Below, in pieces: positions 1-64,000 of a stretch of DNA of 64,000 bases. A program made the position numbers and the translations under genes. The notes beneath the pieces are model-generated. The model had not been told where the DNA came from, ran no database searches, and saw only the letters and a list, made by a program, of their open reading frames with translations. The stretch comes from Deltaproteobacteria bacterium (GTDB lineage Bacteria > Myxococcota_A > UBA9160 > SMWR01). Where the stretch lies: NCBI GenBank assembly GCA_032128375.1, contig JAQBGU010000232.1, forward strand, positions 3,106 to 67,105. Reading direction: 5' to 3'. The first letter of the stretch is position 1, and every line of letters starts with the position of its first letter.

Positions 1-194
1 AGGTCGTCAGCCGGGAATTCGCCCTCGAGCCGAACAGTCCGGCTCGAATCACCGACATCGCAGGTTGCTCGCCAGAGCGCCAACTCAGGGTCAGTTCCGG
101 TTCCGCTCGCTGTCGATGCAAAGGCGATGGCGGCGATCGCAACCGTAAACCCGGTAATCACGCGAGACGCGCTCCGGTTGCGGTGAATTGGCAT
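1..194 (-). CDS. 5' end of an exported protein (partial, runs off the window)
   Basis: My own minus-strand translation from ATG 192-194 gives MPIHRNRSASRVITGFTVAIAAIAFASTASGTGTD..., a basic n-region followed by a hydrophobic core. The frame stays open to position 1. It is absent from the ORF track because there is no stop in the window. Confidence 0.3.
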   Translation of the reverse strand, partial: MPIHRNRSASRVITGFTVAIAAIAFASTASGTGTDPELALWRATCDVGDSSRTVRLEGEFPADD

Positions 195-483
195 GAGTCG
201 CGACCTTTTCATCAAAGGTTTCATCAACATCAGCATGAACTCGTGTTTTCCAACGGGGTGACCAGCGCTGTTCCAGCGACTCCGATAATGTTCATAGCAG
301 CACACCATGATGCAAGTCAACTGCAAGAATCGTACCTATAGTGCGCAAGCCCCTCGAACTCACCCAAACTCCGATTCCCTCACAAAGCGGGTCATCCCAC
401 CCGGGAATGTGTGAAATCCCCTGGCTACACGCGCGCGATTTTGACCCCCGCAAGCCCCGGGTCCCGACGCCAGGAAACCACTC

Positions 484-499
484 GGGCACGGCTGTTGCA
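484..499 (+). promoter_or_regulatory. sigma-54 -24/-12 promoter candidate for the REC/kinase/GT operon
   Basis: GGGCACGgctgTTGCA matches TGGCACG-N4-TTGCW. The GG-N10-GC spacing is exact and only the first T is replaced. It lies 50 nt upstream of ATG 549 in the correct orientation. Confidence 0.5.
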
Positions 500-548
500 T
501 GGTCGATTAGAGTGGCTCGGCTTGGTGCCGGGGAAAGGCGGCTGACGC

Positions 549-914
549 ATGTATGACATGTATGAAGAGCGGCGTGTCCTGATCGTCGAAGATGAGGAGC
601 GCTTGCGTTGCTACCTCGCCATGTCCCTCGAAGACTGGGGCGTACAGGTGGAGCAGGCGGGATCGTTGGCAGAAGCCCACGCCTTACTTGCGCTCCACCA
701 TTTCGACGCCGTAGTGCTCGACGTCGGGCTTCCGGACGGCGATGGGCTGACCCTCCTCGAGCATTCGCCCGCGGATCGTGCACTGGTCATCACCGCCAAC
801 CCCGATCCGGTGCGCTTCGCTACGAGTGGCGTTATGCACCACCTCACCAAGCCGATAGACCTTCCGCAGTTCGTGCGCGAGGTCCAGAGCTTGGCGAGCG
901 CGGGGTCAAAATGA
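549..914 (+). CDS. stand-alone response-regulator receiver (CheY-like)
   Basis: 121 aa. RVLIVEDEE..., acceptor context VVLDVGLPDGDG, later VITANPD and LTKP form the REC signature. The stop overlaps the next start (ATGA at 911-914). Confidence 0.85.
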   Translation: MYDMYEERRVLIVEDEERLRCYLAMSLEDWGVQVEQAGSLAEAHALLALHHFDAVVLDVGLPDGDGLTLLEHSPADRALVITANPDPVRFATSGVMHHLTKPIDLPQFVREVQSLASAGSK

Positions 915-2830
915 TGAGCCTGCGCTCGAAGCTGATCCTCTCTTTCATGGCCTTCGCCTCCCTGCTGCTGCTGGTGGGTTTGACTTCGCTCTACCTCAAC
1001 CGGGCGGTACAAGCGGATGTCGCGGACCTCCGCGCCAGTCAAGGCGTCGACTTCCGGCACATCGACATCGGCAACGTCGGGCTGGAAATCGAAGGGTTCT
1101 GGGATCCGGGCGGCAAGTTCGTGGCGGGCGATGCCCAGGTCATCCCAGTCGTACGTCGCCCGAAGCTGCGCGGGGCGATACAGGATATCGATACCAGTCG
1201 GCGAACGATTACGCTGTATGGTGTAGACATATCCGTGGGTCCGGAAACCGATTTCGTCGGCGGGCAGCGGCTAGAAGATCTGAAACTCGGCCAGCGTGTC
1301 GAGGTGAGCAGTCGTGTGACCGAAGGTCGCTGGGCAGCTCGGAAGATCAAGACCGACAACGTGAAGGCCAGCGACAAGATCAAGAGCATGGCCACTTCGG
1401 CTGAGCTCGACGGCGAAGCGCCCGAGACAATCTGGTTCGACGGCATCGAGGTGACAATCGCGCCGCAGAACAACACCTCTCCCAACGGAGCATTGCGACG
1501 CGTCGAGCTGGCTACACAGATGACCCTGTTGCTGCAGGAATGCCGTGCCGAAGCACACGGGCTCGTTGGACGTAGGCTCGTCCCGAGTGACATCGACGAT
1601 CTCTACGATCCCGACGCCGATGAAGGGCTTCCAGCGACGACCGATGAGCAGTTGGTTCGCCATGAACGGAACTTTGAATACTATCTGGAGCAATCGCAGC
1701 TGGCCGGTGGAGCAGATTCCGATGTGCTAACGCCGTTGATACATCGGATGATGGCGATGCGGGCCCCATTTCGAGAGCAGCTGATAACGCTTCAAGGGCT
1801 CGTGCGAAGCGACGCCATCGGCGCGCGCGCGTTTCTTGATCAAAGCTTCGATCCGTTCGTCCAGAACGATCTGCTGCCGATCGTGTACGCCTACCGGACA
1901 GAGGCCGAAGAAGCGCTGGCGAGCCGTCTGCAGCTCATTGCATCGCGGACCGAAACAACCACTCAGGTGGCGCTCGTGACCAGCGGCGTCGCAATCATAC
2001 TGGCCATCGTGCTCGGGGTCGCGTTGTGGAGATCGATCCGCGCGCCGATCGGTGCGTTAGTCACCGCGGCGCTGCACCTGGGTAAGGGGCATATGGAAAC
2101 ACGCGTCGATGTCCGTTCCCAAGATGAATTTGGCGTGCTCGCACGAGCCTTCAACCAGATGGCAGACGATCTCGCGACAACGACACTCTCGGTGAGCGAG
2201 AAGGAGCTGTTGCTGCGCGAGGTGCATCACCGGGTCAAGAACAACATGCAGGTGATCTCGAGTTTGTTGTCGATTCAGTCGAGCCACACCAACAACCCGC
2301 AAGTACGAGAACAGTTCGAACAGTGTCAGAGCCGCATTCGCTCGATGGCTATGATTCACGAACAACTGCACAGCGCGTCGAACCTTTCCGAACTCGACAT
2401 GAGCGCGTATCTCGAGTTGCTGACGACGCAGCTGATGCGCTCGTCGGATCGTCATGCGCGCATCACTCTCGATCTGCAGCTCGAACCTCTGGTGAGCGAC
2501 GTCGACCAGGCCGTGGCCTGCGGCTTGATCGTGAACGAACTCGTGACCAATGCGTTGAAACACGCATTTCCGGATGACAAGTCCGGCGAGATTCGTGTCT
2601 CGATGTTCCGGGACAGTCGCGGTGACCGGATTTTGTCAGTAGAAGACAATGGCTGCGGTATCCCCGAGGACATCGACATCGAGCACCTGACCGGCGCCGG
2701 TCTGCCGCTCGTAGAAAAGCTGGCGCGGCAGTTTTCCGGGCGTGTGGTGTTCGATCGCGAGGTCGGTTCGAAGGGGACTTCAGTACGGATCGTCTTTCCC
2801 GAGAGCGCATCCGGAGGCGACCCAGCATGA
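911..2830 (+). CDS. membrane sensor histidine kinase (HisKA_2/HWE-type) with periplasmic DUF5666-like domain and HAMP
   Basis: Real start is the MMSLRSKLILSF... ATG at 911; the upstream 608 extension is Arg/Pro-rich shadow. It has two TM helices and a HAMP (RSIRAPIGAL...FNQMADDL). The H-box EVHHRVKNNMQVISSLLSIQ is typical of HisKA_2. The HATPase part shows NELVTNALKHAF, DNGCGIP and GLPLVEKL. Confidence 0.85.
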   Translation: MMSLRSKLILSFMAFASLLLLVGLTSLYLNRAVQADVADLRASQGVDFRHIDIGNVGLEIEGFWDPGGKFVAGDAQVIPVVRRPKLRGAIQDIDTSRRTITLYGVDISVGPETDFVGGQRLEDLKLGQRVEVSSRVTEGRWAARKIKTDNVKASDKIKSMATSAELDGEAPETIWFDGIEVTIAPQNNTSPNGALRRVELATQMTLLLQECRAEAHGLVGRRLVPSDIDDLYDPDADEGLPATTDEQLVRHERNFEYYLEQSQLAGGADSDVLTPLIHRMMAMRAPFREQLITLQGLVRSDAIGARAFLDQSFDPFVQNDLLPIVYAYRTEAEEALASRLQLIASRTETTTQVALVTSGVAIILAIVLGVALWRSIRAPIGALVTAALHLGKGHMETRVDVRSQDEFGVLARAFNQMADDLATTTLSVSEKELLLREVHHRVKNNMQVISSLLSIQSSHTNNPQVREQFEQCQSRIRSMAMIHEQLHSASNLSELDMSAYLELLTTQLMRSSDRHARITLDLQLEPLVSDVDQAVACGLIVNELVTNALKHAFPDDKSGEIRVSMFRDSRGDRILSVEDNGCGIPEDIDIEHLTGAGLPLVEKLARQFSGRVVFDREVGSKGTSVRIVFPESASGGDPA

Positions 2831-4944
2831 CCGCACTGAGCATGAACGACCACAACATGACCGAGCGAAACATCAACGAACGGGGCATGAACAATCAGAG
2901 CATGACCGAGCGAAGGATCGAGGATCAGCGCACCAGCGAGCGGTGCATTCTCATCGTCGAAGATGAGCCCATCGTCCAGCTTCATTTGCAGCTGATCGTG
3001 GCCGAGGCGGGGCACCGCGTCAGCGCCACCGCCAGCAGCGCACAGGAGGCATTCGAAGCGGCCGACCGCGAGCCCCCGGAGCTGGTGTTGATGGACATTC
3101 AGCTACAGGGCGATCTGGACGGTATCGCCGCTGCCCGTATCTTGAGCGCCAAATACGACTGCCCAGTGATCTTCACGACGGCCCATACCGACTCGGAAAC
3201 GGTCGCACGTACCCGAGATGTCGGCCCTTCGGGGTACATCACCAAGCCGTTTACCAGCACCGATGTCCGCGCTGCCATCAACACCGCCTTCGCAAGCCAC
3301 GATCGGATGAAAGCGGCCGAAAAGCGAGAAAACTCGCTCGTTTCGATCCTTCGCACCATGGACGAAGGAGTCTTGACAACGGACGAGCAGGGCGCGATCT
3401 CGTTCTGGAACCTGCGAGCCAGCCAGCTCACTGGCTGGGAGGCCGACGATGCCATTGGCCGGGATTTGTTCGAGGTGGTGCAGTTCGCTGCCGCCGGCGA
3501 CGATGAAACATTCCGATCGGCTGCATCGTTTGCGCTCTCCAACAGGCAACCGCGGTCCATTCCGCGGGTCTCGATTGTAGGACGCGACGGGGCAGCGCGA
3601 GGCGTGGGCATCGATATCGAGCCTACGGGTGCCCACGGCCAGCAGGCCACCGGCTTGGTCGTGAGGCTTCGCGAGCGCACTGAACCGCGTCGTCCAGCAA
3701 TCACCACGGCTCCGATGAAGACGCGCTTCGGCAGCGGCACGCGGATGCTCCTGTACTCCCATGACACCTTCGGCCTCGGCCACCTGCAGCGCTGCTCCAA
3801 CATCATCCGCGCTCTACTCGCGCGCAATCCAGGGCTGTCGGTACTGCTCGTTACCGGCTCGTCTGTGGCGCATCGGTTCGAGCTGCCCGCCGGAGCCGAC
3901 TACGTGAAACTTCCGGCCGTGCGCAAGGTGGGCTCCGATCGCTACGAAGCCCGTTCGTTGGCAATGCCCGATTCTGGTGTAATGACCCTGCGCAGCAACC
4001 TGCTGTTTCGCACGGTCCGCGACTATGAGCCCGATGTTCTGCTCGTCGACCACTCGCCGGTCGGGATGAATGATGAACTGCTCCCGACGCTCGAGATGCT
4101 GCAACGCAGGGGCGGTTGCACGACCCTCCTCGGGTTGCGGGATATCATCGATGACCCGACTGCCGTCGTGAATCTCTGGAAGGAAAAACGCATTTACGAC
4201 GTCCTGCGCAACTTGTACGACCATATCCTCGTCTACGGTGCGCAGTCCGTTTACGACACGGTGTCTGCGTACGAATTTCCGGACGATCTGGCCGCAAAAA
4301 CTTCCTTTGTGCACTACGTATGCGATTCGAGGGAGCCGGACGACCCGGAACCTTTTTCACCTGGTGGTGCCGAACCGCTCGTCGCGGTCTCGATCGGCGG
4401 TGGAGATGGGGGCGCCGATGCGGTGATCGGGACCTATCTCGACATGCTCGAGCAATTCCGATCGCAGATCGACTTCCGCAGCGAGATCGTAACCGGGCCA
4501 CTCTTGCCCCTCGAAGCCCAAGAGCGATTCCGCAAGCGAGCGCTCGGGCTGCCGGTCACCATTCGCGAATTCGTCCCGTCGACGACGCCACTATTTCGCA
4601 GCGCGGACCTCGTGGTCTCGACCGGTGGCTACAACACTGTGACTCAGCTGCTCTCGCACGCGCGACGCGCCTTGATCATCCCGCGCGTTCTGCATCGCCA
4701 CGAACAGCTCATCCGCGCGCGCCACCTCGCGAAACTCGGACTCGTAGGTTGTATCCATCCGCTGGAGATCGATCCGGAGCTCATGTTCGACGCGGTTCGG
4801 TCGGCTCTCGACACCGATGAGCAGGCGCTCTCGCGCGGTCGAGAGTTGGGAATCGTTCCGCTCGATGGCGCCGATCGCGTGGCGGAATTTTGCAGCCGCC
4901 TGGAAGTTTCGGCGCGACAGAATCTGAACCGAGGTGCACAGTGA
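2827..4944 (+). CDS. REC - PAS - glycosyltransferase (GT28-C/MurG-like, COG4671-type) fusion protein
   Basis: ATGA overlap with the kinase stop. REC spans aa ~40-155 (ILIVEDEP, LVLMDIQL, FTTAHTD, YITKPF). PAS spans aa ~165-285 (ILRTMDEGVLTTDEQGAISFWN...TGW). The GT domain starts at aa ~305 (MLLYSHDTFGLGHLQRCS...LVTGS...VSTGGYNTV). The GT family assignment is from memory of the motif. Confidence 0.8.
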   Translation: MTALSMNDHNMTERNINERGMNNQSMTERRIEDQRTSERCILIVEDEPIVQLHLQLIVAEAGHRVSATASSAQEAFEAADREPPELVLMDIQLQGDLDGIAAARILSAKYDCPVIFTTAHTDSETVARTRDVGPSGYITKPFTSTDVRAAINTAFASHDRMKAAEKRENSLVSILRTMDEGVLTTDEQGAISFWNLRASQLTGWEADDAIGRDLFEVVQFAAAGDDETFRSAASFALSNRQPRSIPRVSIVGRDGAARGVGIDIEPTGAHGQQATGLVVRLRERTEPRRPAITTAPMKTRFGSGTRMLLYSHDTFGLGHLQRCSNIIRALLARNPGLSVLLVTGSSVAHRFELPAGADYVKLPAVRKVGSDRYEARSLAMPDSGVMTLRSNLLFRTVRDYEPDVLLVDHSPVGMNDELLPTLEMLQRRGGCTTLLGLRDIIDDPTAVVNLWKEKRIYDVLRNLYDHILVYGAQSVYDTVSAYEFPDDLAAKTSFVHYVCDSREPDDPEPFSPGGAEPLVAVSIGGGDGGADAVIGTYLDMLEQFRSQIDFRSEIVTGPLLPLEAQERFRKRALGLPVTIREFVPSTTPLFRSADLVVSTGGYNTVTQLLSHARRALIIPRVLHRHEQLIRARHLAKLGLVGCIHPLEIDPELMFDAVRSALDTDEQALSRGRELGIVPLDGADRVAEFCSRLEVSARQNLNRGAQ
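2840..2929 (+). repeat. 45-bp direct repeat x2 (15-aa repeat) in the N-terminal extension of the REC-PAS-GT gene
   Basis: GCATGAACgaccacaaCATGACCGAGCGAAacatc is followed by GCATGAACaatcagagCATGACCGAGCGAAggatc. It encodes SMNDHNMTERNINER / GMNNQSMTERRIEDQ. There are five in-frame ATGs in the first 26 codons. Confidence 0.7.
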
Positions 4945-4952
4945 CAGAGCCG

Positions 4953-6173
4953 ATGCGTATCGGGTACGTCGTCAAGCGGTATCCGCGTTACTCGGAGACA
5001 TTCATCGTAAACGAAGTCCTCGCCCACGAGGCTGCCGGAACGCACATCGAAATTTTCTCACTGAGGCCACCCTGCGATACGCACTTTCAGGACGTCATTG
5101 CGAGAGTCCGTGCCCCCGTCCACTACCTACCACACGCCGGACTCAAGGTGCGTGACTTCTGGGAGGCGTTGTCGCGAGCGCAAAAGCGGCTACCGGGACT
5201 CCCCGACGGACTCGAACAGGCGTGGGGAAACGACGTTACCGAGGTTCACCAGGCGGTGGAACTCGCTAACCGCGTCCACGAGCTGGGCCTCGTGCACCTT
5301 CACGCACACTTCGCCACCTCACCTGCCAGCGTTGCACGCTTGGCGGCGCGTTTCGCTGGCATCACATTCAGCTACACCGCTCACGCAAAGGACATCTTCC
5401 ACGAGGATGTCGACCCACTGGAACTCCGGACAAAACAGCGCGACGCGGCGTCCGTGATCACAGTGAGTGATTTCAACGCGCGGCACCTCCGGGAACTCGA
5501 CTCTGAATCCGCCGAGCATGTGACCCGGATCTACAATGGTCTCGATCTCGACAAATTCCAATTCGACTCACCTGCGGTGCGCCCGCTGCGGATCGCTGCA
5601 GTGGGCCGTCTGGTCGAAAAAAAGGGATTCAGCGACCTGATCGACGCTTGCTGGGAACTGGTGAACGGCGGGCTCGAGGTCGACTGTCGGATTCTTGGAG
5701 CCGGCCCCCTCGAGCCGGAACTCCGCGAACAAATCGAAAAGCTGGGGCTTGGCGCCAGAGTTGTGCTGACCGGGCCCCAACCCCAAAACATCGTCCGTGA
5801 GGAACTCCGGGCTGCCGCCGTATTCGCGGCGCCCTGTGTGGTCGCTGCCGACGGCAACCGAGATGGTCTACCCACGACCTTGCTCGAGTCGATGGCGATG
5901 GGGACGCCCTGCATCTCGACCAATGTGACTGGCATTCCGGAAATGATTCAGCATGAGCGAACGGGATTGATCGTGCCGCAGCATGACCCTACCGCACTCG
6001 CTTGTGCCATTAGGCGGCTCCTCGGTGACCCGGTCGAACGGGTCAGACTCGCGACGCAGGCGCGTCAGCTGATCGAAGAAGAATTCGACGTCGTACGCAA
6101 CACAGCGATTCAGCGCGAAATATTTCAATCGGCCTCGCGTACGGGTCGCGTTGCGGAAGGATCCGCGCACTGA
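4953..6173 (+). CDS. glycosyltransferase family 4 (WcaL-like)
   Basis: MRIGYVVKRYPRYSETFIVNEV... N-terminus. GT1-fold C-terminal motifs are VGRLVEKKG, DGLPTTLLESMAMGTPCISTNVTGIPE and E..TGLIV. An alternative GTG start at 4941 overlaps the upstream stop (GTGA). Confidence 0.8.
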   Translation: MRIGYVVKRYPRYSETFIVNEVLAHEAAGTHIEIFSLRPPCDTHFQDVIARVRAPVHYLPHAGLKVRDFWEALSRAQKRLPGLPDGLEQAWGNDVTEVHQAVELANRVHELGLVHLHAHFATSPASVARLAARFAGITFSYTAHAKDIFHEDVDPLELRTKQRDAASVITVSDFNARHLRELDSESAEHVTRIYNGLDLDKFQFDSPAVRPLRIAAVGRLVEKKGFSDLIDACWELVNGGLEVDCRILGAGPLEPELREQIEKLGLGARVVLTGPQPQNIVREELRAAAVFAAPCVVAADGNRDGLPTTLLESMAMGTPCISTNVTGIPEMIQHERTGLIVPQHDPTALACAIRRLLGDPVERVRLATQARQLIEEEFDVVRNTAIQREIFQSASRTGRVAEGSAH

Positions 6174-7360
6174 TGCGCATCGCATTCGTCTCTGCCGACC
6201 CCGGCGTTCCGATTTACGGACGCAAGGGCTGCTCGAATCACGTTCAGGAAGTGGTCCGGGCGCTCACAAGGTCGGGCGTCGAGGTCGAGATCCACAGTCC
6301 GCGATTGGAGGGCACTCCTCCTCCCGGACTTGCCGACGTGCGGACGTTTGCGCTTGCGCGCTGCGCCAAAGGCGACTCGAGCGCCCGCGAAACCGCGTTG
6401 ATCGGCGCGAATGCTCAACTCGAGATCAACCTGCAATCCCGCGACGCATACGACGCCGTGTACGAGCGACATTCGATCTGGAGCACCGCCGGCATGTCGT
6501 TCGCGCGGTCGGCTGGAATCCCAGGCATCCTCGAAGTCAACTCACCGCTGATCGAGGAGCAAGCAGCGCATCGAAGCCTCGTCCACCGAGACGTCGCCGA
6601 GAAAATGGTGGAGCAAGCGATCCAGTCTGCATCCCATCTGATCGTAGTATCGAAGGGGGTCGCGGAGTACGTCGAACGCTTCGACGTGGATCGGGATCGC
6701 ATTCATGTGCTGCCAAACGGTGTAGATACGGAACGCTTCTCACCCTGCGAGTCCCGAGGATCACCGCGCAATCAGTTCACGGTGGGCTTCGTCGGAACAC
6801 TGAAACCATGGCACGATCTGCTGACGCTGGTGCGGGCGTTCGGGTCGCTTCGAGACCGCTGCACAGAGAATGCCGAGTGCCGCCTGCTCATCGTTGGCGA
6901 TGGGCCCGAGCGCGAACGGCTGACGAGCGCCCTGGCCGACCTGGGCCTGTTGGACTCTGTCCACTTCACCGGCTCGGTGGACCCTGCGGATGTCCCACGC
7001 TGGATGGACGAGATGGACGTCGGTGTCGCGCCGTATCCCGCCGAGGGTGATTGTTATTTCTCTCCACTCAAGATCTTTGAATACATGGCAGCGGGTTTGC
7101 CGGTCGTCGCGAGCCGCATCGGACAGATCCCGGAGTTGATCGAAGATGGACAAACCGGGCTGCTGTGGCCGCCCGGCGACCATGAAGCACTTGCATCGAT
7201 CCTCGATGGACTGCGCACGGATCCCCTCCAGCGCGCGCAGCTCGGACGCCGGGCGCGGGCCAAAGCCGTGCAAGCGCACACCTGGGACAGCGTGGTCGCA
7301 AAGACTTTGCAGCTCTCCGGCCTCACTGACACGGATTCGATCCCCCGCGATGCGAACTGA
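6173..7360 (+). CDS. glycosyltransferase family 4
   Basis: MRIAFVSADPGVPIYGRKGCSNHVQE... with FVGTLKPWHD, SPLKIFEYMAAGLPVVASRIGQIPELIEDGQTGLL (E-x7-E type GT4 motif). The start overlaps the previous stop (TGATG). Confidence 0.85.
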   Translation: MRIAFVSADPGVPIYGRKGCSNHVQEVVRALTRSGVEVEIHSPRLEGTPPPGLADVRTFALARCAKGDSSARETALIGANAQLEINLQSRDAYDAVYERHSIWSTAGMSFARSAGIPGILEVNSPLIEEQAAHRSLVHRDVAEKMVEQAIQSASHLIVVSKGVAEYVERFDVDRDRIHVLPNGVDTERFSPCESRGSPRNQFTVGFVGTLKPWHDLLTLVRAFGSLRDRCTENAECRLLIVGDGPERERLTSALADLGLLDSVHFTGSVDPADVPRWMDEMDVGVAPYPAEGDCYFSPLKIFEYMAAGLPVVASRIGQIPELIEDGQTGLLWPPGDHEALASILDGLRTDPLQRAQLGRRARAKAVQAHTWDSVVAKTLQLSGLTDTDSIPRDAN

Positions 7361-7449
7361 AATGTCGGGGGCCGAAAAAATCCACGAAAGCGTACCGGTC
7401 CCGCGTGCCGGCCGAGTCGCAGAGACCGGGTCGCACGGCGCACTCTTGA

Positions 7450-8799
7450 ATGAGGCAGGCCGCCATGCGGCAGCATTTGCAGCGGCGAAAGAGACGGGAA
7501 GGGCCCACGGGGCGGAGGAGCTTCGTGCTATCGGCCGCTGACGCCGCCCTCGCGAAGCGCGACGGAGCTCTATCCGGCCTCGCCACACTACTCGATCCCG
7601 ACGCCTTCGCAGACGAACTGCGCCAAGCCTGGGGCCGATCGATCGAATCCGCTGAACTCGTCTATCTCCGCTACAAGCCCGCAACGAACTGCATCGCCGC
7701 CTACCGGGTCCGCGTAGACGGAAATTGCATCACGCTGTACGCCAAGGTGCATGGCTCGGACGCCGCGAGTAAACTGCGCAAGGCGGGCGATCGGGAGAGC
7801 ACACGACCCGCTGGGTCCTGCCAGCGACTCGTGTTGGACACCCGAGGCATCGTGGTTTTTGCGTTCCCCGATGATGCAAAGCTGGCAGTCTTGTCGAGGC
7901 TCGACGACCCCGTGCGACGCAGCGCACTGCTGACCCGCATCCTTTCGAAACGGGGAATCGTCGGCGACGAGTCCATCGACACACTCAGTTACAAGCCAGA
8001 GCGTCGCTATGTGGGTCGCATCCAGCCAACCGATGGAGCGCCGGCCGCCTTGAAGTTCTACGCGACGGAGGGCTTCCCGTCGGCAGCCCGTGGGTGTCGG
8101 GCCTTCGAGTCGCGCGAAGTGCTCCGGATCGCGCAGAAGTGCGGCGGTTCGAAGCGCCACCGCGTGCTCGCGTTCGAGTGGCTAGCCGGGCGCCCACTTC
8201 GCGAAGTGTTCACTGACAGCCGCACTGGGACCGAGAGTATTTCGAAAGTGGGTGCCGCACTCGCCGAACTGCACGCGCAGCCGGGTCCAAAACTCGAGCC
8301 GCTGAACCTGGAGCGGCAGGTAGAAAAACTGCGTGAGCTGGCAGCGACTCTTGTCGTGCTGTGTCCTGACATTTCGGAACTCGCCACATCTCAGGCCGAG
8401 CGCATCGCGGCTCACCTGGCCGGCACGCGAAGTCGTCGCGCGATCCACGGTGATTTGTACGACAAGCAGATCCTGCTCGATGGCGATCGCGTCGAGATCC
8501 TCGATCTGGATCAGGCCGCGATGGGAGATCCCCGTTTCGATCTCGGACAATTCCTCGCTCACCTGGAACGAGATTGTCTGCAGGGCAAGCTCGCCCGCAC
8601 GCGCATCGACGAGTTGCGCGAATGGCTGCTAGAAGGGTATCAGCAAGTCACGGGTTCGCGGGTAGAGGGGTTGGACGCGTATATCGCCGACAGTCTGTTC
8701 CGGCTCGCCCATCATCCGTTTCGGAGCCACGAACTGGATTGGCCGGCCAGGACCGCGCAGATCCTCGCGCGGGTCGAAGAGATCCTCGCTGATTGCTGA
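7450..8799 (+). CDS. phosphotransferase, APH/eukaryotic-like kinase fold
   Basis: Catalytic/Mg loop IHGDLYDKQILLDGDRVEILDLDQAAMGDPRFDLGQFLAHL (Brenner HxDxxxxN-like plus D-x-D). It is a paralogue of the next gene. The start is uncertain (ATG 7450 or 7465). Confidence 0.7.
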   Translation: MRQAAMRQHLQRRKRREGPTGRRSFVLSAADAALAKRDGALSGLATLLDPDAFADELRQAWGRSIESAELVYLRYKPATNCIAAYRVRVDGNCITLYAKVHGSDAASKLRKAGDRESTRPAGSCQRLVLDTRGIVVFAFPDDAKLAVLSRLDDPVRRSALLTRILSKRGIVGDESIDTLSYKPERRYVGRIQPTDGAPAALKFYATEGFPSAARGCRAFESREVLRIAQKCGGSKRHRVLAFEWLAGRPLREVFTDSRTGTESISKVGAALAELHAQPGPKLEPLNLERQVEKLRELAATLVVLCPDISELATSQAERIAAHLAGTRSRRAIHGDLYDKQILLDGDRVEILDLDQAAMGDPRFDLGQFLAHLERDCLQGKLARTRIDELREWLLEGYQQVTGSRVEGLDAYIADSLFRLAHHPFRSHELDWPARTAQILARVEEILADC

Positions 8800-8821
8800 G
8801 CATCGGAAGAGAATTTCCACG

Positions 8822-9910
8822 TTGACCGACTATCGCGTTATCGACGAGCTTCGCGCCTCAGAGGATCCAAAGCTGCCGTTTGTGGCGAGAGCTCTCGACC
8901 CCGCGGTAGTCGACGATTGCATCGCGCCATTGGTTTGCCGGTCAGATGGCGAAAGGGCCTCGATTCGACTGCATGAAGCTCGGGTCGTGCGACACCGACC
9001 CGGACGCCGCTGTGTGATCGAGTACCGGTTCGGTTCGAAGCAAGCTTCGACTCTTCCCATTTCGCCTCCATGGTCGTCTTGGGTGTTCGGCAAGCTGCGG
9101 GCTCGGGGTGCCGATGTGCGCACCCATCAGGTGCTCGAAGCCTTCTGGGAAGCTGGCTTTCGACCCGACTCCGGGCGAGGTGCGGCCGTCCCAGAACCCA
9201 TTGGCGTCGTGTCGGAACTCCACATGACGATCCAGAGAGGTGTGCCGGGACAGCTTGTAACAGAGTTGGCGAGCGGCCCCGGGGGCGTCGAGGTGATGAG
9301 TCGCGTTGCGGAGGCATTGCATCAGCTCCACTTCGCCGAGGTCACCGCTCGTCGCCGCCACTCGCTGGCCGACGAGCTACGCATCCTGAATGAACAACTC
9401 CGTATCGCGGCGCAAACTCATCCGCAGTGGGGCGAAAGGATCGAACGAATTCTGCGAGCATGCGAGAAGCTCGCGAGCAGTCTGAAGCCTTCACCGCTCA
9501 GGGGCATCCACCGAGATTTTTACCCCGACCAGGTAATCGTCGACGGCGACCGGCTCAGCTTGCTCGATCTCGATCTCTACGCTGTCGGCGACCCTGCGCT
9601 CGACGTCGGCAACTTCGTCGCGCATCTCACCGAGCAGGCGCTTCGCCGCTACGGAGATCCGAATGCGCTTTGCAACGCGGAGCGCGCACTGGAAGAAAAG
9701 TACCTGGAGCTGTCAGGGGAAGTGACACACGATTCAGTGCGGACCTATTCGATCCTCACGCTTGTCCGACACATTCATATCAGCACTAGGCTACCCAGGC
9801 GAAGCCACACGACTGCGGACATCATCGACCTCTGCGAGCAGCGACTCGACATTGCCGAGCGTCCCCGAAATACTCAGAAGTTCAATCGGGCTCGCATGGA
9901 GCCGAGATAA
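8822..9910 (+). CDS. phosphotransferase, APH/eukaryotic-like kinase fold (tandem paralogue)
   Basis: IHRDFYPDQVIVDGDRLSLLDLDLYAVGDPALDVGNFVAHL aligns position by position with the previous gene. TTG start with GGAAGAG upstream. Confidence 0.7.
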   Translation: MTDYRVIDELRASEDPKLPFVARALDPAVVDDCIAPLVCRSDGERASIRLHEARVVRHRPGRRCVIEYRFGSKQASTLPISPPWSSWVFGKLRARGADVRTHQVLEAFWEAGFRPDSGRGAAVPEPIGVVSELHMTIQRGVPGQLVTELASGPGGVEVMSRVAEALHQLHFAEVTARRRHSLADELRILNEQLRIAAQTHPQWGERIERILRACEKLASSLKPSPLRGIHRDFYPDQVIVDGDRLSLLDLDLYAVGDPALDVGNFVAHLTEQALRRYGDPNALCNAERALEEKYLELSGEVTHDSVRTYSILTLVRHIHISTRLPRRSHTTADIIDLCEQRLDIAERPRNTQKFNRARMEPR

Positions 9911-11580
9911 GAGAGTTTTCCATCGTCGCGGCCAAATGCCGCACCGGCCCGGAAGATCGCCCCGACGAGCTTGAGCTCGAAGATCCGGAACTCTTTGATC
10001 CCGATGACCAGGTCGATTTCCTGTCCGATCGATCGATGTCTACCATCGGGGTCGCGCTTGAATCCCACGTCGCGCAAGAACGGCGCGGCTTCTGCCTGGC
10101 GGTAGTGGTGGTAGACAATGTCGAGCGAGCTCTTTGCAAAGAACCGTACACCCAGAGCCGCAGTCAGAATCTGAAGGTTCGAAAGTTCTGGATCGAGAAG
10201 TTCACCGTAGGAGCGAAAGCTCTGAACGCCCCGGAACTTGTGGCTGTTGTCCTCTAGACCCGTTTGGCGGAAGCCGCGGTCTTCCTCCTCCAACATCTTC
10301 CTTTTTCCGGAGCCAAACGCGTAACCCAGGGTCGCTGTCAAACGGCCAGGCAGCTTCGACTGCCAGGTAGTGCGCGCGTCGATCCCCCAGCCCGAGACAT
10401 TGTGACGGTTCACAGAGCGGACCGTCCTTGCGTCATTGGGCCCGCTGTAGTCCGTGAACGTCTCATCGCCCTTGACGCCGGCCACGTCGAGCCAATAGTC
10501 GAGCATTCCAGCGCGACCGAGTTTCCAATTCCCGGCCGCCGAGGCTCCGAACCAGGTCAGATCGGGATCGCTGTCGTCCTCGAACGAGACAGGATCGGGG
10601 CAGCCCCTGCGAAAGAACTCTCTGAATTCCTCGGGAATGCCCGGCGGAATGAGGTTTTCAGGAACACACAAAAGAGTCGGATCTGGGACGAACGGCTCCT
10701 GCACACTCGAGTGATCGTGGCGATGAAGCGCATACAGGCCGAGCTGCTGCTTGTGGGCCCACTCCCATTTCACGCTTCCCAGGATCTGGAGGATATCCTC
10801 GTCGTCCGGTTGGATCGACTCGCCGTACTCCAATCCGAACAGTTGCTCGGCGACCGCGACCTCCGCGTGGACCGTCTCGAGGTCGTAGTGGAGTCGAACT
10901 GCGTCCAAATCCTCATCCCACCACCATTCGCGCTCGTCCGCGAAGCGCTGGCGTCCGGCCTGGAGACTGACCGACGTGCCCAAGAGATCTCCCAGGTACA
11001 GCCATGACTCACCTCGTTGGAATAGCCACTCGCTCGTATTGTCGGCGTCGTCTGCCCACACGAGTTTTCGATAGGCAGCAACGCTTTCGAGATAGACCGA
11101 CACGTTTTCAGTGATCGGGTAGAACAGGTCGACCTGCAAGGCCTGGTTCGCGCGCAGCTGGTCGTCGGCCGGGACATTCCCACGCGCTGAATCTTCTATC
11201 TCGTCGAAGTCGCCGTCGCCGTCGATATCTCGATTGTCGAAATCCTCGAAGTCGAAATCCAGCAGCTTGTCGGTTTCGGACCGCACCACCAGCGTGTAGC
11301 GACCCCCAATCGCCAAGGGTCTGCCGAACAGCGGCAGCGTTATCGGGTGTTGGGGCCGCTCGCGGTCGGGGCGCTCGATGAGCTGCCTTTCCTTCGCCGT
11401 GAGCACGTCCTCGCCGGCCGCCAGGCGTCGTGACATTTGGCGAGGATCCAGGATCTCGCCGGGCTCCAGCGTCTGTGTCTCCGCGAGGTCGACCAGCCCC
11501 GCCGACACGGGGCGCGTGGCGAAAAAACAGGCCAGCGCAATGAGAATCACCCGCGCGACGGTCGCGAGTGTGCTTTCCAT
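9874..11580 (-). CDS. outer-membrane beta-barrel protein, alginate-export (AlgE)-like porin
   Basis: Start at MESTLATVARVILIALACFFATRPVSAG (signal peptide). The body has alternating amphipathic strands rich in Y/W/G/D. C-terminal ...RARLNF (terminal Phe) is typical of BAM substrates. The AlgE-like family call is from memory of the LQAGRQRFADEREWWWDEDLDAVRL region. Confidence 0.6.
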   Translation of the reverse strand: MESTLATVARVILIALACFFATRPVSAGLVDLAETQTLEPGEILDPRQMSRRLAAGEDVLTAKERQLIERPDRERPQHPITLPLFGRPLAIGGRYTLVVRSETDKLLDFDFEDFDNRDIDGDGDFDEIEDSARGNVPADDQLRANQALQVDLFYPITENVSVYLESVAAYRKLVWADDADNTSEWLFQRGESWLYLGDLLGTSVSLQAGRQRFADEREWWWDEDLDAVRLHYDLETVHAEVAVAEQLFGLEYGESIQPDDEDILQILGSVKWEWAHKQQLGLYALHRHDHSSVQEPFVPDPTLLCVPENLIPPGIPEEFREFFRRGCPDPVSFEDDSDPDLTWFGASAAGNWKLGRAGMLDYWLDVAGVKGDETFTDYSGPNDARTVRSVNRHNVSGWGIDARTTWQSKLPGRLTATLGYAFGSGKRKMLEEEDRGFRQTGLEDNSHKFRGVQSFRSYGELLDPELSNLQILTAALGVRFFAKSSLDIVYHHYRQAEAAPFLRDVGFKRDPDGRHRSIGQEIDLVIGIKEFRIFELKLVGAIFRAGAAFGRDDGKLSYLGSMRARLNF

Positions 11581-11632
11581 TGCTCGAGAGCAGCGGCAGC
11601 GGCTGAAATGCGGCATCAGATGACCTGATGGG

Positions 11633-11648
11633 TGCAATTGGAGTGCCA
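11633..11648 (-). promoter_or_regulatory. sigma-54 -24/-12 promoter candidate for the porin gene
   Basis: Minus strand reads TGGCACTccaaTTGCA, a full match to TGGCAC-N5-TTGCA. It lies 53 nt upstream of ATG 11580. Confidence 0.6.
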
Positions 11649-11792
11649 GGTCACTGCGATCGGCACGGGGACCGCTGGCTCGAATCGAGTCCCCATCCGC
11701 GTGAAATCGCGCGGTACGCCGTCAGATCGCGCGATCGCAAGAGCGTCCTGCAACCTGAGGCGCACGTCGGAACTATTCGGCCATATCCGGTG

Positions 11793-11808
11793 CGGCACGC
11801 GTTTTGCA
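11793..11808 (+). promoter_or_regulatory. sigma-54 -24/-12 promoter candidate for the PEP-CTERM/LTD-like gene
   Basis: CGGCACGcgttTTGCA has exact GG-N10-GC spacing. It lies 51 nt upstream of ATG 11859. Confidence 0.5.
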
Positions 11809-11858
11809 ATCGGAAGATCATCAGCAGGCAGGTGAGACTTTCTTGGGGAAATGAGTCA

Positions 11859-14216
11859 ATGAATGGAAATCGATGTTGGCGGTCAATTGGCAGCTGCGCA
11901 CTTCTCGTGTCCCTTTTGCTATGTGTCGGCGGTAACACAGCGGCTGCGCCGCCCGATCATCCGGTGATTACCGAGGTGTTTCAAGAGCCTCTGGCAACAG
12001 GTGGCCCGGTGGGACGCAATCCATCAGACCCCCACCAGGAGTTCATCGAGATCTATCTCCCCCCACTTTCCGACCTCGCACCCGGCCTCAACAAGGACGC
12101 ACTGAATCTGGCGTTCTACGAGATCGACGGCGATAGCTCCAGCCCCAGCTTGACGCGTGTGAACTACCGCATCGACCTTCCCGCTTTCGACCTTGATCCA
12201 AGTAACGGTCTGACTGGCCTACCGCGACCCCCAAGTGGATTGGTCGTGCTCGGTTGGGTGGACTACGTCGGTAATCCCGCCACGGATCTGAAGGGGACTC
12301 CGGGTTCGCGGGTGGCACTGGTCAATCATGGCGTCACGTCGACTGCGGACTATACGTTCATCGCTATCAATGGCGACCAGTTTTCGGGCACGACGAACTT
12401 CCCGGTCCCGGTGGCGATCTCTCACCTGGACCTGATCTCCGATCCGGTGACTGGAAAAATCGAGCAGGGCTCCTCGGTCTACCTTCTGGTCAACCGCGAT
12501 GCACCGGGATACGCCGAAGTTTGTGGTTTTTCCGACCCTGCAGTCTGCAACGACTTCCCCAACCTGCCGGGCGGAACGATCCTCGGGGTGTCGAGCCTGT
12601 TGGACGGTTTTGCCGGCAACGACGACACCGATTTCCTCGTCGATGATCAGCCGACCGACCCAGCCGACAGTACTGTCATCGATCACGAGTTCGTTTTGCC
12701 AATAGGCGGAGCTTTCAGTCTGCTCGTCCCCCAGGTCGCCGAGGAATTCGACGGTTACCAGCGCTGGTTCTTGGACTTCGTGAAGACCACCGAAGACGGC
12801 ATCGCGGGCAATCAGGATCCCGCACTAGACGCGATGAATGGGTACCTCACCGTCTCGAATTTGGGACCGTTCGTACCGACGCCGGGATCGGTGCCCTCTT
12901 CAAACAGCCCCGCCGCTTTGCAACTGGCTCTCCCAGCCCTTCAGATGTTCGACGTCTTGACCAACACCCAGGCATTTCCAGGCCTCGTGGCCGCCAACGC
13001 GGGTGGCAATTTCGGCATCAATATCCTCGCGACACCGGGGAGTTCGAACAATCCATCCGCCATGGGGCTGTCAGCCGGCATGTCGTCTTTCGGCGCGATC
13101 GGGCAATCCGCGATCTCTCCGATCGTGGCGGTCGAGACGTTCGAAAGCACGCCAGCCGGCCACACCCAGATTGTCGGTGTGACGGTCGCAGCGACTAACG
13201 GGGCGCCGTCGGATCCGCCGCTAGTCAACCCCTTTGGCATCGCGATCGCTTTCTACACCGCGATCAATCCGACGACGGGCCTTGACGCGCTCGGGGCACC
13301 GCTGCAGGCGACGGCGTTCGTGGCCATCCAGGGCTTACCCGATCAGGCGAGTGTTGCGAACGAGTTCGCCGCCACGAGCCTGGGTCAATTGATGGCTAGC
13401 CAACTTGGAATCAGTGTTTTCGACACGCGGGGCAACGGCGCTGCGTTGGTCAATCCGGCTACCAATCTTGCGAACGGGCTGGTCTTGGGACCCATGGTCG
13501 CGACTATTCCCACAAACCCGGCGCTTTTCATCAATCCCATCGGCGCCACAGGCAGTCTCGTTTCGACCGTGCTCGGCTCCGCGGAGGTAGTTTCCGGGAA
13601 GACCACCTACAACAACAGCTTCAACGTGGCCAAAACCCTGGTCCAAGCGCGCGAATTCCCGATCCACGAGACTTCGACAACGGGCGGTTTTACCCCGACT
13701 GAGTTCATCCACTACGCCGATGCCACGGGCAAGGCTGGGGACCCCTCGAGCGGGTTGACCGGTGTGCTGACGGGCCGCAGCTTCCAATTGGCACTCATCG
13801 ACACGAATCGGTCGGTCACCGGCTTCCTCGAATCGGGTGCAACGGACGATTTTGGTCTGGTCGTCGAGGTTGGCCAAACACACCCCGGGGCCTCGGTCGT
13901 TCCCGGAGAGTTCGTCTTTCTGAGTCTGATGGGGGGGCTCGAGGGTGCCGATATCGATTCGCTCGACGTGCCGCCGTTCGGCAATCAGACAAACGTGATC
14001 TATCTGGACCTCAGTCCGCTCGACACTGTGATCGGCGTGAAGACTGTCTCGCGGCTATTTGTCGTCGATGGCAGCGGCGGCGGTGAGGTGGACGTCATGG
14101 ACGTGATCGCGCTACCGGAGCCGCACGCGGTGCTCACATTGTTGATCGGCGCAATCCTCTTGTCGCTGATGGCGCGACACCGAGGCGTGAGCGATCAGCC
14201 GGTTCACTCCAGGTAG
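11859..14216 (+). CDS. large secreted PEP-CTERM protein with N-terminal lamin-tail-domain-like segment
   Basis: Start MNGNRCWRSIGSCALLVSLLLCVGGNTAAAP (signal peptide). HPVITEVFQEP...HQEFIEIYLP resembles an LTD. C-terminus ALPEPHAVLTLLIGAILLSLMARHR is a PEP motif, TM helix and basic cluster. The rest is Gly/Ser/Thr/Asn-rich. Confidence 0.75.
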   Translation: MNGNRCWRSIGSCALLVSLLLCVGGNTAAAPPDHPVITEVFQEPLATGGPVGRNPSDPHQEFIEIYLPPLSDLAPGLNKDALNLAFYEIDGDSSSPSLTRVNYRIDLPAFDLDPSNGLTGLPRPPSGLVVLGWVDYVGNPATDLKGTPGSRVALVNHGVTSTADYTFIAINGDQFSGTTNFPVPVAISHLDLISDPVTGKIEQGSSVYLLVNRDAPGYAEVCGFSDPAVCNDFPNLPGGTILGVSSLLDGFAGNDDTDFLVDDQPTDPADSTVIDHEFVLPIGGAFSLLVPQVAEEFDGYQRWFLDFVKTTEDGIAGNQDPALDAMNGYLTVSNLGPFVPTPGSVPSSNSPAALQLALPALQMFDVLTNTQAFPGLVAANAGGNFGINILATPGSSNNPSAMGLSAGMSSFGAIGQSAISPIVAVETFESTPAGHTQIVGVTVAATNGAPSDPPLVNPFGIAIAFYTAINPTTGLDALGAPLQATAFVAIQGLPDQASVANEFAATSLGQLMASQLGISVFDTRGNGAALVNPATNLANGLVLGPMVATIPTNPALFINPIGATGSLVSTVLGSAEVVSGKTTYNNSFNVAKTLVQAREFPIHETSTTGGFTPTEFIHYADATGKAGDPSSGLTGVLTGRSFQLALIDTNRSVTGFLESGATDDFGLVVEVGQTHPGASVVPGEFVFLSLMGGLEGADIDSLDVPPFGNQTNVIYLDLSPLDTVIGVKTVSRLFVVDGSGGGEVDVMDVIALPEPHAVLTLLIGAILLSLMARHRGVSDQPVHSR

Positions 14217-16138
14217 CCGAGCGCACGCAGCTGTTCGATGCTGGATGGAGCGAGTGACTGGCGCTCCGGGCGCGCCCTTTCGTGCAGCGCCATCCGCTGG
14301 AGCCAGCTCTCGAGGCTCGCCCGGAACTCCGTGACGCGCGCCATCTCGCGGGTCGCGACGTCGACCTGCTCGGTCGGATCGCGCGCGATGTCGAAGAGCT
14401 CCTCTGTCGAAGGCGGTGCTCCCGAACAGAGCAGCCACTTTGGAGCGAACGGGTCGTTCTGCGCTGGCGTCGACGAGGGTTCGGTTTTCTCAGCCTCGGC
14501 CGACTGCTTGATGCGCGTGTCGGTTGTCACGACGACGTTCGCGTTCCCGACGTGCAACTTGACTTGTTTGTCGGAAAGCTCCTCGATCCGATCGACGATG
14601 CCCTCGATCTCATCGTCATGAGGCTCGGCACCCAGCTTCTCGAGTTTGTCTGCCTCGATCGAGCGCTGCTTTCCGGCCTTTCCTTCCACTTTGACCCATT
14701 GCCCGACCGCAAGAGTGGCGATGAGCGGCTGCCCCTCGGCCGTAAGCAGGTCCTCTCCGGCGATCACAAAGCCGTGGACGTGCAAAGTGTTCTTGCGTGC
14801 GTCGATCGACTCGATCGCACCGACGAGTTCGACGTCGTCGTCGCCCGGGTCCTTGAAGCTCAGCTTCGATGCACGCATTGTCCCGTCGCCATCAAAAACC
14901 CCCTTCGCCTTCACCCGCACACCGACTCCGAGTCCCGATACACCGATCTTTCCCTCGGCAGCGTGGCTGGAACGCGCCGCTTTGTATGTACGAACGTACT
15001 TCCAGTCACCGCGTCGGACCGAGACACGGTAAACACGCTTATGTCTTGTCTCAGCGACGATCTCGGGCTCGGCGTCGGTCGCGAGCAGCAGATTGCGTCC
15101 CTCGAGATCGGGTGGCGCCGCGACACCCGCGGTACCCAACAGCGTCGGAAACACGTCGATAAGCCGTGCCGGCTCGCTCACCCAACCCACCCGCGTCATC
15201 TTCGGGAGCCTGATCATGAGCGGGATATCGATCACTTCTCGATACAGCGTACCGCCGTGTCCAACGTGCCCGTGGTCGAGCAGTTCCTCGCCGTGGTCCG
15301 ACGTGAGCAAGACGACGGTCTGATCCAACAAATTGCGCTTTCTGAGGTTGCCGAGCAACAGACCGATCTGGTGATCGAGTTGCGCAATGGCCCCATCCTG
15401 CCGGGAGGCGAGCTCTGCGATGTCGGCGTCGGACAGCGTGATGGTTCCGTCATTGATGGAGTTGCGCAGACCCGTCCAGCTGCCGCGATCGAATACACTC
15501 CCCGGAAGCAAACCGGGAAATCGACTGCGGAAAGGCTCGTCTGGCTGAAACGGCCAATGCACGTCGAGGTAATGGAGATAGGCGAAGAAGGGCTGCTCGC
15601 GATCCTGGTCGAGGAATTCGAGGAATTTCTGGTTGATCTCGGATGCGGGCATCTCGCTCTGCTCGTACCGGTCGAAACCCTGGGAAAAACCCTGATTGGC
15701 GGCCAGGTGGGCGTTGTTTGCGAGACCGATGGTCTGGTAACCCCCAGCGCTGAATACTTCTGCGAGTGTGGTGTAGTCCTCCGCGAGGACATCGGATTCG
15801 AGGTTCCCCGCTGCCGCGTGCGCCTCGCCCTCGTACACTCCGTGCTGAATCGGGTAGAGCGAGGTGAACAGGGTTGGGATCGAGGGCTTGGTCCACGGCG
15901 ACTGCGCGAACATCTTGCGAAAGACGATGCTCTCGGCCGCGAGCGAGTCGATGTTGGGAGAGGTGGGTTTGGTGTATCCGTAGTAGCCGAGATGGTCAGA
16001 TCTGAGTGCATCGATGAGCAGCACCAGCACGTTCGGCTGATCCGCGCGCGCGCTGTGCGGCGTGATCAAGACCCATGTCGTGAGTGCAATACCGGCAAAG
16101 TAGAGGGTACACCACTGCTTCCGCACTACGTTACGCAC
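14204..16138 (-). CDS. sulfatase-like alkaline-phosphatase-superfamily enzyme (Thr-type) with inserted DUF5666-like modules
   Basis: Signal peptide, metal site LVLLIDALRSDHLGYYGY, nucleophile region SPWTKPSIPTLFTSLYP (T-x-P-S-I instead of C/S-x-P-x-R), and LTSDHGEELLDHGHVGHG. Residues ~395-545 form a repeated OB-like insertion before the terminal ELFDIARDPTEQ...LRALGYLE. GTG start at 16138 or 16126. Confidence 0.8.
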   Translation of the reverse strand: MRNVVRKQWCTLYFAGIALTTWVLITPHSARADQPNVLVLLIDALRSDHLGYYGYTKPTSPNIDSLAAESIVFRKMFAQSPWTKPSIPTLFTSLYPIQHGVYEGEAHAAAGNLESDVLAEDYTTLAEVFSAGGYQTIGLANNAHLAANQGFSQGFDRYEQSEMPASEINQKFLEFLDQDREQPFFAYLHYLDVHWPFQPDEPFRSRFPGLLPGSVFDRGSWTGLRNSINDGTITLSDADIAELASRQDGAIAQLDHQIGLLLGNLRKRNLLDQTVVLLTSDHGEELLDHGHVGHGGTLYREVIDIPLMIRLPKMTRVGWVSEPARLIDVFPTLLGTAGVAAPPDLEGRNLLLATDAEPEIVAETRHKRVYRVSVRRGDWKYVRTYKAARSSHAAEGKIGVSGLGVGVRVKAKGVFDGDGTMRASKLSFKDPGDDDVELVGAIESIDARKNTLHVHGFVIAGEDLLTAEGQPLIATLAVGQWVKVEGKAGKQRSIEADKLEKLGAEPHDDEIEGIVDRIEELSDKQVKLHVGNANVVVTTDTRIKQSAEAEKTEPSSTPAQNDPFAPKWLLCSGAPPSTEELFDIARDPTEQVDVATREMARVTEFRASLESWLQRMALHERARPERQSLAPSSIEQLRALGYLE

Positions 16139-16209
16139 TTGTTCCGCACTTGTTCCGCACTACGTTCCGTACTTGTTCCGCACTTGTTCGGCATTATGTT
16201 CCGCACAAC
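16119..16209. repeat. tandem array, 8 units of 11-12 bp (TTCCGCACTTG/TTCCGCACTACG), 34-bp higher-order unit
   Basis: Read directly: TTCCGCACTACG TTACGCACTTG TTCCGCACTTG | TTCCGCACTACG TTCCGTACTTG TTCCGCACTTG | TTCGGCATTATG TTCCGCACAAC. It overlaps the first codons of the sulfatase-like gene and fills the divergent intergenic region. Confidence 0.85.
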
Positions 16210-16277
16210 AAAACCCTGTTTCGAATCCGAACCGATGATCATGATGCCCGAAGCATAGCGATCCCGAAAGGAATAAA

Positions 16278-16943
16278 TTGAGCGCAATTCAATCGAGTGT
16301 ACGAGCGACCATCTGTATTTGCCTTTGGCTCCTGGTCACAGGCTCGGGTTGTGCACTTTTCCAGACGGCAAGCCCGACAGGCGGTCAGATCCGATGGGCG
16401 GGACGGGTTGACTTCGACGCGCTCGATGGTCGACTCGCGTTTCGACTCGAGCCATCCGCGAACGGAGTGCGTGTCAAAGATGGAGCCGGCGCCGTTCTGC
16501 TCTCGCTGCGACTCCGAGATGAGACCCTGGTAATCGACAATTCGCTCGGGAAGCCAATCGGCGTCGTGGTTCCGCCGGAACAGGCGGGAGGGCGCTATCG
16601 CATATTGTCTTCCGATGATCGGGCGCTCTTGTTCGAGCTACGTCTAGAGCCGGACGGCGATCTCGAGGTCATCGATGAGAACGGCAAGGTGATCAACGAG
16701 GCCAAACGACGTGGTTATGGATTCAAAGTCGTCGACGAGAGCGGCGAGATGTCGTCGAAGATCCGAATATCAGAGAACAAGATCTCGCTGAGCGACGCCT
16801 CGAGCACGACCTATCTTTCGACGCGAGACCCAATGCCGGCTGTGTCAGCGGCAGCCATCGCGTTCGAAGGTCTCAAATTCCAGTATGCGGTTGCGTTCGC
16901 CGTGGCGATTGCTCACTGGGCACAGCCGGCAATGATCAGGTGA
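16278..16943 (+). CDS. hypothetical lipoprotein
   Basis: 221 aa with TTG start. Lipobox LLVTGSGC after a hydrophobic segment. No recognisable domain. Confidence 0.6.
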   Translation: MSAIQSSVRATICICLWLLVTGSGCALFQTASPTGGQIRWAGRVDFDALDGRLAFRLEPSANGVRVKDGAGAVLLSLRLRDETLVIDNSLGKPIGVVVPPEQAGGRYRILSSDDRALLFELRLEPDGDLEVIDENGKVINEAKRRGYGFKVVDESGEMSSKIRISENKISLSDASSTTYLSTRDPMPAVSAAAIAFEGLKFQYAVAFAVAIAHWAQPAMIR

Positions 16944-18294
16944 GGTCGAACTTGTCTAGTCGGTAGCGCAGCGTATCGCGGGTGAGGCCGAGCAACGCAG
17001 CGGCACGCGTTCGGTTGCCATCGGCGCGTTCCAGGGCCTGACGAATCATTTCGCGCTCGAGTTCCGCGAGGTTGATTCCACCTTCGGGTAGCGCGAATGG
17101 GCCAGTATCAGAGGCCTCCACGTGCGGCCTTCGCAATCCGGCGAAGGCAGTGGGGCCCAGAATGTCGGTGGGTTCGAGCAGGATGGATCGTTCGATTACG
17201 TTGCGCAGCTCGCGCACATTTCCAGGCCAGGGGTAGCTCTGCAGTTCACGCTCCCCGTCCGGACTGAGTTCGACCTTGCGTCCGTAGAGCTGGCCGATCT
17301 CGTGACAGAAATGTCTGGCGAGAAGGGGAATATCGTCGGCGCGCGACCGCAGAGGTGCGATCTCGAAGGAGAGCACGCGCAGTCGATGCAGCAGGTCATT
17401 GCGGAACTCGCCGTCTTCGACTGCGACGTCGAGATCGCGGTTGGTTGCAGCCATCACATGCACATTCATCGCCCGATCGACTGACGATCCGAGTCTCCTG
17501 ACACGCTTGTCTTCGAGCACCTTGAGCAGCTTCGCCTGAAGTTCCAGCGGAGCATGTCCAATCTCGTCGAGGAAGATGCTCCCGCCTTCACCTGCTTCGA
17601 AGAGTCCCGTGCGACTGGTCTTGGCGTCGGTGAAGGTTCCTCGCTCGTGACCGAAGAGTTCAGCTTCGACCAGCGATGCGGGAAAGGCAGTACAATTCAT
17701 TTCAATGAACGGTCCGCCCCCCAGAAGCTCGTGGATGGCGCGCGCGACGATGCCCTTTCCGGTGCCTGTTTCGCCGGTGAGCAATACGGCCGGGCGTCGG
17801 CCGGGTGGTAGACCTGCCTCCTTCAGGCGCTCTATCTGGGAGAAAATCTGAAGCACGCCCGGGTCGCTTCCGACGATTCCAGCCGGCAGAGCGCGACCTC
17901 GAGCGCGGTGATAAGCCAATTCCCGATCGCGTCGTTGGCGCGAGACTACGCGGTCTACCAGCAGTTGCAGCTCGTCGAGGTCGAGCGGCTTCTGCAGATA
18001 GTCCACAGCCCCACGCCTCATTGCCTCGACGGCGTCGCCCACGGTGCCGTGGGCGGTCATCAATACGACCGGTATCTCGGCATCAATTTCCTGAATCTCT
18101 GAAAGCACCTCTAGCCCCGAGCAATCAGGGAGGCGTAGATCGAGGAGCACGAGATCCGGGGCGACCTTGCCAGCCGCTGCAACGCCATCGGCGCCCAACT
18201 CGGCGACGTGCACCTGGTGGCCGCCGCTCTCGAGCGTCCGCGCAATCTGACGGCGCAACAGGGGTTCGTCTTCGATGACCAATATTGAGGGCAT
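16936..18294 (-). CDS. sigma-54-dependent response regulator (NtrC family enhancer-binding protein)
   Basis: REC (ILVIEDEPLL, LVLLDLRLPD, LQKPL). AAA+ with Walker A GETGTGKG, GAFTGA-variant ERGTFTDA, FLDEIG and RVMAATNRDL. C-terminal Fis-type HTH AAALLGLTRDTLRYRLDKF. Confidence 0.9.
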   Translation of the reverse strand: MPSILVIEDEPLLRRQIARTLESGGHQVHVAELGADGVAAAGKVAPDLVLLDLRLPDCSGLEVLSEIQEIDAEIPVVLMTAHGTVGDAVEAMRRGAVDYLQKPLDLDELQLLVDRVVSRQRRDRELAYHRARGRALPAGIVGSDPGVLQIFSQIERLKEAGLPPGRRPAVLLTGETGTGKGIVARAIHELLGGGPFIEMNCTAFPASLVEAELFGHERGTFTDAKTSRTGLFEAGEGGSIFLDEIGHAPLELQAKLLKVLEDKRVRRLGSSVDRAMNVHVMAATNRDLDVAVEDGEFRNDLLHRLRVLSFEIAPLRSRADDIPLLARHFCHEIGQLYGRKVELSPDGERELQSYPWPGNVRELRNVIERSILLEPTDILGPTAFAGLRRPHVEASDTGPFALPEGGINLAELEREMIRQALERADGNRTRAAALLGLTRDTLRYRLDKFDLT

Positions 18295-18303
18295 AACATG
18301 AAC

Positions 18304-18636
18304 CTACCACGTGTGGGCATAGCCCGCGCGGATGGGGATTGGCTCGGACTGTGGATCCGGCTGGATCGCTACACGCGCCCGCGGCAATAGGGGCTCAAGC
18401 AACCTCGTAGGAATCGGCTGCTCGTCGGGTCGCACACCCGGCGCGTTCGCCAGCCGATCCATCGCAACCTGGATCGAGATCGTGATGAGCGCGTCGACAT
18501 AGCCCTCGTCTCCCGGGCCAGCCCGGATCAGCGCATGGGCGCGGCATGAGAGTTTCACTTTGCGGGAACTCGAGCCGTTCGGAACGCGACGTGTAAGGGA
18601 TACCTTACCACTCCGCGAATGGCCCAATGACCCCAT
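18304..18636 (-). CDS. hypothetical small protein upstream of the NtrC-like gene (weak)
   Basis: 110-aa ORF ending 9 nt before the activator start. The central part has GC-rich third positions consistent with coding. No domain recognised. Confidence 0.3.
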   Translation of the reverse strand: MGSLGHSRSGKVSLTRRVPNGSSSRKVKLSCRAHALIRAGPGDEGYVDALITISIQVAMDRLANAPGVRPDEQPIPTRLLEPLLPRARVAIQPDPQSEPIPIRAGYAHTW

Positions 18637-18674
18637 TTCGGGATGCGAGCCCGCGGAAAGCTGTGAGGGATTGC

Positions 18675-18710
18675 CTTACCTTCAATAGGTAATTGTCCAT
18701 TAATAGGTAA
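18675..18710. promoter_or_regulatory. candidate upstream activator sites (palindrome plus direct repeat) in an AT-rich island
   Basis: TTACCT-N6-AGGTAA palindrome at 18675-18692 and direct repeat AATAGGTAA at 18684-18692 and 18702-18710. They lie 105-140 bp upstream of the sigma-54 match at 18815. Confidence 0.35.
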
Positions 18711-18814
18711 ATGTTTTCTCCTGGTGGTTTCAGCCTTCGCCACGAGATTCACCTCTTGTCACCAAGTAGCTGGAACTAAAGGGTTTCCGCCAGGGTCGGA
18801 GTTTTCTACAGAGA

Positions 18815-18830
18815 TGGTACGAATTTTGCT
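18815..18830 (+). promoter_or_regulatory. sigma-54 -24/-12 promoter candidate for the small PEP-CTERM gene
   Basis: TGGTACGaattTTGCT matches TGGYACG-N4-TTGCW with exact spacing. It lies 93 nt upstream of ATG 18923 and is divergent from the NtrC-like gene. Confidence 0.6.
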
Positions 18831-18922
18831 TCGTAATTTGCGAGCAAGGGTCCGGACGCTAGTCCGTAGCGAAGCCCTCGCTATTTCTCCGCAGCAGCGA
18901 AGAATTGAGGAGCATAAGGAAC

Positions 18923-19666
18923 ATGCGAAGCAGCTTCGGCTTTCTCGGCGCAGCTTTGGTGATCCTGGGAGCTGGCTCGGCCCAGGCGACCCCAATCAGC
19001 GTCGATCAGATCATCTATGAAAGTGCGCTGGGTACCCTGGTCGATCCGTCGGCGCTGAGTGGGACGATCGACGTGACGGCCCTCGGCAACACCCTGACCA
19101 TCCTTCTGACGAATACGTCGCCGGATGCTGCCTTCGTCGGTGGCGGTGCGCCGGCGACGATGCTGCTCACGGGTTTCGGGATCCAGCTCGGAAACCTCGA
19201 CATCGTCAGTGGAGTCGTCACGGTCAATGGTGGATCGAGCGCTCTGAATTTCGGCGCGCAAGCTACGCCGGATATCTCGAACCAATGGCTCTTCGCGAAT
19301 CAGTCGATCGACGGGTACAGCTCGATTCTCGGTGTGCTTGCTGTGGATACCGTCACGTCAACGGTCCATAACGGCACAGGAACACGCTTCGCGGGCCCTC
19401 CTCCGCCCACCCTCGATGGCCCGAATTTCGGGGCGCTCAGCGCCTTCGAAACCGAGTTTGGCGCTTCTACCGCGGGTGTCCAGGATACCATCCAGCTTGT
19501 GCTGACTCTTGATGGTCTTGCACCGACACCGGGCGCGATCGACGCGGGGAATGTCGTCCTGGCGTTCGGATCTCCTGAAGCCCTCGCAGGGGTACCGGAG
19601 CCGGGCACGGGACTGCTCCTGAGCGCAGGCCTGGTCGGATTGGCGTGGCGCAAGCGCAGGAAATGA
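18923..19666 (+). CDS. small secreted PEP-CTERM protein
   Basis: Start MRSSFGFLGAALVILGAGSAQA (signal peptide; GAGGAG/AAGGA upstream). C-terminus GVPEPGTGLLLSAGLVGLAWRKRRK is a canonical PEP-CTERM. Confidence 0.8.
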   Translation: MRSSFGFLGAALVILGAGSAQATPISVDQIIYESALGTLVDPSALSGTIDVTALGNTLTILLTNTSPDAAFVGGGAPATMLLTGFGIQLGNLDIVSGVVTVNGGSSALNFGAQATPDISNQWLFANQSIDGYSSILGVLAVDTVTSTVHNGTGTRFAGPPPPTLDGPNFGALSAFETEFGASTAGVQDTIQLVLTLDGLAPTPGAIDAGNVVLAFGSPEALAGVPEPGTGLLLSAGLVGLAWRKRRK

Positions 19667-19698
19667 CGGCCTGGAGACAGGACACACCCTCGGCTCTC

Positions 19699-19733
19699 AA
19701 CGCCCCGACCTGTGTCGGGGCGTTTTCTCTTCT
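19699..19733 (+). terminator. rho-independent terminator
   Basis: AACGCCCCGAC-ctgt-GTCGGGGCGTT is a perfect 11-bp stem followed by TTCTCTTCT. It starts 33 nt after the stop of the PEP-CTERM gene. Confidence 0.65.
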
Positions 19734-19840
19734 GGGTATTTCACCAACCGCGACCCGATGAGCCGTCGTCAAGGCCGCGCGGAATCATCGCTCGGGAAGT
19801 ATCAGAGAGGCCCGTAGGCTCGATACAGACTTTCGCCAGG

Positions 19841-20392
19841 TCAGCGCGAACTCGGCGCAACTGGCGCAACTGGCGCAACTGGCAACAGTGGCGTCAGCGA
19901 GACCTCGATGATCTCGTATTTCGCATCGCCTTTTGGGCGCTTCACGACGACATCACTGCCTTCTGGGCGTCCGAGCAGCGCGCGCCCGACGGGTGAATCC
20001 ATACTGATGTAACCCCTGGAGACGTCGAATTCGTCGGGCCCCACGATTCGGTAGATGGTCTCGACGCCCGCTTCGTCTGCCAGGCGCATCCATGCGCCGA
20101 AGCAGACTTTGCCGGCTTCGCCACGGCCGGTGTCAGGGTCGATGATGGTCAATTCCTTCAGACGTTTGTCGAGAAACTCGACACGGCTATCGATTTCACT
20201 CAGCCGCCGTTTGCCGTACTGGTAATCGGCGTTCTCTGAACGGTCGCCTAGCGCGGCTGCGACGCGCACCGCTTCCGCCACTTTCGGTCGTTCCACTCTC
20301 CACAGGTGGTCGAACTCCCGGTTCAGTGCTTGCGCACCCTCGGGTGTGATGTACGGCGAACCCGCCGGTCGTTCGGTTCTTTTGCGAGACAT
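19841..20392 (-). CDS. greB: transcription elongation factor GreB
   Basis: From MSRKRTERPAGSPYITPEG. LWRVERPKVAEAVRVAAALGDRSENADYQYGKRRLSEIDSRV and YISMDSPVGRALLG closely match E. coli GreB motifs (LGDRSENADYQY). It carries an extra 19-aa tail. Confidence 0.9.
   Translation of the reverse strand: MSRKRTERPAGSPYITPEGAQALNREFDHLWRVERPKVAEAVRVAAALGDRSENADYQYGKRRLSEIDSRVEFLDKRLKELTIIDPDTGRGEAGKVCFGAWMRLADEAGVETIYRIVGPDEFDVSRGYISMDSPVGRALLGRPEGSDVVVKRPKGDAKYEIIEVSLTPLLPVAPVAPVAPSSR
19854..19889. repeat. 9-bp tandem repeat x4 (GGCGCAACT) forming the GreB C-terminal tail
   Basis: ggcgcaact ggcgcaact ggcgcaact ggcaacagt. On the minus strand it encodes PVAPVAPVAP after the normal GreB end ...EIIEV. 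Confidence 0.8.
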
Positions 20393-20444
20393 GAGGCCGG
20401 TTCTCCGCGCGCCTTTCGCTTGTGCGGATCTGGCTGGGCTTGTC

Positions 20445-21041
20445 TCAGCCGGTGTCTCCGCCTTTCCAGAACTGCTTGTCCTGTGACCATTTCCGGGCCA
20501 TCTCCCGAATCGTCGGGTTCGCACCGCGCTCGGCGAGTAACTCTGCGTGCTTGCGGGTCAGGCGCGAATCGCGGATCAGGGCCGTCTGAATCGCGGCATC
20601 CCTGTACTCGATCACCTGGGCCATATGATCTTCGGTCAGCCCGCTCTCCATCTGGCGTGTCAGATAGGTCCGCCGAATCAATGCCTCGTGGCTTCGCATC
20701 AGCTTTGGGTCGGATCGCGCGATTCGCTCCAGCTGTCGGAGATCGATGCGCGGTGACTGGATCAACTCGACGATCGACGCATGCGACAATTTCGAGTCCG
20801 AATCCGCTTTCATGATACTCAGAAAAGCATCGATCTGCGCGTCGGACAGGGGAGAGGCTCCAACCAGCCACGCGCTGGCCGTCTGTCCCCGATACTTCGC
20901 GGTCTTCTTGGACCCGCCCGATTGGAATCGCTCAAATTGCTCAGCCAGCGATGCGCTGTCGAGGATTCCTGCTCGCAACCACTCGTTTGTGTATCCGAGA
21001 GCCTCGAGCGCGATATCCTCGCTCCTCGTCAGATCACTCAT
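20445..21041 (-). CDS. hypothetical helical protein
   Basis: Start MSDLTRSED with GGAGG 5 nt upstream. About 198 aa, predicted helical repeats, no recognised domain. Co-directional with greB. Confidence 0.55.
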   Translation of the reverse strand: MSDLTRSEDIALEALGYTNEWLRAGILDSASLAEQFERFQSGGSKKTAKYRGQTASAWLVGASPLSDAQIDAFLSIMKADSDSKLSHASIVELIQSPRIDLRQLERIARSDPKLMRSHEALIRRTYLTRQMESGLTEDHMAQVIEYRDAAIQTALIRDSRLTRKHAELLAERGANPTIREMARKWSQDKQFWKGGDTG

Positions 21042-21185
21042 CAAGCCTCCATCGAAGTCTGCGAAGTTTCGCCCTAGGAGGTTGTTCGGCTGACCGGCTC
21101 GTCGAGATCCCAAGAAAACGATCGTAGAGCATCGTCAGCGTCGCATCGCTCGGGTTCGGCGGCGAAAAGAGCCTTCGCGTCCGGG

Positions 21186-22880
21186 CTAGGGGTTCATCGT
21201 GTATGCGCCGTCCAACGCCTCCACGTGCTGGTGCCACACGCGAGAGTAACGATCCGGATCGTGTGCCGGCTTGCGTATGATCTCGCGACAAGCGGCGATC
21301 TGCACATCGTTGCTGCTGGGCTGGCCGAGCACCCCGAGCGCGTGTCCCGACACGTCGCGAACCATGAATTCGAAAATCTGGTCGATCAGGTCGTCGTCCA
21401 TGTCGTAGAGGCGCGCGTTTTCGAGGATCAGCTGCGCGTAGACGACCAGCGCGAAGATTTCGCCCAGGGCCAACAGAAAATCGACGTCCTTCATTTGGTC
21501 GGGTCCGGGGGGCGCCGCCGCGAGCATCTTGCGAAATCGCTCGGTTTGCTCGAAGAAAAGGCGCACGTTCGGCAGCTCGACGCCATCGAATGCGCGCTGG
21601 TAGTCGTGAAACTGAATCTGGCCGAGGCCCCCGGCGCTTCCCTGGTCGAAAAGGAAGTCGTCGTTGTCGTCGCGATCTTGTCGCCCGATCTCTGGAAACG
21701 ACGCAGGGTTGAAAAAAAAGTTGGGCATGAACTTTGCGATCAGTGCAACGTTTACGTGCACGGTTCCCTCGAGTTTGGGGAGCGCTCGGATGTCGACGGC
21801 CGCCTGGCTGAAATACATATCCTTCTCGAAGCCTTTGGCTGCAATTGCGTCCCAGAGCAGGTTGATGACGGCTTCCCCCTGGGTCGTGACCTTCATCTTG
21901 ACCATCGGGTTGTAAAGCAGGTAGCGACGATCATCGGAACTGGCTGCGCGCATGTAGTCGGCAGCGCGGAGTGCAAAGAGCTTCATCGCTACTAGCCGCG
22001 CGTGGCCTTCGACCAACATATGGCGCACGTGCGACATGTCGGTCACCCGCATGCCGTAGAGCTTCCGGTTGTGCGCATGTGCGACAGCTTCGTAGAGGGC
22101 GTGCGTACAGATCCCGATCGATGCCCAGCCGAGGTTGAATTTTCCGACGTTCACCGTATTGAGCGCGGCGTTCCAGGCATCGCGCCCGCGGTGCATGATG
22201 TCGGATTCCCGCACCTTGTAGTCGCGCAACTCGAACTCGGATACGTAGTTCTGGCTCGCCACGACGTTTCTTACGAGGTGATAGTTCGGGTCGCGCGGGT
22301 CAGCGGCAAAGAAGACGTACTCGTCGCCGTCTGCAAAACGACCGAAGGTCGAAACGATGTCGGCCGCGTTGCCGTTTCCGATGTAGTACTTGCACCCATT
22401 GGCTCGCCAGCCGTCGCCGTCAGGTGTGAGCACCATGTCGGTCGAATAGATGTCGGCGCCGTGAGTCCTCTCGGACAGGCCGAAGGCGAAGATGCCGCCG
22501 TCTTCCAGTGCTTGGGCCGCGCGCTTGCGGACAGGCTCGTTGTCACTCATCCAGATCGGACCCAGTCCGAGAACCGATACCTGCCACGTATACCAGTACC
22601 CGAGACCGTAGAAGCCCAGAATCTCCGCGAACTCGCAGATGCGCCAGGTATCCCAGCGCGTATCCGCGGCGCCCTCACCGCTGGGCGTGCACATCGACGC
22701 GAAGATGCGCTCCTTGTGCGCGAACTCGAGGAAGTCCGCGTACCACTCCTGCGCGTAATAGTCCTCGAGGAGTTTTGTTTTGCCCTTGGCCTCGAAAAAA
22801 TCGATGGTCTTGCGCATGATCTCGGACGAGCGCGCGTCGGGGTACGATCGATCGTGGTTCTTGGGGTTGAGCAGAATCAT
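21186..22880 (-). CDS. acyl-CoA dehydrogenase family protein (long form)
   Basis: Start MILLNPKNHD with GGAGG upstream. FAFGLSERTHGADIYS and NGCKYYIGNGNAADIV are ACAD signatures. The 658-aa track ORF has an Arg/Cys-rich false extension. Confidence 0.85.
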   Translation of the reverse strand: MILLNPKNHDRSYPDARSSEIMRKTIDFFEAKGKTKLLEDYYAQEWYADFLEFAHKERIFASMCTPSGEGAADTRWDTWRICEFAEILGFYGLGYWYTWQVSVLGLGPIWMSDNEPVRKRAAQALEDGGIFAFGLSERTHGADIYSTDMVLTPDGDGWRANGCKYYIGNGNAADIVSTFGRFADGDEYVFFAADPRDPNYHLVRNVVASQNYVSEFELRDYKVRESDIMHRGRDAWNAALNTVNVGKFNLGWASIGICTHALYEAVAHAHNRKLYGMRVTDMSHVRHMLVEGHARLVAMKLFALRAADYMRAASSDDRRYLLYNPMVKMKVTTQGEAVINLLWDAIAAKGFEKDMYFSQAAVDIRALPKLEGTVHVNVALIAKFMPNFFFNPASFPEIGRQDRDDNDDFLFDQGSAGGLGQIQFHDYQRAFDGVELPNVRLFFEQTERFRKMLAAAPPGPDQMKDVDFLLALGEIFALVVYAQLILENARLYDMDDDLIDQIFEFMVRDVSGHALGVLGQPSSNDVQIAACREIIRKPAHDPDRYSRVWHQHVEALDGAYTMNP

Positions 22881-22923
22881 GGCGCCTCCATCAGGGCTCG
22901 TGCGCAGCCGTGCCAAACTCCCG

Positions 22924-24297
22924 CTAACGCTGCGGCGGGTTGGCGGCGGTGGCGTACGGAAGGATTGTCTTGAGCAGATCCACCGTCGTTTCCAGCGAGC
23001 GGTTGACACCCGACAGCAGGCCCAGCACGCGGCCGAGTAGCACGATGTGGGAGGGCACTCGGACGATCGGATTCGAGCGAATTTCTTCTGACACGGATTC
23101 ACCGATCTCCTGCAACAGGTCCCGGTCCACGTAACTCTGGTCTTGTACGAGTAGCGCCGCATCTAGCATGAAGCGCGCAAGCTTTGCCAGTGAGTCGGGC
23201 CGGCCGTCGCGCGTTTCGAAACCCAGTTCGAGCAGTGCGACTCCCATCGCATCTGCGTCGGCCCGCAGCAGCGACATCGCGAACGCGGCGATTCCCTTCC
23301 GGAACGTCGGCGGCAAATCCTTGACCAGACCGAAGTCGAGCAAGACCAGCTTCGGGGCGCCGCCGGGGCCGCGTTGGACCAACAGGTTGCCCGGGTGGGG
23401 ATCTGCGTGGAACAGGCCGCGCACCAGGATCTGCTCGCAGAAAGTCTCGATCAGCAGCTTCGCCACTGGCGCAACATCGATGTCGGCCGCCCGCAAGCCA
23501 GCGAGATCGGTAATCTTGATTCCGTCCATGTATTCCATGACCAATACGCGACGGGTCGTGTATCGCCAGTGGATCTGGGGGATCGCGACGTCGGGCCGAT
23601 GTTCGAAATAGCCGGCGATCTTCTCTGCGTTCGCGCCTTCGTTCTCGAAATCGAGCTCGAGAGGAACGTACTGCCCCAACTCGTCGATCAGCGGGAGCAG
23701 GTCGAAGTCGCGTTCGAAATAGCTCACGGCCCGAAACAACGCGCGCAGGCTCGAGAGATCCGTGTAGACCAGTGCTTCGATCTCCGGATACTGCACTTTG
23801 ACCGCCACGCGCTCGCCCGAGTGAAGCCGGGCTTCGTGTACCTGCGCCAGCGATGCGGACGCGATCGGAGTGCGACTGAAGTCGTCGAAAACTTCGTCGA
23901 GATTCGCGCCGAACTCCGACTCGACGATTTCGCGGACGACGTCAAACGGCCGCGCGGGTACACGATCTTGAAGTCGCGATAGCACCTCTACGTACTCCGG
24001 AGGCAGCACGTCCGATCGCGACCCGATGAACTGACAGCCCTTCAGGATCATTCCGCCGAGTTCGACCGCGGCTTCGTAGATGGACTCCGCGCTGGTCCGA
24101 TTGAACTTTGACCAGCGTTCTGCCATGTCTCTGGGCCGCAAGCGCTTCGCGATCATCCGGTTGACGCGGATTCCCAGATAGATGCGCCCGAAGGTGGTGC
24201 TGATTCTGCGCGCCCGGTAGATCCGATTGGCCAGCGATACCGAATCAGCGGGCATGCCCGCTACCAGAGCTTCGGTGGAGCCGTCGGGCAGGACCAC
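22924..24297 (-). CDS. ABC1/UbiB-family atypical kinase
   Basis: PIASASLAQVHEARLHSGERVAVKVQYPEI, HADPHPGNLLV and VLLDFGLV are ABC1/AarF motifs. Confidence 0.85.
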   Translation of the reverse strand: MVLPDGSTEALVAGMPADSVSLANRIYRARRISTTFGRIYLGIRVNRMIAKRLRPRDMAERWSKFNRTSAESIYEAAVELGGMILKGCQFIGSRSDVLPPEYVEVLSRLQDRVPARPFDVVREIVESEFGANLDEVFDDFSRTPIASASLAQVHEARLHSGERVAVKVQYPEIEALVYTDLSSLRALFRAVSYFERDFDLLPLIDELGQYVPLELDFENEGANAEKIAGYFEHRPDVAIPQIHWRYTTRRVLVMEYMDGIKITDLAGLRAADIDVAPVAKLLIETFCEQILVRGLFHADPHPGNLLVQRGPGGAPKLVLLDFGLVKDLPPTFRKGIAAFAMSLLRADADAMGVALLELGFETRDGRPDSLAKLARFMLDAALLVQDQSYVDRDLLQEIGESVSEEIRSNPIVRVPSHIVLLGRVLGLLSGVNRSLETTVDLLKTILPYATAANPPQR

Positions 24298-25718
24298 GCC
24301 TCTTCGAGCGAGTCGTCTTGGATTTCGTCGTCGTCCATGTTCGCGGCATTGTGTGGGTCATCATCACCCGCAGCGGCGACGTCGACGGCATCTTCTTCGA
24401 AGTAGGCGCCGACGTATTGGTCATCGCCGGCCGGGTTTTCGTAGGCCCCGACGCCAAATTCATCATCATCAGCTTCGTCCGCGTCTTCGTCGAGGTATGG
24501 CGGTGTGTATGCGCACTCGACCCAGCCGGGTGCCGGGAACTCCAGAATGAAACTCGTGCCGAAGCTGCGGTAGCGGAACTCGCCGTCGTACAAGAAGCTG
24601 AAGCCGATGGCCGGCGCTGGGATCTCCGAGAGGTAGCCTTTCTCGACGAGCGCTTGCAGTTCGTCGGGATAGATTTCTTCCTTATCGAGATAGTTGGCCA
24701 GCGCATCGGTGACCTCACGGGCGAGTATTTCGCGCGTTACGTAGTAGTCGTATCGGGCCAGTGCCTGGCCGGATACGACCGGGACGGCGATCATCGCCGC
24801 GCCGACCGCCAAACCTACGGCCCGCCGATTCAACCCTTCGACGCCACCCGCGCGCAGAGTGCCGAGCCCGATCGCGATCGCGCAGGCAACCGCCATTGCG
24901 CTCGAGGTCGCCACGCCGACACTGAATGCAAAAACACCGATCGAATCGCCGAGCCACAACAAGCATACGGGTACTGCGAGCCCAAGCGCGACTCCGACGA
25001 TGCCCGCGCCGAGCGCGGCAGAGCCAGAACTGCGTCGAGCGCGTGCAATTCCGGCGATACCGATCGCGGTACCGACCATCAAGACCAACGTGAACACCGA
25101 GCCCAGCCCGATTCCGAACATCGAAATCGCGGGCCAAGGCGAGATCGCGAACTGAAGACTCTGGTCGGTACCTGTTGCGTTGCGAATGAACGCCAGGATC
25201 AACAAGAGAAAAGGTAGATAGGTCGCAATGCGGGCGGGCCAACCCAGCCGCAACCAGCTGTGTGCCAGAAACGGCGCCGCAATCGAGAAGCCGATCGCCA
25301 ACGTCATCAGCGTCAGCACGGCCGAAGCGCGCCAGTGGAAGAAGGTCCAGATCTGCTCGGCTTCGGTTCCGTAGTAGACGTAGCAGAGGGTCGCGAGCAC
25401 ACACGAAATCGCGATTGCACGCGCGACTGCCGAGCGGTTGGTGATAAAAATCGCCACCGCCAGAAAGAGTGCCGGAATTCCAAACCAAGCCAGCGCCGCG
25501 CCGAGCGTTTCGAATAACTCCGAGATGATCGGCGCGCTGAACAGAAAACTGGTCGGCGTGTACCAGTTTTGGCCGCGACCTGGCTCGGGCCCGATTCCCT
25601 GGTGAATCAAGTAGGTGTACACCAGCAGGGTGGTGAGTAGAGCCCAACCTAGAACCGAACTCGTTCGGGCATCCGGCTCGGAGTCGACCGCGGGTATTTC
25701 CTCTTGCTGTTTGGACAT
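24261..25718 (-). CDS. polytopic membrane protein with acidic C-terminal domain (hypothetical)
   Basis: 485 aa, about 10 hydrophobic helices. The C-terminal soluble part ends in a strongly acidic tail (DEDADEADDDE...DDDEIQDD). Abuts the upstream gene with no gap. Confidence 0.6.
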   Translation of the reverse strand: MSKQQEEIPAVDSEPDARTSSVLGWALLTTLLVYTYLIHQGIGPEPGRGQNWYTPTSFLFSAPIISELFETLGAALAWFGIPALFLAVAIFITNRSAVARAIAISCVLATLCYVYYGTEAEQIWTFFHWRASAVLTLMTLAIGFSIAAPFLAHSWLRLGWPARIATYLPFLLLILAFIRNATGTDQSLQFAISPWPAISMFGIGLGSVFTLVLMVGTAIGIAGIARARRSSGSAALGAGIVGVALGLAVPVCLLWLGDSIGVFAFSVGVATSSAMAVACAIAIGLGTLRAGGVEGLNRRAVGLAVGAAMIAVPVVSGQALARYDYYVTREILAREVTDALANYLDKEEIYPDELQALVEKGYLSEIPAPAIGFSFLYDGEFRYRSFGTSFILEFPAPGWVECAYTPPYLDEDADEADDDEFGVGAYENPAGDDQYVGAYFEEDAVDVAAAGDDDPHNAANMDDDEIQDDSLEEAWSCPTAPPKLW

Positions 25719-26204
25719 CTAGTCGTCTCCTTGCACGTCTGCATCATGGGCTGCTGCACCGGAACGCTTCGCGGTGGGACTCGTTGCCGAGAATCGGATC
25801 GATGGGGCGCCAGTTTCACCCTCTCCCGGTTCATCCAAGAGGCGAAATTCCGTTTTGACTTCGAGCGTTCTTCCCAGCATGAGTTCTCTGATCACGGCTG
25901 CAATGTCCACTCCCTCTAGCACGCGGCCGATCTCGCCGCTCAGTCGTTCCAGAAACTCGCTCCGGGTCCTGTCGCTGGTATCGACCAGAAAGTCCGTCCA
26001 GTCCTTCGGGACGGTATCTTCCAGCGCCTTGCGCAGCGCTCCTTCTGTGGTGAAAAAGCCAGCCAGCCCGAGCGTCAGCGCACGGCGCATCCATTCCGGG
26101 ATCGCACGTGCGGATTCGTCCGATCCCCCGGACCCGGAAAGGGGAGAATGTGCATCTTTTGGGGCAGCATCGAGATCTCTTTGTTTCCCTCGCCGCTGCG
26201 CCAT
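25719..26204 (-). CDS. hypothetical protein (possibly phasin/COG3937-like, weak)
   Basis: 161 aa with AAGGAG 10 nt upstream of the ATG. The ALTLGLAGFFTTEGALRKALEDTVPKD segment is reminiscent of PHA-granule regulator-like proteins, but this is not verified. Confidence 0.5.
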   Translation of the reverse strand: MAQRRGKQRDLDAAPKDAHSPLSGSGGSDESARAIPEWMRRALTLGLAGFFTTEGALRKALEDTVPKDWTDFLVDTSDRTRSEFLERLSGEIGRVLEGVDIAAVIRELMLGRTLEVKTEFRLLDEPGEGETGAPSIRFSATSPTAKRSGAAAHDADVQGDD

Positions 26205-26222
26205 AGAGTAAAATCTCCTTCG

Positions 26223-26657
26223 ATGAGCATCGAACGCCGCACATACGTCCGTGACGTCATGCAGGAGAAGATCGTCACGATCGGTGCGGGCGACACTCTA
26301 TCGACCGTTGAGGATATCATGACGCTAGGCGGCGTGCGCCATATGCCTGTCGTACACCGGGGAGTACTGGTTGGCGTCGTTTCCCAGCGGGACCTGCTGC
26401 GGGCCTCGCTGTCGAACCTGACCGAGTTCGGGATGGAACAGCGGCGTGCCTTCCTACAGGTCGTCGAAATCACCCGGGTCATGTCCGCACCGCCGATTGT
26501 CATTTCACCCGATGCCACAGTCGAACAGGCCGCCCGGGTTCTGGCAGATCGCAAGATCGGTTGCCTTCCGGTCGTCGAGGGTGAAACGCTCGTGGGAATG
26601 GTCACTGAAACCGATGTGCTGGCGTATTTTGCCGGCTCGATTGGCGCTGATCGCTGA
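26223..26657 (+). CDS. CBS-domain pair protein
   Basis: VRDVMQEKIVTIGAGDTLSTVEDIM...GVRHMPVV and RVMSAPPIVISPDATVEQAARVLADRKIGCLPVVEGETLVGMVTETDVL are two CBS motifs. Confidence 0.8.
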   Translation: MSIERRTYVRDVMQEKIVTIGAGDTLSTVEDIMTLGGVRHMPVVHRGVLVGVVSQRDLLRASLSNLTEFGMEQRRAFLQVVEITRVMSAPPIVISPDATVEQAARVLADRKIGCLPVVEGETLVGMVTETDVLAYFAGSIGADR

Positions 26658-26783
26658 GCCGCCTGCATGGTCGTTTCCGAGTCATGCCCGCGTCATGCCA
26701 GAGCCGGGCCATTGACTCTCCGCGCCGCGGACCCATCACCGGCTGGCACGCGCCGCCTGCACAATCTGCCATCAACGATCCAA

Positions 26784-26813
26784 TTGACAATTCCCGCGGG
26801 GATCCCGTACTCT
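26784..26813 (+). promoter_or_regulatory. sigma-70-like promoter candidate (TTGACA-N18-TACTCT) with embedded palindrome
   Basis: TTGACA at 26784-26789 and TACTCT at 26808-26813. The spacer contains the palindrome TCCCGCGGGA. It lies 44 nt upstream of the usp start. Confidence 0.35.
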
Positions 26814-26856
26814 CGCGAGGCTGGTTGAGGCGGGCGATGCGGACGAAGGGAGCACG

Positions 26857-27678
26857 ATGACTTCGGCGATCTTGGTGGCGACAGATGGTTCAGAGGCCGC
26901 GGCTGCGGCCGAGCGGTTCGGCACGGATCTCGCCAAGCGGCTGAAGGCGCGTCTGCTCGGCATATCGGTCATCGAATCTCGAATCTCTCACGGCATGCAG
27001 GACGATGGGCTGGGTGTGACGCCGCCTGCTGCTGAACTCCTCGCCGGCTATCTGAAGAATCGGGCTGATGCAGTATGTCGCCGGCTGGCAGAGCGCGCCC
27101 GCAGCGCAGACGTCGATCACACGATCGAAGTTGCGCATGGGATCGCGGACGATCGAATCGTCGAGAAGGGACAGCAAGCCGAGATCATCGTGCTGGGGCG
27201 CGACGGTGTGCACGCGCAATACCGCACGGGACTGATCGGTTCGACCGTCGACGGCGTGATTCGAAAGACCGCGCAAACATCATTGGTGGTCCCGGCAGGT
27301 GCCCAGCTCGCGGGACCGGTCTTGTTGGCGTTCGATGGCTCGCCGGGTTCGCGGGTTGGCGCGCGACACGCGGTACAGATCGCGACGCGAATCGGTGAGC
27401 CGATTCACGTATTCATCGATTCCAAGGACAAGGGCAGGGCGATCGCGCGGTTCGACGAAGTGCGCGGGTTGGTCGGAGCGCTGCCGGTGCCGATCCGCGA
27501 GATCTCGTCGACGCTGGGCCGACCCGATGTGAAGATCGTCGACTCGGCGCGCGAAGTGAAGGCGAGCCTGATCGTGATGGGCGCCTACGGCCGAAACCGG
27601 ATTACCGAGTATTTTCTCGGCAGCAACTCGACCGCCGTCGTGAGAACATCGCCGGTGGCGGTCCTACTCGCGCGCTGA
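26857..27678 (+). CDS. tandem universal stress protein (UspA family)
   Basis: ILVATDGSEAA... and VLLAFDGSPGS... are two Usp domains. It ends LIVMGAYGRNRITEYFLGSNSTAVVRTSPVAVLL (G-x2-G-x9-G(S/T) ATP motif). Confidence 0.85.
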   Translation: MTSAILVATDGSEAAAAAERFGTDLAKRLKARLLGISVIESRISHGMQDDGLGVTPPAAELLAGYLKNRADAVCRRLAERARSADVDHTIEVAHGIADDRIVEKGQQAEIIVLGRDGVHAQYRTGLIGSTVDGVIRKTAQTSLVVPAGAQLAGPVLLAFDGSPGSRVGARHAVQIATRIGEPIHVFIDSKDKGRAIARFDEVRGLVGALPVPIREISSTLGRPDVKIVDSAREVKASLIVMGAYGRNRITEYFLGSNSTAVVRTSPVAVLLAR

Positions 27679-27681
27679 CCG

Positions 27682-28725
27682 ATGTCAGGGACAGGCATGC
27701 GACTAGGTGATCTCGCAGCCGAACTCGGCCGCGACGTCGATGGTGATACCGAAGTCTGGATCGAAGGTGTGGCGCCGCTCGATAGCGCGGGGCCAACAGA
27801 CCTGGCTTTCGTTCGTTCCGCGAAGTTCGCCAGCGGCATGTTGTCGACGCGCGCCGGTGCGGTGATCGCACCAGGTGATCTCGATTCAGGAGGTCGGCCG
27901 ACGATCCGGTCCCCGAACCCGGGGCTCGATTTTTCGCGCGTTGCGCGGCGGCTGGTTCCACAGAGTCGACCCGTCCGGGGGGTGCACCCCTCGGCGAGCA
28001 TCGCTGCCAACACGAGTATCGATGCCAGCGCAACGGTCGGGCCGGGCTGCGTGATCGGCAGCGGCTCGAAGATCGGACCGGGCAGCGTATTGATGCCCAA
28101 TACGACGCTCTACGAGGATGTGACCGTTGGGGCCGATTGCACGCTGCACGCGTCTTGTGTGCTGCGCGAGAGGACGCAACTGGGCGATCGCGTCATCCTG
28201 CATCCGGGCGTGGTGCTCGGCGGCGATGGGTTCGGCTACGTTGCGAACGAGACGGGCGGTTTCGAAAAGGCGCCTCAGCTCGGTCGCGTGCTGATTGGTG
28301 ATGACGTCGAAATCGGTGCCAACACCACGGTCGACCGCGGCACACTCGGCGACACGCGCATCGGCAATAGTGCGAAAATCGACAATCTCGTCCAGATCGG
28401 ACACAACTGCGATATTGGTGAGAAGGTCATCATCGTCGGCCAGGTCGGGCTCGCGGGCAGCACGATCGTCGAACACGATGCGATTCTGATGGCACAGGCG
28501 GGCGTCGCAGGGCATTTGACGATCGGTGCGGGCGCATTCGTCGGTCCGCAGTCGGGTATCCATAAGGATGTCGGAGCCGGCGTGAAGGTGCTCGGCACCC
28601 CGCAACGGGAGGAACGGCTTTTCCATCGATTGATGGCCGCTATGCTGCACCTTCCCGACCTGTTGCGCCGGGTTCGCAAGATCGAGAAGCTGCTCGGATT
28701 GCGTGGAGGCGACAAGTCGACTTGA
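27682..28725 (+). CDS. lpxD: UDP-3-O-acylglucosamine N-acyltransferase
   Basis: N-terminal LGDLAAELG...[16 protein letters not shown] followed by long hexapeptide (left-handed beta-helix) repeats and a C-terminal helix. This is typical LpxD architecture. Confidence 0.9.
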
Positions 28726-29561
28726 AGGCCGACTCGAAGCAATCGAGGTATGCGTCGCTGGCCGACATCCGTCGTCGCATCGAAGGCATGACCTCTTCTC
28801 GAGCACGCAAGCAGCTCGCGGTCATTCTCGCTGCTGATTCCCGCCGCGGTGCGCGGCTGATCGGTGCACGCGTGCTTGCGGCAGAGGCCGCGCGAAGGCG
28901 CGAGCGCGCGCGAATCTCGAAGCTCTTTGTGAGACGCAATCGACTGCTGCGCGATGGGCTTCAGTTCGTGGCGGGGGTTGATGAAGTAGGAGTGGGTCCC
29001 CTCGCTGGGCCGATTGTCGCGGCCGCTGTCGTGCTGCCCGTCAGCGTCGATCTCGATGCGCTCGAAGGTTTGAACGACTCCAAGAAACTCAAGGCAGTGG
29101 AACGCGAACGTCTCGCCGCGGAGATTCGTCGCCAGGCCATTGCGGTCTCGATCGGTTCGGTCTCGGTTTCGGACGTAGATCGGCTGAATGTGTTTCACGC
29201 AGCTCTCGAAGCGATGCGCCGCGCCGTGCTCGGGCTCAGCGTATTGCCAGAACATGTCTTTGTCGATGCGCGGACGATCCAGAGAATTGAAGTCCCACAG
29301 ACCTCGATCGTCGGCGGCGATGCGCTGGAAGCTTCGATCGCAGCTGCTTCGATTGTGGCAAAAGTCCACCGAGACGCTTGGATGCGCCAGCTCGACGAGC
29401 GTCACCCCGGTTACGGTTTCGATCGCCATATGGGATATGGAACAGAGCAGCACCTCGCAGCGCTGTCGCGGCTCGGGCCGTCGCCTGCACACCGGCGAAG
29501 CTTCGCACCCGTGCGGGCCACCGTGGACAGGGCCGCCCGGGATCGTCAGCGCTCCGAGTAG
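28722..29561 (+). CDS. rnhB: ribonuclease HII (with ~85-aa basic N-terminal extension)
   Basis: [38 protein letters not shown] and [12 protein letters not shown] are RNase HII motifs. The start overlaps the lpxD stop. Confidence 0.85.
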
Positions 29562-29569
29562 TCCAGTAG

Positions 29570-30586
29570 ATGGCCCGAATCCGAACCGCTCCCGAAGACT
29601 TTGCGGTCGAGGAATTGCCGCTCTACCAGCCGAGCGGAGAGGGTGGCCACACCTTCGTTCGACTCGAAAAGCGCTTGCGAACCACAGAGGAAGTCGCGAA
29701 CGACCTGGCCCGAGCGGCCAGGGTACAACCCCGCGATATCGGCTATGCCGGACGCAAGGATCGCATCGCTGTCGCGACGCAGACTTTTTCGGTGCCAGGG
29801 CTGGATCCGACCCGTGCGCTCGAGCTGACGCTACCTGGTGTTCGCGTGCTCGAGGCTGTGCGTCACGGACACAAACTCCGCACCGGTCAACTGCGCGGGA
29901 ATCGGTTCGAAATTGCGGTTCGCGAAATCGATGAGAACCAGCGATCGGCGCTGCGCAGCCGGTTCGACGAGTTGTGCCGCACGGGCATGCCCAACCGATT
30001 CGGTGCACAGCGCTTCGGACGCGATGGACGCAACGTTGCCGCCGGAGCTCGCATACTGCGCGGGAAGGCACGGATCACCGACCACCGCAAGGCGCGCTTC
30101 GCGATTTCCGCACTCCAGTCTGCAGTGTTCAACTCGGTGCTCGATTCCCGTCCGATCCCGGTTTCTCAGCTCGAACTGGGAGACGTCGCGATTCTTCACG
30201 AATCCGGGGGACAGTTTCTCGTCGAAGACCTCGCGGTCGATCAGGCGCGTGCCGACGCGTTCGAGATCAGCCCCAGCGGTCCGATTTTCGGCAGTCGCGT
30301 GATCGAGCCAACCGCTGCCGTGGCCGACCGGGAGGCTCGCGCTCTCGCCGAACACGGTGTGTCCCTTTCCGAAATGCGGCCGCCGCGCGGGATCCGGCTG
30401 CGCGGCGCGCGTCGTGCACTGCGCGTGCGACCCAGCGAAGCGGCTACGAGAGAACTCGACGATGGGCTCTGGCTCGACTTCGCACTTCCGTCAGGGAGTT
30501 ATGCGACGGTGTTGATTCGTGCGGTGCTCGGCGAGGATCCGTACGTCGGACCCGGTGACACGCCACCGAGCGGCGCGGTATCCTGA
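29570..30586 (+). CDS. truD: tRNA pseudouridine(13) synthase
   Basis: [28 protein letters not shown]..., [14 protein letters not shown] (catalytic Asp context) and [10 protein letters not shown] are TruD signatures. Confidence 0.85.
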
Positions 30587-30665
30587 GCCGGACTCGGAGT
30601 CCCAGTCCGTCCGAGGCCTCGGGTCGAGCAAACCGCGAACCAAAGCCAAACAAGGAGCCATCCCC

Positions 30666-31622
30666 ATGAATATCGCCGACTCCGTCACGGACCTGATCGG
30701 GCGCACCCCGATGGTGCGACTCAACCGCGTTGCTTCCGAGGTTTCTCCGACGATCGTCGCGAAGCTCGAGAGCTTCAACCCTGGCAACAGCGTCAAGGAT
30801 CGCATCGGGCTCAGCATGATCGAAGCGGCGGAAAAGGCCGGTGCGCTGATTCCCGGTGAGACCGTGATCGTCGAGCCGACTAGCGGAAACACGGGGATCG
30901 CGCTGGCCATGGTGGCTGCGGTGAAGGGGTACCAGTGCGTCTTGACGATGCCCGAGTCGATGAGCCCGGAACGTCGCGCCATGCTGCGCGCTTTTGGCGC
31001 GAAGCTCGTGCTGACCGATCCGGCCAAAGGGATGCCTGGTGCCATCGATCGCGCGAAGGGGCTGCTTTCCGAAATTCCGAACTCCTTCATGCCACAGCAG
31101 TTCCAGAACCCGGCCAACCCCGAAGTGCACCGCAGGACCACGGCCGAGGAGATCTGGAACGACACCGATGGGGAAATCGACACAGTGATCTCGGGCGTCG
31201 GAACAGGCGGAACCGTGACCGGCATCGGTCAGGTGTTGAAAAAGCGAAAGCCGGGCTTCAAGGTGATCGCAGTCGAGCCCGAAGACAGCGCCGTCATCTC
31301 GGGGGGCGCGCCGGGCAAGCACATGATTCAGGGCATCGGCGCGGGTTTCATTCCCGATGTCCTCGATAGGGACCTGCTCGACGGTGTCATCACCGTGAGC
31401 AACGACGAGTCGCTCGAAATGGCTCGCCGCCTCGCGAAGGAAGAGGGCTTGATGTGCGGCATTTCATCTGGCGCTGTGGTGGCCGCCGCACTGAAGTACG
31501 CCGCGGGCGACGGGAAGAGCGACAAGCTGATATGCGTGATCATCCCGAGTTACGGCGAGCGCTACATCCAAACGAAGCTCTTCGATCCCTACCGGTATGA
31601 GGGCAGTGACGAAGTCGCTTGA
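30666..31622 (+). CDS. cysK: cysteine synthase A (O-acetylserine sulfhydrylase)
   Basis: [21 protein letters not shown]..., [16 protein letters not shown] (PLP Lys) and [18 protein letters not shown] upstream of the ATG. Confidence 0.9.
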
Positions 31623-32193
31623 CGACCTCGCGTCTCCCGATGGCGGAGTTCGCAGCGAAAAAACGCGCGACGCTCGTCTGCGTCCGTTTGGCGGTGTGTG
31701 GCCTCGCGTGCATCGATCGGTCTGGCTTGCGCCAGGTGCCATCGTCGTGGGCGATGTGGAAATCGGAGAAGACTCGAGCATCTGGTACGGGTGCGTGCTT
31801 CGCGGCGATGTCGAAGCGATTCGCATCGGCGCGCGCAGCAACGTGCAAGACGGCAGCGTTCTGCACGTAACGAAGGGCCGATTCGCGTGCGTGGTCGGTG
31901 ACGAGGTGACCATCGGCCACCGCGCGGTCGTGCACGGCTGCGTAATCGGCGACGGCGCACTGGTCGGAATCGGTGCCATCGTGCTGGACGGCGCGACGGT
32001 GGGCGAGGGGGCTCTGGTTGGCGCCGGCTCCGTCGTCACGCCCGGCAGCGCAATCTCGCCGAACACGATCGCAATGGGGACCCCGGCTCGAGAAATTCGG
32101 CGACTCAGCGACACGGAGCGCGCCGCCCAGCGAGAACGCACGCTCCACTATGTCGAAACCGCCCGTCTTCACGCAGCGGTCGATGCGTCATGA
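31597..32193 (+). CDS. gamma-carbonic-anhydrase-like hexapeptide protein (YrdA/PaaY family)
   Basis: [49 protein letters not shown]...[10 protein letters not shown]. The start is uncertain (26-nt overlap with cysK). Confidence 0.8.
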
Positions 32194-32825
32194 ATGGTTC
32201 GAGCGTATCGGGGGGCGAAGATTCGCGGTCGAAGATCATGCATTCCGCTCGCGAGATCTTCTTTCGAGACGGCTTCGCAGCCGCCAACCTCGACGTTGTG
32301 GCGCGCCGAGCAGGTGTCGCCAAGGGGACGCTGTACCGCTACTTCGAGAGCAAAGCGGAGCTGTACCTCGCTGTCCTCGCGCAGAACGGCGATGAATTCG
32401 AGCGACGCCTGCGCGCGGCGATCTTGGCGGACACAAAAGCGGAGGACCAGATCCGCCAGGTGGCGCACTTCTATTTCGAACACTGGACCGAGAACCTCAA
32501 CTACTTCAGCATCTTCTGGGCAATCGAGAACCAGTCGGTGATCGGAGGGATGCCTGCGGCGGCGGTCGATGAGGTCACGAAACTCTGGAAGCAATGCCTG
32601 CAGATTCTGGCCGATGTGATCGACGACGGTGTTCGCAAAGGGCAGTTCTTCGCGTGTGATCCCTGGGAAACCGCGAACATCTTTTGGACGCTCGGCAATG
32701 CGGTCATCCAGACCGAGGTGTCGTCCGTGCGCCGTGCGCTGCGACGCAAGTCGCTCGCCGAAGCGTTCGACGACGCGATCGAGGTGCTAATCCGTGGGCT
32801 TACCAGCGTCGAATCGGTGTCTTGA
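32190..32825 (+). CDS. TetR-family transcriptional regulator
   Basis: IMHSAREIFFRDGFAAANLDVVARRAGVAKGTLYRYFESKAELY is a TetR HTH. ATGA overlap with the preceding gene. Confidence 0.85.
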   Translation: MNGSSVSGGEDSRSKIMHSAREIFFRDGFAAANLDVVARRAGVAKGTLYRYFESKAELYLAVLAQNGDEFERRLRAAILADTKAEDQIRQVAHFYFEHWTENLNYFSIFWAIENQSVIGGMPAAAVDEVTKLWKQCLQILADVIDDGVRKGQFFACDPWETANIFWTLGNAVIQTEVSSVRRALRRKSLAEAFDDAIEVLIRGLTSVESVS

Positions 32826-32953
32826 CAAAGCCAACTTCGTGCGGGAATCTGCCCGCAGGGGGGATGACCGTCAGTCATTATCTGGCAGAATTTGGTGGTT
32901 CAAGTAAGACGGCGGCCGGCCGATCAACTGATCTCGTGCCGTGCCACCGCGTG

Positions 32954-32992
32954 TTTGATTGAAGGGTTTGATTGAAGGGATTGATGGGAGGG
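32954..32992 (+). repeat. 13-bp tandem repeat x3 immediately upstream of the ACP start
   Basis: TTTGATTGAAGGG TTTGATTGAAGGG ATTGATGGGAGGG. The last copy supplies the Shine-Dalgarno (GGGAGGG) 8 nt before ATG 33001. Confidence 0.75.
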
Positions 32993-33000
32993 CTTGAGTC

Positions 33001-33237
33001 ATGGGTATCGATCTATCCGTTCGAATCCAGTCGATCGTCGCGGATCAACTTGGTGTCGAGCAGTCTGAAGTCACCAAGGACGCGAGCATTTTGGATGATC
33101 TTGGGGCGGACTCGCTCGACGTAGTCGAACTTGTCATGACCCTCGAGGATGCCTTCGATATCGAAGTTCCCGATGACGCCGTCGAAGAGATGCGCACGAT
33201 CGGTGACGTTCAGCGCTTCGTCGAATCACACATCTAA
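33001..33237 (+). CDS. acyl carrier protein (stand-alone)
   Basis: 78 aa. DDLGADSLDVVELVMTLEDAFDIEVPDD contains the phosphopantetheine Ser (DSL) motif. No fab genes are adjacent. Confidence 0.85.
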   Translation: MGIDLSVRIQSIVADQLGVEQSEVTKDASILDDLGADSLDVVELVMTLEDAFDIEVPDDAVEEMRTIGDVQRFVESHI

Positions 33238-33431
33238 CCGGCTAGGGGTGCGACAAGGTTCTTGGCTCGCACTGAAGCCGCGTCCGATTCAAGCGCAGCG
33301 ACGGCTGCGCTAGGGATCTTCCGGCCAGGTCCGGCCGGATCCCCCAGTAGCGGGTTTCCAGTGCGAAGTCCCCGGCTCGAGAGTCTGCGCGGTAGAGCGC
33401 TAGCGCGCAGGCGACGACGGAAAAATTCACC

Positions 33432-33722
33432 CTAGGATGTTCTGAGCCCCGGAAGTACCTTGAAGTGGGCGCCGAGCGTGGTGGTGAAGACCGACGCCGC
33501 GATCGCGATCCCCAGGCGTGGTTGGATGGATTGTTGTGCGACGCGCTTGGCGACTTCTTCCTGCTCGGGCCCTGGCGGCAGGGTCTGTGCGACTTCGTAG
33601 AGTGCTGGGGCGATCAGCAGCAAGCAATACAGGAAGAAGAACCCGAACAGGTAGATTAGGCTCACGGTGAACCTGGGCGTGAAGCTCGGGCGAGGGCGCC
33701 GGATGCGCGGCGGCAAGGACAT
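33432..33722 (-). CDS. small membrane protein (hypothetical)
   Basis: From MSLPPRIRRPRPSF. It has one strong TM (VSLIYLFGFFFLYCLLLIAPALY) and a second hydrophobic segment near the C-terminus. The start choice is tentative. Confidence 0.4.
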   Translation of the reverse strand: MSLPPRIRRPRPSFTPRFTVSLIYLFGFFFLYCLLLIAPALYEVAQTLPPGPEQEEVAKRVAQQSIQPRLGIAIAASVFTTTLGAHFKVLPGLRTS

Positions 33723-33760
33723 CGCCGTCAGCGTACGAAGTCGCCGAAAAGGGGTCAAGT

Positions 33761-36511
33761 GTGGTAGCCGCCTCGAAGAAATCGCCACTGAAGATTCTGC
33801 TCGTCGATGGAACCAACACCCTGTACCGCGCATTCTTCGCGATCCCGCACCTGCGTGCGCCCGATGGTTCGCCAACCAACGCCGCCTACGGGATGATCAA
33901 TACACTGACGAAGGTGATTCGCGAGGAACAGCCCGATCGCGTAGTAGTCGTCTTTGATGCCCGCGGCCCAACGTTTCGACACAAGCTATTCGACCAGTAC
34001 AAAGCCAATCGCGAGGCCCAGCCGGAAGACCTATCGAGTCAATTCCCGATGATTCGGGAATTGATCGAGGCGCATCGCTTCCCGATCGTTTCCGTCCCCG
34101 ATTTCGAAGCCGACGACGTGATCGCGACCCTCGTCGATCGGGCTCCTGCCGATGCGCAGATCGCGATCGTCTCCACCGACAAGGACATGATGCAGCTCGT
34201 GAGCGAGCGCGTCACGCTGCTCGATGGTGTGAAGGACCGCCGCTATGGACCCGCTGAGGTCGAACAGCGCTTCGGCGTAGCGCCCGCCCGCATCTTGGAT
34301 CTTCGCTCACTCGTCGGAGATCCCAGTGACAACATTCCGGGCGTCAAAGGCATCGGCGAGAAAGGGGCCGCCAAGCTCATCGACGAGTTTGGAACACTCG
34401 AGAACCTGATCGAAAAACGCGATCAAATCACCTCCAAGCGCTCGCGAATCGCATTGGAATCGCAGATCGAAGCAGCGCTGCTGTCGAAACGCCTCGCGAC
34501 GCTGCGAACCGACGTTCCGCTCCCGCTGGATCTCGACTCGCCACTCGTGGCTCCGGATCCCGACGTGTTGCGCGAGTTGTACATTCGGCTGGGTTTCGTC
34601 CGGCTCGTGGCAGCGCTCGACGAAGCTGGCCCGACCGAACCTGAGGCGAGCGCGCGTGTCGAGCCGGTCGCTGTCGACCGCGTCGACGATGAGGCGGGTC
34701 TGCGGCGCCTGATCGACGAACTCGGAATGCTCTCGACGGTTCCGATGATCGCAATTGTCGAGCTGCGCGATTCGAACGGTGGCGACAGGATCTGTGGCGA
34801 ACCGGTCGGATTGGCATTCGCGCTCGGGTCCGATCGCGCCGCCTACGTGCCGGTTCGCGCGGCACCCGACGAGTTGTTCGCGTCGCTTCCGATCGAGCGA
34901 GTCGCAGCCGCACTCGAGCCGATCCTTGGGGTTTCGCTGCAGCGGGGATCGCGGACGAACGATTCTGGCACGGTTTCCTGGATCTCGAGTGATGCGAAGC
35001 TGCTCCAGATCTTGTTCGGAGAATGCGGTGTCGAACTGGTGACACCCCATTTCGACATCGCGATCGCCGCGCATCTGATCGACCCCGCGGGCGCCAATTC
35101 GCTGCCGTCGCTGGCACAGCGATACCTGGGCCGAAAGACTCGCAGCTGGGAGGAATTGGCGGGGCGGGGCGCGAAGGCGGTCCCTGCCCGGGAAATTCCG
35201 GTCGAATTGCTCGCCCCCTGGGCGGGTGAAGAGGTGTGCGCGGTGCTTGCGCTGCACGACACACTTCAGAGTCGAATCGATACCGATGACCTCAGAATCT
35301 TGTCCGAACAGATCGAGCTGCCGTTGTCCGGGGTCCTGGCGCATATGCAGATTGCGGGAGTGCGAATCGACGAACCCTTGCTCGGTCGATTGGCCGACGA
35401 GTGGAGTGGTGCGTTGGACAGCATCTGTGCTGAGATCTACCAGCTGGCGGGAGAGGAATTCCTGATTTCCTCTCCCAAGCAGCTCCAGCAGATTCTGTTC
35501 GAGAAACTCAAACTCCCACCCGTCAAAAAGACCAAGACCGGCTTTTCGACCGACGAGACTGTGTTGGAGCAGCTTGCGTTCCAACATCCGCTGCCGCTCA
35601 AGATCCTGGAGTTCCGCAGGTTGTCAAAGCTGCGCAGTACCTATGTGGTCGCGCTACCGCCTCTGGTCAATGCAAACACCGGGCGCATTCACCCGACGTT
35701 CAACCAGCTGGGTGCGGCGACCGGGCGGTTGTCGGCGAATCACCCGAACGTGCAGAACATTCCGATTCGCAGTCTGGAAGGGATTCGAATCCGCGAGGCG
35801 TTTATCCCGGCCGAGGGCAAGCTCCTGTTGTCGGCGGATTACTCTCAGGTAGAACTGCGCATATTGGCGCACTTTTCTGGCGACGACAGCCTGTTGGACG
35901 CCTTTACGCGGGGCGATGACGTTCATCGTCGAACGGCGTCAGAGGTAGCGGGCATCCCGATCGAGTCGGTTACCGACGAACAGCGCGCGCGCGCGAAGGC
36001 GGTCAACTTCGGGATCATCTACGGCCAGTCCTCTTTCGGGCTCGCCACTCAGCTGGGCATCGCCTCAGCCGACGCAAAGGCGACCATCGATGCCTATTTC
36101 GAACGCTACAGCGGGGTTCGCACATTCATCGACGAGTCGCTCGAGGGCGCACGCAAGAGTGGTTACGTTGAGACCTTGTTCGGTCGCCGCCGCTACCTGC
36201 CGGATCTCGGCTCTCGTAACCGCACGTTGCGTCAGGCTGCGGAGCGCATGGCTGTCAATTCGATCATCCAGGGGACGGCGGCCGATCTGATCAAGAAGGC
36301 GATGGTCAAACTCGATCCGCTGATCGAAAAGGCCGACCTCGACGCCGTGATGATCCTACAGGTTCACGACGAACTGGTTTTCGAGGTCCCAAAACGGCAC
36401 GTCGCCGCTCTGACGCAGATCGTTACTGAACAGATGGAAGGGGTGGTCGAACTGCGTGTACCCCTGCTCGTCGAAGTGGGCACCGGTGCCAATTGGCGAG
36501 AGGCCCATTGA
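33761..36511 (+). CDS. polA: DNA polymerase I
   Basis: 916 aa. 5'-3' exonuclease (ILLVDGTNTLYRAFFA, VSTDKDMMQL), a central 3'-5' exo-like domain, and pol motifs (RIHPTFNQLGAATGRLS, LLSADYSQVELRILAH, QVHDELVFE). Confidence 0.95.
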   Translation: MVAASKKSPLKILLVDGTNTLYRAFFAIPHLRAPDGSPTNAAYGMINTLTKVIREEQPDRVVVVFDARGPTFRHKLFDQYKANREAQPEDLSSQFPMIRELIEAHRFPIVSVPDFEADDVIATLVDRAPADAQIAIVSTDKDMMQLVSERVTLLDGVKDRRYGPAEVEQRFGVAPARILDLRSLVGDPSDNIPGVKGIGEKGAAKLIDEFGTLENLIEKRDQITSKRSRIALESQIEAALLSKRLATLRTDVPLPLDLDSPLVAPDPDVLRELYIRLGFVRLVAALDEAGPTEPEASARVEPVAVDRVDDEAGLRRLIDELGMLSTVPMIAIVELRDSNGGDRICGEPVGLAFALGSDRAAYVPVRAAPDELFASLPIERVAAALEPILGVSLQRGSRTNDSGTVSWISSDAKLLQILFGECGVELVTPHFDIAIAAHLIDPAGANSLPSLAQRYLGRKTRSWEELAGRGAKAVPAREIPVELLAPWAGEEVCAVLALHDTLQSRIDTDDLRILSEQIELPLSGVLAHMQIAGVRIDEPLLGRLADEWSGALDSICAEIYQLAGEEFLISSPKQLQQILFEKLKLPPVKKTKTGFSTDETVLEQLAFQHPLPLKILEFRRLSKLRSTYVVALPPLVNANTGRIHPTFNQLGAATGRLSANHPNVQNIPIRSLEGIRIREAFIPAEGKLLLSADYSQVELRILAHFSGDDSLLDAFTRGDDVHRRTASEVAGIPIESVTDEQRARAKAVNFGIIYGQSSFGLATQLGIASADAKATIDAYFERYSGVRTFIDESLEGARKSGYVETLFGRRRYLPDLGSRNRTLRQAAERMAVNSIIQGTAADLIKKAMVKLDPLIEKADLDAVMILQVHDELVFEVPKRHVAALTQIVTEQMEGVVELRVPLLVEVGTGANWREAH

Positions 36512-36618
36512 GTTCCAAAGATCCGAAAGGCCAGCGAATATCCGCAGGCTCGGTCGCGTCCAACCCCCCCGAGCGGTCGGGACAGGGGCTCGAAGAGACG
36601 CACACCCGATCGAAATCC

Positions 36619-37233
36619 ATGCTCGAACCGACGGATCTGGAGGCGGTCGCCAAAGCCGCGAAAGGCGACCACGAGGCCTTTCGGGTGCTGGTCGAGCGGT
36701 ACCAAAACCGGGCCTACGGCCTGGCATTGAGGGTCATGAAAGATGAGGAGGCTGCCCGAGATGTCGTTCAGGAGGCATTCCTCAAGGCCTACCGCTCGCT
36801 CGATCGGTTCGAAGGGCGCTCGAGCTTCTACACCTGGCTCTATCGCGTGGTGATGAATCTGTGCCTGGACGCGAAGCGCCGGACACCTGCCGGTCGTCAC
36901 GTTGAATGGGACGAGCAGCGCGCGATGCAGACGCCTGCTGCGACGGGAATAGACGCGATCGACCCTGACCTCCAGCGCGCTGCGGGCCCGTCCGGCGAGC
37001 TCGAGCGGGCCCAGTTGAGGGACACTCTGCGGCACGCGATCGATCAGTTACCCGATGATGCTCGCCAGACTCTGGTGCTGCGGGAAGTCGACGGACTGAG
37101 CTACGCCGAAATCGCCGAAGCATTGGAGATTCCGAAGGGAACCGTGATGAGTCGGCTGCACCACGCGCGCAAGCGCATGCGTACGCTGCTCGAGGCGTCG
37201 GGTACGGCAGACCCGACTGAGGAGCCAAGATGA
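36619..37233 (+). CDS. ECF (sigma-70 family group 4) sigma factor
   Basis: Start MLEPTDLEAV. Region 2 is FRVLVERYQNRAYGLALRVMKDEEAARDVVQEAFLKAY. Region 4 is LVLREVDGLSYAEIAEALEIPKGTVMSRLHHARKRM. Confidence 0.85.
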   Translation: MLEPTDLEAVAKAAKGDHEAFRVLVERYQNRAYGLALRVMKDEEAARDVVQEAFLKAYRSLDRFEGRSSFYTWLYRVVMNLCLDAKRRTPAGRHVEWDEQRAMQTPAATGIDAIDPDLQRAAGPSGELERAQLRDTLRHAIDQLPDDARQTLVLREVDGLSYAEIAEALEIPKGTVMSRLHHARKRMRTLLEASGTADPTEEPR

Positions 37234-37748
37234 GCACTACGGATCGCGACCCCTCCACCGGAGACTTCTCTGCTGGAGACTTCTCTGCTGGAGAAGAGCG
37301 CAACTTGCACGCTTACCACGATGACGAGTTGGGCGCGGTTGCACGTTGGCGGTGGCGGCGTCGAATTGCTCGATCTCGCAGCTTGCACGACGAACTCGAG
37401 CAGCTCGCTGAAGTCGGCAACTGGGTTCGTCGGGCCGATACGCAGCAGACCCCCGACCTTTGGGACCAGATCGCACTGCGGCTACCGGCGATCGATGCAG
37501 TGCGCGCCGACACGCCAGATGCGGAATCGGGTCTTCTTCGCTGGGCAGGGCTTCGCCCCGTCATGGCTGCCGCAGCGACTGCCGCAGTGGCGGTCGCGGT
37601 TGCACTGGGCACAATCGGGGACGGCCCCGGCCAGCGTGCAGGGGCAGTTCGTTGGCTCGACACCGGAGGCCGGAGTGTGATCGTTCTGGACGATCCCGAC
37701 GCAGCCACGATCGTCTGGCTGCTCGAGCCCCCAGGGGAGGGTATCTAG
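37230..37748 (+). CDS. putative anti-sigma factor (single-pass membrane)
   Basis: ATGA-coupled to the ECF sigma gene. N-terminal HAYHDDEL...RRIARSRSLHDELEQL resembles a zf-HC2-less anti-sigma N-domain. One TM (VMAAAATAAVAVAVALGTI). Confidence 0.6.
   Translation: MSTTDRDPSTGDFSAGDFSAGEERNLHAYHDDELGAVARWRWRRRIARSRSLHDELEQLAEVGNWVRRADTQQTPDLWDQIALRLPAIDAVRADTPDAESGLLRWAGLRPVMAAAATAAVAVAVALGTIGDGPGQRAGAVRWLDTGGRSVIVLDDPDAATIVWLLEPPGEGI
37260..37289 (+). repeat. 15-bp tandem repeat x2 within the anti-sigma gene N-terminus
   Basis: GGAGACTTCTCTGCT x2 encodes GDFSAGDFSA. Confidence 0.75.
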
Positions 37749-37920
37749 TGGGCTGTCGCGGAAGTACGGCCGCCAGTGCGCACCGATCCTTGACTGGCGG
37801 CTGCGTTGCTCTCGATGATGCTATGACTCACGCACCTGCCCCGCGGAAAGCTCTAGCGGGCACTCTCGGTACTCGCCGAACGTGTAGGAGCACTGTGAAA
37901 AGGCGGGTGCACGGCATCGT

Positions 37921-38385
37921 TTGGAGGACTGCGTGACGCGCGTTGTGTGGGGATTGGTTTGCTCGGTTGGTCTGGTGTTTGCGGCTGGCACGCCGGGACT
38001 CGCACGCGGAGAGTCTGGGAAGAGCTTCGACCTCGAAGTGACTGTCGCGTCGATCTCAGATGAGAAAGGTGAGATCGATCCCAAGGGCAAGAGGCTCGAC
38101 CAGGAACTCCGAAAGAAATTTCGGTACAACAGCCTCCAGGTACTCAAGACCCAACACTTCAACCTGAAGATCGACGAGATCGGAAGCATGAAGTTGCCAG
38201 ACGGAAAGGTGTTCACCGTGCGTCCGATGCATTTGGGCGACCGAGGCCTGCTGATGGCCGTGGAGTGGTCGGACACCTTGATGATGGACATGAATGCGAT
38301 GAGCGGCCACTTGCTCGTTGTCGGGGGATCGAAGTATCAGGGCCGCGAGCTGGTGATCGGCGTCGAACCGCACTACGAGCGCTGA
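37921..38385 (+). CDS. secreted hypothetical protein
   Basis: Signal peptide VVWGLVCSVGLVFAAGTPGLARG (start TTG 37921 or GTG 37933). Lys/Glu-rich beta-type body. Sits downstream of the ECF pair. Confidence 0.5.
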   Translation: MEDCVTRVVWGLVCSVGLVFAAGTPGLARGESGKSFDLEVTVASISDEKGEIDPKGKRLDQELRKKFRYNSLQVLKTQHFNLKIDEIGSMKLPDGKVFTVRPMHLGDRGLLMAVEWSDTLMMDMNAMSGHLLVVGGSKYQGRELVIGVEPHYER

Positions 38386-38574
38386 GCTTTCTCCATCACA
38401 AGTCGCCCGCTGCGTGGCTCTTTGTGGCTCGGGTCAGCTAGCTCGGATCCGCTCGCGCCGATGCGTTTCTCCCCGAGGGGATTCGAAAACTTCGAGAAAT
38501 GCGGCAAGCCGTGACACCCTTCCATCAGAACGGCCACTTACTTGATACAAAGCCAATATCCCCTTCCCAGGGAA

Positions 38575-38613
38575 GCCCGGGACTGCAACTCGCGGTCTCG
38601 GGCCTTTTTTTTT
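38575..38613 (+). terminator. rho-independent terminator (hairpin plus T9)
   Basis: GCCCGGGA-13 nt loop-TCTCGGGC (8 bp with one G-U) followed by nine T. This is a rare T-run in this GC-rich sequence. It lies 190 nt after the preceding stop. Confidence 0.55.
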
Positions 38614-38656
38614 GCCCGCACCTTGAGCACGGCTCGGCCGGTTCTGTAAGGCTCCG

Positions 38657-40177
38657 ATGATGGCTGGCCGGCTCTGGGGGCTAGGAAATCGCGAGGGTGC
38701 GCTCGCTCTCGTGCTCGCGACGGCAGCGGCACTGCGGGTTGCGGTGTTCGCCGCTGGGTTTCCGTTCTTTTCGAATGTCGACGAACATCGCCATATCGAC
38801 GCCGTGCTGAAGTACTCCCGGGGGTATCTACCCGAGCCGGGTCTCGACGCGTACGAGCCACAGATGGCCACACTGCTCGGAATGTATGGATCGCCGGAGT
38901 ACCACATGCGCGATGCCGACGGGCAAAGCCCAGGCCCTCCGCCATGGCTCGGCTCGGCGGCCAACACGCTGCGTATGATGGAATACAACGAGCGCTTTCT
39001 GGCGGGTCGCCCCAATCTCGAGGCGTCTTCTCCACCGGTCTACTACGGGTTGGCTGGGGGTTGGATGGCTTTCGCGCGCGCGACGGGCCTGACGGGAGGG
39101 CAGTTGCTGTACTCGGTGCGCGGTCTGAACGCCGCCTTGTACTTCGTGTTGGTTCTGGTGAGTTTCGCATTCTGTCGCGCGGTGTACCCGGACGATCCGT
39201 TCGTACGCTTGGGAGTCCCGGCGTTGCTCGCGGTATTTCCGCAAGACGCGCTCTACTACATTACGCCTGATGCACTGTCTCCGGTCCTTGGGGCTGCAGG
39301 GTTGTTTGCGGTCGTCGGCCTGGTCGCAAGAGCGGAGGATCGACGGGCCGGCTTGGGATCTTGGGCCGCTGCGGGGTTGATCTGCTCGTTGGCTTTCTTG
39401 ACCAAGTACACCAACGCAGTGCTGCTGGCGTTATTTGGGTTGGGAACGATCGCTGCGCTGCTTCGGGGCACCCAATACTCAGCGCGCGTGAAGCTGGCTT
39501 GGATGTGGTGTTGGGTCGTCTTCCCGATCGCGTTCTGGCTCGGCCGCAACGAAATCCTGTTCGGTGATGGGTTGGCGACAGGCGTGAAGCTCGCGCGGCT
39601 AGGCTGGGGCACCAACCCTGTTTCGGAGTATTTCCAGCATCCGATCCTGACCCCGCCGGGCCTTTGGATCTTCCTGACTGAGTTGATCCCGACGTTCTGG
39701 CGCGGCGAGATGGTCTGGCATCGCAGCGTGCTGCATGGGGTTGGTGCTGACGCCTTCTACATCGCATCGTCGATCGGGTATCTGCTGTTGGCTTGCTGGG
39801 GTTTCGTTTCGCGAGCACGAGCGGGGAGGGCGGGAACGGCCGCGACCCTCGCCGACGGCTTCAGCCTCGCCATGCTCGGGCTGTCGATCGCCGTGCTCGC
39901 AGTGTTGTCGATGCGGTTCGTCTTTGGGCAGAACACCAACCCCACCGCCGACAACCCTTACCTCAGCCAGGGGAGACTCGTGTCGTGTGCGCTGTTGGCG
40001 TTTGTGGTGCTCTACGTGCGTGGAATCGGGGTCGCGGCATCCATGCTGCCTGTTCGCTTGCGCGTTGCTGCGGCGTGGACGTTGCTGTCCTGCACGCTGG
40101 CGGTAATCGTCGTGTCCGAGTTACAGCTCAGCGGTTCGGTGTTCGCCAGTGAGTACAACTGGTTTCACCTTCCATGA
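38657..40177 (+). CDS. polytopic membrane protein, GT-C-fold glycosyltransferase-like (ArnT/PMT-like)
   Basis: 506 aa, at least 10 hydrophobic helices. The first loop after TM1 contains FFSNVDEHRHID (acidic motif as in GT-C enzymes). The family call is tentative. Confidence 0.55.
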   Translation: MMAGRLWGLGNREGALALVLATAAALRVAVFAAGFPFFSNVDEHRHIDAVLKYSRGYLPEPGLDAYEPQMATLLGMYGSPEYHMRDADGQSPGPPPWLGSAANTLRMMEYNERFLAGRPNLEASSPPVYYGLAGGWMAFARATGLTGGQLLYSVRGLNAALYFVLVLVSFAFCRAVYPDDPFVRLGVPALLAVFPQDALYYITPDALSPVLGAAGLFAVVGLVARAEDRRAGLGSWAAAGLICSLAFLTKYTNAVLLALFGLGTIAALLRGTQYSARVKLAWMWCWVVFPIAFWLGRNEILFGDGLATGVKLARLGWGTNPVSEYFQHPILTPPGLWIFLTELIPTFWRGEMVWHRSVLHGVGADAFYIASSIGYLLLACWGFVSRARAGRAGTAATLADGFSLAMLGLSIAVLAVLSMRFVFGQNTNPTADNPYLSQGRLVSCALLAFVVLYVRGIGVAASMLPVRLRVAAAWTLLSCTLAVIVVSELQLSGSVFASEYNWFHLP

Positions 40178-40188
40178 GCGGAAGGCCA

Positions 40189-40281
40189 GAGACCGCAAGT
40201 GAGATACTGCAAGTGAGAGACAAGTGAGAGACCGCAAGTGGGAGACCGCAAGTGGGAGACCGCAAGTGAGAGACGCGAAGG
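40189..40281. repeat. tandem array, ~7 units of 11-14 bp (GGAGACCGCAAGTG), intergenic between convergent genes
   Basis: gagaccgcaagtg agatactgcaagtg agagacaagtg agagaccgcaagtg ggagaccgcaagtg ggagaccgcaagtg agagacgcgaagg. Confidence 0.85.
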
Positions 40282-40310
40282 TCAGAACAAGGCGCAAGAG
40301 CCGGCCCGTA

Positions 40311-41234
40311 CTACGGATTGCGCGACTGCGTTCGGTTGCCCGACCGGCGTCGGTTGACCGCAAGCAACGCGACCGCTGCCACTCCAGTGAGCGCCCCGAT
40401 CAATCTTTCTGGCTCCGGGATGAACTGAATCGTCAGAGTCGTGAACAACGCGATTTTCTCTTGATTGCCGCCCGGACCCGTCGTCGTCACCTGAGTCGGC
40501 GTAATCATCTGCAGTAGACCCCGGCCCGGAGCTACCGATACCCGTGTTTGCGACGTCGCCCCGTGAACGAATCCGCTGGCCATTGCCGCCGGATTCGCGG
40601 TCGGTACCCCCGTGAACAACGCGGCGGCCGAGGTCTGCCAGCCGGCCCCATCCAGTGTGACGATCGTGGCCCCGGTTCCCGCTCCCATACGTGTGATCAC
40701 GCCGCCCAGCCCCACACCCTCGCCCAGCCTACTGGGCGTCGCCGACGTCGTTGTGAACAAGGGGATCGTCGGCGAGTCGTTGCACCCCGCGATGAAGCAG
40801 AACTTCAACATGCCCGGTAGCGGCAGAGCGTTCCAAACCAGCGGTCCCGGCTGCGAGAACCCGCGCAGCGTGCCGTTACCCAGCGTTGCCATGACCGACC
40901 TGGCGGATGCGACGGAAACAACGTCTGAGGGATCGGTCACGGAAATCGTCGCATTTTGGATGGTGATGCCGCCCGCAAGCTGCAGTGTGTTGAGGATTCC
41001 GTCCGCGCTGGCTCCCACGCGGGAGACGCCGGCCCCGGTTTGGGTGAGTTTGCCCAAGCGGCCCAGGTCCAGCGTCATCGTGCCTTGCCACGCCAGGGTA
41101 CTGGCCAAAGCGTTCGAAGCCCCGCCGACGAGCAGCGATGCGACCGACAGGGCTAGCAAGACCGATCTGCGCAATGAACTACTCCTCTCCTCTTTTCCGA
41201 TTTTCTTTCCGATTTTCTTTCCGATTTTCCGCAT
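40311..41234 (-). CDS. secreted PEP-CTERM protein
   Basis: N-terminus MRKIGKKIGKKIGKEERSSSLRRSVLLALSVASLLVGGASNALA (signal peptide). Gly/Thr/Ala-rich body. C-terminus FIPEPERLIGALTGVAAVALLAVNRRR is a PEP-CTERM. Confidence 0.8.
   Translation of the reverse strand: MRKIGKKIGKKIGKEERSSSLRRSVLLALSVASLLVGGASNALASTLAWQGTMTLDLGRLGKLTQTGAGVSRVGASADGILNTLQLAGGITIQNATISVTDPSDVVSVASARSVMATLGNGTLRGFSQPGPLVWNALPLPGMLKFCFIAGCNDSPTIPLFTTTSATPSRLGEGVGLGGVITRMGAGTGATIVTLDGAGWQTSAAALFTGVPTANPAAMASGFVHGATSQTRVSVAPGRGLLQMITPTQVTTTGPGGNQEKIALFTTLTIQFIPEPERLIGALTGVAAVALLAVNRRRSGNRTQSRNP
41194..41229. repeat. 12-bp tandem repeat x3 directly after the start codon of the PEP-CTERM gene
   Basis: TTTCCGATTTTC x3 on the plus strand encodes (KIGK)x3 in the signal-peptide n-region on the minus strand. 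Confidence 0.85.
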
Positions 41235-41393
41235 CTGCGGATTCGAGGTTAGCCGGATTCGGCATTTCCCGTTTGCCCGACGACGAACCCCTCTGCGGGT
41301 CGTGCTTGTACGGCCCGCGGAAGACTACCGAGAGATGTCTCAGAGGCAAGTCGCTGGGGAGGCTCCGAGAATGAAGTTTCAGAGGTCCACCAC

Positions 41394-41984
41394 GTGAACA
41401 CACCGGCACACGCGATCATCAATCTGGCCTTGCTGGGGCGCGGCGCCGAGCCGAGGCGGCGCTTCAGCACGTGGATCCTGGCGGGTGCGGTGCTTCCAGA
41501 TGTTCCGATGTTCGGGTTCTACCTGTGGCAGCGCCTCATCGCGGGCGAGACCGAATCGCGCATCTGGGGTGAACTCTATTTCGTATCGGACTGGCAGATA
41601 TTCTTTGATCTGTTCAATTCGATTCCACTCGCCGGACTTGCATGTTGGGTCTCGTGGCGGCTGGGGTATCACGGGGCGGCGTGGCTGTTCGCCAGCGTCG
41701 TGCTGCACTGTGCGATCGACTTGCCGCTGCACCACGACGACGCCCACCGACACCTCCTACCCGTTTCCGGCTGGCGGTTCGAGAGTCCCGTATCGTATTG
41801 GGACCCGGCCCACCGCGGTTCGATTGGCGCGTTGCTCGAAGCGATAGCCGTCGTGATCGGTTCGGTGGTGCTGTTTCGTCGCACCGCGCGGCGCGGCTGG
41901 CGTGTCTTTCTGGCTGGCGTGGCGCTAGTCTATTCCGCCGGCTACGTCGCGCTCTACGTGCTGCGTGCGGTTCCCCTTGAATGA
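41394..41984 (+). CDS. integral membrane protein (hypothetical; His-rich, possible membrane hydrolase)
   Basis: 196 aa with GTG start and 5-6 hydrophobic segments. Conserved-looking His cluster (LHCAIDLPLHHDDAHRH). Confidence 0.5.
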   Translation: MNTPAHAIINLALLGRGAEPRRRFSTWILAGAVLPDVPMFGFYLWQRLIAGETESRIWGELYFVSDWQIFFDLFNSIPLAGLACWVSWRLGYHGAAWLFASVVLHCAIDLPLHHDDAHRHLLPVSGWRFESPVSYWDPAHRGSIGALLEAIAVVIGSVVLFRRTARRGWRVFLAGVALVYSAGYVALYVLRAVPLE

Positions 41985-42171
41985 AGTTTGTTTTACGCCG
42001 GTCGGCTGAAGCTCTTGGCAGAAGTGATCAATCGAAGCCAAGCATTCGAAGCTACGGGCTGAACCCAGAGCGCCGATGCCAGAGGGCTCGCGCCGGAACA
42101 CAAGACCAGCCGCAAAGCCAGCCGCCATGGGACGTCTGAGCGGTGGAATAGCTGGGGGTTAGGGTCTCGAA

Positions 42172-44205
42172 ATGCTGGTTCGAATCGAAGACGTGGGGCG
42201 GAGCTTCGGTGGTCGCTCGCTGTTTGCGGACGTCGGGTTGACGATTCACCGCAATGATCGGATTGGTCTGGTCGGCCCGAATGGGTCGGGCAAGACGACG
42301 CTATTGAACATCGTCGGCGGGGCCGAGCTGCCAGACAGCGGCCGCGTCACGATGCCGAAAGGCGTGAACGTGGGCCTGTTACGCCAGGAGATCGACCCGA
42401 ACCGCGGAAATTCGGTTTCGCAAGAAGTGCTTTCCGTGTTCGAGGAACTCGACACGATCGAGCGCGAACTCCGCGAGCTCGAACGGCGCATGGAGGACCT
42501 CGCCGAGCACCACAGCGAAGTGCCGACCGATCTCGCGACCCGCTATGACATTTGCCGCACGCGATTCGAACTCGGGGGTGGCTTCGACCGTGAAGCGCGT
42601 GTCGAGCGCGTACTCGCGGGCTTGGGGTTCGACAGCGAGCGGACCGCTCGCCCGCTCAGCTCGTTCAGCGGTGGCTGGCTGATGCGCGTCGAACTCGCGA
42701 AGTTGTTGTTGTCGTCACCGGATGTGTTGTTGCTCGACGAGCCGACCAATCATCTCGACCTGCCGTCGATCCAGTGGTTCGAAGAGACCCTGGCCGACTA
42801 CCCGGGCGCCGTCGTGATCATTTCCCACGATCGGACCTTTTTGCGCCGCCATGTCAATCGCGTTGCGGAACTCGAAGTCGGTGGTCTCACGGTCTTCGAT
42901 GGGAATTTCGAGCGCTATCTCAGTCAGAAGGCGTTGCGCAGCGAGGAGCTACTCGCACGCAAACGGACACAGGACCGCAAGATCGCCGAGACCGAGCGGT
43001 TCATCCAGCGCTTTCGCGCGAAGGCAACCAAGGCGAAGCAGGTCCAGAGTCGTGTGAAGCAACTCGACAAGATCGAACGCGTCGAGGTTGTAAGCGGCGA
43101 TCCGAAACGCATGCGGCTGAAAATACCGAAAGTGGTTCGCGCGGGAGAATCGATTCTCAAGCTGGAAGGCATCGAGAAATCGTACGACGAAACGGTCGTA
43201 TACACCGGGGTGGATCTGGCGATTCGTCGCGGCGACAAGATCGCTCTGGTTGGACCGAATGGAGCCGGCAAGTCGACGCTGCTACGCATCGCTGCTGGGG
43301 TGTTGGCCTTCGATGCGGGCGAACGGACGCTGGGCCACAACGTGACCGTCGCGTTCTTTGCGCAGCACCAGATCGAGGCGCTCAATCCCCACAACAACGT
43401 GCTCGAAGAACTGGAGACTGCTGCCCAACTGGACGACATCCCGCGTTTGCGGGGCCACCTGGGTGCGTTCCTTTTTTCCGGCGACGACGTCAAGAAGAAG
43501 ATCAGCGTGTTATCGGGCGGTGAGAAGTCGCGCGTCGCGCTCGCCAAACTCCTGCTGCGGCCGGCGAATTTCCTCGTGCTCGACGAGCCCACCAACCATC
43601 TCGATCTGGTGTCGCGCGAAGTGCTCGAAGAAGGGCTCGCGAGTTACACCGGTTCAATGCTGCTGATTTCGCACGATCGGACGTTTCTCAATGCGCTGGT
43701 GAACCGCACCGTAGAGGTCGATCACGGTAGGCTGGTCGGCTACCCGGGCAACTACGACGACTACCTGCACCGCAAGTCCCCAGCATCGCGACCGGGCGCC
43801 GCGTCGACAGCGCCAACTGCTGCTTCCCCACTCACCAAGCTCGCCGACGCCAATGCGCCCGCGCAGCCCGCGGAGACGTCGACACCCACACTTCCCGAAG
43901 TACCGGTTGCACCGCAGATGACCAAGCGGGAGAGAATTGCCGCGCGGGCCGAGACCAAAGAGCGCGATCGCCGCTACCAGCGAGCGGTCAAGCGTCTGGC
44001 GGAAGCCGAGGCAGGTATCCGGGAGCGCGAAGAGCGGCTCGAGCAGCTGTCGTGGCGGCTGGGTGACCCAGAAATCCACCGGAACATCGAACTCCAGCGC
44101 CAGATCGAAGCCGACCGAGACGCATTGAAGGACGCAGTCGCCCAGCTCTACGTCGAGTGGGAGCGGATCGCGGCCGAGATCGAATCCGCGGAACAGGTCG
44201 AGTAA
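42172..44205 (+). CDS. ABC-F family ATPase (duplicated ABC cassette, no TMD)
   Basis: Two Walker A (GPNGSGKTT, GPNGAGKST), two signatures (FSGGWLMR, LSGGEKSR), two Walker B (LLLDEPTNHLD, LVLDEPTNHLD), an inter-domain linker and a C-terminal coiled coil. Confidence 0.9.
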   Translation: MLVRIEDVGRSFGGRSLFADVGLTIHRNDRIGLVGPNGSGKTTLLNIVGGAELPDSGRVTMPKGVNVGLLRQEIDPNRGNSVSQEVLSVFEELDTIERELRELERRMEDLAEHHSEVPTDLATRYDICRTRFELGGGFDREARVERVLAGLGFDSERTARPLSSFSGGWLMRVELAKLLLSSPDVLLLDEPTNHLDLPSIQWFEETLADYPGAVVIISHDRTFLRRHVNRVAELEVGGLTVFDGNFERYLSQKALRSEELLARKRTQDRKIAETERFIQRFRAKATKAKQVQSRVKQLDKIERVEVVSGDPKRMRLKIPKVVRAGESILKLEGIEKSYDETVVYTGVDLAIRRGDKIALVGPNGAGKSTLLRIAAGVLAFDAGERTLGHNVTVAFFAQHQIEALNPHNNVLEELETAAQLDDIPRLRGHLGAFLFSGDDVKKKISVLSGGEKSRVALAKLLLRPANFLVLDEPTNHLDLVSREVLEEGLASYTGSMLLISHDRTFLNALVNRTVEVDHGRLVGYPGNYDDYLHRKSPASRPGAASTAPTAASPLTKLADANAPAQPAETSTPTLPEVPVAPQMTKRERIAARAETKERDRRYQRAVKRLAEAEAGIREREERLEQLSWRLGDPEIHRNIELQRQIEADRDALKDAVAQLYVEWERIAAEIESAEQVE

Positions 44206-44360
44206 CGGCGGGCGCGCTTGTCGATGCAACGGCCCTGATGCCGGCGTTTCACGCACGCCGTTCAATATTCATGACTGAGCAAGCAACGGCTGGCTGGTGG
44301 GAGTGGTGCGAACGCACAAATGGCCGTCACGGCTCCAGCCGACGGTCGGACTTCCTATTC

Positions 44361-44384
44361 CGAACGAACGGCCGAACGAACGGC
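44361..44384. repeat. 12-bp tandem repeat x2 (CGAACGAACGGC)
   Basis: Read directly. It lies in the 3' part of the doubtful minus-strand ORF 44327-44545 (PFVRPFVR). Confidence 0.7.
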
Positions 44385-44560
44385 TGACAGCTCAGTCGCC
44401 CGCGCGCTTCCGCGCAGTCAGCCGAAACACCCGCCCACTCTGCGTCTCCTGTGGTGATCTTCACGACTAGCGGACCCTCGAGACCCTCGAGCGGTTCGTG
44501 GCCAGCACCGATCGCAAGGCCGCGAAAAGCCAGACTTTTCATCACGTCACAGCCAAGCTA

Positions 44561-44596
44561 AAATGTGAACAATCCATCGACTAATTGCTCACATTT
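44561..44596. promoter_or_regulatory. 13-bp inverted repeat, candidate TetR operator
   Basis: AAATGTGAACAAT-N10-ATTGCTCACATTT (12/13 complementary). It lies 33 nt upstream of the GTG start of the TetR gene at 44629. Confidence 0.5.
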
Positions 44597-44628
44597 CGTG
44601 TCCGAATCGCTCCAGCATCGGAGACAGC

Positions 44629-45321
44629 GTGGCCCGCAGCCGAAAGACATCCCCGTTATTCGACGCCCGACGCACTCCGACCCAGAACCGCTCGCAGGTC
44701 ACGCTCGAGATCATCCTCGAGGCGGCTGCGCAGGTCTTCTCTGAGCACGGGTACGCGGCCGGCACCACCAACCGCATCGCTCAGCGGGCGGGAGTTTCCG
44801 TCGGATCGTTCTACCAGTACTTCCCCAACAAGGACGCCGTACTGGTGGCACTCGTCGAGAGCCGGGTTGCCGCGGGCATGCGAAGTGTCGAGACGTTGCT
44901 GTCCGATGCGGTCGGCACCGAATTCGATCTCGAATCGTTGCTGCGTTCTTTCGTCACCGCGATGGTCACGCTTCACGGGCAAGAGCCCGACTTGCACCGC
45001 GTCTTGTTCGAAGAAGCCCCGCATCCGCCCGAAATGCACGAATGTGTGCTGCAAACTGAGGAAGCGCTCGCGCACACCTGGTTGTCCATTTTGCGGCAGT
45101 TGCCCGCCATCGTAGTCAGCGACGCGGATACCGCCGCTCACCTGGTCGTGCAACTCACCGAGGCGCTGACCCATCGCTTTGTGCTGCACGGGCTGCACGA
45201 TTTATCGACGGAAACATTCATCGAAGAGGTTGTGACGCTACTGAAGCGCTACTTGATGGATCCCACACTCTCAACCGATCTGCCTCGAGGAGGCCCCCAA
45301 TGCCCGAATTCTGCAACGTAG
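44629..45321 (+). CDS. TetR-family transcriptional regulator
   Basis: ILEAAAQVFSEHGYAAGTTNRIAQRAGVSVGSFYQYFPNKDAV is a TetR HTH. Confidence 0.85.
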   Translation: MARSRKTSPLFDARRTPTQNRSQVTLEIILEAAAQVFSEHGYAAGTTNRIAQRAGVSVGSFYQYFPNKDAVLVALVESRVAAGMRSVETLLSDAVGTEFDLESLLRSFVTAMVTLHGQEPDLHRVLFEEAPHPPEMHECVLQTEEALAHTWLSILRQLPAIVVSDADTAAHLVVQLTEALTHRFVLHGLHDLSTETFIEEVVTLLKRYLMDPTLSTDLPRGGPQCPNSAT

Positions 45322-46076
45322 AAAAAGACGGCAAGATCACGACCGTCACGATCAATCGACCCGACGTGATGAATGCACTCCACCCGTCCGCGAACCGCGA
45401 ACTTGGCGAGGTGTTCGATGACTTCTGCGCGGACCCCTCGCAGTGGATCGCGATCATCACCGGCGCTGGCGAGCGCGCGTTCTCAGCGGGTAACGACCTC
45501 AAACACACGGCCTCGGGCAAAGGTACCCTGGAAATGATGCCGATGGGTTTCGGCGGGTTGACGTCGCGCTACGACAACGACAAGCCGATCATCGCCGCCG
45601 TCAATGGCGTCGCGATGGGCGGCGGTTTCGAGATCGCGCTTGCCTGCGATTTGATCATCGCATCCGACAACGCGGTGTTCGCGCTTCCCGAACCGCGCGT
45701 TGGCCTGGCCGCGTTAGCCGGTGGAATGCACCGGTTGCCTCGGCAGATCCCGCACAAGCAGGCGATGGGGATGCTGCTCACCGGACGCCGCGTCAGTGCG
45801 GCCGAGGGGCGGGAACTCGGTTTCGTCAACGAGGTGGTGCCGCAGGCGGAACTGATGGCAGCTGCGCGCCGCTGGGCAGACCAGATCCTCGAGTGCTCGC
45901 CGCTGAGTGTGCGCGCGACGAAGCAATCGGCGATCGATGGCATGAAAGTGTCGTCTGTCGAGGAGGCGATGGGGTTGCGCTACGACAGCGTCCACAAGCT
46001 GCTGAAGAGCGAAGATTTCATCGAGGGGCCACGCGCGTTCGCCGGCAAGCGCAAGCCGGAGTGGAAGGGTCGCTAA
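45300..46076 (+). CDS. enoyl-CoA hydratase/isomerase (crotonase) family
   Basis: ITTVTINRPDVMNAL, ITGAGERAFSAGNDL, IAAVNGVAMGGGFEIALACD and EGPRAFAGKRKPEW. Confidence 0.9.
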   Translation: MPEFCNVEKDGKITTVTINRPDVMNALHPSANRELGEVFDDFCADPSQWIAIITGAGERAFSAGNDLKHTASGKGTLEMMPMGFGGLTSRYDNDKPIIAAVNGVAMGGGFEIALACDLIIASDNAVFALPEPRVGLAALAGGMHRLPRQIPHKQAMGMLLTGRRVSAAEGRELGFVNEVVPQAELMAAARRWADQILECSPLSVRATKQSAIDGMKVSSVEEAMGLRYDSVHKLLKSEDFIEGPRAFAGKRKPEWKGR

Positions 46077-46136
46077 TGGCCCGGCCGGCACGGGTGGGCT
46101 GATTCTGTACTTGGGGATGAGTGGGGAGTCGATCGA

Positions 46137-47561
46137 GTGCTGTCGAAACTGCCGTCGCAGGCGGGATTGCGGGTCGGAGCGAGCAGAGCGGCGAAAAGGA
46201 CGCTGGTGCTTGTGGTCGCCTGGCTGCTGGGCTGTCGCGCCCAAGCGCCCGCTCCGACGCCGTCGCTGTTGATTCTCGTCACAGTCGATACGCTGCGGGC
46301 GGACCGGCTCGGCGCCTACGGAAGCCGACTCGGTCTGACGCCTCATCTGGATGCTCTGGCCCAGCAGAGTGTCGTGTTCACTTCCGCGTACGCGCCCGCG
46401 TCATTCACGGTCCCGTCCGTCAGCTCGCTGATGACCGGCCGCTACCCGGAAGAACTCGGGATCTGGAAGAACGAATCTGGCTTGCCCGCCTCTGTGGCAA
46501 CGCTCGCCTCCTCGCTGCGCGATCGCGGTTGGCGAACATTGGCTGTCGTCAGCAATTTCGTTCTGCGCAAGGCGTCGGGACTCGATGCCGGCTTCGACCG
46601 CTTCGACGATGCGCTCCCGCAATACGAGGTCGTGCGCAAATGGCCAGAGCGGGTCGGCAAAGATACGACCGATGCCGGGCTCGCAATGCTCGACGGCTGC
46701 GCGACCGGCATCGAGACGCGCTGTTTCCTGTGGGTACACTACCAAGATCCACACGGACCGTATACGCCCGAACCAGAACGCCGTCGACGCTTCCTGGATG
46801 CGGAACGACAGCTTCCGGATGGCGGCCGCCTGCTGCCGGCGCAACCGGGATCTATCGGACTCGGGGGAATTCCGGCCTACCAATTTGTCAGCCGAGTACA
46901 CGAAGTCGCGTTCTACCGCGCCGGCTACGACGCTGAGGTCAACGCGATGGACGAACAGGTTGGGCGTCTTCTCGAGGGCATCGAAGAGCGCGGCCTGAGC
47001 GACCGAGCGGTGCTCGTGTTCGGAGCCGATCACGGTGAATCGCTCGGTGAGAGCGACTACTGGTTCGCGCACGGCGAGCATTTGAGCGACGTGCTGGTGC
47101 GCGTGCCGCTGTTCTTCCGCGTTCCTGGAGAGTCCCCGCAGCGCCGCGACGATGTTGTTTCGTTGGTCGACCTCTATGGCACGCTCGTACGCATGCTTAC
47201 GGGTTCGCCCGCAGAGTCGAACCCGCACGGCCGCGACCTGTTCGCTGATGGCGCGTCACAACAGGCGAGTGCTCCCTACATGGCGACACTCGGTGCATCG
47301 CGTGTCCGCCGCTACGGTCTGGTCGACGCTGGATTCAAATGGATCATCAGCGAAATCGACGACGTTCCGGCAGGCAAGCTGTATCGACTCGGCGACGATG
47401 GGGCCGACCTCGCGGCGTCGAACCCGAAAATGGCTGCTCGGATGCAGGAGCGGTTGGTGGCGGTACGCGGCAAGCTCGATCGCAGTACAGCCGAGCGTCG
47501 GCCCGATCTCAGTGACGACGACCGCGAAAAGCTGCGCGCGTTGGGCTATATCGATGATTGA
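46137..47561 (+). CDS. sulfatase-like alkaline-phosphatase-superfamily lipoprotein (Thr-type)
   Basis: Lipobox VAWLLGC. LILVTVDTLRADRLGAYG. Nucleophile region ASFTVPSVSSLMTGRYP (T-x-P-S-V). FGADHGESLGESDYWFAHG. The C-terminal EKLRALGYIDD resembles the LRALGYLE end of 14204-16138. Confidence 0.8.
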   Translation: MLSKLPSQAGLRVGASRAAKRTLVLVVAWLLGCRAQAPAPTPSLLILVTVDTLRADRLGAYGSRLGLTPHLDALAQQSVVFTSAYAPASFTVPSVSSLMTGRYPEELGIWKNESGLPASVATLASSLRDRGWRTLAVVSNFVLRKASGLDAGFDRFDDALPQYEVVRKWPERVGKDTTDAGLAMLDGCATGIETRCFLWVHYQDPHGPYTPEPERRRRFLDAERQLPDGGRLLPAQPGSIGLGGIPAYQFVSRVHEVAFYRAGYDAEVNAMDEQVGRLLEGIEERGLSDRAVLVFGADHGESLGESDYWFAHGEHLSDVLVRVPLFFRVPGESPQRRDDVVSLVDLYGTLVRMLTGSPAESNPHGRDLFADGASQQASAPYMATLGASRVRRYGLVDAGFKWIISEIDDVPAGKLYRLGDDGADLAASNPKMAARMQERLVAVRGKLDRSTAERRPDLSDDDREKLRALGYIDD

Positions 47562-47567
47562 TTCGCC

Positions 47568-48413
47568 ATGACAGACTGTCGGGACAGCGTACGCGACTTC
47601 TGTCTGCGAATCCTCGAATCGGGTGATCTGTCGGTCAAGCTCGAAGCTCCACCGGCCTCGACCCGGGGGCGCGAAGACGCCGGAAGCATTCCCGCGATCG
47701 CGATCGATCGGCCTGCGCGAAGCGTGGGGCTCGAACTGGCGAGTGGTTCGAGGCCGCTGCCACGGCCCGGTTCACTGACCGAGCCGCTGGCGCGAGCCGA
47801 ATGCCTGGCGCGCTTCGCGCATCACGAACTCATGGCTGTCGAATTGTTTGCCTGGGCGTTGTTGCGTTGGCCACAATTGCCCGGTGCCATGCGGGCGGGG
47901 TTTATCGCTGTGCTGGCGCAAGAACAGGTCCACTGCGCATTGTACGTCGAGCGGCTCGCGGACCACGGCTACGCGTTGTCGGACTTCGCGCTCTCTGACT
48001 ACTTCTGGAAGCACACGCCGGTGATCGCCGCTTCACCTCATGGTCCGGCCGCGTTCCTGTGTGCAATGGGGCTGACGCTCGAACAAGCCAACCTCGACTT
48101 CACGCTGGTGTATCGAGACGGCTTCCGCGAAGCCGGTGACGAGCTATCGGCCAAAGTCTGCCAGTTGATCCACGATGAAGAAATCGAGCACGTGCGACTT
48201 GCGGCACATTGGCTGCGCGAACTCCGACCTGAACCGTCCAGTGATATCGATCGCTATCGCCAGGCGGTGCCATTTCCGTTGTCGGCAGCGCGGGCGAAGG
48301 GGCGCAGATTCGATCGCGCCGCTCGCCGCCAGGCTGGGCTCAGTGACGAATTCATTGAATACGTCCGAACGGCACGGTCGTCTCAAGAACAACCGGGGCA
48401 GCTCGAGCGATGA
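47568..48413 (+). CDS. ferritin-like DUF455 family protein
   Basis: ARFAHHELMAVELFAWALLRW...VLAQEQVHCALYVERL...IHDEEIEHVRLAAHWL shows ExxH-type di-iron motifs typical of DUF455. Confidence 0.7.
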   Translation: MTDCRDSVRDFCLRILESGDLSVKLEAPPASTRGREDAGSIPAIAIDRPARSVGLELASGSRPLPRPGSLTEPLARAECLARFAHHELMAVELFAWALLRWPQLPGAMRAGFIAVLAQEQVHCALYVERLADHGYALSDFALSDYFWKHTPVIAASPHGPAAFLCAMGLTLEQANLDFTLVYRDGFREAGDELSAKVCQLIHDEEIEHVRLAAHWLRELRPEPSSDIDRYRQAVPFPLSAARAKGRRFDRAARRQAGLSDEFIEYVRTARSSQEQPGQLER

Positions 48414-49714
48414 GTGGCAGCCTGTTGATTCCGAATATTGGCGCTGAAGAGAGCCTGGGACTCGAAGCGAGCGACCGCGAGGATGCGGCGCCGGATCTAT
48501 ACATACAGGCAGCAGAGTTCGCGGATCTCGCAGACCCGGTGCTGCAGACTGCTGCTCTTTGGCGTCTGCTGTTCGGTGCGGACGCGAGCTTTGCGGTGCC
48601 GCGCGAAGTCGGGGCGACCGACTTCTGGCCTGCTGAATTTGGTAAGCGGACCCGTGCCCCGGTGTTTAGCTGGCTCGATACGCCGGCCGCGGCTTGGTTG
48701 AACACGACGAAGGCCGAGCGGATCGCCCGGCGGAGCGGCCATGCACTGTTGGGAGCAACACCGGCGGTCGTCGAATTGGTACACGATAAAGCGTTCTCTC
48801 ATCGCGTGGCAGTCGCTGAGGAGTTCTTGCCGGCTCAGCTCGACTCCCTCGTGGAGGTGCTCGAACCCGCAACGTTGCGAAACTCGGCAGGTGCGCGCAG
48901 CTGGATTGTAGACAGCGTCAATCGATGGCCTGATTGGACCGAACGTCGCTTCACGTTGAAGCCGCGTTTCGGGACCAGTGGTCGAGGCCGGGTTGCCGGG
49001 ATTGGCGACCGCATCGCGGCGGGCGATGGCGGTTTTCGGCGGTTGGCGGATTGCGGTGGCGCGATGTTGGAACCTTGGCTTCGCCGGACGACCGATCTCT
49101 CGGCCCAGATGTGGATCGAACCCGATGGACAAATCGTGTTGCTCGGGACGACCGAGCTGGTTGTCGAGCCCTCGGGTTTGTACCGCGGCCACCGCGGAAC
49201 GGTCGACAACAAGGGACGTGTCCATTCCGCGAGCCGCTACGACGAACCGCTGCGCGAAGCTGCTGTCGCCGTCGCTCGAGCGGCATTCGCGGTGGGCTAC
49301 TGGGGGCCCTGTGGTGTCGACGCGTTCGCTTTCCACTCGGATGGTCGGGAGGTGTTCCGACCCATAGTCGAATTCAATGCGAGGTTCACACTGGGAACGC
49401 TGGTCGTCGGGTTGCTGCGACGGGCGCTTCCCCGCATTCGAATGACTCTCTGTGTCGATCCAGGTGGCCTGCGCTCCTTCTATTTCGGCCTCAGCGCGCC
49501 GGCCGCTGGCTGGTCGCAACCCAATCGCGGGTTGCTCGTGCCGCTTTCTTCAGGTGAAATATCTTACGGTCAAGCGTCTTCAAGGAAAGGTTCATCACGA
49601 CACCCCAATGCACCAGCGGCTGGTTTCCACGTAGGACCGGGTCTTGTGCTGGGCATGGACCGCGATGCGCTCGACGAACACCTGGCGCCCCGCTCGGACG
49701 CAGATCACACGTGA
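48410..49714 (+). CDS. hypothetical protein, ATP-grasp-like C-terminal half
   Basis: ATGA-coupled to the DUF455 gene. LKPRFGTSGRGRV, MLEPWL and GPCGVDAF...IVEFNARFT resemble the ATP-grasp Gly-rich loop and E-x-N metal site. Not verified. Confidence 0.5.
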   Translation: MSGSLLIPNIGAEESLGLEASDREDAAPDLYIQAAEFADLADPVLQTAALWRLLFGADASFAVPREVGATDFWPAEFGKRTRAPVFSWLDTPAAAWLNTTKAERIARRSGHALLGATPAVVELVHDKAFSHRVAVAEEFLPAQLDSLVEVLEPATLRNSAGARSWIVDSVNRWPDWTERRFTLKPRFGTSGRGRVAGIGDRIAAGDGGFRRLADCGGAMLEPWLRRTTDLSAQMWIEPDGQIVLLGTTELVVEPSGLYRGHRGTVDNKGRVHSASRYDEPLREAAVAVARAAFAVGYWGPCGVDAFAFHSDGREVFRPIVEFNARFTLGTLVVGLLRRALPRIRMTLCVDPGGLRSFYFGLSAPAAGWSQPNRGLLVPLSSGEISYGQASSRKGSSRHPNAPAAGFHVGPGLVLGMDRDALDEHLAPRSDADHT

Positions 49715-50676
49715 AGCCTCCGTTCGCCCCGTTTCTGACGATTGCGTTGTCGCTTTGCAGCATCGGGTGCACAGCGACGGTCGTCGACAAATCGGCTCGA
49801 TCGCAAGATCCGGCCGTGATGTTCGACGAGCAGATGGAGCGGGCGGAGCGGTTTCACAATCGCAATCTGATTCCCGCCGCCGATCGACACTACGCGGAGG
49901 CGATCAGAAGCGCGCAGGCCTTCGCGCCGGGCGATCCGCGTCGCTCGCGAGCTCACGCACAGCGCGCGGAGTTGCGTCTCGCGATGGGCGATTACGCGGG
50001 GGCCGAAGCGGACTATCGGGCGATCGTCAAGGTCGAGCGCCTGAGAGCGGGTACCCGTGCGAGCCTCTATCTTTCGAATGCGCTCAACAACCTGGCAGTT
50101 TTTTTGATCGACCTGGATCGAATTCCAGAAGCGGTTCGGCTGCTTCGCGAAGCGTTGAACAACCGAATCGAGATCTACGGTGAGGACCACCCGGCGGTGG
50201 CCGTACTGCTTCAAAATTTCGCCGATTCGCAGCGCCGTGCCGGAAACTACCCAGACGCCGAACAGCTCTTCATGCGTGCGCTCGCGATCTACGTGCATTC
50301 GGGCAAAAAGTTCCTTCGCGAGGCCGCCATTGCGCAAAACGGCCTGGCACGGGTCTTCGCAGAAACACATCGACCCGACGACGCCGAGCAGAACCACATA
50401 TCCGCGATTCGTCTGTCGATCAAGGCAGGCGGCGAGAACAACCCAGACGTCGGTGTGTTCTCGCGTGATCTGGCAAATTTGTACACACAAGAGGGGCGTA
50501 CCGATGAAGCTGAGGGGCTCTACAAGGGCTCGATCGCGATCTTACGCGACCAACTCGGCGAGCAGAGCCACCAGCTCAGCAAGACCTACCGCGACTACAG
50601 CAAGATGCTCGCGGCAGTCGGCCGCCGACGCGAATCGGCGAACTTCAGCGCACGAGCCGACGCGACTGGGTTCTGA
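49711..50676 (+). CDS. TPR-repeat lipoprotein
   Basis: GTGA-coupled to the preceding gene. Lipobox LSLCSIGC. About 6 TPR_12-like repeats (ALNNLAVFL...AEQLFMRALAI...). Confidence 0.75.
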   Translation: MKPPFAPFLTIALSLCSIGCTATVVDKSARSQDPAVMFDEQMERAERFHNRNLIPAADRHYAEAIRSAQAFAPGDPRRSRAHAQRAELRLAMGDYAGAEADYRAIVKVERLRAGTRASLYLSNALNNLAVFLIDLDRIPEAVRLLREALNNRIEIYGEDHPAVAVLLQNFADSQRRAGNYPDAEQLFMRALAIYVHSGKKFLREAAIAQNGLARVFAETHRPDDAEQNHISAIRLSIKAGGENNPDVGVFSRDLANLYTQEGRTDEAEGLYKGSIAILRDQLGEQSHQLSKTYRDYSKMLAAVGRRRESANFSARADATGF

Positions 50677-50700
50677 CGGATTCGGAGTCTCCTGGAAATC

Positions 50701-50928
50701 ATGTGGCTGATCTTCCTTCATGGACCACCCGGAGTCGGGAAACTGACAGTGGGCGGCAAGCGGAATTCAGTGGATAGCTACCGCGTGCTCCGCGCGGACG
50801 GGGCGTTCGATGTCCCGTTGCTCCCAGCAGATCTCGTGATCGATATCGGCAGCCGTTCGGCAAGGGAGGCGGCGCAAGAAGTTGTTGAGCAGCTTCAGGT
50901 CTCGGGTTCGGTAGACACACATTTGTGA
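50701..50928 (+). pseudogene. internally deleted P-loop kinase-like remnant
   Basis: 75 aa. MWLIFLHGPPGVGKLTV (Walker A N-terminus of small AAA_33-type kinases) is joined almost directly to a C-terminal-like LVIDIGSRSAREAAQEVVEQL. The ~100-aa core is missing. Confidence 0.4.
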
Positions 50929-50954
50929 TATCGAGCGATCAGGCGCCGCCGACG

Positions 50955-52031
50955 ATGAGGCTCTACAAACTCGAGGCACTGCGCGGGTTCGCCGCGGTCT
51001 ACGTGGTGTGCCACCACTCGCTGCCTGCTCACTTCACTCGATTCGGAATCGATTGGGGATACCTGATCCGCTTCGGCCAGGAAGCTGTGATCCTGTTCTT
51101 CTTGATCTCCGGTTTCGTGATCCACTACTCGCAACAGCACGCCTCGGATCCCTCGTTTCGCAGCTATTTCCTCAAGCGGTTCACGCGGATCTATATCCCG
51201 CTCGTGTTCGTGTTCCCGATGACGTACGGGTTCGTCAGTCTGCAAGCCGGGGCGCTTGTCGCTCCGGATTGGCCGACGTTGTTCGGAAACCTGCTGATGT
51301 TGCAGAACCTCGCAAACTGGGGGCAGCAGGTGATCGTCGATCCCTACATGTCGAATAAGCCGCTCTGGTCCCTGACGTACGAATGGTGGTTCTACATGCT
51401 GTATTTTCCGCTGGTGTCGCGAATCGCCGATAGCGAGCGCCGCACGCGGATCGTACTGCTCGGATCCGTGGTGGCCGCTGTCGGCTACCTGTTTTTTCCC
51501 AACATCGTGTTTCGCACGCTGATGTATCTCGGTTTGTGGTGGTGCGGCGTCGCGCTGGCAGAATTGTACCTCCGCCGCGCTCGCATCGATTTCGCGGCGA
51601 TTCGATTGCCGTTGGCCACACTGCTCGTGATCGACTCGATTCTGGCTTGGAATTTCTGGTGGCGACTCGATCTCCTGCCGCCCGGAAGTCTCAGCAACTA
51701 CCCTCTGATCGAGCTGCGGCATTTCGGGTTCGCGACGGTCGCGTTGATCGCGGCCGTCAGCTGGCAGCGGATCGGATGGATCGGGTTCGACACGGTCTTC
51801 AAGCCGTTTCTGATTTTCGCGCCGATCTCGTACGGGCTCTATGTCAGCCACTACCGGATCGTTCACCCAAGGTTCTACCTCGCCTTCATCGACAACCCGT
51901 ACCTCGAATGGGCGGCTGCCATCGCGCTGCTGGTCGTCATTGCCAGCCTGGTGGAGCGCGTCGCGTATCCGCGGATGCGAAAATGGATTCTGCCGCCGCC
52001 GCGGCCGCGGGCCGATCGAGAACTCCTTTGA
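50955..52031 (+). CDS. membrane O-acyltransferase (acyltransferase_3 family)
   Basis: Start MRLYKLEALRGFAAVYVVCHHS (family signature). About 10 TM helices. Confidence 0.8.
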   Translation: MRLYKLEALRGFAAVYVVCHHSLPAHFTRFGIDWGYLIRFGQEAVILFFLISGFVIHYSQQHASDPSFRSYFLKRFTRIYIPLVFVFPMTYGFVSLQAGALVAPDWPTLFGNLLMLQNLANWGQQVIVDPYMSNKPLWSLTYEWWFYMLYFPLVSRIADSERRTRIVLLGSVVAAVGYLFFPNIVFRTLMYLGLWWCGVALAELYLRRARIDFAAIRLPLATLLVIDSILAWNFWWRLDLLPPGSLSNYPLIELRHFGFATVALIAAVSWQRIGWIGFDTVFKPFLIFAPISYGLYVSHYRIVHPRFYLAFIDNPYLEWAAAIALLVVIASLVERVAYPRMRKWILPPPRPRADRELL

Positions 52032-52087
52032 CATCGATCCACCGAACAGCTCACAATGGGAGGCCGCTGACTGCCACGGAGGATCAC

Positions 52088-54853
52088 ATGTTGCATCTCA
52101 TCGCCCGTTACGCGGTCCGCCCCTTCCTCGGAACGCTCGCGGCGTTGGCGGTGCTACTTTCCGGGAGTCCGGCGCACGCCGTTTACGAAAATTTCGAGGC
52201 GGGGCACGTGCGTCCCCTCGCATTGTCGCCCGACGGCAGCCAACTCTTCGCGGTCAACACCCCCGACAACCAGCTGTCGATCTTCGCGGTTACTGCACAG
52301 GGGATGGATCTCGTGGGCGAGGTACCGGTCGGGCTGAGACCCGTCGCAGTCGCCGTCGTCGACCTGGGTGGCGGGGCCCTCGAGGTATGGGTCGTGAACC
52401 ACCTCTCGGACAGCGTGAGCATCGTCGCGGTCGACGGCGTCGACCCCTCGAACAGCCGCGTCCGCAAGACGCTCCTGGTCGGCGACGAGCCGCGTGACAT
52501 CGTGTTGGGTGGTGCAGGCTTTGCGTTCATCACGACGGCGCGCCGCGGCCAGCACGATACCGTACCGGCCGCCAACCTCTCGACCGCTGGTACGCCGCGC
52601 GCGCTCGTCTGGGTCTTCGACACCGGAAATACAGGCGCCGGTATCGGCGGCACGCCCGTCAACGTGATCGAACTGTTCACGGATACGCCTCGAGGGCTGG
52701 CGGTCAGCGCCAATGGAAACACCGTGTACGCCGCGGGTTTTCGCTCCGGAAATCAGACGACTGTGATCAACGAAAACGATATCACTTCGGGCGGGGGCGT
52801 CCCGGCCTTTCCGCCCGGCTCGACGGCGGGCGCACCCGAGACGAGCCTGATCGTGAAGTTCAACGGAGTGAATTGGGTCGATGAAGCGAACACGATCTGG
52901 AGCTCGGACATCCCCTTCTCACTGCCGGATCGCGACGTCTTCCTGATCGACGCAACGCTGAACCCACCGGCACTGGCCGGGGGGACCAACAGTATCTCCG
53001 GGGTCGGCACGACGTTGTTCAACCTCGCCGTCCGACCCGACAACGGCAAGCTCTATGTCACGAACATGGAGATGCGCAATCAGGTCCGCTTCGAAAACCT
53101 CGTTGGCCTCGACGTCGGACTACAAGCCCACATCGCCGAGACGCGCATCACGGTGATCGACGGGACGGTCACGCCGCCCGACCCGATTCACTTGAATGCG
53201 CATGTCGACTACACGGTCGCAACAGGCTCGCAGCTGGAGCGTGACCAGAGCCTCTCGATGCCGCTCGACCTCGTGTTCAACAGCGCCGGCACGCAGCTGT
53301 ACGTCGCCGCCTTCGGCTCCGCGAAGGTCGCAGTGCTCGACACGGCGGCGCTCGAGGGCGGCACGATCAGCCCCGACCGAATCGATGTAGCGGGTGGACC
53401 CAGCGGGCTCGCGCTCGACGAGGTTCGCGATCGGCTCTACGTGATGAGCCGCTTCGACAACCGCGTTACGATCATCGGGGGCCCCGCGAACCCGGCCGGC
53501 CGCGCGCAGTTGGCGACCATCGACCTGCACACCCCGGAGCCACCCGAGGTCCTGGCAGGGCGCCGATTCCTCTACGACGCGAACTTCAGCTCGGGCCACG
53601 GCGATGCCGCCTGCGGGACCTGTCACCTGTTCGGCGACATGGACAAGCTCGCCTGGGATCTCGGCAACCCGTTCGGCACGATCGAGCCGAACCCAAACTC
53701 GGACATCTTGATGGCGTTGTTCGGGTTCGGCGGAGGCTTGTCTGATTTTCACCCGCTCAAGGGCCCCATGACGACCCAGAGCTTGCGCAGCCTGTCAGGC
53801 CAGGGCCCGCTGCATTGGCGCGGCGATATGACGAACGCGGTAGACGAATTCGACGACGTCACGAACTTCTCGGGCTTCAGCGGAGCCTTTGTCCACCTGC
53901 TCGGCCGAGCGACCGAACCCAGCCCGGCGGATTTTTCGGCCTTCACTGACTTTGTGCTGACGCTCGAGTACCCACCGAACCCGATCAAGAACCTGACCGA
54001 CGTGGGGAGCGCCTCCGAAGTGGCCGGCGAAGTGGCCTTCGTGAGCGCGCCAACGGGCGGAGGGGTCATCGCCTGCGCACCCTGTCACTCGCTGCCAACG
54101 GGGACCAATGGATTCACGCTCGACTCGACCTTCGTTGACGTGGGAAACCAGGGTATGAAGATCCCCCACCTGCGCAACATGTACGACAAGGTCGGGGCCT
54201 ACAACGCCGTCGGCGACCAGGTGAGCGGCTTCGGGTTCCTGCACGACGGCAGCGACTACAGCATGTTCGAGTTTCTCAGCATCGCCGCGTTCCAGTTCAG
54301 CGGAACCGAGAAGACGGATATCGAGAACTTCCAGATGACGGTCGACACCGGCTTCAAACCGATCGTCGGTCAGCAGGTATCCGCCGATGATGGCAACTTC
54401 ACGGACGCCGCGGTCATCGATCGCATCAACCTCATGGTCGCCCAGGCGGATCTCGGAAACGCGGACCTCGTCGTGAAGGGAATCGTCGGCGGCGAGCCGC
54501 GTGGGCTCGTCTATTTGGGTGGCGGCCAGTTTCAACAAGATCGCGCGGGCGACCCGAATCTCACTACACTGCAGGTTCGCAGCAACGCAGCCGCGGCCGG
54601 GCAGGAGCACGCATTCACGGCGGTGCCGGTCGGAACCGGCACGCGGATCGGTGTCAACCGCGATGAGGACGCTTTGCTCGATGGTGATGACAATTGTCCA
54701 GGTTTTCCGAACAACGACCAGGCCGACTTCGATGTCGATGGGCTCGGTGACCCTTGCGACCCGACTCCCCTTCCCGAGCCGGGCGCGGTGTTGGTTCTAC
54801 TCGCCGGCATCTGCGCGCTGAGCGGGATGGGACGCTATCGCGACAGTGGCTGA
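52088..54853 (+). CDS. secreted beta-propeller protein with two CxxCH haem motifs, thrombospondin-type-3 repeat and PEP-CTERM anchor
   Basis: Start MLHLIARYAVRPFLGTLAALAVLLSGSPAHA. YVTN-like repeats (LALSPDGSQLFAVN, RGLAVSANGNTVYAAG, LYVTNMEM, PSGLALDEVRDRLYVMS). CGTCH and CAPCH. DGDDNCPGFPNNDQADFDVDGLGDPCD. C-terminus LPEPGAVLVLLAGICALSGMGRYR. Confidence 0.8.
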   Translation: MLHLIARYAVRPFLGTLAALAVLLSGSPAHAVYENFEAGHVRPLALSPDGSQLFAVNTPDNQLSIFAVTAQGMDLVGEVPVGLRPVAVAVVDLGGGALEVWVVNHLSDSVSIVAVDGVDPSNSRVRKTLLVGDEPRDIVLGGAGFAFITTARRGQHDTVPAANLSTAGTPRALVWVFDTGNTGAGIGGTPVNVIELFTDTPRGLAVSANGNTVYAAGFRSGNQTTVINENDITSGGGVPAFPPGSTAGAPETSLIVKFNGVNWVDEANTIWSSDIPFSLPDRDVFLIDATLNPPALAGGTNSISGVGTTLFNLAVRPDNGKLYVTNMEMRNQVRFENLVGLDVGLQAHIAETRITVIDGTVTPPDPIHLNAHVDYTVATGSQLERDQSLSMPLDLVFNSAGTQLYVAAFGSAKVAVLDTAALEGGTISPDRIDVAGGPSGLALDEVRDRLYVMSRFDNRVTIIGGPANPAGRAQLATIDLHTPEPPEVLAGRRFLYDANFSSGHGDAACGTCHLFGDMDKLAWDLGNPFGTIEPNPNSDILMALFGFGGGLSDFHPLKGPMTTQSLRSLSGQGPLHWRGDMTNAVDEFDDVTNFSGFSGAFVHLLGRATEPSPADFSAFTDFVLTLEYPPNPIKNLTDVGSASEVAGEVAFVSAPTGGGVIACAPCHSLPTGTNGFTLDSTFVDVGNQGMKIPHLRNMYDKVGAYNAVGDQVSGFGFLHDGSDYSMFEFLSIAAFQFSGTEKTDIENFQMTVDTGFKPIVGQQVSADDGNFTDAAVIDRINLMVAQADLGNADLVVKGIVGGEPRGLVYLGGGQFQQDRAGDPNLTTLQVRSNAAAAGQEHAFTAVPVGTGTRIGVNRDEDALLDGDDNCPGFPNNDQADFDVDGLGDPCDPTPLPEPGAVLVLLAGICALSGMGRYRDSG

Positions 54854-54973
54854 ATCGACTCGAAGTCTCTGGCGAACGCGCGGCTGTGAATCCAGCCGCC
54901 AGCAATGCGTGCGGGGGTCGACGATGCCACGATCCGCTACAGATCGTCGAGCGCCGACTGAGCTGCAGCTCCA

Positions 54974-56932
54974 TCACGGCCCGGCACGCGATGTGGGTTC
55001 GCGAGCGTGGACGGATGCTTCGAGCGCGTCCAATCGTGCGCTGAGTCGGCGGACCTGCCCCTCGAGGTGTGGTGTGCCGGCGACCGCGTCTCGTGCCGTT
55101 TCGAGCGAATCGCGCGCTTCTGTCGTCCGACCGAGATTGATCCAGTTGCGCGCGATCATCACCGCCAGGCGCGGAGGCGCCGATTCCCCGAGTTCTGTTG
55201 CGACGCTCAAGTAGATCTGCTGAGCGGCTTCGGTGTCGCCCAGTGCGTTCCTTGCCTGGCCCACACAGGTTCTAAAGGTCGCGACGCCGCGCGTCGGGTG
55301 AGGTTGGCGGGCTGCGACCTGGTCGAGTGCAATCACACCCTCGTAGTCCTGCATGCCGAGTAGACTGATACAAGCGAGTTCGAACGCCGAAAGTGGGTTG
55401 AGGTAGCTGGTCTTTTGGGCTGAGGAGCCTTCCAGCGGAGGTGAGGAGCCTTCCAGCGAAGGTGAGGAGCCTTCCAGCGAAGGTGAAGAGCCTTCCAGCA
55501 GCGGCAGCAATCTCGCCGCAGCGGCTGCGAACAGTCCCCGATTGAATTCATCGAGAGCCAGAAGGTAGTGGCCTTCGCGGTAGTCGGGATCTCGCTCGAC
55601 CGCCGGCCCGAACAGCCGCGCGGTTGACTGCCAATCGGGCAATCGAATCCAAGTGCGCTGACCCAGCGCGAGCACGGTTGCGACCGACAGCCCTGCGAGC
55701 AGCGGTACGCGAAGCCGCGGGACCATGCGCGCGAACAGCGCGGGAACGCAATCGGCTAAGAGCAGCGCGGTGCCGAAACAGGAAAGATACACGTAGCGCT
55801 CGCCGGTGGCGTGGAGGTTTGGGAACAAACCGGCGGTGGGAACGAACGCAATCCAGATCCATACGATACCGAGCGCGCTCATCGGTCGGCGTCGAACCAG
55901 CGCGACAGCCGCCACTGCGGACCCGACCGCCAGGCTCGCGCCGAACCAGAAGCGAAGGTCGGCCGGCGATCGAACGATGCGCAATACGTCGCTCGTCGTC
56001 GAGTGCAGTGGGAAAAAGGTCCAACCCAACGCTGCTGGCCAGTTCGCGACTGATGTCGCGATTTGCGCCGCGTAGTTTCCGCCGATCGGCGGCAGGGGTG
56101 GAAGACCGCCCACGATTGCAGCCCGCCAGACCGTCATGTAGACAACGCTGATCGAAATATGTGCGGCCGCGATCGCGATCGCGCTTCGGGTGTCGATCTT
56201 GCGAGCGGCTGTATGTTGGGCTGCGATCAGGCATGCGACCAACAGGATCGGTTCGACGGCCGCGCGCTCCTTGGAAAGCAGCGCGGCGACCAGCGCGACA
56301 ATCGAGCTGATTGCGAATCCCGCCACCCGCATGGGGCCCGCGGACGAAGTGCTGTGGATTCCGAGCCAGATAGCGGCGATCGAAAACAGTGCGCACAGAG
56401 TTCCGGAAACACCCGAGATCCACGTCGTCGTCTCGATTGCGACCGGGTGTGCCGCCATGAACAGCGCGGCAAAAGAGGCCGCCGATACGTTTCCGGTCAG
56501 TGTCAAAGCCAAAACGCCGAAGGCGGCAACACAAAGCGCTCCGGCGAGTATCGTTAGGCTGCGATACGCGCGCGGGGTGTCACCGAGCCACTGTGTCGTC
56601 AGACTCAGTAGCGCAACCTGCAGTGGCCGGTAATACGGTTGTGTTGCGCCCGCGCCACGAAAAGCGATGCGGTGCAGGGGCTCACCGAACGAAGCGACAA
56701 TTTCGCCCGCGGGCCGAATCATCGATTTTTGTCCGATTGCCGAGATATCGGTCCAGACGAACGGATAGTCGAGAGAACGCGATTGCAACAATGCGAACAA
56801 GATGGCCGGCAGCACCGCGACACAGGCCAGCGCGGTACGCCCGCGGCGAATTCCACCGGCGGCAGCGGTGTCTAGACTGGGAATCGAGCCCACGCTGGCA
56901 GTTTGTCTGCATGCGACCGGCTTGTCCACCAA
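54974..56932 (-). CDS. TMTC/PMT-like polytopic membrane protein with C-terminal TPR domain
   Basis: N-terminal DYPFVWTDISAIGQ...YYRPLQV (DUF1736/PMT_2-like). About 10 TM helices. C-terminal TPR-like helices. Internal (LEGSSPS)x4. Confidence 0.7.
   Translation of the reverse strand: MVDKPVACRQTASVGSIPSLDTAAAGGIRRGRTALACVAVLPAILFALLQSRSLDYPFVWTDISAIGQKSMIRPAGEIVASFGEPLHRIAFRGAGATQPYYRPLQVALLSLTTQWLGDTPRAYRSLTILAGALCVAAFGVLALTLTGNVSAASFAALFMAAHPVAIETTTWISGVSGTLCALFSIAAIWLGIHSTSSAGPMRVAGFAISSIVALVAALLSKERAAVEPILLVACLIAAQHTAARKIDTRSAIAIAAAHISISVVYMTVWRAAIVGGLPPLPPIGGNYAAQIATSVANWPAALGWTFFPLHSTTSDVLRIVRSPADLRFWFGASLAVGSAVAAVALVRRRPMSALGIVWIWIAFVPTAGLFPNLHATGERYVYLSCFGTALLLADCVPALFARMVPRLRVPLLAGLSVATVLALGQRTWIRLPDWQSTARLFGPAVERDPDYREGHYLLALDEFNRGLFAAAAARLLPLLEGSSPSLEGSSPSLEGSSPPLEGSSAQKTSYLNPLSAFELACISLLGMQDYEGVIALDQVAARQPHPTRGVATFRTCVGQARNALGDTEAAQQIYLSVATELGESAPPRLAVMIARNWINLGRTTEARDSLETARDAVAGTPHLEGQVRRLSARLDALEASVHAREPTSRAGP
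55421..55504. repeat. 21-bp tandem repeat x4 inside the TMTC-like gene
   Basis: TGAGGAGCCTTCCAGCG(G/A)AGG x3 plus a degenerate fourth copy. In-frame heptad LEGSSPS on the minus strand. Confidence 0.85.
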
Positions 56933-57142
56933 ATCTCATCCGGACATATTTGCGTGATACGAGTTTCGTGTACTCCCCCCACGAGCATCACCGTTGCATG
57001 AGAATCCCCGCATCACCCGACGAATCCGACGCAATGCGGCTGACGGCTGCGTTGCGCATTGAGGGAACCCTCCAGGAGTCGACTGCAGATTCATCGAGAA
57101 TCATCGCGGCTGTGGACCGGAGCGCAGCGCGGCCCCTGCTTG

Positions 57143-57715
57143 CTAGAAACGCGCAGCCGGCTCGGGAATCGGGCAGTAGGCACCCTCCGAGAAGCCATGG
57201 GCGGGGATCTCCAGCGCGTGATTCAATCGCGCCAGGTAGTTCTCCCAAGCGATGGCCGCGCTCAATTCCACCAGCTGCTTGGCGTTGAATTCCTTCTTGA
57301 GTGTTTCGAACAACTCGTCTGGGACATTCACCGATGTCTGTGTCATCTCTTCGGCGTACTCGATCACGGATTTTTCGAGCGCCGTCAGTACGCCGCTTTC
57401 ACGGTAGTTCGGGAGATCGCGCAATTGTTGGTCAGTGACGCCGTGTTTTCTGCCGACGGCAGAACCGATGTCAATTCAGAAGTGACAGCCGACGAGCAAC
57501 GCAACCTTGATGGTCGCGAGTGCCTTCAGGTCTGCGGGCACACTCGACGCACGTTCGCTGATCATGTTGTACGTGCCCATTGCGGCCAGTACGCCGGAGT
57601 GGTGACCGATCACGCGAAGCGGTTCCGTCTCGGCTCCCAGGGTTCTCATCGAAATGAACCGGGACAGTCGATAGAACCAACCCGCCTGTTTTCCGACACC
57701 TTCGATTCGCGTCAT
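57143..57715 (-). CDS. AhpD/carboxymuconolactone-decarboxylase-family protein with in-frame UGA (putative selenocysteine, C-x-x-U)
   Basis: Track ORFs 57476-57817 and 57143-57424 are one frame interrupted only by TGA at 57476-57478: ...KVALLVGCHF[TGA]IDIGSAVGRKHGVTDQQLRDLPNYRESGVLT... In this family the motif is G-C-x-x-C-(I/V)-D-(F/I)-G, so the TGA replaces the second Cys. Start at MTRIEGV (57715). Confidence 0.65.
57448..57464 (-). other. SECIS-like hairpin downstream of the in-frame UGA
   Basis: mRNA reads UGA-AUUGACAUCGG-UUCUGCC-GUC-GGCAGAA. This is a 7-bp perfect stem (or 6 bp with a CGUCG loop) starting 11 nt after the UGA, with GU in the loop. Confidence 0.5.
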
Positions 57716-57870
57716 CGCAATTTCCTTGTCTGATATGGGGTCCGTTGAAAGGTCTGTTGTCGGCCGTTTGGTGGACGCCGTTTTTTGAGGTCGCGCGACC
57801 GCTTTGAGCGAGCGCACAGCACGAGTCTACTGATCACGGGCCGAGTTCTCATCGGAGCCAATTCCGGCGT

Positions 57871-59202
57871 TCAGCGGCTCCGATTGGCTCCGTTGGGGCC
57901 TTCTCGCTCAGCGCTACTGGGCCTGACCGCCAGCGTGCTCTCGATCTCGATGGGCTCGCCCGCTCTCGACAGGGTCATTGACAGCGTCTGGCCCGGTAAC
58001 ATCCCGATCAGTTCGCGACGGAATGCGACGAAGTTCGGTATCTCGATGCCCTCGACGCGTCGCACCAGGTCTCCGTCGAGCAATCCCGCAAGTGCCGCCG
58101 GGCTGTTCGGGACGACTCCCTCGATGACGACAGCGTTGTGGTTCGACTCGCCGAGCTGTTCCGCTTCGCCCGGTTCGAGTGCACGGGCGGAGGCACCGAA
58201 CCAGCCGCGGTCGCTTCGGCCCGAAATCAATAGTGGCATGACCCGCTTTACGGTGTCGATCGGGATTGCAAATCCGATGTTCTGCGCGTCCGATACGATT
58301 GCGGTGTTGATCCCGACTACTTCGCCGCGAAGATTCAACAGCGGGCCGCCGCTGCTCCCCGGGTTGATTGCCGAGTCTGTTTGCAGGTAGTCGATCAACG
58401 AGGCTCCCTCACCGGGAACGATGCGCTCCTTGGCACTCACCAGACCCGATGTGACCGTGTGGTTCAAGCCGAGTGGGTTGCCGACTGCGACGACCATCTC
58501 GCCGACCTCGAGTGCGGTCGAGCTGCCAAGTGGCAGGATCGTCATACCGGGCTGGGGTTCGATCCGGATCAGCGCTGTATCGGAAAGCGGATCGATCCCA
58601 ATGATCTTGGCCGGGTACTCTTCCGGATCTCCAGCCCGCACGACACGAACGTCTGTCGCGTTTTGAACGACGTGAGCGTTGGTGAGGATGTATCCGGCTT
58701 CATTGATCAAGAAACCCGAGCCCAGGCTGAAGCCTTGCGACTTGTACGGAATCGGGACTTGGAATGGGATGAAATCGAGTGCTGCCGACAGCAGCGGAAT
58801 TCGAATCGGCAACAGGTCTCCGGGTACGAACCCGATTCGCGCTTCCCTCGCTTGCAGCACCCGCGTATACAAGTTGACGGTTCCGCCCGAGACAGAGGCT
58901 GCGATGTTCGAGAACGTCCGATGGTGAATCGGAATGGCTTCACCCGGCGGGGTCGCCAACCCGTCGGTCCAAAATCCCGCGAGATCGAGTTCGGCGGGGT
59001 TGATGTTGCGAAAGCGCGAGTCGAAGACGGGGTCATCCTCTGCAACCAGCGGTTCATTGGTCTGGCGTGGAGCCAGTGTGCAGCCGCTGACCCATGCGAC
59101 GGCCGCCAAGCCTAGCCCAAGCGCACAAATAATTGATTTCAACCGTTCCCCCGAATCTCGTCGTCTGTTCGCAGTCGGATAAAAACAGCACGATCGCACC
59201 AT
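57871..59202 (-). CDS. HtrA/DegP-family serine protease with PDZ domain (lipoprotein)
   Basis: LGSGFLINEAGYILTNAHVV (His), D.ALI (Asp), TDSAINPGSSGGPLLNLRGEVVGINTAI (Ser). C-terminal PDZ (GLLDGDLVRRVEG). Lipobox VAWVSGC. The exact start is unclear. Confidence 0.85.
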   Translation of the reverse strand: MVRSCCFYPTANRRRDSGERLKSIICALGLGLAAVAWVSGCTLAPRQTNEPLVAEDDPVFDSRFRNINPAELDLAGFWTDGLATPPGEAIPIHHRTFSNIAASVSGGTVNLYTRVLQAREARIGFVPGDLLPIRIPLLSAALDFIPFQVPIPYKSQGFSLGSGFLINEAGYILTNAHVVQNATDVRVVRAGDPEEYPAKIIGIDPLSDTALIRIEPQPGMTILPLGSSTALEVGEMVVAVGNPLGLNHTVTSGLVSAKERIVPGEGASLIDYLQTDSAINPGSSGGPLLNLRGEVVGINTAIVSDAQNIGFAIPIDTVKRVMPLLISGRSDRGWFGASARALEPGEAEQLGESNHNAVVIEGVVPNSPAALAGLLDGDLVRRVEGIEIPNFVAFRRELIGMLPGQTLSMTLSRAGEPIEIESTLAVRPSSAEREGPNGANRSR

Positions 59203-59289
59203 CGGCTCTTCTGCCGCTACACCTGAACAGGCGCCGGGCCGCCACTTGGCGAATTGTTCGAATTCTTCACCGTCGCCACATCCGATTTG

Positions 59290-60669
59290 CTACAGCGGTT
59301 GTGTCTCCGGGCTGGTCACCTCCCGTTCCACCAGCTTCCCATCCTTGAACCGCGACGTAACGTCGATGATTCCGTCGGCATCAGTGTCCTCTTCGCGCTT
59401 CGCGAGCTCGGACTTTCCGCTGGTAATGTCGAAGGTCTCGAAGATGTCCGCCGGTCCAGCGCCACGGCTGGAGCGTTCGATGCGTACCACAACCTCTTCG
59501 CCCCGCGAGATGTCGTATGTAGTCCAGGTGTCGGTTACGCCGTCGTGGTCTCGATCGACCTCGCTACTGGTACGAAACAGGTTCTTGTAGCGAATCAGTT
59601 GGTCGATGCGGCCGTCATTGTCACTGTCGTGGCGCTCTTCAGCCAGCGCGTCGCCGCGGTATTCGTAGAAGCTGTCGACGACGCCGTTGCGATTGCGATC
59701 GACGGTGCGTCCCGTCATGCGTGCGTCGCGATACTCCTCCCAGACGTCGACTTCGCCGTCGGCATCGGTGTCGCGCAAGCGTCGGGTCAGCTCTCCGTCT
59801 TCGTAACTCTGCCAGGTGTCGATCTGGCCATCGCCGTTGCTGTCCTCCTCGTAGCGAAGCAGCTTGTCGCCGCCTCGGACAAAAAACAGGATCCGTTCCG
59901 GCACGCCATCACCGTTGTCGTCTTGGAGGCCCCGGTCGACCTTCAGGGTCTCCGCGTTATCCCAACTTCCTGCGACAATCGTGACAGGTTCGAGTGTCAG
60001 GGAATCTCGAGAGGCGCTGTTCGCCGGCGCCCGCGGTGCGATTCGCGGGTTCGCGCGCTCGGCCAGTCTCTCTCCGGTAATCAGCGAATCGATCGATGCG
60101 GGGCCGGACGTGTCGGCGCCCATGCGATCCAGAGCTTCTTGTCGCCGCTGCAGTTCTTCTTCGATCTCCCGATCGAGCGCCCCGCCCTGGAGGTTCGGAC
60201 CTCCACGCGACCAGTGATCCGACGATTCCTCCTCCAGATCGAACGGCGTGTGGCCCGTGATCGCTGTGTAGATCAGAAGCGTCCCCGCACCGCTGGTCGG
60301 ATCCGGCTCGGGTAGCGTTCGCTGGCCTTCGGTCGGCCACGGGGGCTCGGGGACTTCGGTATCGGCGGTTTGTTCAGCGATCCGTTCGGAGAGGGGGCTA
60401 TCCGCGACGGCTTGGGTTCCCGGAAGGCTCGATGCCGGCGGGTTCGTAGTGGCGCACCCCCAGATCAGGGGCAGTGACAGCCCAATCCACAGCAACGTCG
60501 AGCCGAGATTCAGTTCGATCTTCGGTGCAGCGCCGCTCTGGGAGCCCACCCACGTTCGATTCACCGAGTCATTCACCTTGTTTTCGCCCAGCTCGAGCGC
60601 TCCGAAACGTCGACGGCCGAAGAATACCGTTTTCAGTCCTGCGTGGAACTGTGCGTTGGGTTGCAGCAT
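59290..60669 (-). CDS. lipoprotein with seven DxDxDG-type (EF-hand-like) repeats
   Basis: Lipobox LPLIWGC. Repeats are DDNGDGVPE, DSNGDGQID, DTDADGEVD, DRNRNGVVD, DSDNDGRID, DRDHDGVTD and DTDADGIID, each followed by an aromatic residue. The start is uncertain; ATG 60669 lies only 12 nt from the divergent gene. Confidence 0.55.
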   Translation of the reverse strand: MLQPNAQFHAGLKTVFFGRRRFGALELGENKVNDSVNRTWVGSQSGAAPKIELNLGSTLLWIGLSLPLIWGCATTNPPASSLPGTQAVADSPLSERIAEQTADTEVPEPPWPTEGQRTLPEPDPTSGAGTLLIYTAITGHTPFDLEEESSDHWSRGGPNLQGGALDREIEEELQRRQEALDRMGADTSGPASIDSLITGERLAERANPRIAPRAPANSASRDSLTLEPVTIVAGSWDNAETLKVDRGLQDDNGDGVPERILFFVRGGDKLLRYEEDSNGDGQIDTWQSYEDGELTRRLRDTDADGEVDVWEEYRDARMTGRTVDRNRNGVVDSFYEYRGDALAEERHDSDNDGRIDQLIRYKNLFRTSSEVDRDHDGVTDTWTTYDISRGEEVVVRIERSSRGAGPADIFETFDITSGKSELAKREEDTDADGIIDVTSRFKDGKLVEREVTSPETQPL

Positions 60670-60680
60670 CTTGGAACCGG

Positions 60681-61436
60681 ATGGGACACCTGAAGTTGTG
60701 CTCAATGATTGCCGTTTTTTCGCTGCTAGCCGCCGGCTGTGCGCTGCCCGATGCAGCGCGCCGCTCGTCCGAGCTCTTGAAGCGCGGTTGGGACATCGAT
60801 TCCAACGGCGCCAAGGTGATGCTGACCGGTCCCGTCTCGACTTTGCAGGCAGCCGCCGAAATAGCGGTGTACTCGGTCGTCCGCCACGATGGCCCGCCAC
60901 GCGAGCCCGAGGTCAAGTGGTTCCACTTCTACGACAGGCCGATGCGCGCGGCCGAAGAAATTGCAATCTTGTGTCACCTGAATTCAGCGACACACATCGT
61001 GACGATTCGCGGCGTGGGCCAGCCGTTCGCCGTCCCAGCACGCCATGAGCAATGGCATTTCCCTGAGTGCATCGAGGTCCTGGGAGGTGAGTACGAACTC
61101 ACGGTCGGGTACTACTCGCGCGAGACCGTCGAGAAAGCTCTCAAAGCCAAGACGATTACCACAGAATCGACCAAGCCCAGTACGGCCCATTGGGAGGCCA
61201 AACCTGGTTCGGTGTACGTGCTGGCTGCGGTGATCGGCAAGCCGGTCCGCGCTCCGGGTGAGGCGCCCGCCTATCGCGTTCGCCCCCGCTCCAAGGATCT
61301 GTGGACCTATGAATACAAGCTGGAAGTGAGCCACTGGAAGGCGGCCATCGTGCGGCTCGGGCCCGACGATCGGCTGCTGCAGAATATCGCAGGCAATAGA
61401 GACCAGTGGCGGCGCCACGAGCGCTCGCTGTACTGA
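60681..61436 (+). CDS. hypothetical lipoprotein
   Basis: MGHLKLCSMIAVFSLLAAGC (lipobox LAAGC). No recognised domain. Confidence 0.55.
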   Translation: MGHLKLCSMIAVFSLLAAGCALPDAARRSSELLKRGWDIDSNGAKVMLTGPVSTLQAAAEIAVYSVVRHDGPPREPEVKWFHFYDRPMRAAEEIAILCHLNSATHIVTIRGVGQPFAVPARHEQWHFPECIEVLGGEYELTVGYYSRETVEKALKAKTITTESTKPSTAHWEAKPGSVYVLAAVIGKPVRAPGEAPAYRVRPRSKDLWTYEYKLEVSHWKAAIVRLGPDDRLLQNIAGNRDQWRRHERSLY

Positions 61437-61500
61437 GCGACTTGCCTGCCGGCCAGCAGACCGACGAGCGGCGCACGCAATCGGGGAAAGGAGCCAGTCG

Positions 61501-62514
61501 ATGAAGCAGGGCCTTCGCACCGCGCTTTGTGATCTACTCGGCATTGAAGTGCCGATCGTGCAGGCGGGTATGGGGTACGTGGCTCGCGGCGAACTCGCAG
61601 CTGCCGTCTCGGAGGCTGGCGGGCTGGGCATGATCGGTGCCGCGTCGCTCAATGCGGCGGGATTGCGCGACGAGATTCGCAAGGTCAAAGACTTGACCGA
61701 TCGTCCGTTCGGCGTCGATATCCTGTTCGCGACAGTCGGGCGCCCTGCATCGGACGACGAAACAGTCGCGTTTACCCGCGATGTGCGAGAACAGATCGAT
61801 GTCGTGTTCGAACAGGGCGTCCCGGTGCTCGCCAGTGGGCTGGGCGACCCCGGCCCGGTCGTACCGATCGCTCACGAACAAGGCATGAAGGTGATGGCGC
61901 TGGTCGGCAACACGCGAAGCGCCGCACGCGTGGCGGCCAGCGGCGTGGACGTAATCGTCGCGCAGGGCTACGACGGAGGCGGCCACACCGGGCGTATCGG
62001 CACGCTGTCGCTGCTGCCCGCGGTGCTCGATACGGTCGACGTCCCAGTCGTCGCCGCCGGCGGTATCGGTGACGGCCGCGGGATCGCAGCAGTGCTCGCA
62101 ATGGGTGCAGTGGGTGTTTGGATGGGAACGCGCTTCGTAGCTTCCGAAGAGGCGTATGCGCATGAGAACTACAAGCAGCGCATCGTCGAAATCGACGATG
62201 AGGGCACTACCGTCACGCGCTGTTTCAGTGGAAAACCGTGCCGCGTGATCAAGAACGACACCACGCAGGCGTGGGAATCACGTGACCTACAGGACCAGAT
62301 TGCGCGGTTTCCACGCCAGATGTGGGTCATCAGTGAATGGCTCGGTGAAGATCCCTACATCGCTGCACGGCGCAAGGGAAGAATCGACAAGGGCGCCATG
62401 GCGGCCGGTCAGTCATCTGCGTTGATTCACGACTTGATGCCGGCAGCGAAGATTATCGCCCGGTTGATGGCCGAGACCGAGCGCGCGCTGACGGCAGTCG
62501 ACGCGCTGCGCTGA
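61501..62514 (+). CDS. nitronate monooxygenase / FabK-like FMN oxidoreductase (NMO family)
   Basis: LGIEVPIVQAGMGYVA...LAAAVSEAGGLGMIGA, VIVAQGYDGGGHTG and VPVVAAGGIGDGRG. Confidence 0.85.
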   Translation: MKQGLRTALCDLLGIEVPIVQAGMGYVARGELAAAVSEAGGLGMIGAASLNAAGLRDEIRKVKDLTDRPFGVDILFATVGRPASDDETVAFTRDVREQIDVVFEQGVPVLASGLGDPGPVVPIAHEQGMKVMALVGNTRSAARVAASGVDVIVAQGYDGGGHTGRIGTLSLLPAVLDTVDVPVVAAGGIGDGRGIAAVLAMGAVGVWMGTRFVASEEAYAHENYKQRIVEIDDEGTTVTRCFSGKPCRVIKNDTTQAWESRDLQDQIARFPRQMWVISEWLGEDPYIAARRKGRIDKGAMAAGQSSALIHDLMPAAKIIARLMAETERALTAVDALR

Positions 62515-62544
62515 AGCAGGGCGTCCAGGAGAATCGCAGCGCCG

Positions 62545-63390
62545 ATGACGATCAACTGGTTCCCCGGCCATATGAACAAGGCGCGCCGCGAGCTCGCCAA
62601 GGCGCTGACTCGTATCGATGTGGTAATCGAGGTGGTCGACGCGCGCTTGCCGCGCTCGAGCCAAAACCCGATGCTGGCCAAATTGCGCAGCGATAAACCG
62701 TGCATCAAGATCTTGAATCGCAGCGATCTTGCGGACCCGGATATCACGCGTGAATGGATGGGACAGTTCAGTGGCAGTGACGAATTTGTCGCGATCGCGC
62801 TCAACGCGAGACAGAGCGGAGCAGTGCGCGGAATTCCAAAGTTATGTCGCAGGCTCGCGCCCCATCGGGTTGCGCCGGGAAAGACGATTCGCACCATGGT
62901 GGTCGGAATTCCAAACGTCGGGAAATCGACGTTGATCAATACGCTGGTGGGTCGTCCCATCGAGGAAGTGGGCGATCGGCCCGCGGTGACCAAGGGGCAA
63001 CACAAGATTCATCTCGATGGCGGGATCAGCGTCGCGGATACGCCCGGTGTGCTATGGCCGAAGCTCGAGGACCAGTTGGGGGCACAGCGGCTGGCGGCCT
63101 CCGGTGCAATCAGAGACACCGCGTTCGACTATATGGAAATAGCGGCATTCGCGTCTCATTTCCTGCGCGATCGATACCCGGAAGTGTTGAGAGATAGATT
63201 CAAAATAGAGAATATCCCCACAGGCCAGTACGAGATACTCGAAGCCATCGGTCGGCGTCGCGGCTTTCTCAAGAGCGCTGGGATGGTCGACATCCAGCGA
63301 GCGGCCGAAACGCTGCTGCGCGAACTGCGTTCCGGAAAAATCGGTCGGATCAGCTTCGAACGCCCGGCCGATTTCCCGCCGACTCCCTAG
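62545..63390 (+). CDS. rbgA: ribosome biogenesis GTPase A (YlqF/RbgA), circularly permuted GTPase
   Basis: INWFPGHMNKARRE, EVVDARLPRSS, ILNRSDL (G4 before G1), VGIPNVGKSTLIN and DTPGVLWP. Confidence 0.9.
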   Translation: MTINWFPGHMNKARRELAKALTRIDVVIEVVDARLPRSSQNPMLAKLRSDKPCIKILNRSDLADPDITREWMGQFSGSDEFVAIALNARQSGAVRGIPKLCRRLAPHRVAPGKTIRTMVVGIPNVGKSTLINTLVGRPIEEVGDRPAVTKGQHKIHLDGGISVADTPGVLWPKLEDQLGAQRLAASGAIRDTAFDYMEIAAFASHFLRDRYPEVLRDRFKIENIPTGQYEILEAIGRRRGFLKSAGMVDIQRAAETLLRELRSGKIGRISFERPADFPPTP

Positions 63391-63391
63391 C

Positions 63392-64000
63392 ATGGGTTTC
63401 TATCTCAGCAAGCTCGCCACGCAGGTCATCTACCCGCTGCCGCTGTCGATCCTGTTGGCATTGGTCGCGCTGCTGCTGCTGTGGAGACAACACCAGCGAA
63501 CCGCCGGCGTGGTGCTGGCGACGTCGGTGGCGATCCTGTGGGCATCGTCGACCCAGGTCATCGCCCTCGCGCTGGGAAATTCCCTGGATCGACAGTATCC
63601 CCCGGTCCTGCCGGCAGACCTTCCGGAGGCCGGTGCGATCGTCGTCCTCGGGGGTGGCTTGCGCATGCCGGTGTCACCAGAGCTGTGGAGCGACCTCGGT
63701 TCGGGATCCGATCGCATGCTGCACGCGGCGCGGGTGTATCACGCTGGAAAGGCTCCCTTCGTCGTGGCCTCTGGAGGAGGCATGCCATGGGCACGCAGCC
63801 ATGACGTGGCGGCCAACGGCATGGCCGACCTGTTGGTGGAGTGGGGCGTACCTCGCAGCGCCATCCTCATCGAACCGGACAGCCGCACGACCTACGAGAA
63901 CGCGGTGCGCACGAAAGAGTTGCTCGATGCAAAGGGGATCGAAGACGTATTGCTCGTGACCAGTGCCATGCACATGCCCCGCGCATTGGCCGTCTTTCGC
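63392..64000 (+). CDS. DUF218 (YdcF/ElyC-like) membrane-anchored protein, partial at window end
   Basis: My own translation from ATG 63392: MGFYLSKLATQVIYPLPLSILLALVALLLLW...AIVVLGGGL...RMLHAARVYHAGKAPFVVASGG...TTYENAV...VLLVTSAMHMPRAL. These are DUF218 signatures. The frame is open to the end of the window. Confidence 0.7.
   Translation, partial: MGFYLSKLATQVIYPLPLSILLALVALLLLWRQHQRTAGVVLATSVAILWASSTQVIALALGNSLDRQYPPVLPADLPEAGAIVVLGGGLRMPVSPELWSDLGSGSDRMLHAARVYHAGKAPFVVASGGGMPWARSHDVAANGMADLLVEWGVPRSAILIEPDSRTTYENAVRTKELLDAKGIEDVLLVTSAMHMPRALAVFR

Follow-up and report, generated by a model that had tools for sequence, protein, structure and literature searches.

Five putative sigma-54-dependent promoters, probably in two regulatory groups, around a glycosyltransferase and PEP-CTERM gene cluster

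The 64-kb stretch of DNA analysed here (the window) carries five promoters which, judging from the sequence, quite probably depend on sigma-54 and fall into two groups, group A under the activator encoded at 16936-18294 (-) and group B under another activator. Group A would comprise four promoters in two back-to-back pairs, 322(-)/484(+) and 11633(-)/11793(+); the members of each pair flank two or three GSGSGAWWTCSSSS sites with a spacing of about two helical turns. Its predicted targets are a secreted 186-aa and 531-aa dockerin-like pair, a seven-gene operon (REC, HisKA_2 kinase, REC-PAS-GT28 fusion, two GT4 proteins and two APH-type kinases), an Alginate_exp-type outer-membrane barrel and a 785-aa secreted protein with a PEP-type tail. 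Group B would be the single-gene small PEP-CTERM unit 18815/18923, also sigma-54-dependent and probably driven via the other activator. As a bacterial switch for a gene cluster, such a system is of an ordinary kind.

All five -24/-12 elements (consensus TGGCAC-N5-TTGCW) keep the GG-N10-GC spacing. Four had been named in an earlier, sequence-only reading and are present exactly as given there: GGGCACGGCTGTTGCA at 484-499 (+) before the seven-gene operon (14.1 bits, rank 5), TGGCACTCCAATTGCA at 11633-11648 (-) before the barrel gene (16.8 bits), CGGCACGCGTTTTGCA at 11793-11808 (+) before the 785-aa protein gene (17.1 bits) and TGGTACGAATTTTGCT at 18815-18830 (+) before the small PEP-CTERM gene (19.8 bits, rank 1). 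Their distances to the downstream start codon are 50, 53, 51 and 93 nt, respectively, again as that reading had it, and these four sites have zero or one mismatch to the consensus. Its list was incomplete, as it missed a fifth element, AGGTACGATTCTTGCA at 322-337 (-), which has two mismatches, scores 16.0 bits (rank 4 in the window) and faces the minus-strand gene at the window's left edge, sec186, from about 90 nt upstream.

Scores were obtained with a sigma-54 position weight matrix based on the published consensus, with approximate frequencies. On this matrix the five sites are the top five matches of the 64-kb window (14.1–19.8 bits), and the window stands out from background, with five matches of at least 14 bits against 0.84 expected and four of at least 16 bits against 0.18 expected, counts reached in none of 300 Markov simulations. 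Simpler counts would allow the matches to be chance occurrences of a short GC-rich pattern, the genes using other promoter types: the consensus at up to two mismatches occurs at chance level (23 in the window, 22.9 expected), the excess at up to one mismatch is only suggestive (4 against 1.58 expected, equalled in 7/100 shuffles), the bare GG-N10-GC pattern is uninformative (976 matches in the window, 967 expected) and rpoN was not found among the proteins of the 64-kb window. This explanation is nevertheless very improbable and strongly disfavoured, given the matrix excess and the placement of the sites. All five are intergenic, correctly oriented and 20–250 nt from a start codon; as positions qualifying in this way make up 3.9% of the window, such placement by chance has P ~9e-8. 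Furthermore, no sigma-70-like promoter was found in the intergenic regions of these sites, and the sites recur at orthologous positions in other genomes (below). By these measures, the four sites of the sequence-only reading behave as real sigma-54 promoters, and we infer that they would depend on sigma-54 in vivo.

In 12 related loci, spanning 42–72% GC, the best or a near-best sigma-54 match lies upstream of the orthologous gene; matches ranked 1–3 stand at orthologous positions in L001, L004, L006, L007, L011, L041, L066, L070/L071, L072, L073, L074, L075 and L076. The divergent pair between the barrel and 785-aa genes takes ranks 1 and 2 in L001, L006 and L074 and ranks 1 and 3 in L075, with rank-1 matches at the barrel promoter position in all four, and orthologous sites for the 785-aa gene are found in these loci and in L004. 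For the operon promoter, a near-identical site precedes the REC orthologue in L006, and sites before the operon also occur in L041, L076, L004 and L007. An operon of the activator and sec186 is preceded by a rank-1 sigma-54 site in L076 (TGGAACGATCCTTGCT) and L011. The small PEP-CTERM promoter has orthologous sites in five different contexts (L066, L070/L071, L072, L073 and L067) as the top or near-top match, the L067 site being weaker (rank 5, 10.1 bits). Divergent promoter spacing is not strictly fixed, ranging from 116 to 155 bp across loci, and the GG-to-GG distances in the window are 149 bp for 322(-)/484(+) and 147 bp for 11633(-)/11793(+).

The genes next to the group A promoters begin on the left with the 5' part of sec186 (3-230, -), encoding the 186-aa secreted protein, which runs off the window's left edge and is followed by the gene for the 531-aa dockerin-like protein (positions on the source contig, L008, are window positions + 9452). 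Rightwards, the operon opens with a single-domain response regulator (REC; 549-914, +; Pfam Response_reg, gene call on the source contig). Domain searches then identify a sensor histidine kinase with DUF5666, HAMP, HisKA_2/HWE and HATPase domains (911-2830, +), a REC-PAS-glycosyltransferase fusion with a PhyR-like REC and a GT28 C-terminal domain (2827-4944, +), of which the glycosyltransferase part alone is conserved in L004, L006, L007 and L076, and two GT4-family glycosyltransferases (4941-6173 and 6173-7360, +). Two APH-family kinases follow (7465-8799 and 8822-9910, +), syntenic in L001, L003, L004, L006, L007 and L074–L076. The Alginate_exp-family outer-membrane barrel (9874-11580, -; Pfam 92.5 bits) has a signal peptide after the ATG at 11580; the NCBI gene call places a possible start at 11616. 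In L003, L004 and L007 the operon ends with the barrel gene, and the whole operon is visible in L004 and L007; in the window lineage the barrel is instead inverted, with its own sigma-54 promoter. Translation of 11859-14216 (+) gives the 785-aa secreted protein with an LPEP-hydrophobic-basic C-terminal tail, conserved as LPEP-hydrophobic-RR(R) in five orthologues. This protein has no Pfam match even at E<=1, PF00932 included, so the LTD label previously given to it is not supported by Pfam. Nor was similarity found to an LTD/CotH-annotated L075 protein over 376 N-terminal aa, a stretch which may not include the LTD domain. Taken together, the group A genes resemble a programme for making and exporting a surface glycoconjugate.

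The candidate activator-binding sites were located with a model of two GSGSGAWWTCSSSS copies about 21 bp apart, built from non-window loci only, its matrix derived from 16 non-window sites and scored as pairs. The highest-scoring pair of the window, at 23.5 bits (P=0.005 from 200 simulations), is GCGTGAAATCGCGC + CCGTCAGATCGCGC at 11699-11732, 20 bp apart and midway between promoters 11633 and 11793; it is also the sole exact match in the window to GCGSGATWTCAC, a consensus from other loci. The second-best pair of the whole window lies in the 387-443 region between promoters 322 and 484, where candidate sites at 387-400, 409-422 and 430-443, the last recognised by eye, are 21–22 bp apart. Ranks 1 and 2 fall inside the two inter-promoter regions, which together make up 0.45% of the window. 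Significance rests only on this pair geometry and location, not on single upstream sites, which are not significant alone (top score 17.2, simulated maximum 14.6 +/- 1.6). Unbiased 10-mer enumeration yields only GAWATCSCGC variants, with a best count equalled in 4/30 shuffles and not significant. In L076 the strongest pair sits downstream of the activator's own promoter, not between divergent promoters.

The activator itself was correctly recognised in the sequence-only reading as a REC-AAA+-HTH protein. Pfam detects Response_reg (98.9 bits), Sigma54_activat (179), AAA_lid_14 (75) and HTH_8 (60.6), and Pfam and structure matches together describe a generic NtrC-type enhancer-binding protein with REC, sigma-54-interaction AAA+ and Fis-type HTH domains. 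Its sequence has a GETGTGKG Walker A motif, the motif DEIG and a GTFTDA loop. Among its 120 closest homologues the loop reads GTFTDA (53), GSFTDA (51), GAFTDA (6) or GSFTGA (4), the F-T core is kept in 116/120, and no loop motif was detected in the other four. GAFTDA and GSFTGA are documented functional loop variants with single substitutions (PMC4641369); GTFTDA is a double variant relative to GAFTGA, of which single substitutions only are reported as functional.

Orthologues of the activator, with 65–78% identity, adjoin the same cluster in L006, L074, L075 and L076, further loci retaining flanking genes. In L006 and L041 the orthologue and the REC gene are divergently oriented, and in L011 and L076 the orthologue shares an operon with sec186, which lies directly downstream. 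The window activator has no adjacent kinase and lies 5–16 kb from its proposed targets. A GAF-HisKA kinase gene lies just outside the window's left edge. GAF-HisKA kinase and Lnt neighbours recur in L004, L076 and the source contig, and it is this conserved GAF-HisKA protein, rather than the operon's HisKA_2/HWE kinase, that looks like the activator's kinase. The promoters could be real and yet driven by an activator encoded elsewhere, with the window activator regulating something else. Between the activator gene and its proposed targets there do lie the sulfatase gene and orf221, both without sigma-54 sites, and such lineages have many NtrC-type paralogues, a metagenome scan giving dozens with 35–42% identity. 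We consider this improbable, as the orthologous activator stays with the cluster in L006, L074, L075 and L076 despite several rearrangements and adjoins individual cluster genes on L011 and L041, both short contigs, and as the site pair co-occurs with this clade of activators. Where the neighbour is a distant relative with a GAFTGA loop, in L007, the upstream repeats also differ by eye (GATTCTRGAC), which fits site and activator changing together. Conserved synteny and the cross-validated site pair support a link between the 16936-18294 activator and the glycosyltransferase/kinase operon, the barrel and the 785-aa PEP-tailed protein.

The small PEP-CTERM gene (18923-19666, +) encodes a 247-aa protein with a Pfam PEP-CTERM match (PF07589, 28.1 bits, cut-off 20.7) and 51 homologues. 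It is apparently a single-gene transcription unit, followed by an intrinsic-terminator-like hairpin (19699-19724, +) with an 11-bp stem and a T-rich tail. The shared site pair was not found at the 18815 promoter, where the best pair ranks 196 in the window, and it is missing from all five orthologous upstream regions. The small-gene orthologues keep the sigma-54 promoter in unrelated contexts. The missing pair and these contexts suggest that the 18815 promoter probably answers to another activator than 16936-18294. All five promoters could instead belong to the local activator's regulon, 18815 through a degenerate or different site, given that the activator gene is about 520 bp from the 18815 element, that a weak pair (TGGTGGTTTCAGCC / ACGAGATTCACCTC) lies 67–86 bp upstream of the -24 with the 20-bp spacing seen at both hubs, and that 8 kb separate the activator orthologue of L075 from a further PEP-CTERM gene bearing a sigma-54-like site. 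This is unlikely, however, since that weak pair is the one ranked 196, at -2.8 bits, and has no counterpart in the orthologous regions. The small-gene orthologues are not beside this activator or cluster; the gene is near an exosortase in L067 and L073, and in L067 also near a PrsK/PrsR-like pair, and its adjacency to the activator is not conserved in L074, L075 or L076. The proposal of one regulon is supported for the operon, the barrel and the 785-aa gene, which are tied to the local activator, but not for the small PEP-CTERM gene; with that promoter probably served by another activator, the region would not be one regulon. Neither is the left 19 kb tied together as a whole, as had been suggested, because the sulfatase gene, orf221 and the activator gene each have no sigma-54 site.

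The two-group arrangement can be compared with PrsK/PrsR/PrsT, which regulates PEP-CTERM genes in Proteobacteria (Haft et al. 2006, PMC1569441), and with the RpoN-dependent Aquincola gene pepA (PMC9850573). Similarities include long intergenic regions before the PEP-CTERM-tail genes, a -24/-12 element a few tens of nt ahead of the start codon with an activator site ~60 nt further upstream, an NtrC-type REC-AAA+-Fis activator, an association with glycosyltransferase or exopolysaccharide genes, and a small PEP-CTERM gene as a single-gene unit. By the curated cut-off of the PrsR equivalog model (TIGR02915), however, the activator is not PrsR-like, scoring 319.7 bits where 502.6 are required, below its AtoC (371 bits) and NtrC (354 bits) scores. 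The PrsR system has a 17-nt motif 1, with TTTACA at its end, at about 63 nt from the -24/-12 element on the upstream side (PMC1569441), whereas the upstream sites here are GSGSGAWWTCSSSS pairs, and TTTACA at that distance is absent from all five upstream regions. The conserved kinase neighbour is GAF-HisKA, and no PrsK-type (HisKA_7TM) kinase, PrsT or exosortase (Exosortase_EpsH) was found in the window. The targets also differ, including a whole glycosyltransferase/kinase operon and an outer-membrane barrel, as does the lineage, which is not proteobacterial, related MAGs being labelled Myxococcota, Deltaproteobacteria or Spirochaetaceae.

Divergent sigma-54 promoter pairs with one common activator site are known from E. 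coli zraP/zraSR (ZraR) and hyc/hyp (FhlA). As in those systems, the promoters here lie back to back with candidate activator sites in between, and the activator's own operon is among the targets in L076 and L011; unlike them, one locus holds two separate divergent pairs, and the window activator gene no longer lies at the pair and is itself without a sigma-54 promoter. The full-length REC-AAA+-HTH architecture is shared with Aquifex aeolicus NtrC1/NtrC4 and with E. coli AtoC/NtrC, which are group I response-regulator enhancer-binding proteins. Among solved structures the activator matches 4l4u and 1ny5 best (E about 1e-85), the NtrC1 structure over its full length, and AtoC and NtrC are the best NCBIfam matches, with no equivalog model reaching its cut-off. 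The loop, in contrast, is G[ST]FTDA (104/120 closest homologues) instead of GAFTGA.

In the proposed mechanism, the GAF-HisKA kinase just left of the window probably phosphorylates the 16936-18294 activator, which would then assemble on the GSGSGAWWTCSSSS sites between the promoter pairs. Through ATP hydrolysis and its G[ST]FTDA loop it would open the sigma-54 holoenzyme complexes to either side. A second, post-translational layer of control, acting on the first glycosyltransferase, would come from the operon's own two-component system.

A wider, joint reading is tentative, and we hold it to be slightly less than an even prospect. The glycosyltransferase, MsbA-like ABC exporter, two APH-type kinases and Alginate_exp barrel may form a cross-phylum pathway for a phosphorylated, uncharacterised surface glycoconjugate. 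The module is present in Myxococcota-like MAGs, one Deltaproteobacteria MAG and one Rhodocyclaceae MAG, and partly in a Thiomicrorhabdus MAG, with a sigma-54-type site before it in every locus that includes the module start. In this lineage, an activator clade not described before (G[ST]FTDA loop, GSGSGAWWTCSSSS pairs) would command it from shared inter-promoter sites, and the rare response-regulator-glycosyltransferase fusion would let phosphorylation directly control the first sugar transfer.

The four sigma-54 promoter strings listed by the sequence-only reading, at 484–499 (+), 11633–11648 (−), 11793–11808 (+) and 18815–18830 (+), are present with correct coordinates and start-codon distances. 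Simple pattern counts in the window were at chance level, and unusable as evidence, both for GG-N10-GC alone (976 found vs 967 expected) and for the 16-nt consensus with up to two mismatches (23 vs 22.9). With at most one mismatch there were four matches against 1.58 expected, a count reached by 7 of 100 shuffles. As these counts are weak evidence, we scored all 128,000 positions with a sigma-54 position weight matrix modelled on the published TGGCACG-N4-TTGCW compilation, its frequencies being approximate. This check, which had been proposed along with the four sites, placed all of them among the top five matches of the window and returned one that had been missed, AGGTACGATTCTTGCA at 322–337 (−). 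Five matches reached 14 bits or more (0.84 expected) and four reached 16 bits or more (0.18 expected), counts attained in none of 300 first-order Markov simulations. All five sites are intergenic and directed toward a start codon 20–250 nt away; since only 3.9% of window positions qualify in this way, the chance of five in five is P ~9e-8. A sigma-70 scan of the intergenic regions holding the five sites found nothing. No RNA family was detected by Rfam over 1–20000, therefore the long leaders are not known riboswitches.

Pfam and NCBIfam annotation gave the gene map around these sites. A seven-gene operon comprises a response regulator (REC, 549–914), a DUF5666-HAMP-HisKA_2/HWE kinase (911–2830), a REC-PAS-GT28C fusion (2827–4944), two GT4 glycosyltransferases (ending at 7360) and two APH-family kinases (ending at 9910). 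It is followed by an outer-membrane barrel of the Alginate_exp family (9874–11580, minus strand), a secreted 785-aa protein that matches no Pfam family (11859–14216), a sulfatase (14204–16138, minus strand), the ORF orf221 (16278–16943), the REC-AAA+-HTH activator (16936–18294, minus strand) and a 247-aa PEP-CTERM protein (18923–19666), which has a strong terminator-like hairpin 3' of it. Elsewhere the window carries housekeeping genes, among them those for PolA, LpxD, RNase HII and an ECF sigma factor, and no rpoN, exosortase or second activator gene was found in it. Immediately to its left, the source contig, retrieved as JAQBGZ010000144.1 of assembly GCA_032128195.1, carries the rest of sec186, encoding a 186-aa secreted protein, then a gene for a 531-aa dockerin-like protein, a GAF-HisKA kinase gene in convergent orientation and an Lnt-like gene. 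DUF5666 is shared by the N-terminal region of the HisKA_2/HWE kinase and the adjacent sulfatase, and this kinase is paired with a response regulator joined to PAS and GT28-type glycosyltransferase domains. Between the divergent sulfatase and orf221 genes, where no sigma-54-like site occurs, the intergenic region is filled by an 11-bp tandem array, TTCCGCACTTG (16119–16206; 7.7 copies, each spanning one helical turn), which resembles an array of regulator-binding sites. Another tandem repeat, GCGCAACTG with a 9-bp unit in 4.2 copies (19844–19893), is located at the 3' end of a GreA-like gene.

The 785-aa protein had been labelled as an LTD/PEP-CTERM protein. It has neither an LTD nor a PEP-CTERM Pfam match, and we dropped the LTD identity, yet its orthologues retain an LPEP-hydrophobic-basic tail. 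Within families, one C-terminal sorting signal replaces another: the small PEP-CTERM protein has some homologues ending in PEP-CTERM and others in VPDSG-CTERM, and the 785-aa orthologue in locus L004 (~16800–16889) has a Cys-containing GCG-hydrophobic-RRR tail rather than LPEP.

Promoter conservation was examined in seven related loci from a genome-collection scan with the barrel protein and 11 more informative loci from look-ups of activator and small-protein homologues, with synteny established by tblastn and each locus scored with the same sigma-54 matrix. A metagenome scan with the activator gave mostly paralogues of 35–42% identity, only L011 and L041 being useful. In the barrel/785-aa intergenic region the divergent sites are the two best matches of the locus in L001, L006 and L074; in L075 they rank first and third. 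Sites precede the operon in L006 (GGGCACGGCGGTTGCA, near-identical to the window site), L041, L076, L004 and L007. The operon of activator and sec186 has the top-ranked site upstream of it in L076 (18.6 bits) and in L011. The site of the small PEP-CTERM family ranks first in L066, L070/L071 and L072, third in L073, and is weaker in L067. Loci with conserved sites span 42–72% GC, with proteins 30–79% identical to those of the window, a range over which neutral intergenic sequence would not persist. Where the whole operon is visible (L004, L007) the barrel gene is its last member, and L003, cut at its left end, has the same 3' gene order; in the window lineage the barrel gene is inverted, with its own predicted sigma-54 promoter.

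The operon itself varies between loci. Its REC and kinase layer is also found in L001, is reduced to a single REC gene in L006 and L041, and is missing from L004, L007 and L076, the remaining loci in which the operon start is present. Between the second GT4 and the first APH gene, L001 (13899–15776) and L007 (5557–7506) encode an MsbA-like fused ABC exporter of 625–649 aa; the corresponding place holds ABC-exporter gene calls of 590–615 aa in L074–L076 and a gap of about that length in L004 and L006. The window operon has no exporter, because only ~100 nt (7360–7465) separate its GT4 and APH genes.

The protein at 16936–18294 has all three domains of the REC-AAA+-HTH activator described by the sequence-only reading, including a Walker A GETGTGKG, a DEIG motif and the receiver aspartate in LLDLRLPD, and matches Aquifex NtrC1 over its full length. 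Its likening to PrsR did not hold, the score being 319.7 bits against a curated threshold of 502.6, and that label was rejected. The sigma-54-contacting loop is GTFTDA, not GAFTGA. Among the 120 closest homologues (59–93% identity) the loop reads GTFTDA in 53, GSFTDA in 51, GAFTDA in six and GSFTGA in four; the F-T core is kept in all 116 with a detected loop, no motif being found in the other four. For Desulfovibrio, GAFTDA and GSFTGA are listed among natural loop variants that permit activation (PMC4641369).

Activator orthologues (65–78% identity) adjoin the cluster in four additional loci where flanking genes are preserved (L006, L074, L075 and L076), and lie next to single cluster genes on the short contigs L011 and L041. 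Gene order in L074 and L075 is that of the window; in L006 and L041 the activator and REC genes are divergently oriented. On the 5.8-Mb contig L076, the minus strand carries barrel-APH-ABC-GT4-GT4-GT28 and, divergently, activator-sec186-dockerin followed by the GAF-HisKA kinase and Lnt; L011 has the order activator-sec186. The GAF-HisKA kinase and Lnt pair also adjoins the 785-aa orthologue in L004, and because this neighbourhood recurs, GAF-HisKA is the best candidate for the activator's partner kinase. For the HisKA_2 kinase of the operon, family pairing makes the single REC protein and the PhyR-like REC in the glycosyltransferase fusion the likelier partners. In L076 (9844–10000) and L011 (1275–1593) a strong sigma-54-like site precedes the activator gene itself; if these sites are promoters, the activator would be autoregulated. 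The best site pair of L076, of the kind described below, lies between the activator's own promoter and start codon. In L007, a proteobacterial locus, the activator is more distantly related and its loop reads GAFTGA; the sigma-54 site there is preceded by a different direct repeat, GATTCTRGAC, in two copies (1625–1660), and L041 has a single similar copy (~970–990).

Divergent promoter pairs share a second element. Their GG-to-GG distances are 149 and 147 bp in the window, 146 bp in L001, 150 bp in L006, 138 bp in L074, 116 bp in L075 and 155 bp in L076, and midway between each pair are two GC-flanked GAWWTC cores 19–23 bp apart. Unbiased 10-mer enumeration over seven inter-promoter regions returned almost only variants of this motif as coherent top motifs, although the top count was reached in 4 of 30 shuffles. 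A strict palindrome, SSSGAWWTCSSS, was rejected as the upstream site, showing no enrichment and missing the real sites; neither the hand-derived pattern GTGAWATCSCSCGG with up to two mismatches (8 vs 5.5) nor GAWATCSCSC (4 vs 2.35) was significant. A symmetrised matrix built from 16 sites of non-window loci only gave a fairer test of the window, with pairs scored at 19–23 bp spacing. The best single site in the window is 11699–11712, also the sole exact match to the consensus GCGSGATWTCAC; single-site score alone is not significant, only the pair model and location are. The top pair in the window is 11699/11719 (23.5 bits, P=0.005 vs 200 simulations) and the second is 387/409 (16.4 bits), both inside the two inter-promoter regions, which make up 0.45% of the window.

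With this candidate site pair and the activator's conserved neighbourhood in common, the sec186, seven-gene operon, barrel and 785-aa genes most likely form one regulon of the local activator. The earlier proposal that the left 19 kb is a single regulon finds partial support but is overstated for the whole block, because the sulfatase, orf221 and activator genes have no sigma-54 site upstream in the window. The 18815 promoter has no site pair (rank 196, −2.8 bits), and none was found upstream of its gene's orthologues in the five cases scanned.

This small PEP-CTERM gene is a single-gene unit with predicted sigma-54 dependence, of the same kind as those described for Proteobacteria by Haft et al. 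(PMC1569441); RpoN dependence of such a unit has been shown in Aquincola (PMC9850573). It more likely answers to a different activator, since its relatives lie near exosortase genes in L067 and L073, and in L067 also near a PrsK/PrsR-like pair, while adjacency to the present activator is seen only in this genome. Haft's TTTACA motif was not found in the window and occurs only in L072 and L067, at inconsistent distances. The 18815 promoter is preceded, at a distance of 100–220 nt, by an AT-rich stretch (18590–18715) with CCTTAC/GTAAGG inverted repeats and two copies of AATAGGTAA, where its own activator may bind or the DNA may be bent. The ORF orf110 (18304–18636, −), which directly precedes the activator gene on the minus strand, has no family match and a translation atypical for a protein, and the 628 bp between the activator and small PEP-CTERM genes may be entirely non-coding. 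In L075 (1400–2276), 8 kb from the activator orthologue, there is another PEP-CTERM gene, whose 271-aa product has an IPEPS tail; it has a sigma-54-like site of 14.3 bits and is followed by a CotH/LTD gene.

Activation of sigma-54 by an enhancer-binding protein is a textbook mechanism, and divergent sigma-54 promoters with shared activator sites are familiar from zraP/zraSR and hyc/hyp, so for a specialist the finding is useful rather than surprising. New here are the predicted membership of the regulon, the activator clade with its model of the binding site, and a conserved module now recognised as such. For an uncultured Myxococcota-like lineage the result is a concrete predicted regulon: an activator, a candidate kinase, five promoters and a model for the activator's sites. 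The sigma-54/PEP-CTERM link, reported in 2006 for Proteobacteria, is thereby extended to a lineage whose activator belongs to another family and whose upstream sites differ. A further outcome is the widely conserved module of glycosyltransferases, ABC exporter, kinases and barrel, preceded by a sigma-54-type site in every examined locus that includes the module start. Control of the module appears tight, so that under standard conditions it is probably not expressed; a practical handle for turning it on would be an activator made constitutively active.

Follow-up and report, generated by a model that had tools for sequence, protein, structure and literature searches.

A receiver-PAS-GT-B fusion protein as a candidate phosphorylation-controlled glycosyltransferase in a putative glycan operon of a deltaproteobacterium

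Can a response regulator carry a glycosyltransferase (GT) as its output, and if so, what would phosphorylation of its receiver control? The question is raised by one 705-aa reading frame in a 64,000-nucleotide stretch of deltaproteobacterial DNA (hereafter the window; Table 1), in which a preliminary description had recognized a receiver (REC) domain, a PAS-like module, and a full-length MurG-like GT. The three-part reading of the frame stands. Pfam places Response_reg (PF00072) at aa 41-151 (E = 7.6e-22; 78 bits, cut-off 30.2; covering positions 1-110 of the 111 in the model), PAS (PF00989) at aa 171-283 (E = 4.8e-13, 49.5 bits against a gathering cut-off of 22.6), and Glyco_tran_28_C (PF04101) at aa 521-671 (E = 1.7e-8, 35.1 against a cut-off of 22). 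An AlphaFold2 model of the full-length protein, a check proposed in that description, is continuous (mean pLDDT 87.7, pTM 0.67) and depicts a (beta-alpha)5 REC with pLDDT mostly >90, a long linker helix (aa 144-177), a PAS fold of five strands plus helices (aa 180-283), and two Rossmann-like lobes. In the REC, DSSP on the model assigns strands at 40-44, 64-69, 86-90, 114-118, and 136-139, and helices at 48-60, 72-81, 99-110, 123-129, and from 144 onward. The model is used here for domain folds; it comes without an inter-domain error map, and contacts between REC/PAS and the GT lie outside its scope. An N-terminal extension of equal length is found only in one relative, P0002, where its sequence is divergent.

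Table 1. Positions of the promoter candidate, genes, and protein domains discussed in the text
Feature	Coordinates	Strand	Basis or remark
Candidate sigma-54 (-24/-12) promoter, GGGCACGgctgTTGCA / GGGCACGGCTGTTGC(A)	484..498	+	51 nt upstream of the operon's first gene
Single-domain response regulator REC1, 121 aa	549..914	+	Pfam Response_reg, E 6.4e-15; stop overlaps kinase start
Transmembrane sensor histidine kinase: periplasmic DUF5666-containing domain, HAMP, HisKA_2, HATPase_c	911..2830	+	Pfam
REC-PAS-GT-B fusion protein, 705 aa	2827..4944	+	ATG start, Pfam, alignment, AlphaFold2, Foldseek
Low-complexity N-terminal extension, aa 1-37, predicted disordered, lineage-specific	2827..2937	+	pLDDT about 38-67 over aa 1-40
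Receiver domain, aa 41-151: E45, D46, D90 (acceptor), T118, Y137, K140-P141	2947..3279	+	Pfam, alignment, model
PAS domain, aa 171-283, after long helix aa 144-177 continuing REC helix alpha5	3337..3675	+	Pfam, model
GT-B glycosyltransferase, aa 305-700	3739..4926	+	Pfam, alignment, model, Foldseek
GT4 glycosyltransferase a, EpsE/WcaL-like below NCBIfam cut-offs	4953..6173	+	Pfam, NCBIfam
GT4 glycosyltransferase b	6173..7360	+	Pfam, NCBIfam
APH-family (kinase-like phosphotransferase) protein a	7450..8799	+	Pfam; 60% identity to L090 equivalent
APH-family phosphotransferase b	8822..9910	+	Pfam; in cassette of E. coli plasmid L084, L090, and L093
AlgE-like outer-membrane beta-barrel (Alginate_exp), convergent with operon	9874..11580	-	Pfam, E 3.4e-26; likely start ATG at 11580
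NtrC-type sigma-54 activator, REC-AAA+-HTH_8	16936..18294	-	Pfam; no adjoining kinase gene

Sequence comparison indicates that the fusion is genuine, is fixed in a whole Planctomycetota clade, and arose independently elsewhere. The identical 705-aa product is encoded on an independent assembly (L086), and a count of the architecture, also suggested at the outset, returned at least 120 protein clusters that are co-linear over >90% of the length at 42-79% identity, mostly from Planctomycetota MAGs. Of the 130 leaves in the fusion clade, 127 carry the fusion, and the other three are truncated ORFs. Further branches of the GT family have REC-GT fusions of their own (P0138, P0207/P0220, and P0192/P0248/P0266). 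A fusion that is both clade-wide and of repeated origin is difficult to account for unless its halves are functionally coupled, and family size, clade fixation, and independent origins together argue for real selective value. Literature searches found no description of any family member.

Conservation was read from an alignment of 66 sequences of the fused family. D46, the acceptor D90 (in LVLMDIQL), and K140-P141 (in YITKPF) are invariant, while E45, T118 (in FTTAHTD), and the switch residue Y137 are each at least 90% conserved. The motifs on which the domain had been called a complete REC therefore lie where they were claimed to, the acidic pocket formed by E45 and D46 is present on proper alignment, and the receiver of the fusion, as judged from these residues, has everything that phosphorylation requires. 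The ATGA coupling to the upstream histidine kinase gene is likewise confirmed on the DNA, where the fusion gene's ATG occupies 2827-2829 and the TGA that ends the kinase gene occupies 2828-2830. A 4 nt overlap recurs wherever gene calls are available, and in every related locus examined (21/21) the fusion gene starts no more than about 50 nt from the end of a HisKA_2 kinase gene directly upstream. The kinase has PhyK-like similarity in NCBIfam, below the cut-off. REC1, the single-domain receiver upstream of it, has a counterpart of 68% identity in the corresponding place in the close relative L090. No sigma-70-like promoter or convincing terminator was found inside 549-9800, and the operon proteins gave only REC-level weak matches to the PADLOC defence-system models (E at or above about 5e-5).

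The GT domain starts with MLLYSHDTFGLGHLQR. Across the 66 sequences, S311-H312-D313-T314-x-G316-x-G318-H319-x-x-R322 of the N-lobe (GxGH at 316-319) is invariant, as are GGGD (524-527), T599-G-G-Y-N603, and E626-Q627 of the C-lobe; D408-H409 and R620 complete the motif sets of the two lobes. The N-terminal motif, SHD(T/S)xGLGHxxR, is common to fused members and standalone relatives, which are 35-50% identical to this GT over the whole domain, so that by alignment the GT retains the conserved motifs of its family, standalone relatives included. With the model as query, all top Foldseek matches are GT1/GT28-type GT-B enzymes (E = 1e-14 to 1e-11, target-normalised TM 0.6-0.75). MurG (GT28) and the GT1 natural-product enzymes CalG1, OleD/OleI, GtfA/D, and YjiC share with the fusion the two-lobed GT-B fold, with its pair of Rossmann-like lobes, an N-terminal Gly-rich loop with a His, and a C-terminal nucleotide-sugar motif, and the C-terminal part aligns to both YjiC and MurG; identity to these enzymes is only 12-19%, however, and the fusion gene lies outside a cell-wall cluster. 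Of the earlier label, then, "full-length" holds for a two-lobed GT-B enzyme and "MurG-like" is right about the fold but not about kinship. As a MurG orthologue the domain is rejected: PDB MurG is matched at E = 0.095-0.15 over the C-lobe only, the neighboring genes encode GT4, APH, and AlgE-like proteins with no dcw cell-wall context, and the NCBIfam matches listed are REC-level and include no MurG model. The domain belongs, by sequence, to a large uncharacterised family (about 900 representative clusters at E < 1e-30, separate from MurG) that is named only "predicted glycosyltransferase" in sources and usually heads a cross-phylum cassette. The enzyme is likely inverting and UDP-sugar-dependent, and its retained motifs lead us to infer catalytic activity.

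The conserved cassette comprises GT, GT4, GT4, ABC exporter (MsbA-type), two APH-type kinases, and AlgE-like porin. Standalone GTs sit first in three-GT operons, and a GT4 homologue lies directly downstream of the GT in 55 of 62 standalone loci and likewise in the window. The full cassette is present in L090, in E. coli plasmids, and in L093, which represents an independent REC-GT lineage; the ABC exporter gene is not in this window and lies inside the operon in its two closest relatives. The seven-gene set ranges over Planctomycetota, Zixibacteria, Ignavibacteria, and alphaproteobacterial megaplasmids, and occurs in 18 complete E. coli genomes, always plasmid-borne; the E. coli copies open its chemistry to experiment. 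The product is probably an exported glycan or glycolipid that is probably phosphorylated. For most Planctomycetota relatives the pathway assignment is less secure, because the GT4 genes are mostly not adjacent (directly downstream of the kinase/fusion pair in only 3 of 17 loci).

Taken together, the complete REC residue set, the adjacent kinase, and the kept GT motifs make direct phospho-control the most economical reading, and we favor, with reasonable though far from full confidence, a response regulator that is phosphorylated by its neighboring kinase and gates an exported-glycan pathway through a GT-B enzyme output. The preliminary description had proposed such phosphorylation-switched glycosyl transfer; the receiver residues, the kinase linkage, and the GT motifs all speak for it, while phosphotransfer from kinase to REC, the direction of regulation, and the glycan product are what we infer from sequence and comparison. 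In this scheme the membrane kinase, with its periplasmic DUF5666-type sensor, HAMP, and HisKA_2 core, would phosphorylate D90; the Y137/T118 switch and the long helix continuing alpha5 would relay the change, probably through dimerisation and with the PAS mainly as a structural relay; and the activity of the C-terminal GT-B domain would be altered, most likely by relief of autoinhibition. Since the GT heads the cassette, phosphorylation would gate the first step of the pathway, and could do so within seconds. The kinase would then probably set that step on or off without gene expression, which would offer a simple model of post-translational control in envelope glycan synthesis.

The further suggestion that the PAS provides a second input is weak, because conservation is lowest in the PAS (>=90% in 3 of 108 columns, vs 37 of 111 in the REC) and the domain has been lost repeatedly within the clade, being missing from about 20 members. 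The alignment has no invariant column between aa 154 and 301, and no conserved pocket or cofactor residues of a ligand- or cofactor-sensing PAS were found across orthologues. The dispensability of the PAS in many members fits a structural role, and the linker helix and the PAS are typical dimerisation elements; both points would also suit an unlikely alternative, in which phosphorylation governs not catalysis but the location or partners of the enzyme (the membrane, a complex with the GT4 enzymes and exporter, or dimerisation for assembly), with REC-PAS as a phosphorylation-dependent assembly module. MurG-type GT-B enzymes act at the membrane surface, which would suit this alternative, and sequence data separate it poorly from control of catalysis.

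Many single-domain receivers of HWE/HisKA_2 pathways are phosphate sinks or phosphorelay partners. The REC of the fusion resembles the PhyR-type receivers of branched pathways, and a separate single-domain REC is already present in the operon; the REC might then serve mainly as a sink or relay partner of the kinase, with a constitutive GT and a fusion that only ensures co-expression. We consider this improbable, given the clade-wide fixation of the fusion, its more than one origin, and the conservation of the output-switch residues Y137 and T118. More improbable still is a pseudo-enzyme role, in which the GT-B domain would sense a nucleotide sugar or glycan without catalysis and so modulate the two-component pathway. 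GT-B folds have on occasion been put to other use, as binding domains, hydrolases, or epimerases, and UDP-GlcNAc 2-epimerases are among the weaker Foldseek matches, but the invariant motifs are shared by the family as a whole, the standalone members that open three-GT operons included, and the C-terminal motif for donor binding can be aligned to active GT1 and MurG enzymes. An assembly or frameshift artefact joining a response-regulator gene to a GT gene, the objection foreseen for this locus, can be set aside with near certainty, as the independent assembly holds the same protein, the clusters stay co-linear down to 42% identity, and the confident AlphaFold model runs on unbroken.

Phospho-control of a GT-B output would extend a known design, in which response regulators that act as enzymes let bacteria bypass transcription for fast control. 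Like the CheB methylesterase, the PleD/WspR diguanylate cyclases, RpfG, and the PP2C-type RsbY/HenR, the fusion joins a CheY-like receiver at its N terminus, complete in the D-D-D-T-K set, to an enzymatic output and has its cognate kinase encoded alongside, and the likely logic is alike, phosphorylation relieving autoinhibition and/or driving dimerisation; unlike them, it has a GT-B output and a PAS between receiver and output. In the searched literature we found no described response regulator with a GT-B output. Archaeal REC-GT2 fusions of the Methanothermobacter MTH_548 type, known from a sequence census only and confined to Methanobacteriaceae (PMC5847659), also join a receiver directly to a glycosyltransferase; theirs is a BcsA-like GT-A/GT2 domain (PF13641), whereas the present family is GT-B (GT1/GT28-like), is found in Planctomycetota, and has a PAS. 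Membership in the MTH_548 type is rejected, there being no GT2 match. The cyanobacterial All4160/XssP proteins, which are STAS-glycosyltransferase fusions controlled by Ser/Thr phosphorylation of the STAS domain in a partner-switching module (PMC13555669; bioRxiv 10.64898/2026.04.08.717354), are similar in that a polysaccharide GT bears its own phosphorylation-controlled domain for post-translational gating, but they use no His-Asp phosphotransfer and differ in GT family and membrane topology. Gating by c-di-GMP (BcsA-PilZ, Alg44, PgaCD) or by a small inhibitor protein, as for HfiA-HfsJ in Caulobacter (PMC6530869), follows the same logic of switching a committed GT at the protein level by envelope or environmental signals; in the fusion the signal would differ in being direct phosphotransfer onto the enzyme's own domain.

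A sigma-54 transcriptional layer, also proposed in the preliminary description, is plausible from the sequence, although the count for the window as a whole, 5 sites vs 3.6 expected, does not exceed chance. Four of the five are correctly oriented and precede likely start codons by 51-76 nt: the site ahead of the operon, which has one mismatch to TGGCAC-N5-TTGC, and three located 52-76 nt upstream of neighboring genes. A perfect match is found at 11648-11634 (-), 54 nt upstream of the AlgE-like gene. The NtrC-type activator encoded in the window is a generic family member, because it scores below every equivalog cut-off. Promoter and activator would set the amount of machinery on a slower time scale. 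It is possible, and we offer it tentatively, that one envelope signal acts on the glycan or glycolipid export pathway at two levels, on transcription through the NtrC-type sigma-54 activator and, for immediate gating, through the receiver in the first GT, as a feed-forward circuit with at least two evolutionary origins. If so, the fusion would be the first GT-B enzyme under receiver control and would give access to a new exported glycoconjugate, probably phosphorylated, whose pathway is also carried on E. coli and rhizobial plasmids. The pairing of sigma-54 elements with a REC-GT gene recurs in L093, where a divergent kinase and an NtrC-type activator adjoin the REC-GT gene and a TGGCATcgattTTGC site lies 32 nt upstream of its start.

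The protein encoded at the REC-PAS-GT-B ORF (hereafter RR-GT; 705 aa, ATG start) contains a receiver (REC), a PAS module, and a glycosyltransferase (GT), as the preliminary description had proposed; all three domains score above the Pfam gathering thresholds (see the table), and the AlphaFold2 fold agrees. The model, calculated with a 66-sequence alignment as input, is confident (mean pLDDT 87.7, pTM 0.67) and depicts, in order, a (beta-alpha)5 receiver, a long helix (aa 144-177) extending REC alpha5, a PAS fold, a short linker, and two Rossmann-like lobes. The top Foldseek matches in the PDB are all of the GT-B fold, comprising GT1 antibiotic glycosyltransferases and MurG (E 1e-14 to 1e-11; target-normalized TM 0.6-0.75). 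The label "MurG-like" is therefore apt for the fold, but MurG orthology is rejected because the fold alone is in common: no MurG model is found among the listed NCBIfam matches of RR-GT, and PDB MurG sequences match the C-lobe only, at E about 0.1. The N-terminus is a 37-aa low-complexity, repeat-like extension (MTERNINERGMNNQSMTERR...) with pLDDT of about 38-67. An extension of the same length occurs only in the closest relative, in which the repeat has diverged (DPTLNDPTLNDP); other homologues begin 3-5 residues ahead of REC strand beta1.

Coordinates of features in the window (nt) and in the encoded proteins (aa)
Feature	Position	Strand	Detail
Sigma-54 match	484-498		upstream of REC1 gene
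REC1	549-914	+	single-domain receiver
Kinase gene	911-2830	+	HisKA_2/HATPase core
DUF5666 of kinase	aa 87-147		periplasmic sensor part
RR-GT	2827-4944	+	REC-PAS-GT-B
N-terminal extension	2827-2937		repeat-like
Response_reg	RR-GT aa 41-151		Pfam E 7.6e-22
PAS	RR-GT aa 171-283		Pfam E 4.8e-13
Glyco_tran_28_C	RR-GT aa 521-671		Pfam E 1.7e-8
GT4a	4953-6173
GT4b	6173-7360
APH-family genes	7450-8799, 8822-9910
AlgE-like	9874-11580	-	Alginate_exp
Sigma-54 match	11648-11634	-	upstream of AlgE-like gene
Sigma-54 match	11793-11807	+	upstream of PEP-CTERM-like protein gene
NtrC-type activator	16936-18294	-	no kinase gene beside it
Sigma-54 match	18815-18829	+	upstream of PEP-CTERM protein gene
LpxD-like acyltransferase	27682-28725
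TruD	29570-30586
DNA polymerase I	33761-36511
ABC-F protein	42172-44205		weak NBD match to exporter
Sulfatase	46137-47561

The fusion is genuine. Among 5.8 billion proteins searched, at least 120 clusters share the Pfam architecture of RR-GT and align with it over >90% of its length (42-79% identity), and an independently assembled contig (L086) encodes an identical 705-aa protein with an identical kinase overlap, which rules out a frameshift or assembly artifact. Two grounds for doubt had been named at the outset, a frameshift joining two genes and a receiver lacking its acidic pocket; both fail, since there is no frameshift and the pocket is present (E45-D46). In the 66-sequence alignment, D46, D90, and K140-P141 of REC are invariant, and E45, T118, and Y137 are conserved at ≥90%; as judged from the alignment, the REC residues form a complete CheY-type phosphorylation and switch set. 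Invariant in the GT are the N-terminal motif S311-H312-D313-T314-x-G316-x-G318-H319-x-x-R322, which is common to standalone relatives, D408-H409, G524-G-G-D527, T599-x-G601-Y602-N603, and P619-R620, R624, E626-Q627, and R630. The nucleotide-sugar motifs of MurG and of YjiC, a GT1 enzyme, align with the C-terminal block. Mean column identity is 0.69 for REC (37/111 columns at ≥90%), 0.68 for the GT N-lobe (65/211), 0.63 for the C-lobe (30/185), and 0.44 for PAS (3/108). The suggestion that PAS supplies a second input is not supported, given this low conservation and the many losses of the domain that most likely occurred in the clade.

The proposed ATGA coupling to the kinase gene is confirmed: the RR-GT ATG (2827-2829) overlaps the kinase TGA (2828-2830), and this overlap is 4 nt in every available gene call. 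A homologue of the HisKA_2/HATPase core of the window kinase ends within ∼50 nt of the RR-GT start in all 21 fused loci examined. The sensor parts vary, with DUF5666 and HAMP in the window and L001, DUF5666, HAMP, and PAS in L090, and HAMP and PAS in L002 and L087. Because the kinase is nonetheless upstream in all 21 loci, kinase and RR-GT constitute the conserved unit in Planctomycetota. Few fused loci (3 of 17) have GT4 genes directly downstream of RR-GT; the full cassette (GT, two GT4s, ABC exporter, two APH-type kinases, and AlgE-like porin) is retained in the closest relatives of the window.

The best-supported explanation, which we hold with moderate confidence, is a three-step scheme. 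The upstream kinase would phosphorylate D90; the signal would pass through alpha4-beta5-alpha5 and the long helix, PAS serving as a relay; and the GT-B, taken to be catalytically competent and to begin the cassette pathway, would change in activity. Phosphorylation control of the GT, as claimed in the preliminary description, is probably right given the complete REC phosphorylation and switch residues, and a change in catalysis itself is what we propose. The main rival accepts phosphorylation of RR-GT and has it control assembly or localization of the protein, not catalysis. Lesser alternatives are that its REC, with the full switch set, acts as a phosphate sink, or that its GT, with the invariant motifs described, is noncatalytic. 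The separate single-domain receiver REC1, conserved in L090, may serve as a phosphate sink or branch, as in HWE/HisKA_2 pathways. We also considered product feedback, in which the kinase DUF5666 would be a homologue of part of the porin. BLASTP found no similarity between the window kinase and the window AlgE-like porin; a weak DUF5666 match in the AlgE-like porin of a relative (L001:1-1340) and an odd 992-aa GT-DUF5666-Alginate_exp product (P0150), which may be a gene-calling fusion, leave this idea as a lead only. The closest known systems include enzymatic-output response regulators, archaeal REC-GT2 fusions (PMC5847659), and cyanobacterial STAS-GT proteins (PMC13555669). RR-GT is already in databases and apparently unstudied.

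In a neighbor-joining tree of 291 GT domains, 127 REC-fused proteins fall in one clade of 130, whose other three members are ORFs cut short by contig ends or missing the N-terminus; the sister group consists of standalone GTs. REC-GT forms without PAS (e.g., P0062) are scattered through the clade, so PAS is most likely ancestral and was lost many times. REC-GT proteins also occur in other parts of the family (P0138, P0207/P0220, and P0192/P0248/P0266, the last three identified by Pfam), which suggests independent fusion events. Among species-representative genomes, the fused form is almost confined to Planctomycetota MAGs, with a few MAGs under other labels, and no cultured isolate is among the matches.

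With the GT domain alone as query, 4810 representative clusters (50% identity level) are recovered at E≤1e-3 and 902 at E≤1e-30; most members are standalone proteins of 400-440 aa labeled just "predicted glycosyltransferase". Some (P0159, P0186, P0256, P0261) are fused to N-terminal NAD-dependent sugar-nucleotide epimerase/dehydratase (SDR) domains, which hints at the type of donor sugar. In E. coli and Rhizobium loci, a nucleotide-sugar dehydrogenase gene is annotated close to the cassette; this and the SDR fusions point to UDP-sugar chemistry. Literature searches (REC-GT fusions, COG4671, and the cassette) brought up nothing beyond the archaeal note on REC-GT2 and the cyanobacterial studies of STAS-GT, and no paper on this GT family or cassette.

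Of 62 standalone loci with sufficient flank, 55 have a homologue of GT4a directly after the GT; in many loci, a second GT4 comes next, then an MsbA-type ABC exporter, two APH-family phosphotransferases, and an Alginate_exp beta-barrel. An E. coli IncF plasmid (L084; CP057155.1, 132-141 kb) carries the complete cassette, annotated as GT28-like, GT4, GT4, ABC, APH, APH, alginate-export protein, and nucleotide-sugar dehydrogenase; here the cassette adjoins F4/K88-type fimbrial and autotransporter genes. Of 5426 complete E. coli genomes, 18 have the cassette GT gene, in every case on a plasmid, and 275 PLSDB plasmids, mainly Rhizobium and Sinorhizobium megaplasmids, carry related versions. The Ruegeria TM1040 megaplasmid (L089) carries a partial cassette (GT, GT4, GT4) with other sugar-modifying genes. 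There and in Rhizobium leguminosarum pR132502 (L085), a conserved four-gene ABC importer precedes the GT-GT4-GT4 core. Downstream of the Ruegeria core are genes for a histidine phosphatase, another GT, a polysaccharide deacetylase, and a methyltransferase, and the region adjoins phn (phosphonate) genes and a mechanosensitive channel; in Rhizobium, the genes flanking the core encode adenylate cyclase and cNMP-binding proteins. Annotated E. coli, Rhizobium, Ruegeria, and Sinorhizobium plasmid records give only generic names for the product. To judge from the two kinase-like genes, the exporter, and the porin, the product may be a glycan or glycolipid that is phosphorylated and exported. In the two closest relatives (L090:14440-16212 and L091:5684-6733; RR-GT 63% and 79% identical), a 590-aa MsbA-type exporter gene lies between GT4b and the first APH gene, where the window has just ∼90 nt (7360-7450). 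An orthologue is absent from the whole 64-kb window, with only a weak NBD match to the ABC-F protein; the exporter gene is deleted or moved in this genome. Membership in a defense system, prompted by a marginal "GT4-conflict" Pfam match on GT4a, was rejected after a PADLOC scan.

A scan for TGGCAC-N5-TTGC (≤1 mismatch) gave five matches in the window versus 3.6 expected, a count that is not significant. Of the five, four are correctly oriented and precede likely start codons by 51-76 nt; because only ∼2-3% of positions qualify as such promoter positions by rough estimate, chance placement is very unlikely. The sigma-54 control put forward earlier is thus probably right in view of the well-placed sites and the NtrC-type activator. 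The AlgE-like gene and the two PEP-CTERM(-like) surface genes around the orphan activator, each preceded by a match at a distance of 52-76 nt, look like a small sigma-54 envelope/exopolysaccharide regulon. No sigma-70-like promoter or convincing terminator was found inside 549-9800. In an independent REC-GT lineage (L093:4814-9641, on a 6.04-Mb contig), an operon of REC-GT, GT4, GT4, ABC, APH, APH-like, and Alginate_exp genes is divergent from a classical HisKA kinase and an NtrC-type activator, and this locus has a single one-mismatch sigma-54 match, 32 nt ahead of the REC-GT start; one kinase may here feed transcriptional and enzymatic receivers. Zixibacteria and Ignavibacteria standalone cassettes have an NtrC-like gene 1.7-3 kb upstream. 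Across all related loci, the exact consensus is rare and not systematically placed, and convincing sites occur only in some (L012, L014, L039, L055, L093). Since sites or activators recur in the window, L093, and the Zixibacteria/Ignavibacteria cassettes, dual control by sigma-54 and by phosphorylation of RR-GT is plausible on sequence grounds.

Elsewhere the window carries ordinary chromosomal genes, among them those for an LpxD-like acyltransferase, TruD, DNA polymerase I, and a sulfatase, which fits a planctomycete-like chromosome better than a mobile element.

Follow-up and report, generated by a model that had tools for sequence, protein, structure and literature searches.

The locus described here raises a simple question: does the in-frame TGA that divides a gene of the AhpD/carboxymuconolactone decarboxylase (CMD) family mark a nonsense mutation in a decaying gene, or is it a codon for selenocysteine (Sec)? 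The gene lies on the minus strand of the window, by which we mean the whole stretch of 64,000 nucleotides that was analysed. A preliminary description, made from the letters alone, had taken two neighbouring ORFs to be one frame split solely by the TGA at 57476-57478, and translation confirmed this layout. When 57817..57143 was translated on the minus strand, the residues KALATIKVALLVGCHF preceded the internal stop and IDIGSAVGRKHGVTDQQLRDLPNYRE followed it, and TGA 57478..57476 was the sole internal stop of the joined frame (57715..57143). The joined protein reads ...LVGCHF-(TGA)-IDIGSAVGRKHG... around this codon or, quoted at greater length, ...KVALLVGCHF, the stop and then IDIGSAVGRKHGVTDQQLRDLPNYRE. 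Translation of the whole joined frame revealed no further stops or frameshifts in either half, and both halves aligned end to end with full-length homologues, in agreement with the earlier statement that the gene carries no other lesion.

The limits of the gene had to be revised at the 5′-end. The preliminary description had placed this limit at a GTG at 57817, but all full-length homologues begin with M-[TA]-R-I-E-G and the true start is therefore ATG 57715..57713. The GTG was rejected as an artefact of the ORF caller, as the orthologues align only from the counterpart of ATG 57715 onwards and none of them has the extension of the upstream ORF (57716..57817); judged from these alignments, 57716..57817 is probably an untranslated leader outside the protein. 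A putative Shine-Dalgarno-like AAGGA can be read at 57723..57727 on the minus strand, 7 nt 5′ of the ATG. The complete coding sequence (57143..57715, minus strand) ends with TAG at 57145..57143 and forms a single frame of 190 residues, in line with the product of ~21 kDa that had been estimated earlier. In the NCBI record GCA_032128195.1 (JAQBGZ010000144.1) the same gene is called as two pieces of 79 and 93 amino acids, because gene callers treat the TGA as a stop. A sequencing error at the TGA was considered and rejected, since this record shows no difference from the window over the whole gene and the TGA recurs in 64 independent assemblies. The split calls would also suit a pseudogene, in which a TGC or TGT codon mutated to TGA, inactivating a CMD gene of the Cys type and leaving the two ORFs as decaying remnants; the single lesion in the frame speaks against this, and the relatives of the gene bear on it more directly.

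The codon at the column of the TGA was read in the best 80 loci, taken from contigs of one species-representative genome per species. It was TGA in 64 of the 80, TGC in 15 and TCA in one (L081, a Terriglobia MAG), which is the Cys/Sec alternation that the preliminary description had proposed looking for at codon 80 (57476..57478). The TGA loci came from Acidobacteriota (Bryobacterales, Terriglobia and Pyrinomonadaceae) and Verrucomicrobiota (Opitutales and Terrimicrobium), and also from Myxococcota, Planctomycetota, Binatia, Spirochaetales and Marinimicrobia; soil and groundwater MAGs were among these relatives. The TGC loci were mostly from Actinomycetota, of Rubrobacter, Solirubrobacter and Thermoleophilia types. 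As far as these codons tell, Sec forms of the subfamily prevail in Acidobacteriota, Verrucomicrobiota and several further phyla, and Cys forms in Actinomycetota. That the identical TGA recurs in 64 of the best 80 orthologues, across several phyla, counts against an inactivating mutation.

A protein search gave two classes of matches. The first comprised full-length proteins of ~190-200 amino acids, 40-55% identical to the query, with the motif G-C-x-F-C-I-D-I-G-S and thus Cys at the Sec column. The second comprised dozens of fragments of 104-123 amino acids, 55-67% identical, which start with 'MDIGSAVGR'; these are gene calls that open on the ATC or ATT codon right after the stop at the Sec column. 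Two JGI entries (P0002 and P0056) read GCPFWIDIGS across the motif, the TGA having been translated as W.

We then turned to the RNA that follows the TGA. Directly 3′ of it on the minus strand there is an 11-nt spacer, AUUGACAUCGG (57475..57465), and next comes a hairpin at 57448..57464, composed of UUCUGCC (57464..57458), the loop GUC (57457..57455) and GGCAGAA (57454..57448). The perfect 7-bp stem with GU in its loop, as the preliminary description had it, was thus found to begin 11 nt past the UGA, and the loop begins 18 nt past the UGA with G as its first base. The folding energy of the single sequence was not unusual: for a 61-nt stretch the RNAfold minimum free energy was -16.1 kcal/mol with z = -1.27, and 16 of 200 shuffled sequences folded at least as well. 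The significance of the hairpin consequently rests only on comparison between genomes. No Rfam family matched anywhere in the window at gathering thresholds.

In an alignment of 58 sequences, pairing in the 7-bp helix reached 92.4%, G and U of the loop were invariant and the loop-closing pair covaried (C-G in 16, U-A in 14 and G-C in 5). Fifty-seven TGA loci were scored first, and in these the residues G-S-A-V-G-R are encoded as GGN-TCT-GCC-GTN-GGC-AGA. The Ser codon of the hairpin was TCT in 55 of these 57 loci and in none of the 10 Cys loci scored, with TCT making up 10% of the Ser codons elsewhere in the same genes; likewise, the Arg codon was AGA or AGG in 56 of 57 TGA loci and in 0 of 10 Cys loci, with AGA accounting for 5% of the Arg codons elsewhere. 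The preliminary description had asked for a hairpin conserved wherever the UGA is, and an uninterrupted stem of 5 bp or more was indeed observed in 55 of 65 TGA forms, against a single one of the 15 Cys forms (Fisher p = 1.7e-8). In 8 of the remaining TGA forms GCG, GCU or AGC stands at the loop-closing position (G-G, U-G or C-A), so that only the closing pair is lost or weakened, while the stem stays intact and the loop is widened to 5 nt. At locus L077 the residues themselves differ (GAAVGLR), yet a G+C-rich hairpin with a GUG loop is kept. A longer lower stem (columns 6-13 with 36-43) was also considered, but it was 67% paired across orthologues and was dropped from the element model. On these aligned sequences, the hairpin is a feature of the RNA level that is tied to the TGA. 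Rare codons fixed in such a way that they preserve a hairpin found only in the TGA forms are again evidence against a pseudogene.

The same data bear on whether the UGA might be recoded or read through as something other than Sec, be it through a code in which TGA means Trp or Gly, through near-cognate read-through, or by serving as a deliberate stop between two polypeptides. The two JGI calls that render the TGA as W would fit the first of these. However, homologues have Cys at this place, as part of a CxxC redox motif, which makes a classic Sec/Cys pair, and the small-loop hairpin with its G and U, at the distance of a SECIS element, is conserved only together with the TGA. The phyla of the TGA-bearing genomes use the standard code, which is a further point against such recoding. 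As for two separate polypeptides, the next in-frame start, TTG 57424, would remove the invariant segment IDIGSAVGR from the second of them. Decoding of this UGA as anything but Sec is accordingly very improbable in our judgement.

In order to see whether the part past the UGA is still under selection, the gene was compared with its closest orthologue, L002 from an uncultured Opitutales MAG, which is 67% identical and has the unusual GCHF-U motif in common with it. The L002 locus is syntenic, with 67% identity for the HtrA-like protease that lies just upstream and 52% for the next ORF, and on this ground the host organism is probably a verrucomicrobium related to the Opitutales. At a dS above 1, the dN/dS ratio was 0.13 for the part upstream of the UGA (79 codons) and 0.17 for the part downstream of it (111 codons), which indicates that the downstream half has been translated and under selection since the two lineages split. 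The invariant family residues Asp82, Gly84, Glu158, Asn159, Arg163 and Cys181, all of which lie downstream of the UGA, are intact in the window protein. Both the low ratio past the TGA and the retention of these residues disagree with a pseudogene.

The one further observation in favour of a pseudogene is that the genes of the Sec machinery were not found in the stretch examined. ARAGORN detected no tRNA, hence no tRNA-Sec, in the window or in L001; a Pfam scan of the 30 largest window ORFs gave no SelA, SelB or SelD; and the genes predicted in ~12 kb of contig on the flanks included no sel genes, nor did an extension of 10 kb along the contig from flanking genes reveal any. Together these searches covered ~76 kb of a multi-megabase genome, so that the absence says little. 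A nonsense mutation thus appears to us an extremely improbable explanation. With the alternation of TGA and Cys codons, the hairpin linked to the TGA and the purifying selection downstream as its support, the reading of the UGA at 57478..57476 as a genuine Sec codon in one intact gene, rather than the mark of a pseudogene, is very probably correct, as had been suggested before. It would imply that the host organism has the Sec-decoding trait.

In the mechanism that we propose, the UGA would be decoded as Sec and give the sequence Cys77-His-Phe-Sec80, the codon of Cys77 lying at 57485..57487 on the minus strand. The mRNA hairpin, with 6-7 bp, a GUN loop and a stem 11 nt past the UGA, would act as a bacterial SECIS element and, by analogy with what is generally known of Sec insertion, would recruit SelB with Sec-tRNA(Sec) to the ribosome. 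The SECIS of E. coli fdhF is a hairpin within the coding sequence 3′ of the UGA, whose SelB-binding apical part lies about 11 nt on and has G and U in the loop. The window hairpin agrees with the minimal fdhF element in its spacing of 11 nt. It differs from that element in being shorter (6-7 bp, with a 3-nt loop, or a 5-nt loop if the closing pair is lost) and in having no conserved bulged U or lower stem.

We next considered what kind of protein this would be. The joined protein scored 33.2 bits with the Pfam CMD family (PF02627), above the cutoff of 23 (E = 5e-8), in accordance with the AhpD/CMD assignment of the preliminary description. Its best NCBIfam match was NF053654, 'YciW-related (seleno)protein', with a score of 104 bits where the cutoff is 310. 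NF053654 was the best NCBIfam match for all 33 members tested, in every case weakly (E of the best member, 2e-37), and the match spans the CxxU motif with the helices that follow. Because the score falls below the cutoff, the subfamily is considered a sister family and not an equivalog of NF053654 (GroundWater_YciW). Against TIGR01926 (peroxidase-related enzyme) the protein also stayed below the cutoff (24.1 bits versus 81.8), and NF041047 was matched by one family member only. The subfamily is marked by G-C-x-F-U-I-D-I-G-S-A-V-G-R, a length of ~190 amino acids and a C-terminal GFSEGAxCP tail.

When the family profile was compared with the PDB, matches were obtained with PA0269 (1e-19), Atu0492 (2e-19), the debrominase Bmp8 (3e-16) and AhpD of D. 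radiodurans (3e-6). For the structure, an AlphaFold2 model was made of P0001, a Cys homologue 55% identical to the window protein. The model is all-helical with a pLDDT of 91.9, and Foldseek aligned it to Bmp8, DrAhpD, PA0269 and SpAhpD with a probability of 1.00 and TM scores of 0.64-0.92; for Bmp8, DrAhpD and PA0269 the scores were given as 0.66-0.89. The best structural match was Bmp8 (TM 0.79/0.82), at a sequence identity of 18%. As modelled on this homologue, the window protein is an all-helical member of the carboxymuconolactone-decarboxylase/AhpD superfamily.

The likeness to canonical AhpD proteins (that of M. tuberculosis, and PA0269, PDB 2o4d/2ijc) covers the all-helical fold and the CxxC at the start of a helix, and for PA0269 the TM score reaches 0.89 when normalised to the target. 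The redox pair of the CxxC type is present here as C77-H-F-U80, and Cys77 occurs in all aligned full-length members. In AhpD-like structures a His at +4 from the second Cys and a relay Glu are described as essential or invariant (PMC3141380). Unlike in these, the canonical proton relay is absent from the window protein according to the profile alignment: His55 of PA0269 corresponds to the invariant Gly84, and Glu36, the relay Glu at position -12, corresponds to Ala. With both replaced, the subfamily stands apart from canonical AhpD. What the preliminary description had given as the motif of the family, G-C-x-x-C-(I/V)-D-(F/I)-G, holds for this subfamily only; as an AhpD motif it fails, the canonical one having His at +4 (PMC3141380). 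The subfamily has instead an invariant set of its own, made up of the six residues listed above.

One of the six, the third Cys (Cys181, codon at 57173..57175 on the minus strand), sits in the C-terminal tail GFSEGAyCPxPE and forms an invariant column in alignments A1 and A3. This extra tail is absent from PA0269 and has a low pLDDT in the P0001 model; as it is modelled with low confidence, it may be mobile, and Cys181 on such a flexible tail may have a redox part.

With the relay residues replaced and no partner gene conserved nearby, any enzymatic function is a guess; the protein would most likely act as a selenol/thiol oxidoreductase with the CMD fold. In such a protein the nucleophilic attack would fall to Sec80, with which Cys77 would form a selenenylsulfide, and Cys181 may join in this chemistry. 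The preliminary description had put the TGA on the resolving Cys, a role that is doubtful: of the two Cys of M. tuberculosis AhpD, it is the second, exposed one (Cys133) that attacks AhpC, whereas Cys130 is partly buried (PMC6626918). By analogy with Cys133, Sec80 is more likely at the attacking position.

The surroundings of the gene were also inspected. Its neighbours encode an HtrA-like protease and a large membrane protein, and no ahpC or peroxiredoxin gene is linked to it nearby. Clustering of the neighbours over 80 loci revealed no conserved partner gene, the large clusters being the gene itself and ORFs that overlap it.

These surroundings and the active site raise a different possibility, namely that the gene does encode a true selenoprotein, whose selenol chemistry is however not that of an AhpD-type peroxiredoxin reductase or peroxidase and is instead, for example, a Bmp8-like reductive dehalogenation or the reduction or detoxification of another electrophile. 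Bmp8 as the best structural match together with its profile match, the loss of the AhpD His/Glu relay, the separate invariant set and the lack of an ahpC neighbour would all agree with it. On the other hand, the identity to Bmp8 is just 18%, no halogenase or other pathway genes were found near the gene, and the CxxU selenoproteins in the catalogues are for the most part presumed to serve general redox or antioxidant functions (PMC1088965). We hold this chemistry to be a live but rather unlikely alternative.

Stated at the level of the subfamily, the proposal would be a distinct, Sec-predominant group with the CMD fold, captured by no current curated model, and with selenol chemistry other than the recycling of AhpC, and it too is offered as tentative and somewhat doubtful. 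Its active site would consist of C-x-F-U-I-D-I-G, the invariant Glu, Asn and Arg and the Cys of the mobile tail; it would occur widely among the Acidobacteriota, Verrucomicrobiota, Planctomycetota and Myxococcota of soil and groundwater; and its chemistry might, for example, be a reductive dehalogenation as in Bmp8 or the reduction of one particular organic hydroperoxide or electrophile. With its Sec and Cys forms divided largely by phylum and the AhpD proton relay missing, the subfamily is a reasonable candidate for biochemistry.

Selenoproteins of this kind are not new, as the preliminary description had stated (PMC1088965, PMC2398784, PMC13188914). AhpD-like (COG2128) and CMD-domain (pfam02627) C-x-x-U selenoproteins were reported in the Sargasso Sea survey of 2005 (PMC1088965). 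The GOS survey of 2008 counted hundreds, as 'AhpD-like 1' (COG2128) and 'AhpD-like 2' (pfam02627), and found the pfam02627 type to be commoner in non-marine samples (PMC2398784), which fits the soil and groundwater MAGs among the relatives of the window gene. A 2026 review tabulates AhpD-like selenoproteins and gives TIGR01926 as the model for 'AhpD-like protein' (PMC13188914). The CxxU type is also listed in a 2022 review and in BSepDB. The surveyed proteins share with the window protein the CMD/AhpD fold, Sec in place of the second Cys, widespread Cys homologues and a SECIS hairpin after the UGA with G in a small apical loop; they differ in that, of the NCBIfam models linked to them, TIGR01926 has a cutoff that the window gene does not reach and NF041047 matches a single member of its family.

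The biology is accordingly little changed, as AhpD/CMD CxxU selenoproteins have been among the commonest bacterial selenoprotein families described since 2005; the kind has been known since then, and what is new is a member of a subfamily that the NCBIfam models miss. The main value is in annotation, as the gene is fragmented in the public record and in dozens of other genomes, and a subfamily that has no NCBIfam model is consistent with the split public gene calls. Hundreds of selenoprotein genes would come to light if a dedicated profile were combined with the SECIS, which is very uniform (NUCUGCC-GUN-GGCAGAN).

The window was scanned as well for other pairs of ORFs that are joined by a TGA and carry redox motifs, and the gene described here was the only C-x-x-U case. 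The large ORFs of the window encode, among others, histidine kinases, GT4 glycosyltransferases, sulfatases, PolA, TruD, LpxD and ABC-F.

The NCBIfam cutoff was reached by no model for any of the 33 family members tested from the family alignment (A1). The best model was NF053654, the 'YciW-related (seleno)protein', with E-values no better than 2e-37, and the window protein itself scored 104 bits against it, compared with the cutoff of 310 bits. Dozens of half-proteins of the form 'MDIGSAVGR...' were found in public records under the name 'alkylhydroperoxidase family enzyme', probably because this subfamily stays below the cutoff of every NCBIfam model. In two homologous proteins taken from JGI metagenome gene calls (P0002 and P0056), the TGA was rendered as Trp, giving 'GCPFWIDIGS'. 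P0056 also appeared to continue into a fused PF04075 domain (deazaflavin-dependent nitroreductase); the sequence at the junction ('...NQLGW-KMSAS...') suggests that a genuine TGA stop was read through as well, and the fusion is thus probably an artefact of gene calling with a TGA=Trp code.

Among the orthologue loci, a Planctomycetota groundwater MAG carried two tandem paralogues (L035:2266-3594), each with an in-frame TGA and a hairpin, and one Binatia MAG carried two Sec-type copies on separate contigs (L017 and L031), indicating that several Sec paralogues of the subfamily are retained in some genomes. In the orthologue of a Terriglobia MAG (L081:3001-3546, contig JBGPJC010000022.1), TCA (Ser) was present at the Sec column, near 3220, where the other orthologues had TGA or TGC, and yet the complete SECIS hairpin GUCUGCC-GUC-GGCAGAC was kept. 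Either the TGA mutated to TCA very recently, in which case the redox site of this protein is probably inactivated, or the TCA is a mistake of assembly or polishing.

When 31 kb of the window was compared with the NCBI contig JAQBGZ010000144.1, which also carries the selenoprotein gene, eight single-base differences were observed (window 3594, 14096-14097, 53218, 56978, 62323, 63278 and 63294), along with a 12-nt coordinate offset between the ends that arises somewhere in 14945-47870. None of these differences fell within 57143-57817. The source of the window is probably a second assembly of the same population, nearly identical to the one that holds this contig.

Directly downstream of the selenoprotein gene lies a gene for a 652-aa membrane protein (54974-56932, minus strand), for which no Pfam match was obtained at E<=1e-5; within this protein a short peptide is repeated in tandem, as LEGSSPS-LEGSSPS-LEGSSPP-LEGSS. 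Elsewhere in the window, a DUF5666 domain was shared by a HAMP/HisKA_2 histidine kinase (608-2830, plus strand) and a sulfatase (14204-16138, minus strand). A cluster of GT4 glycosyltransferase genes (4890-7360) and another sulfatase (46137-47561) are also present, and this gene content fits a polysaccharide-degrading verrucomicrobial lifestyle.
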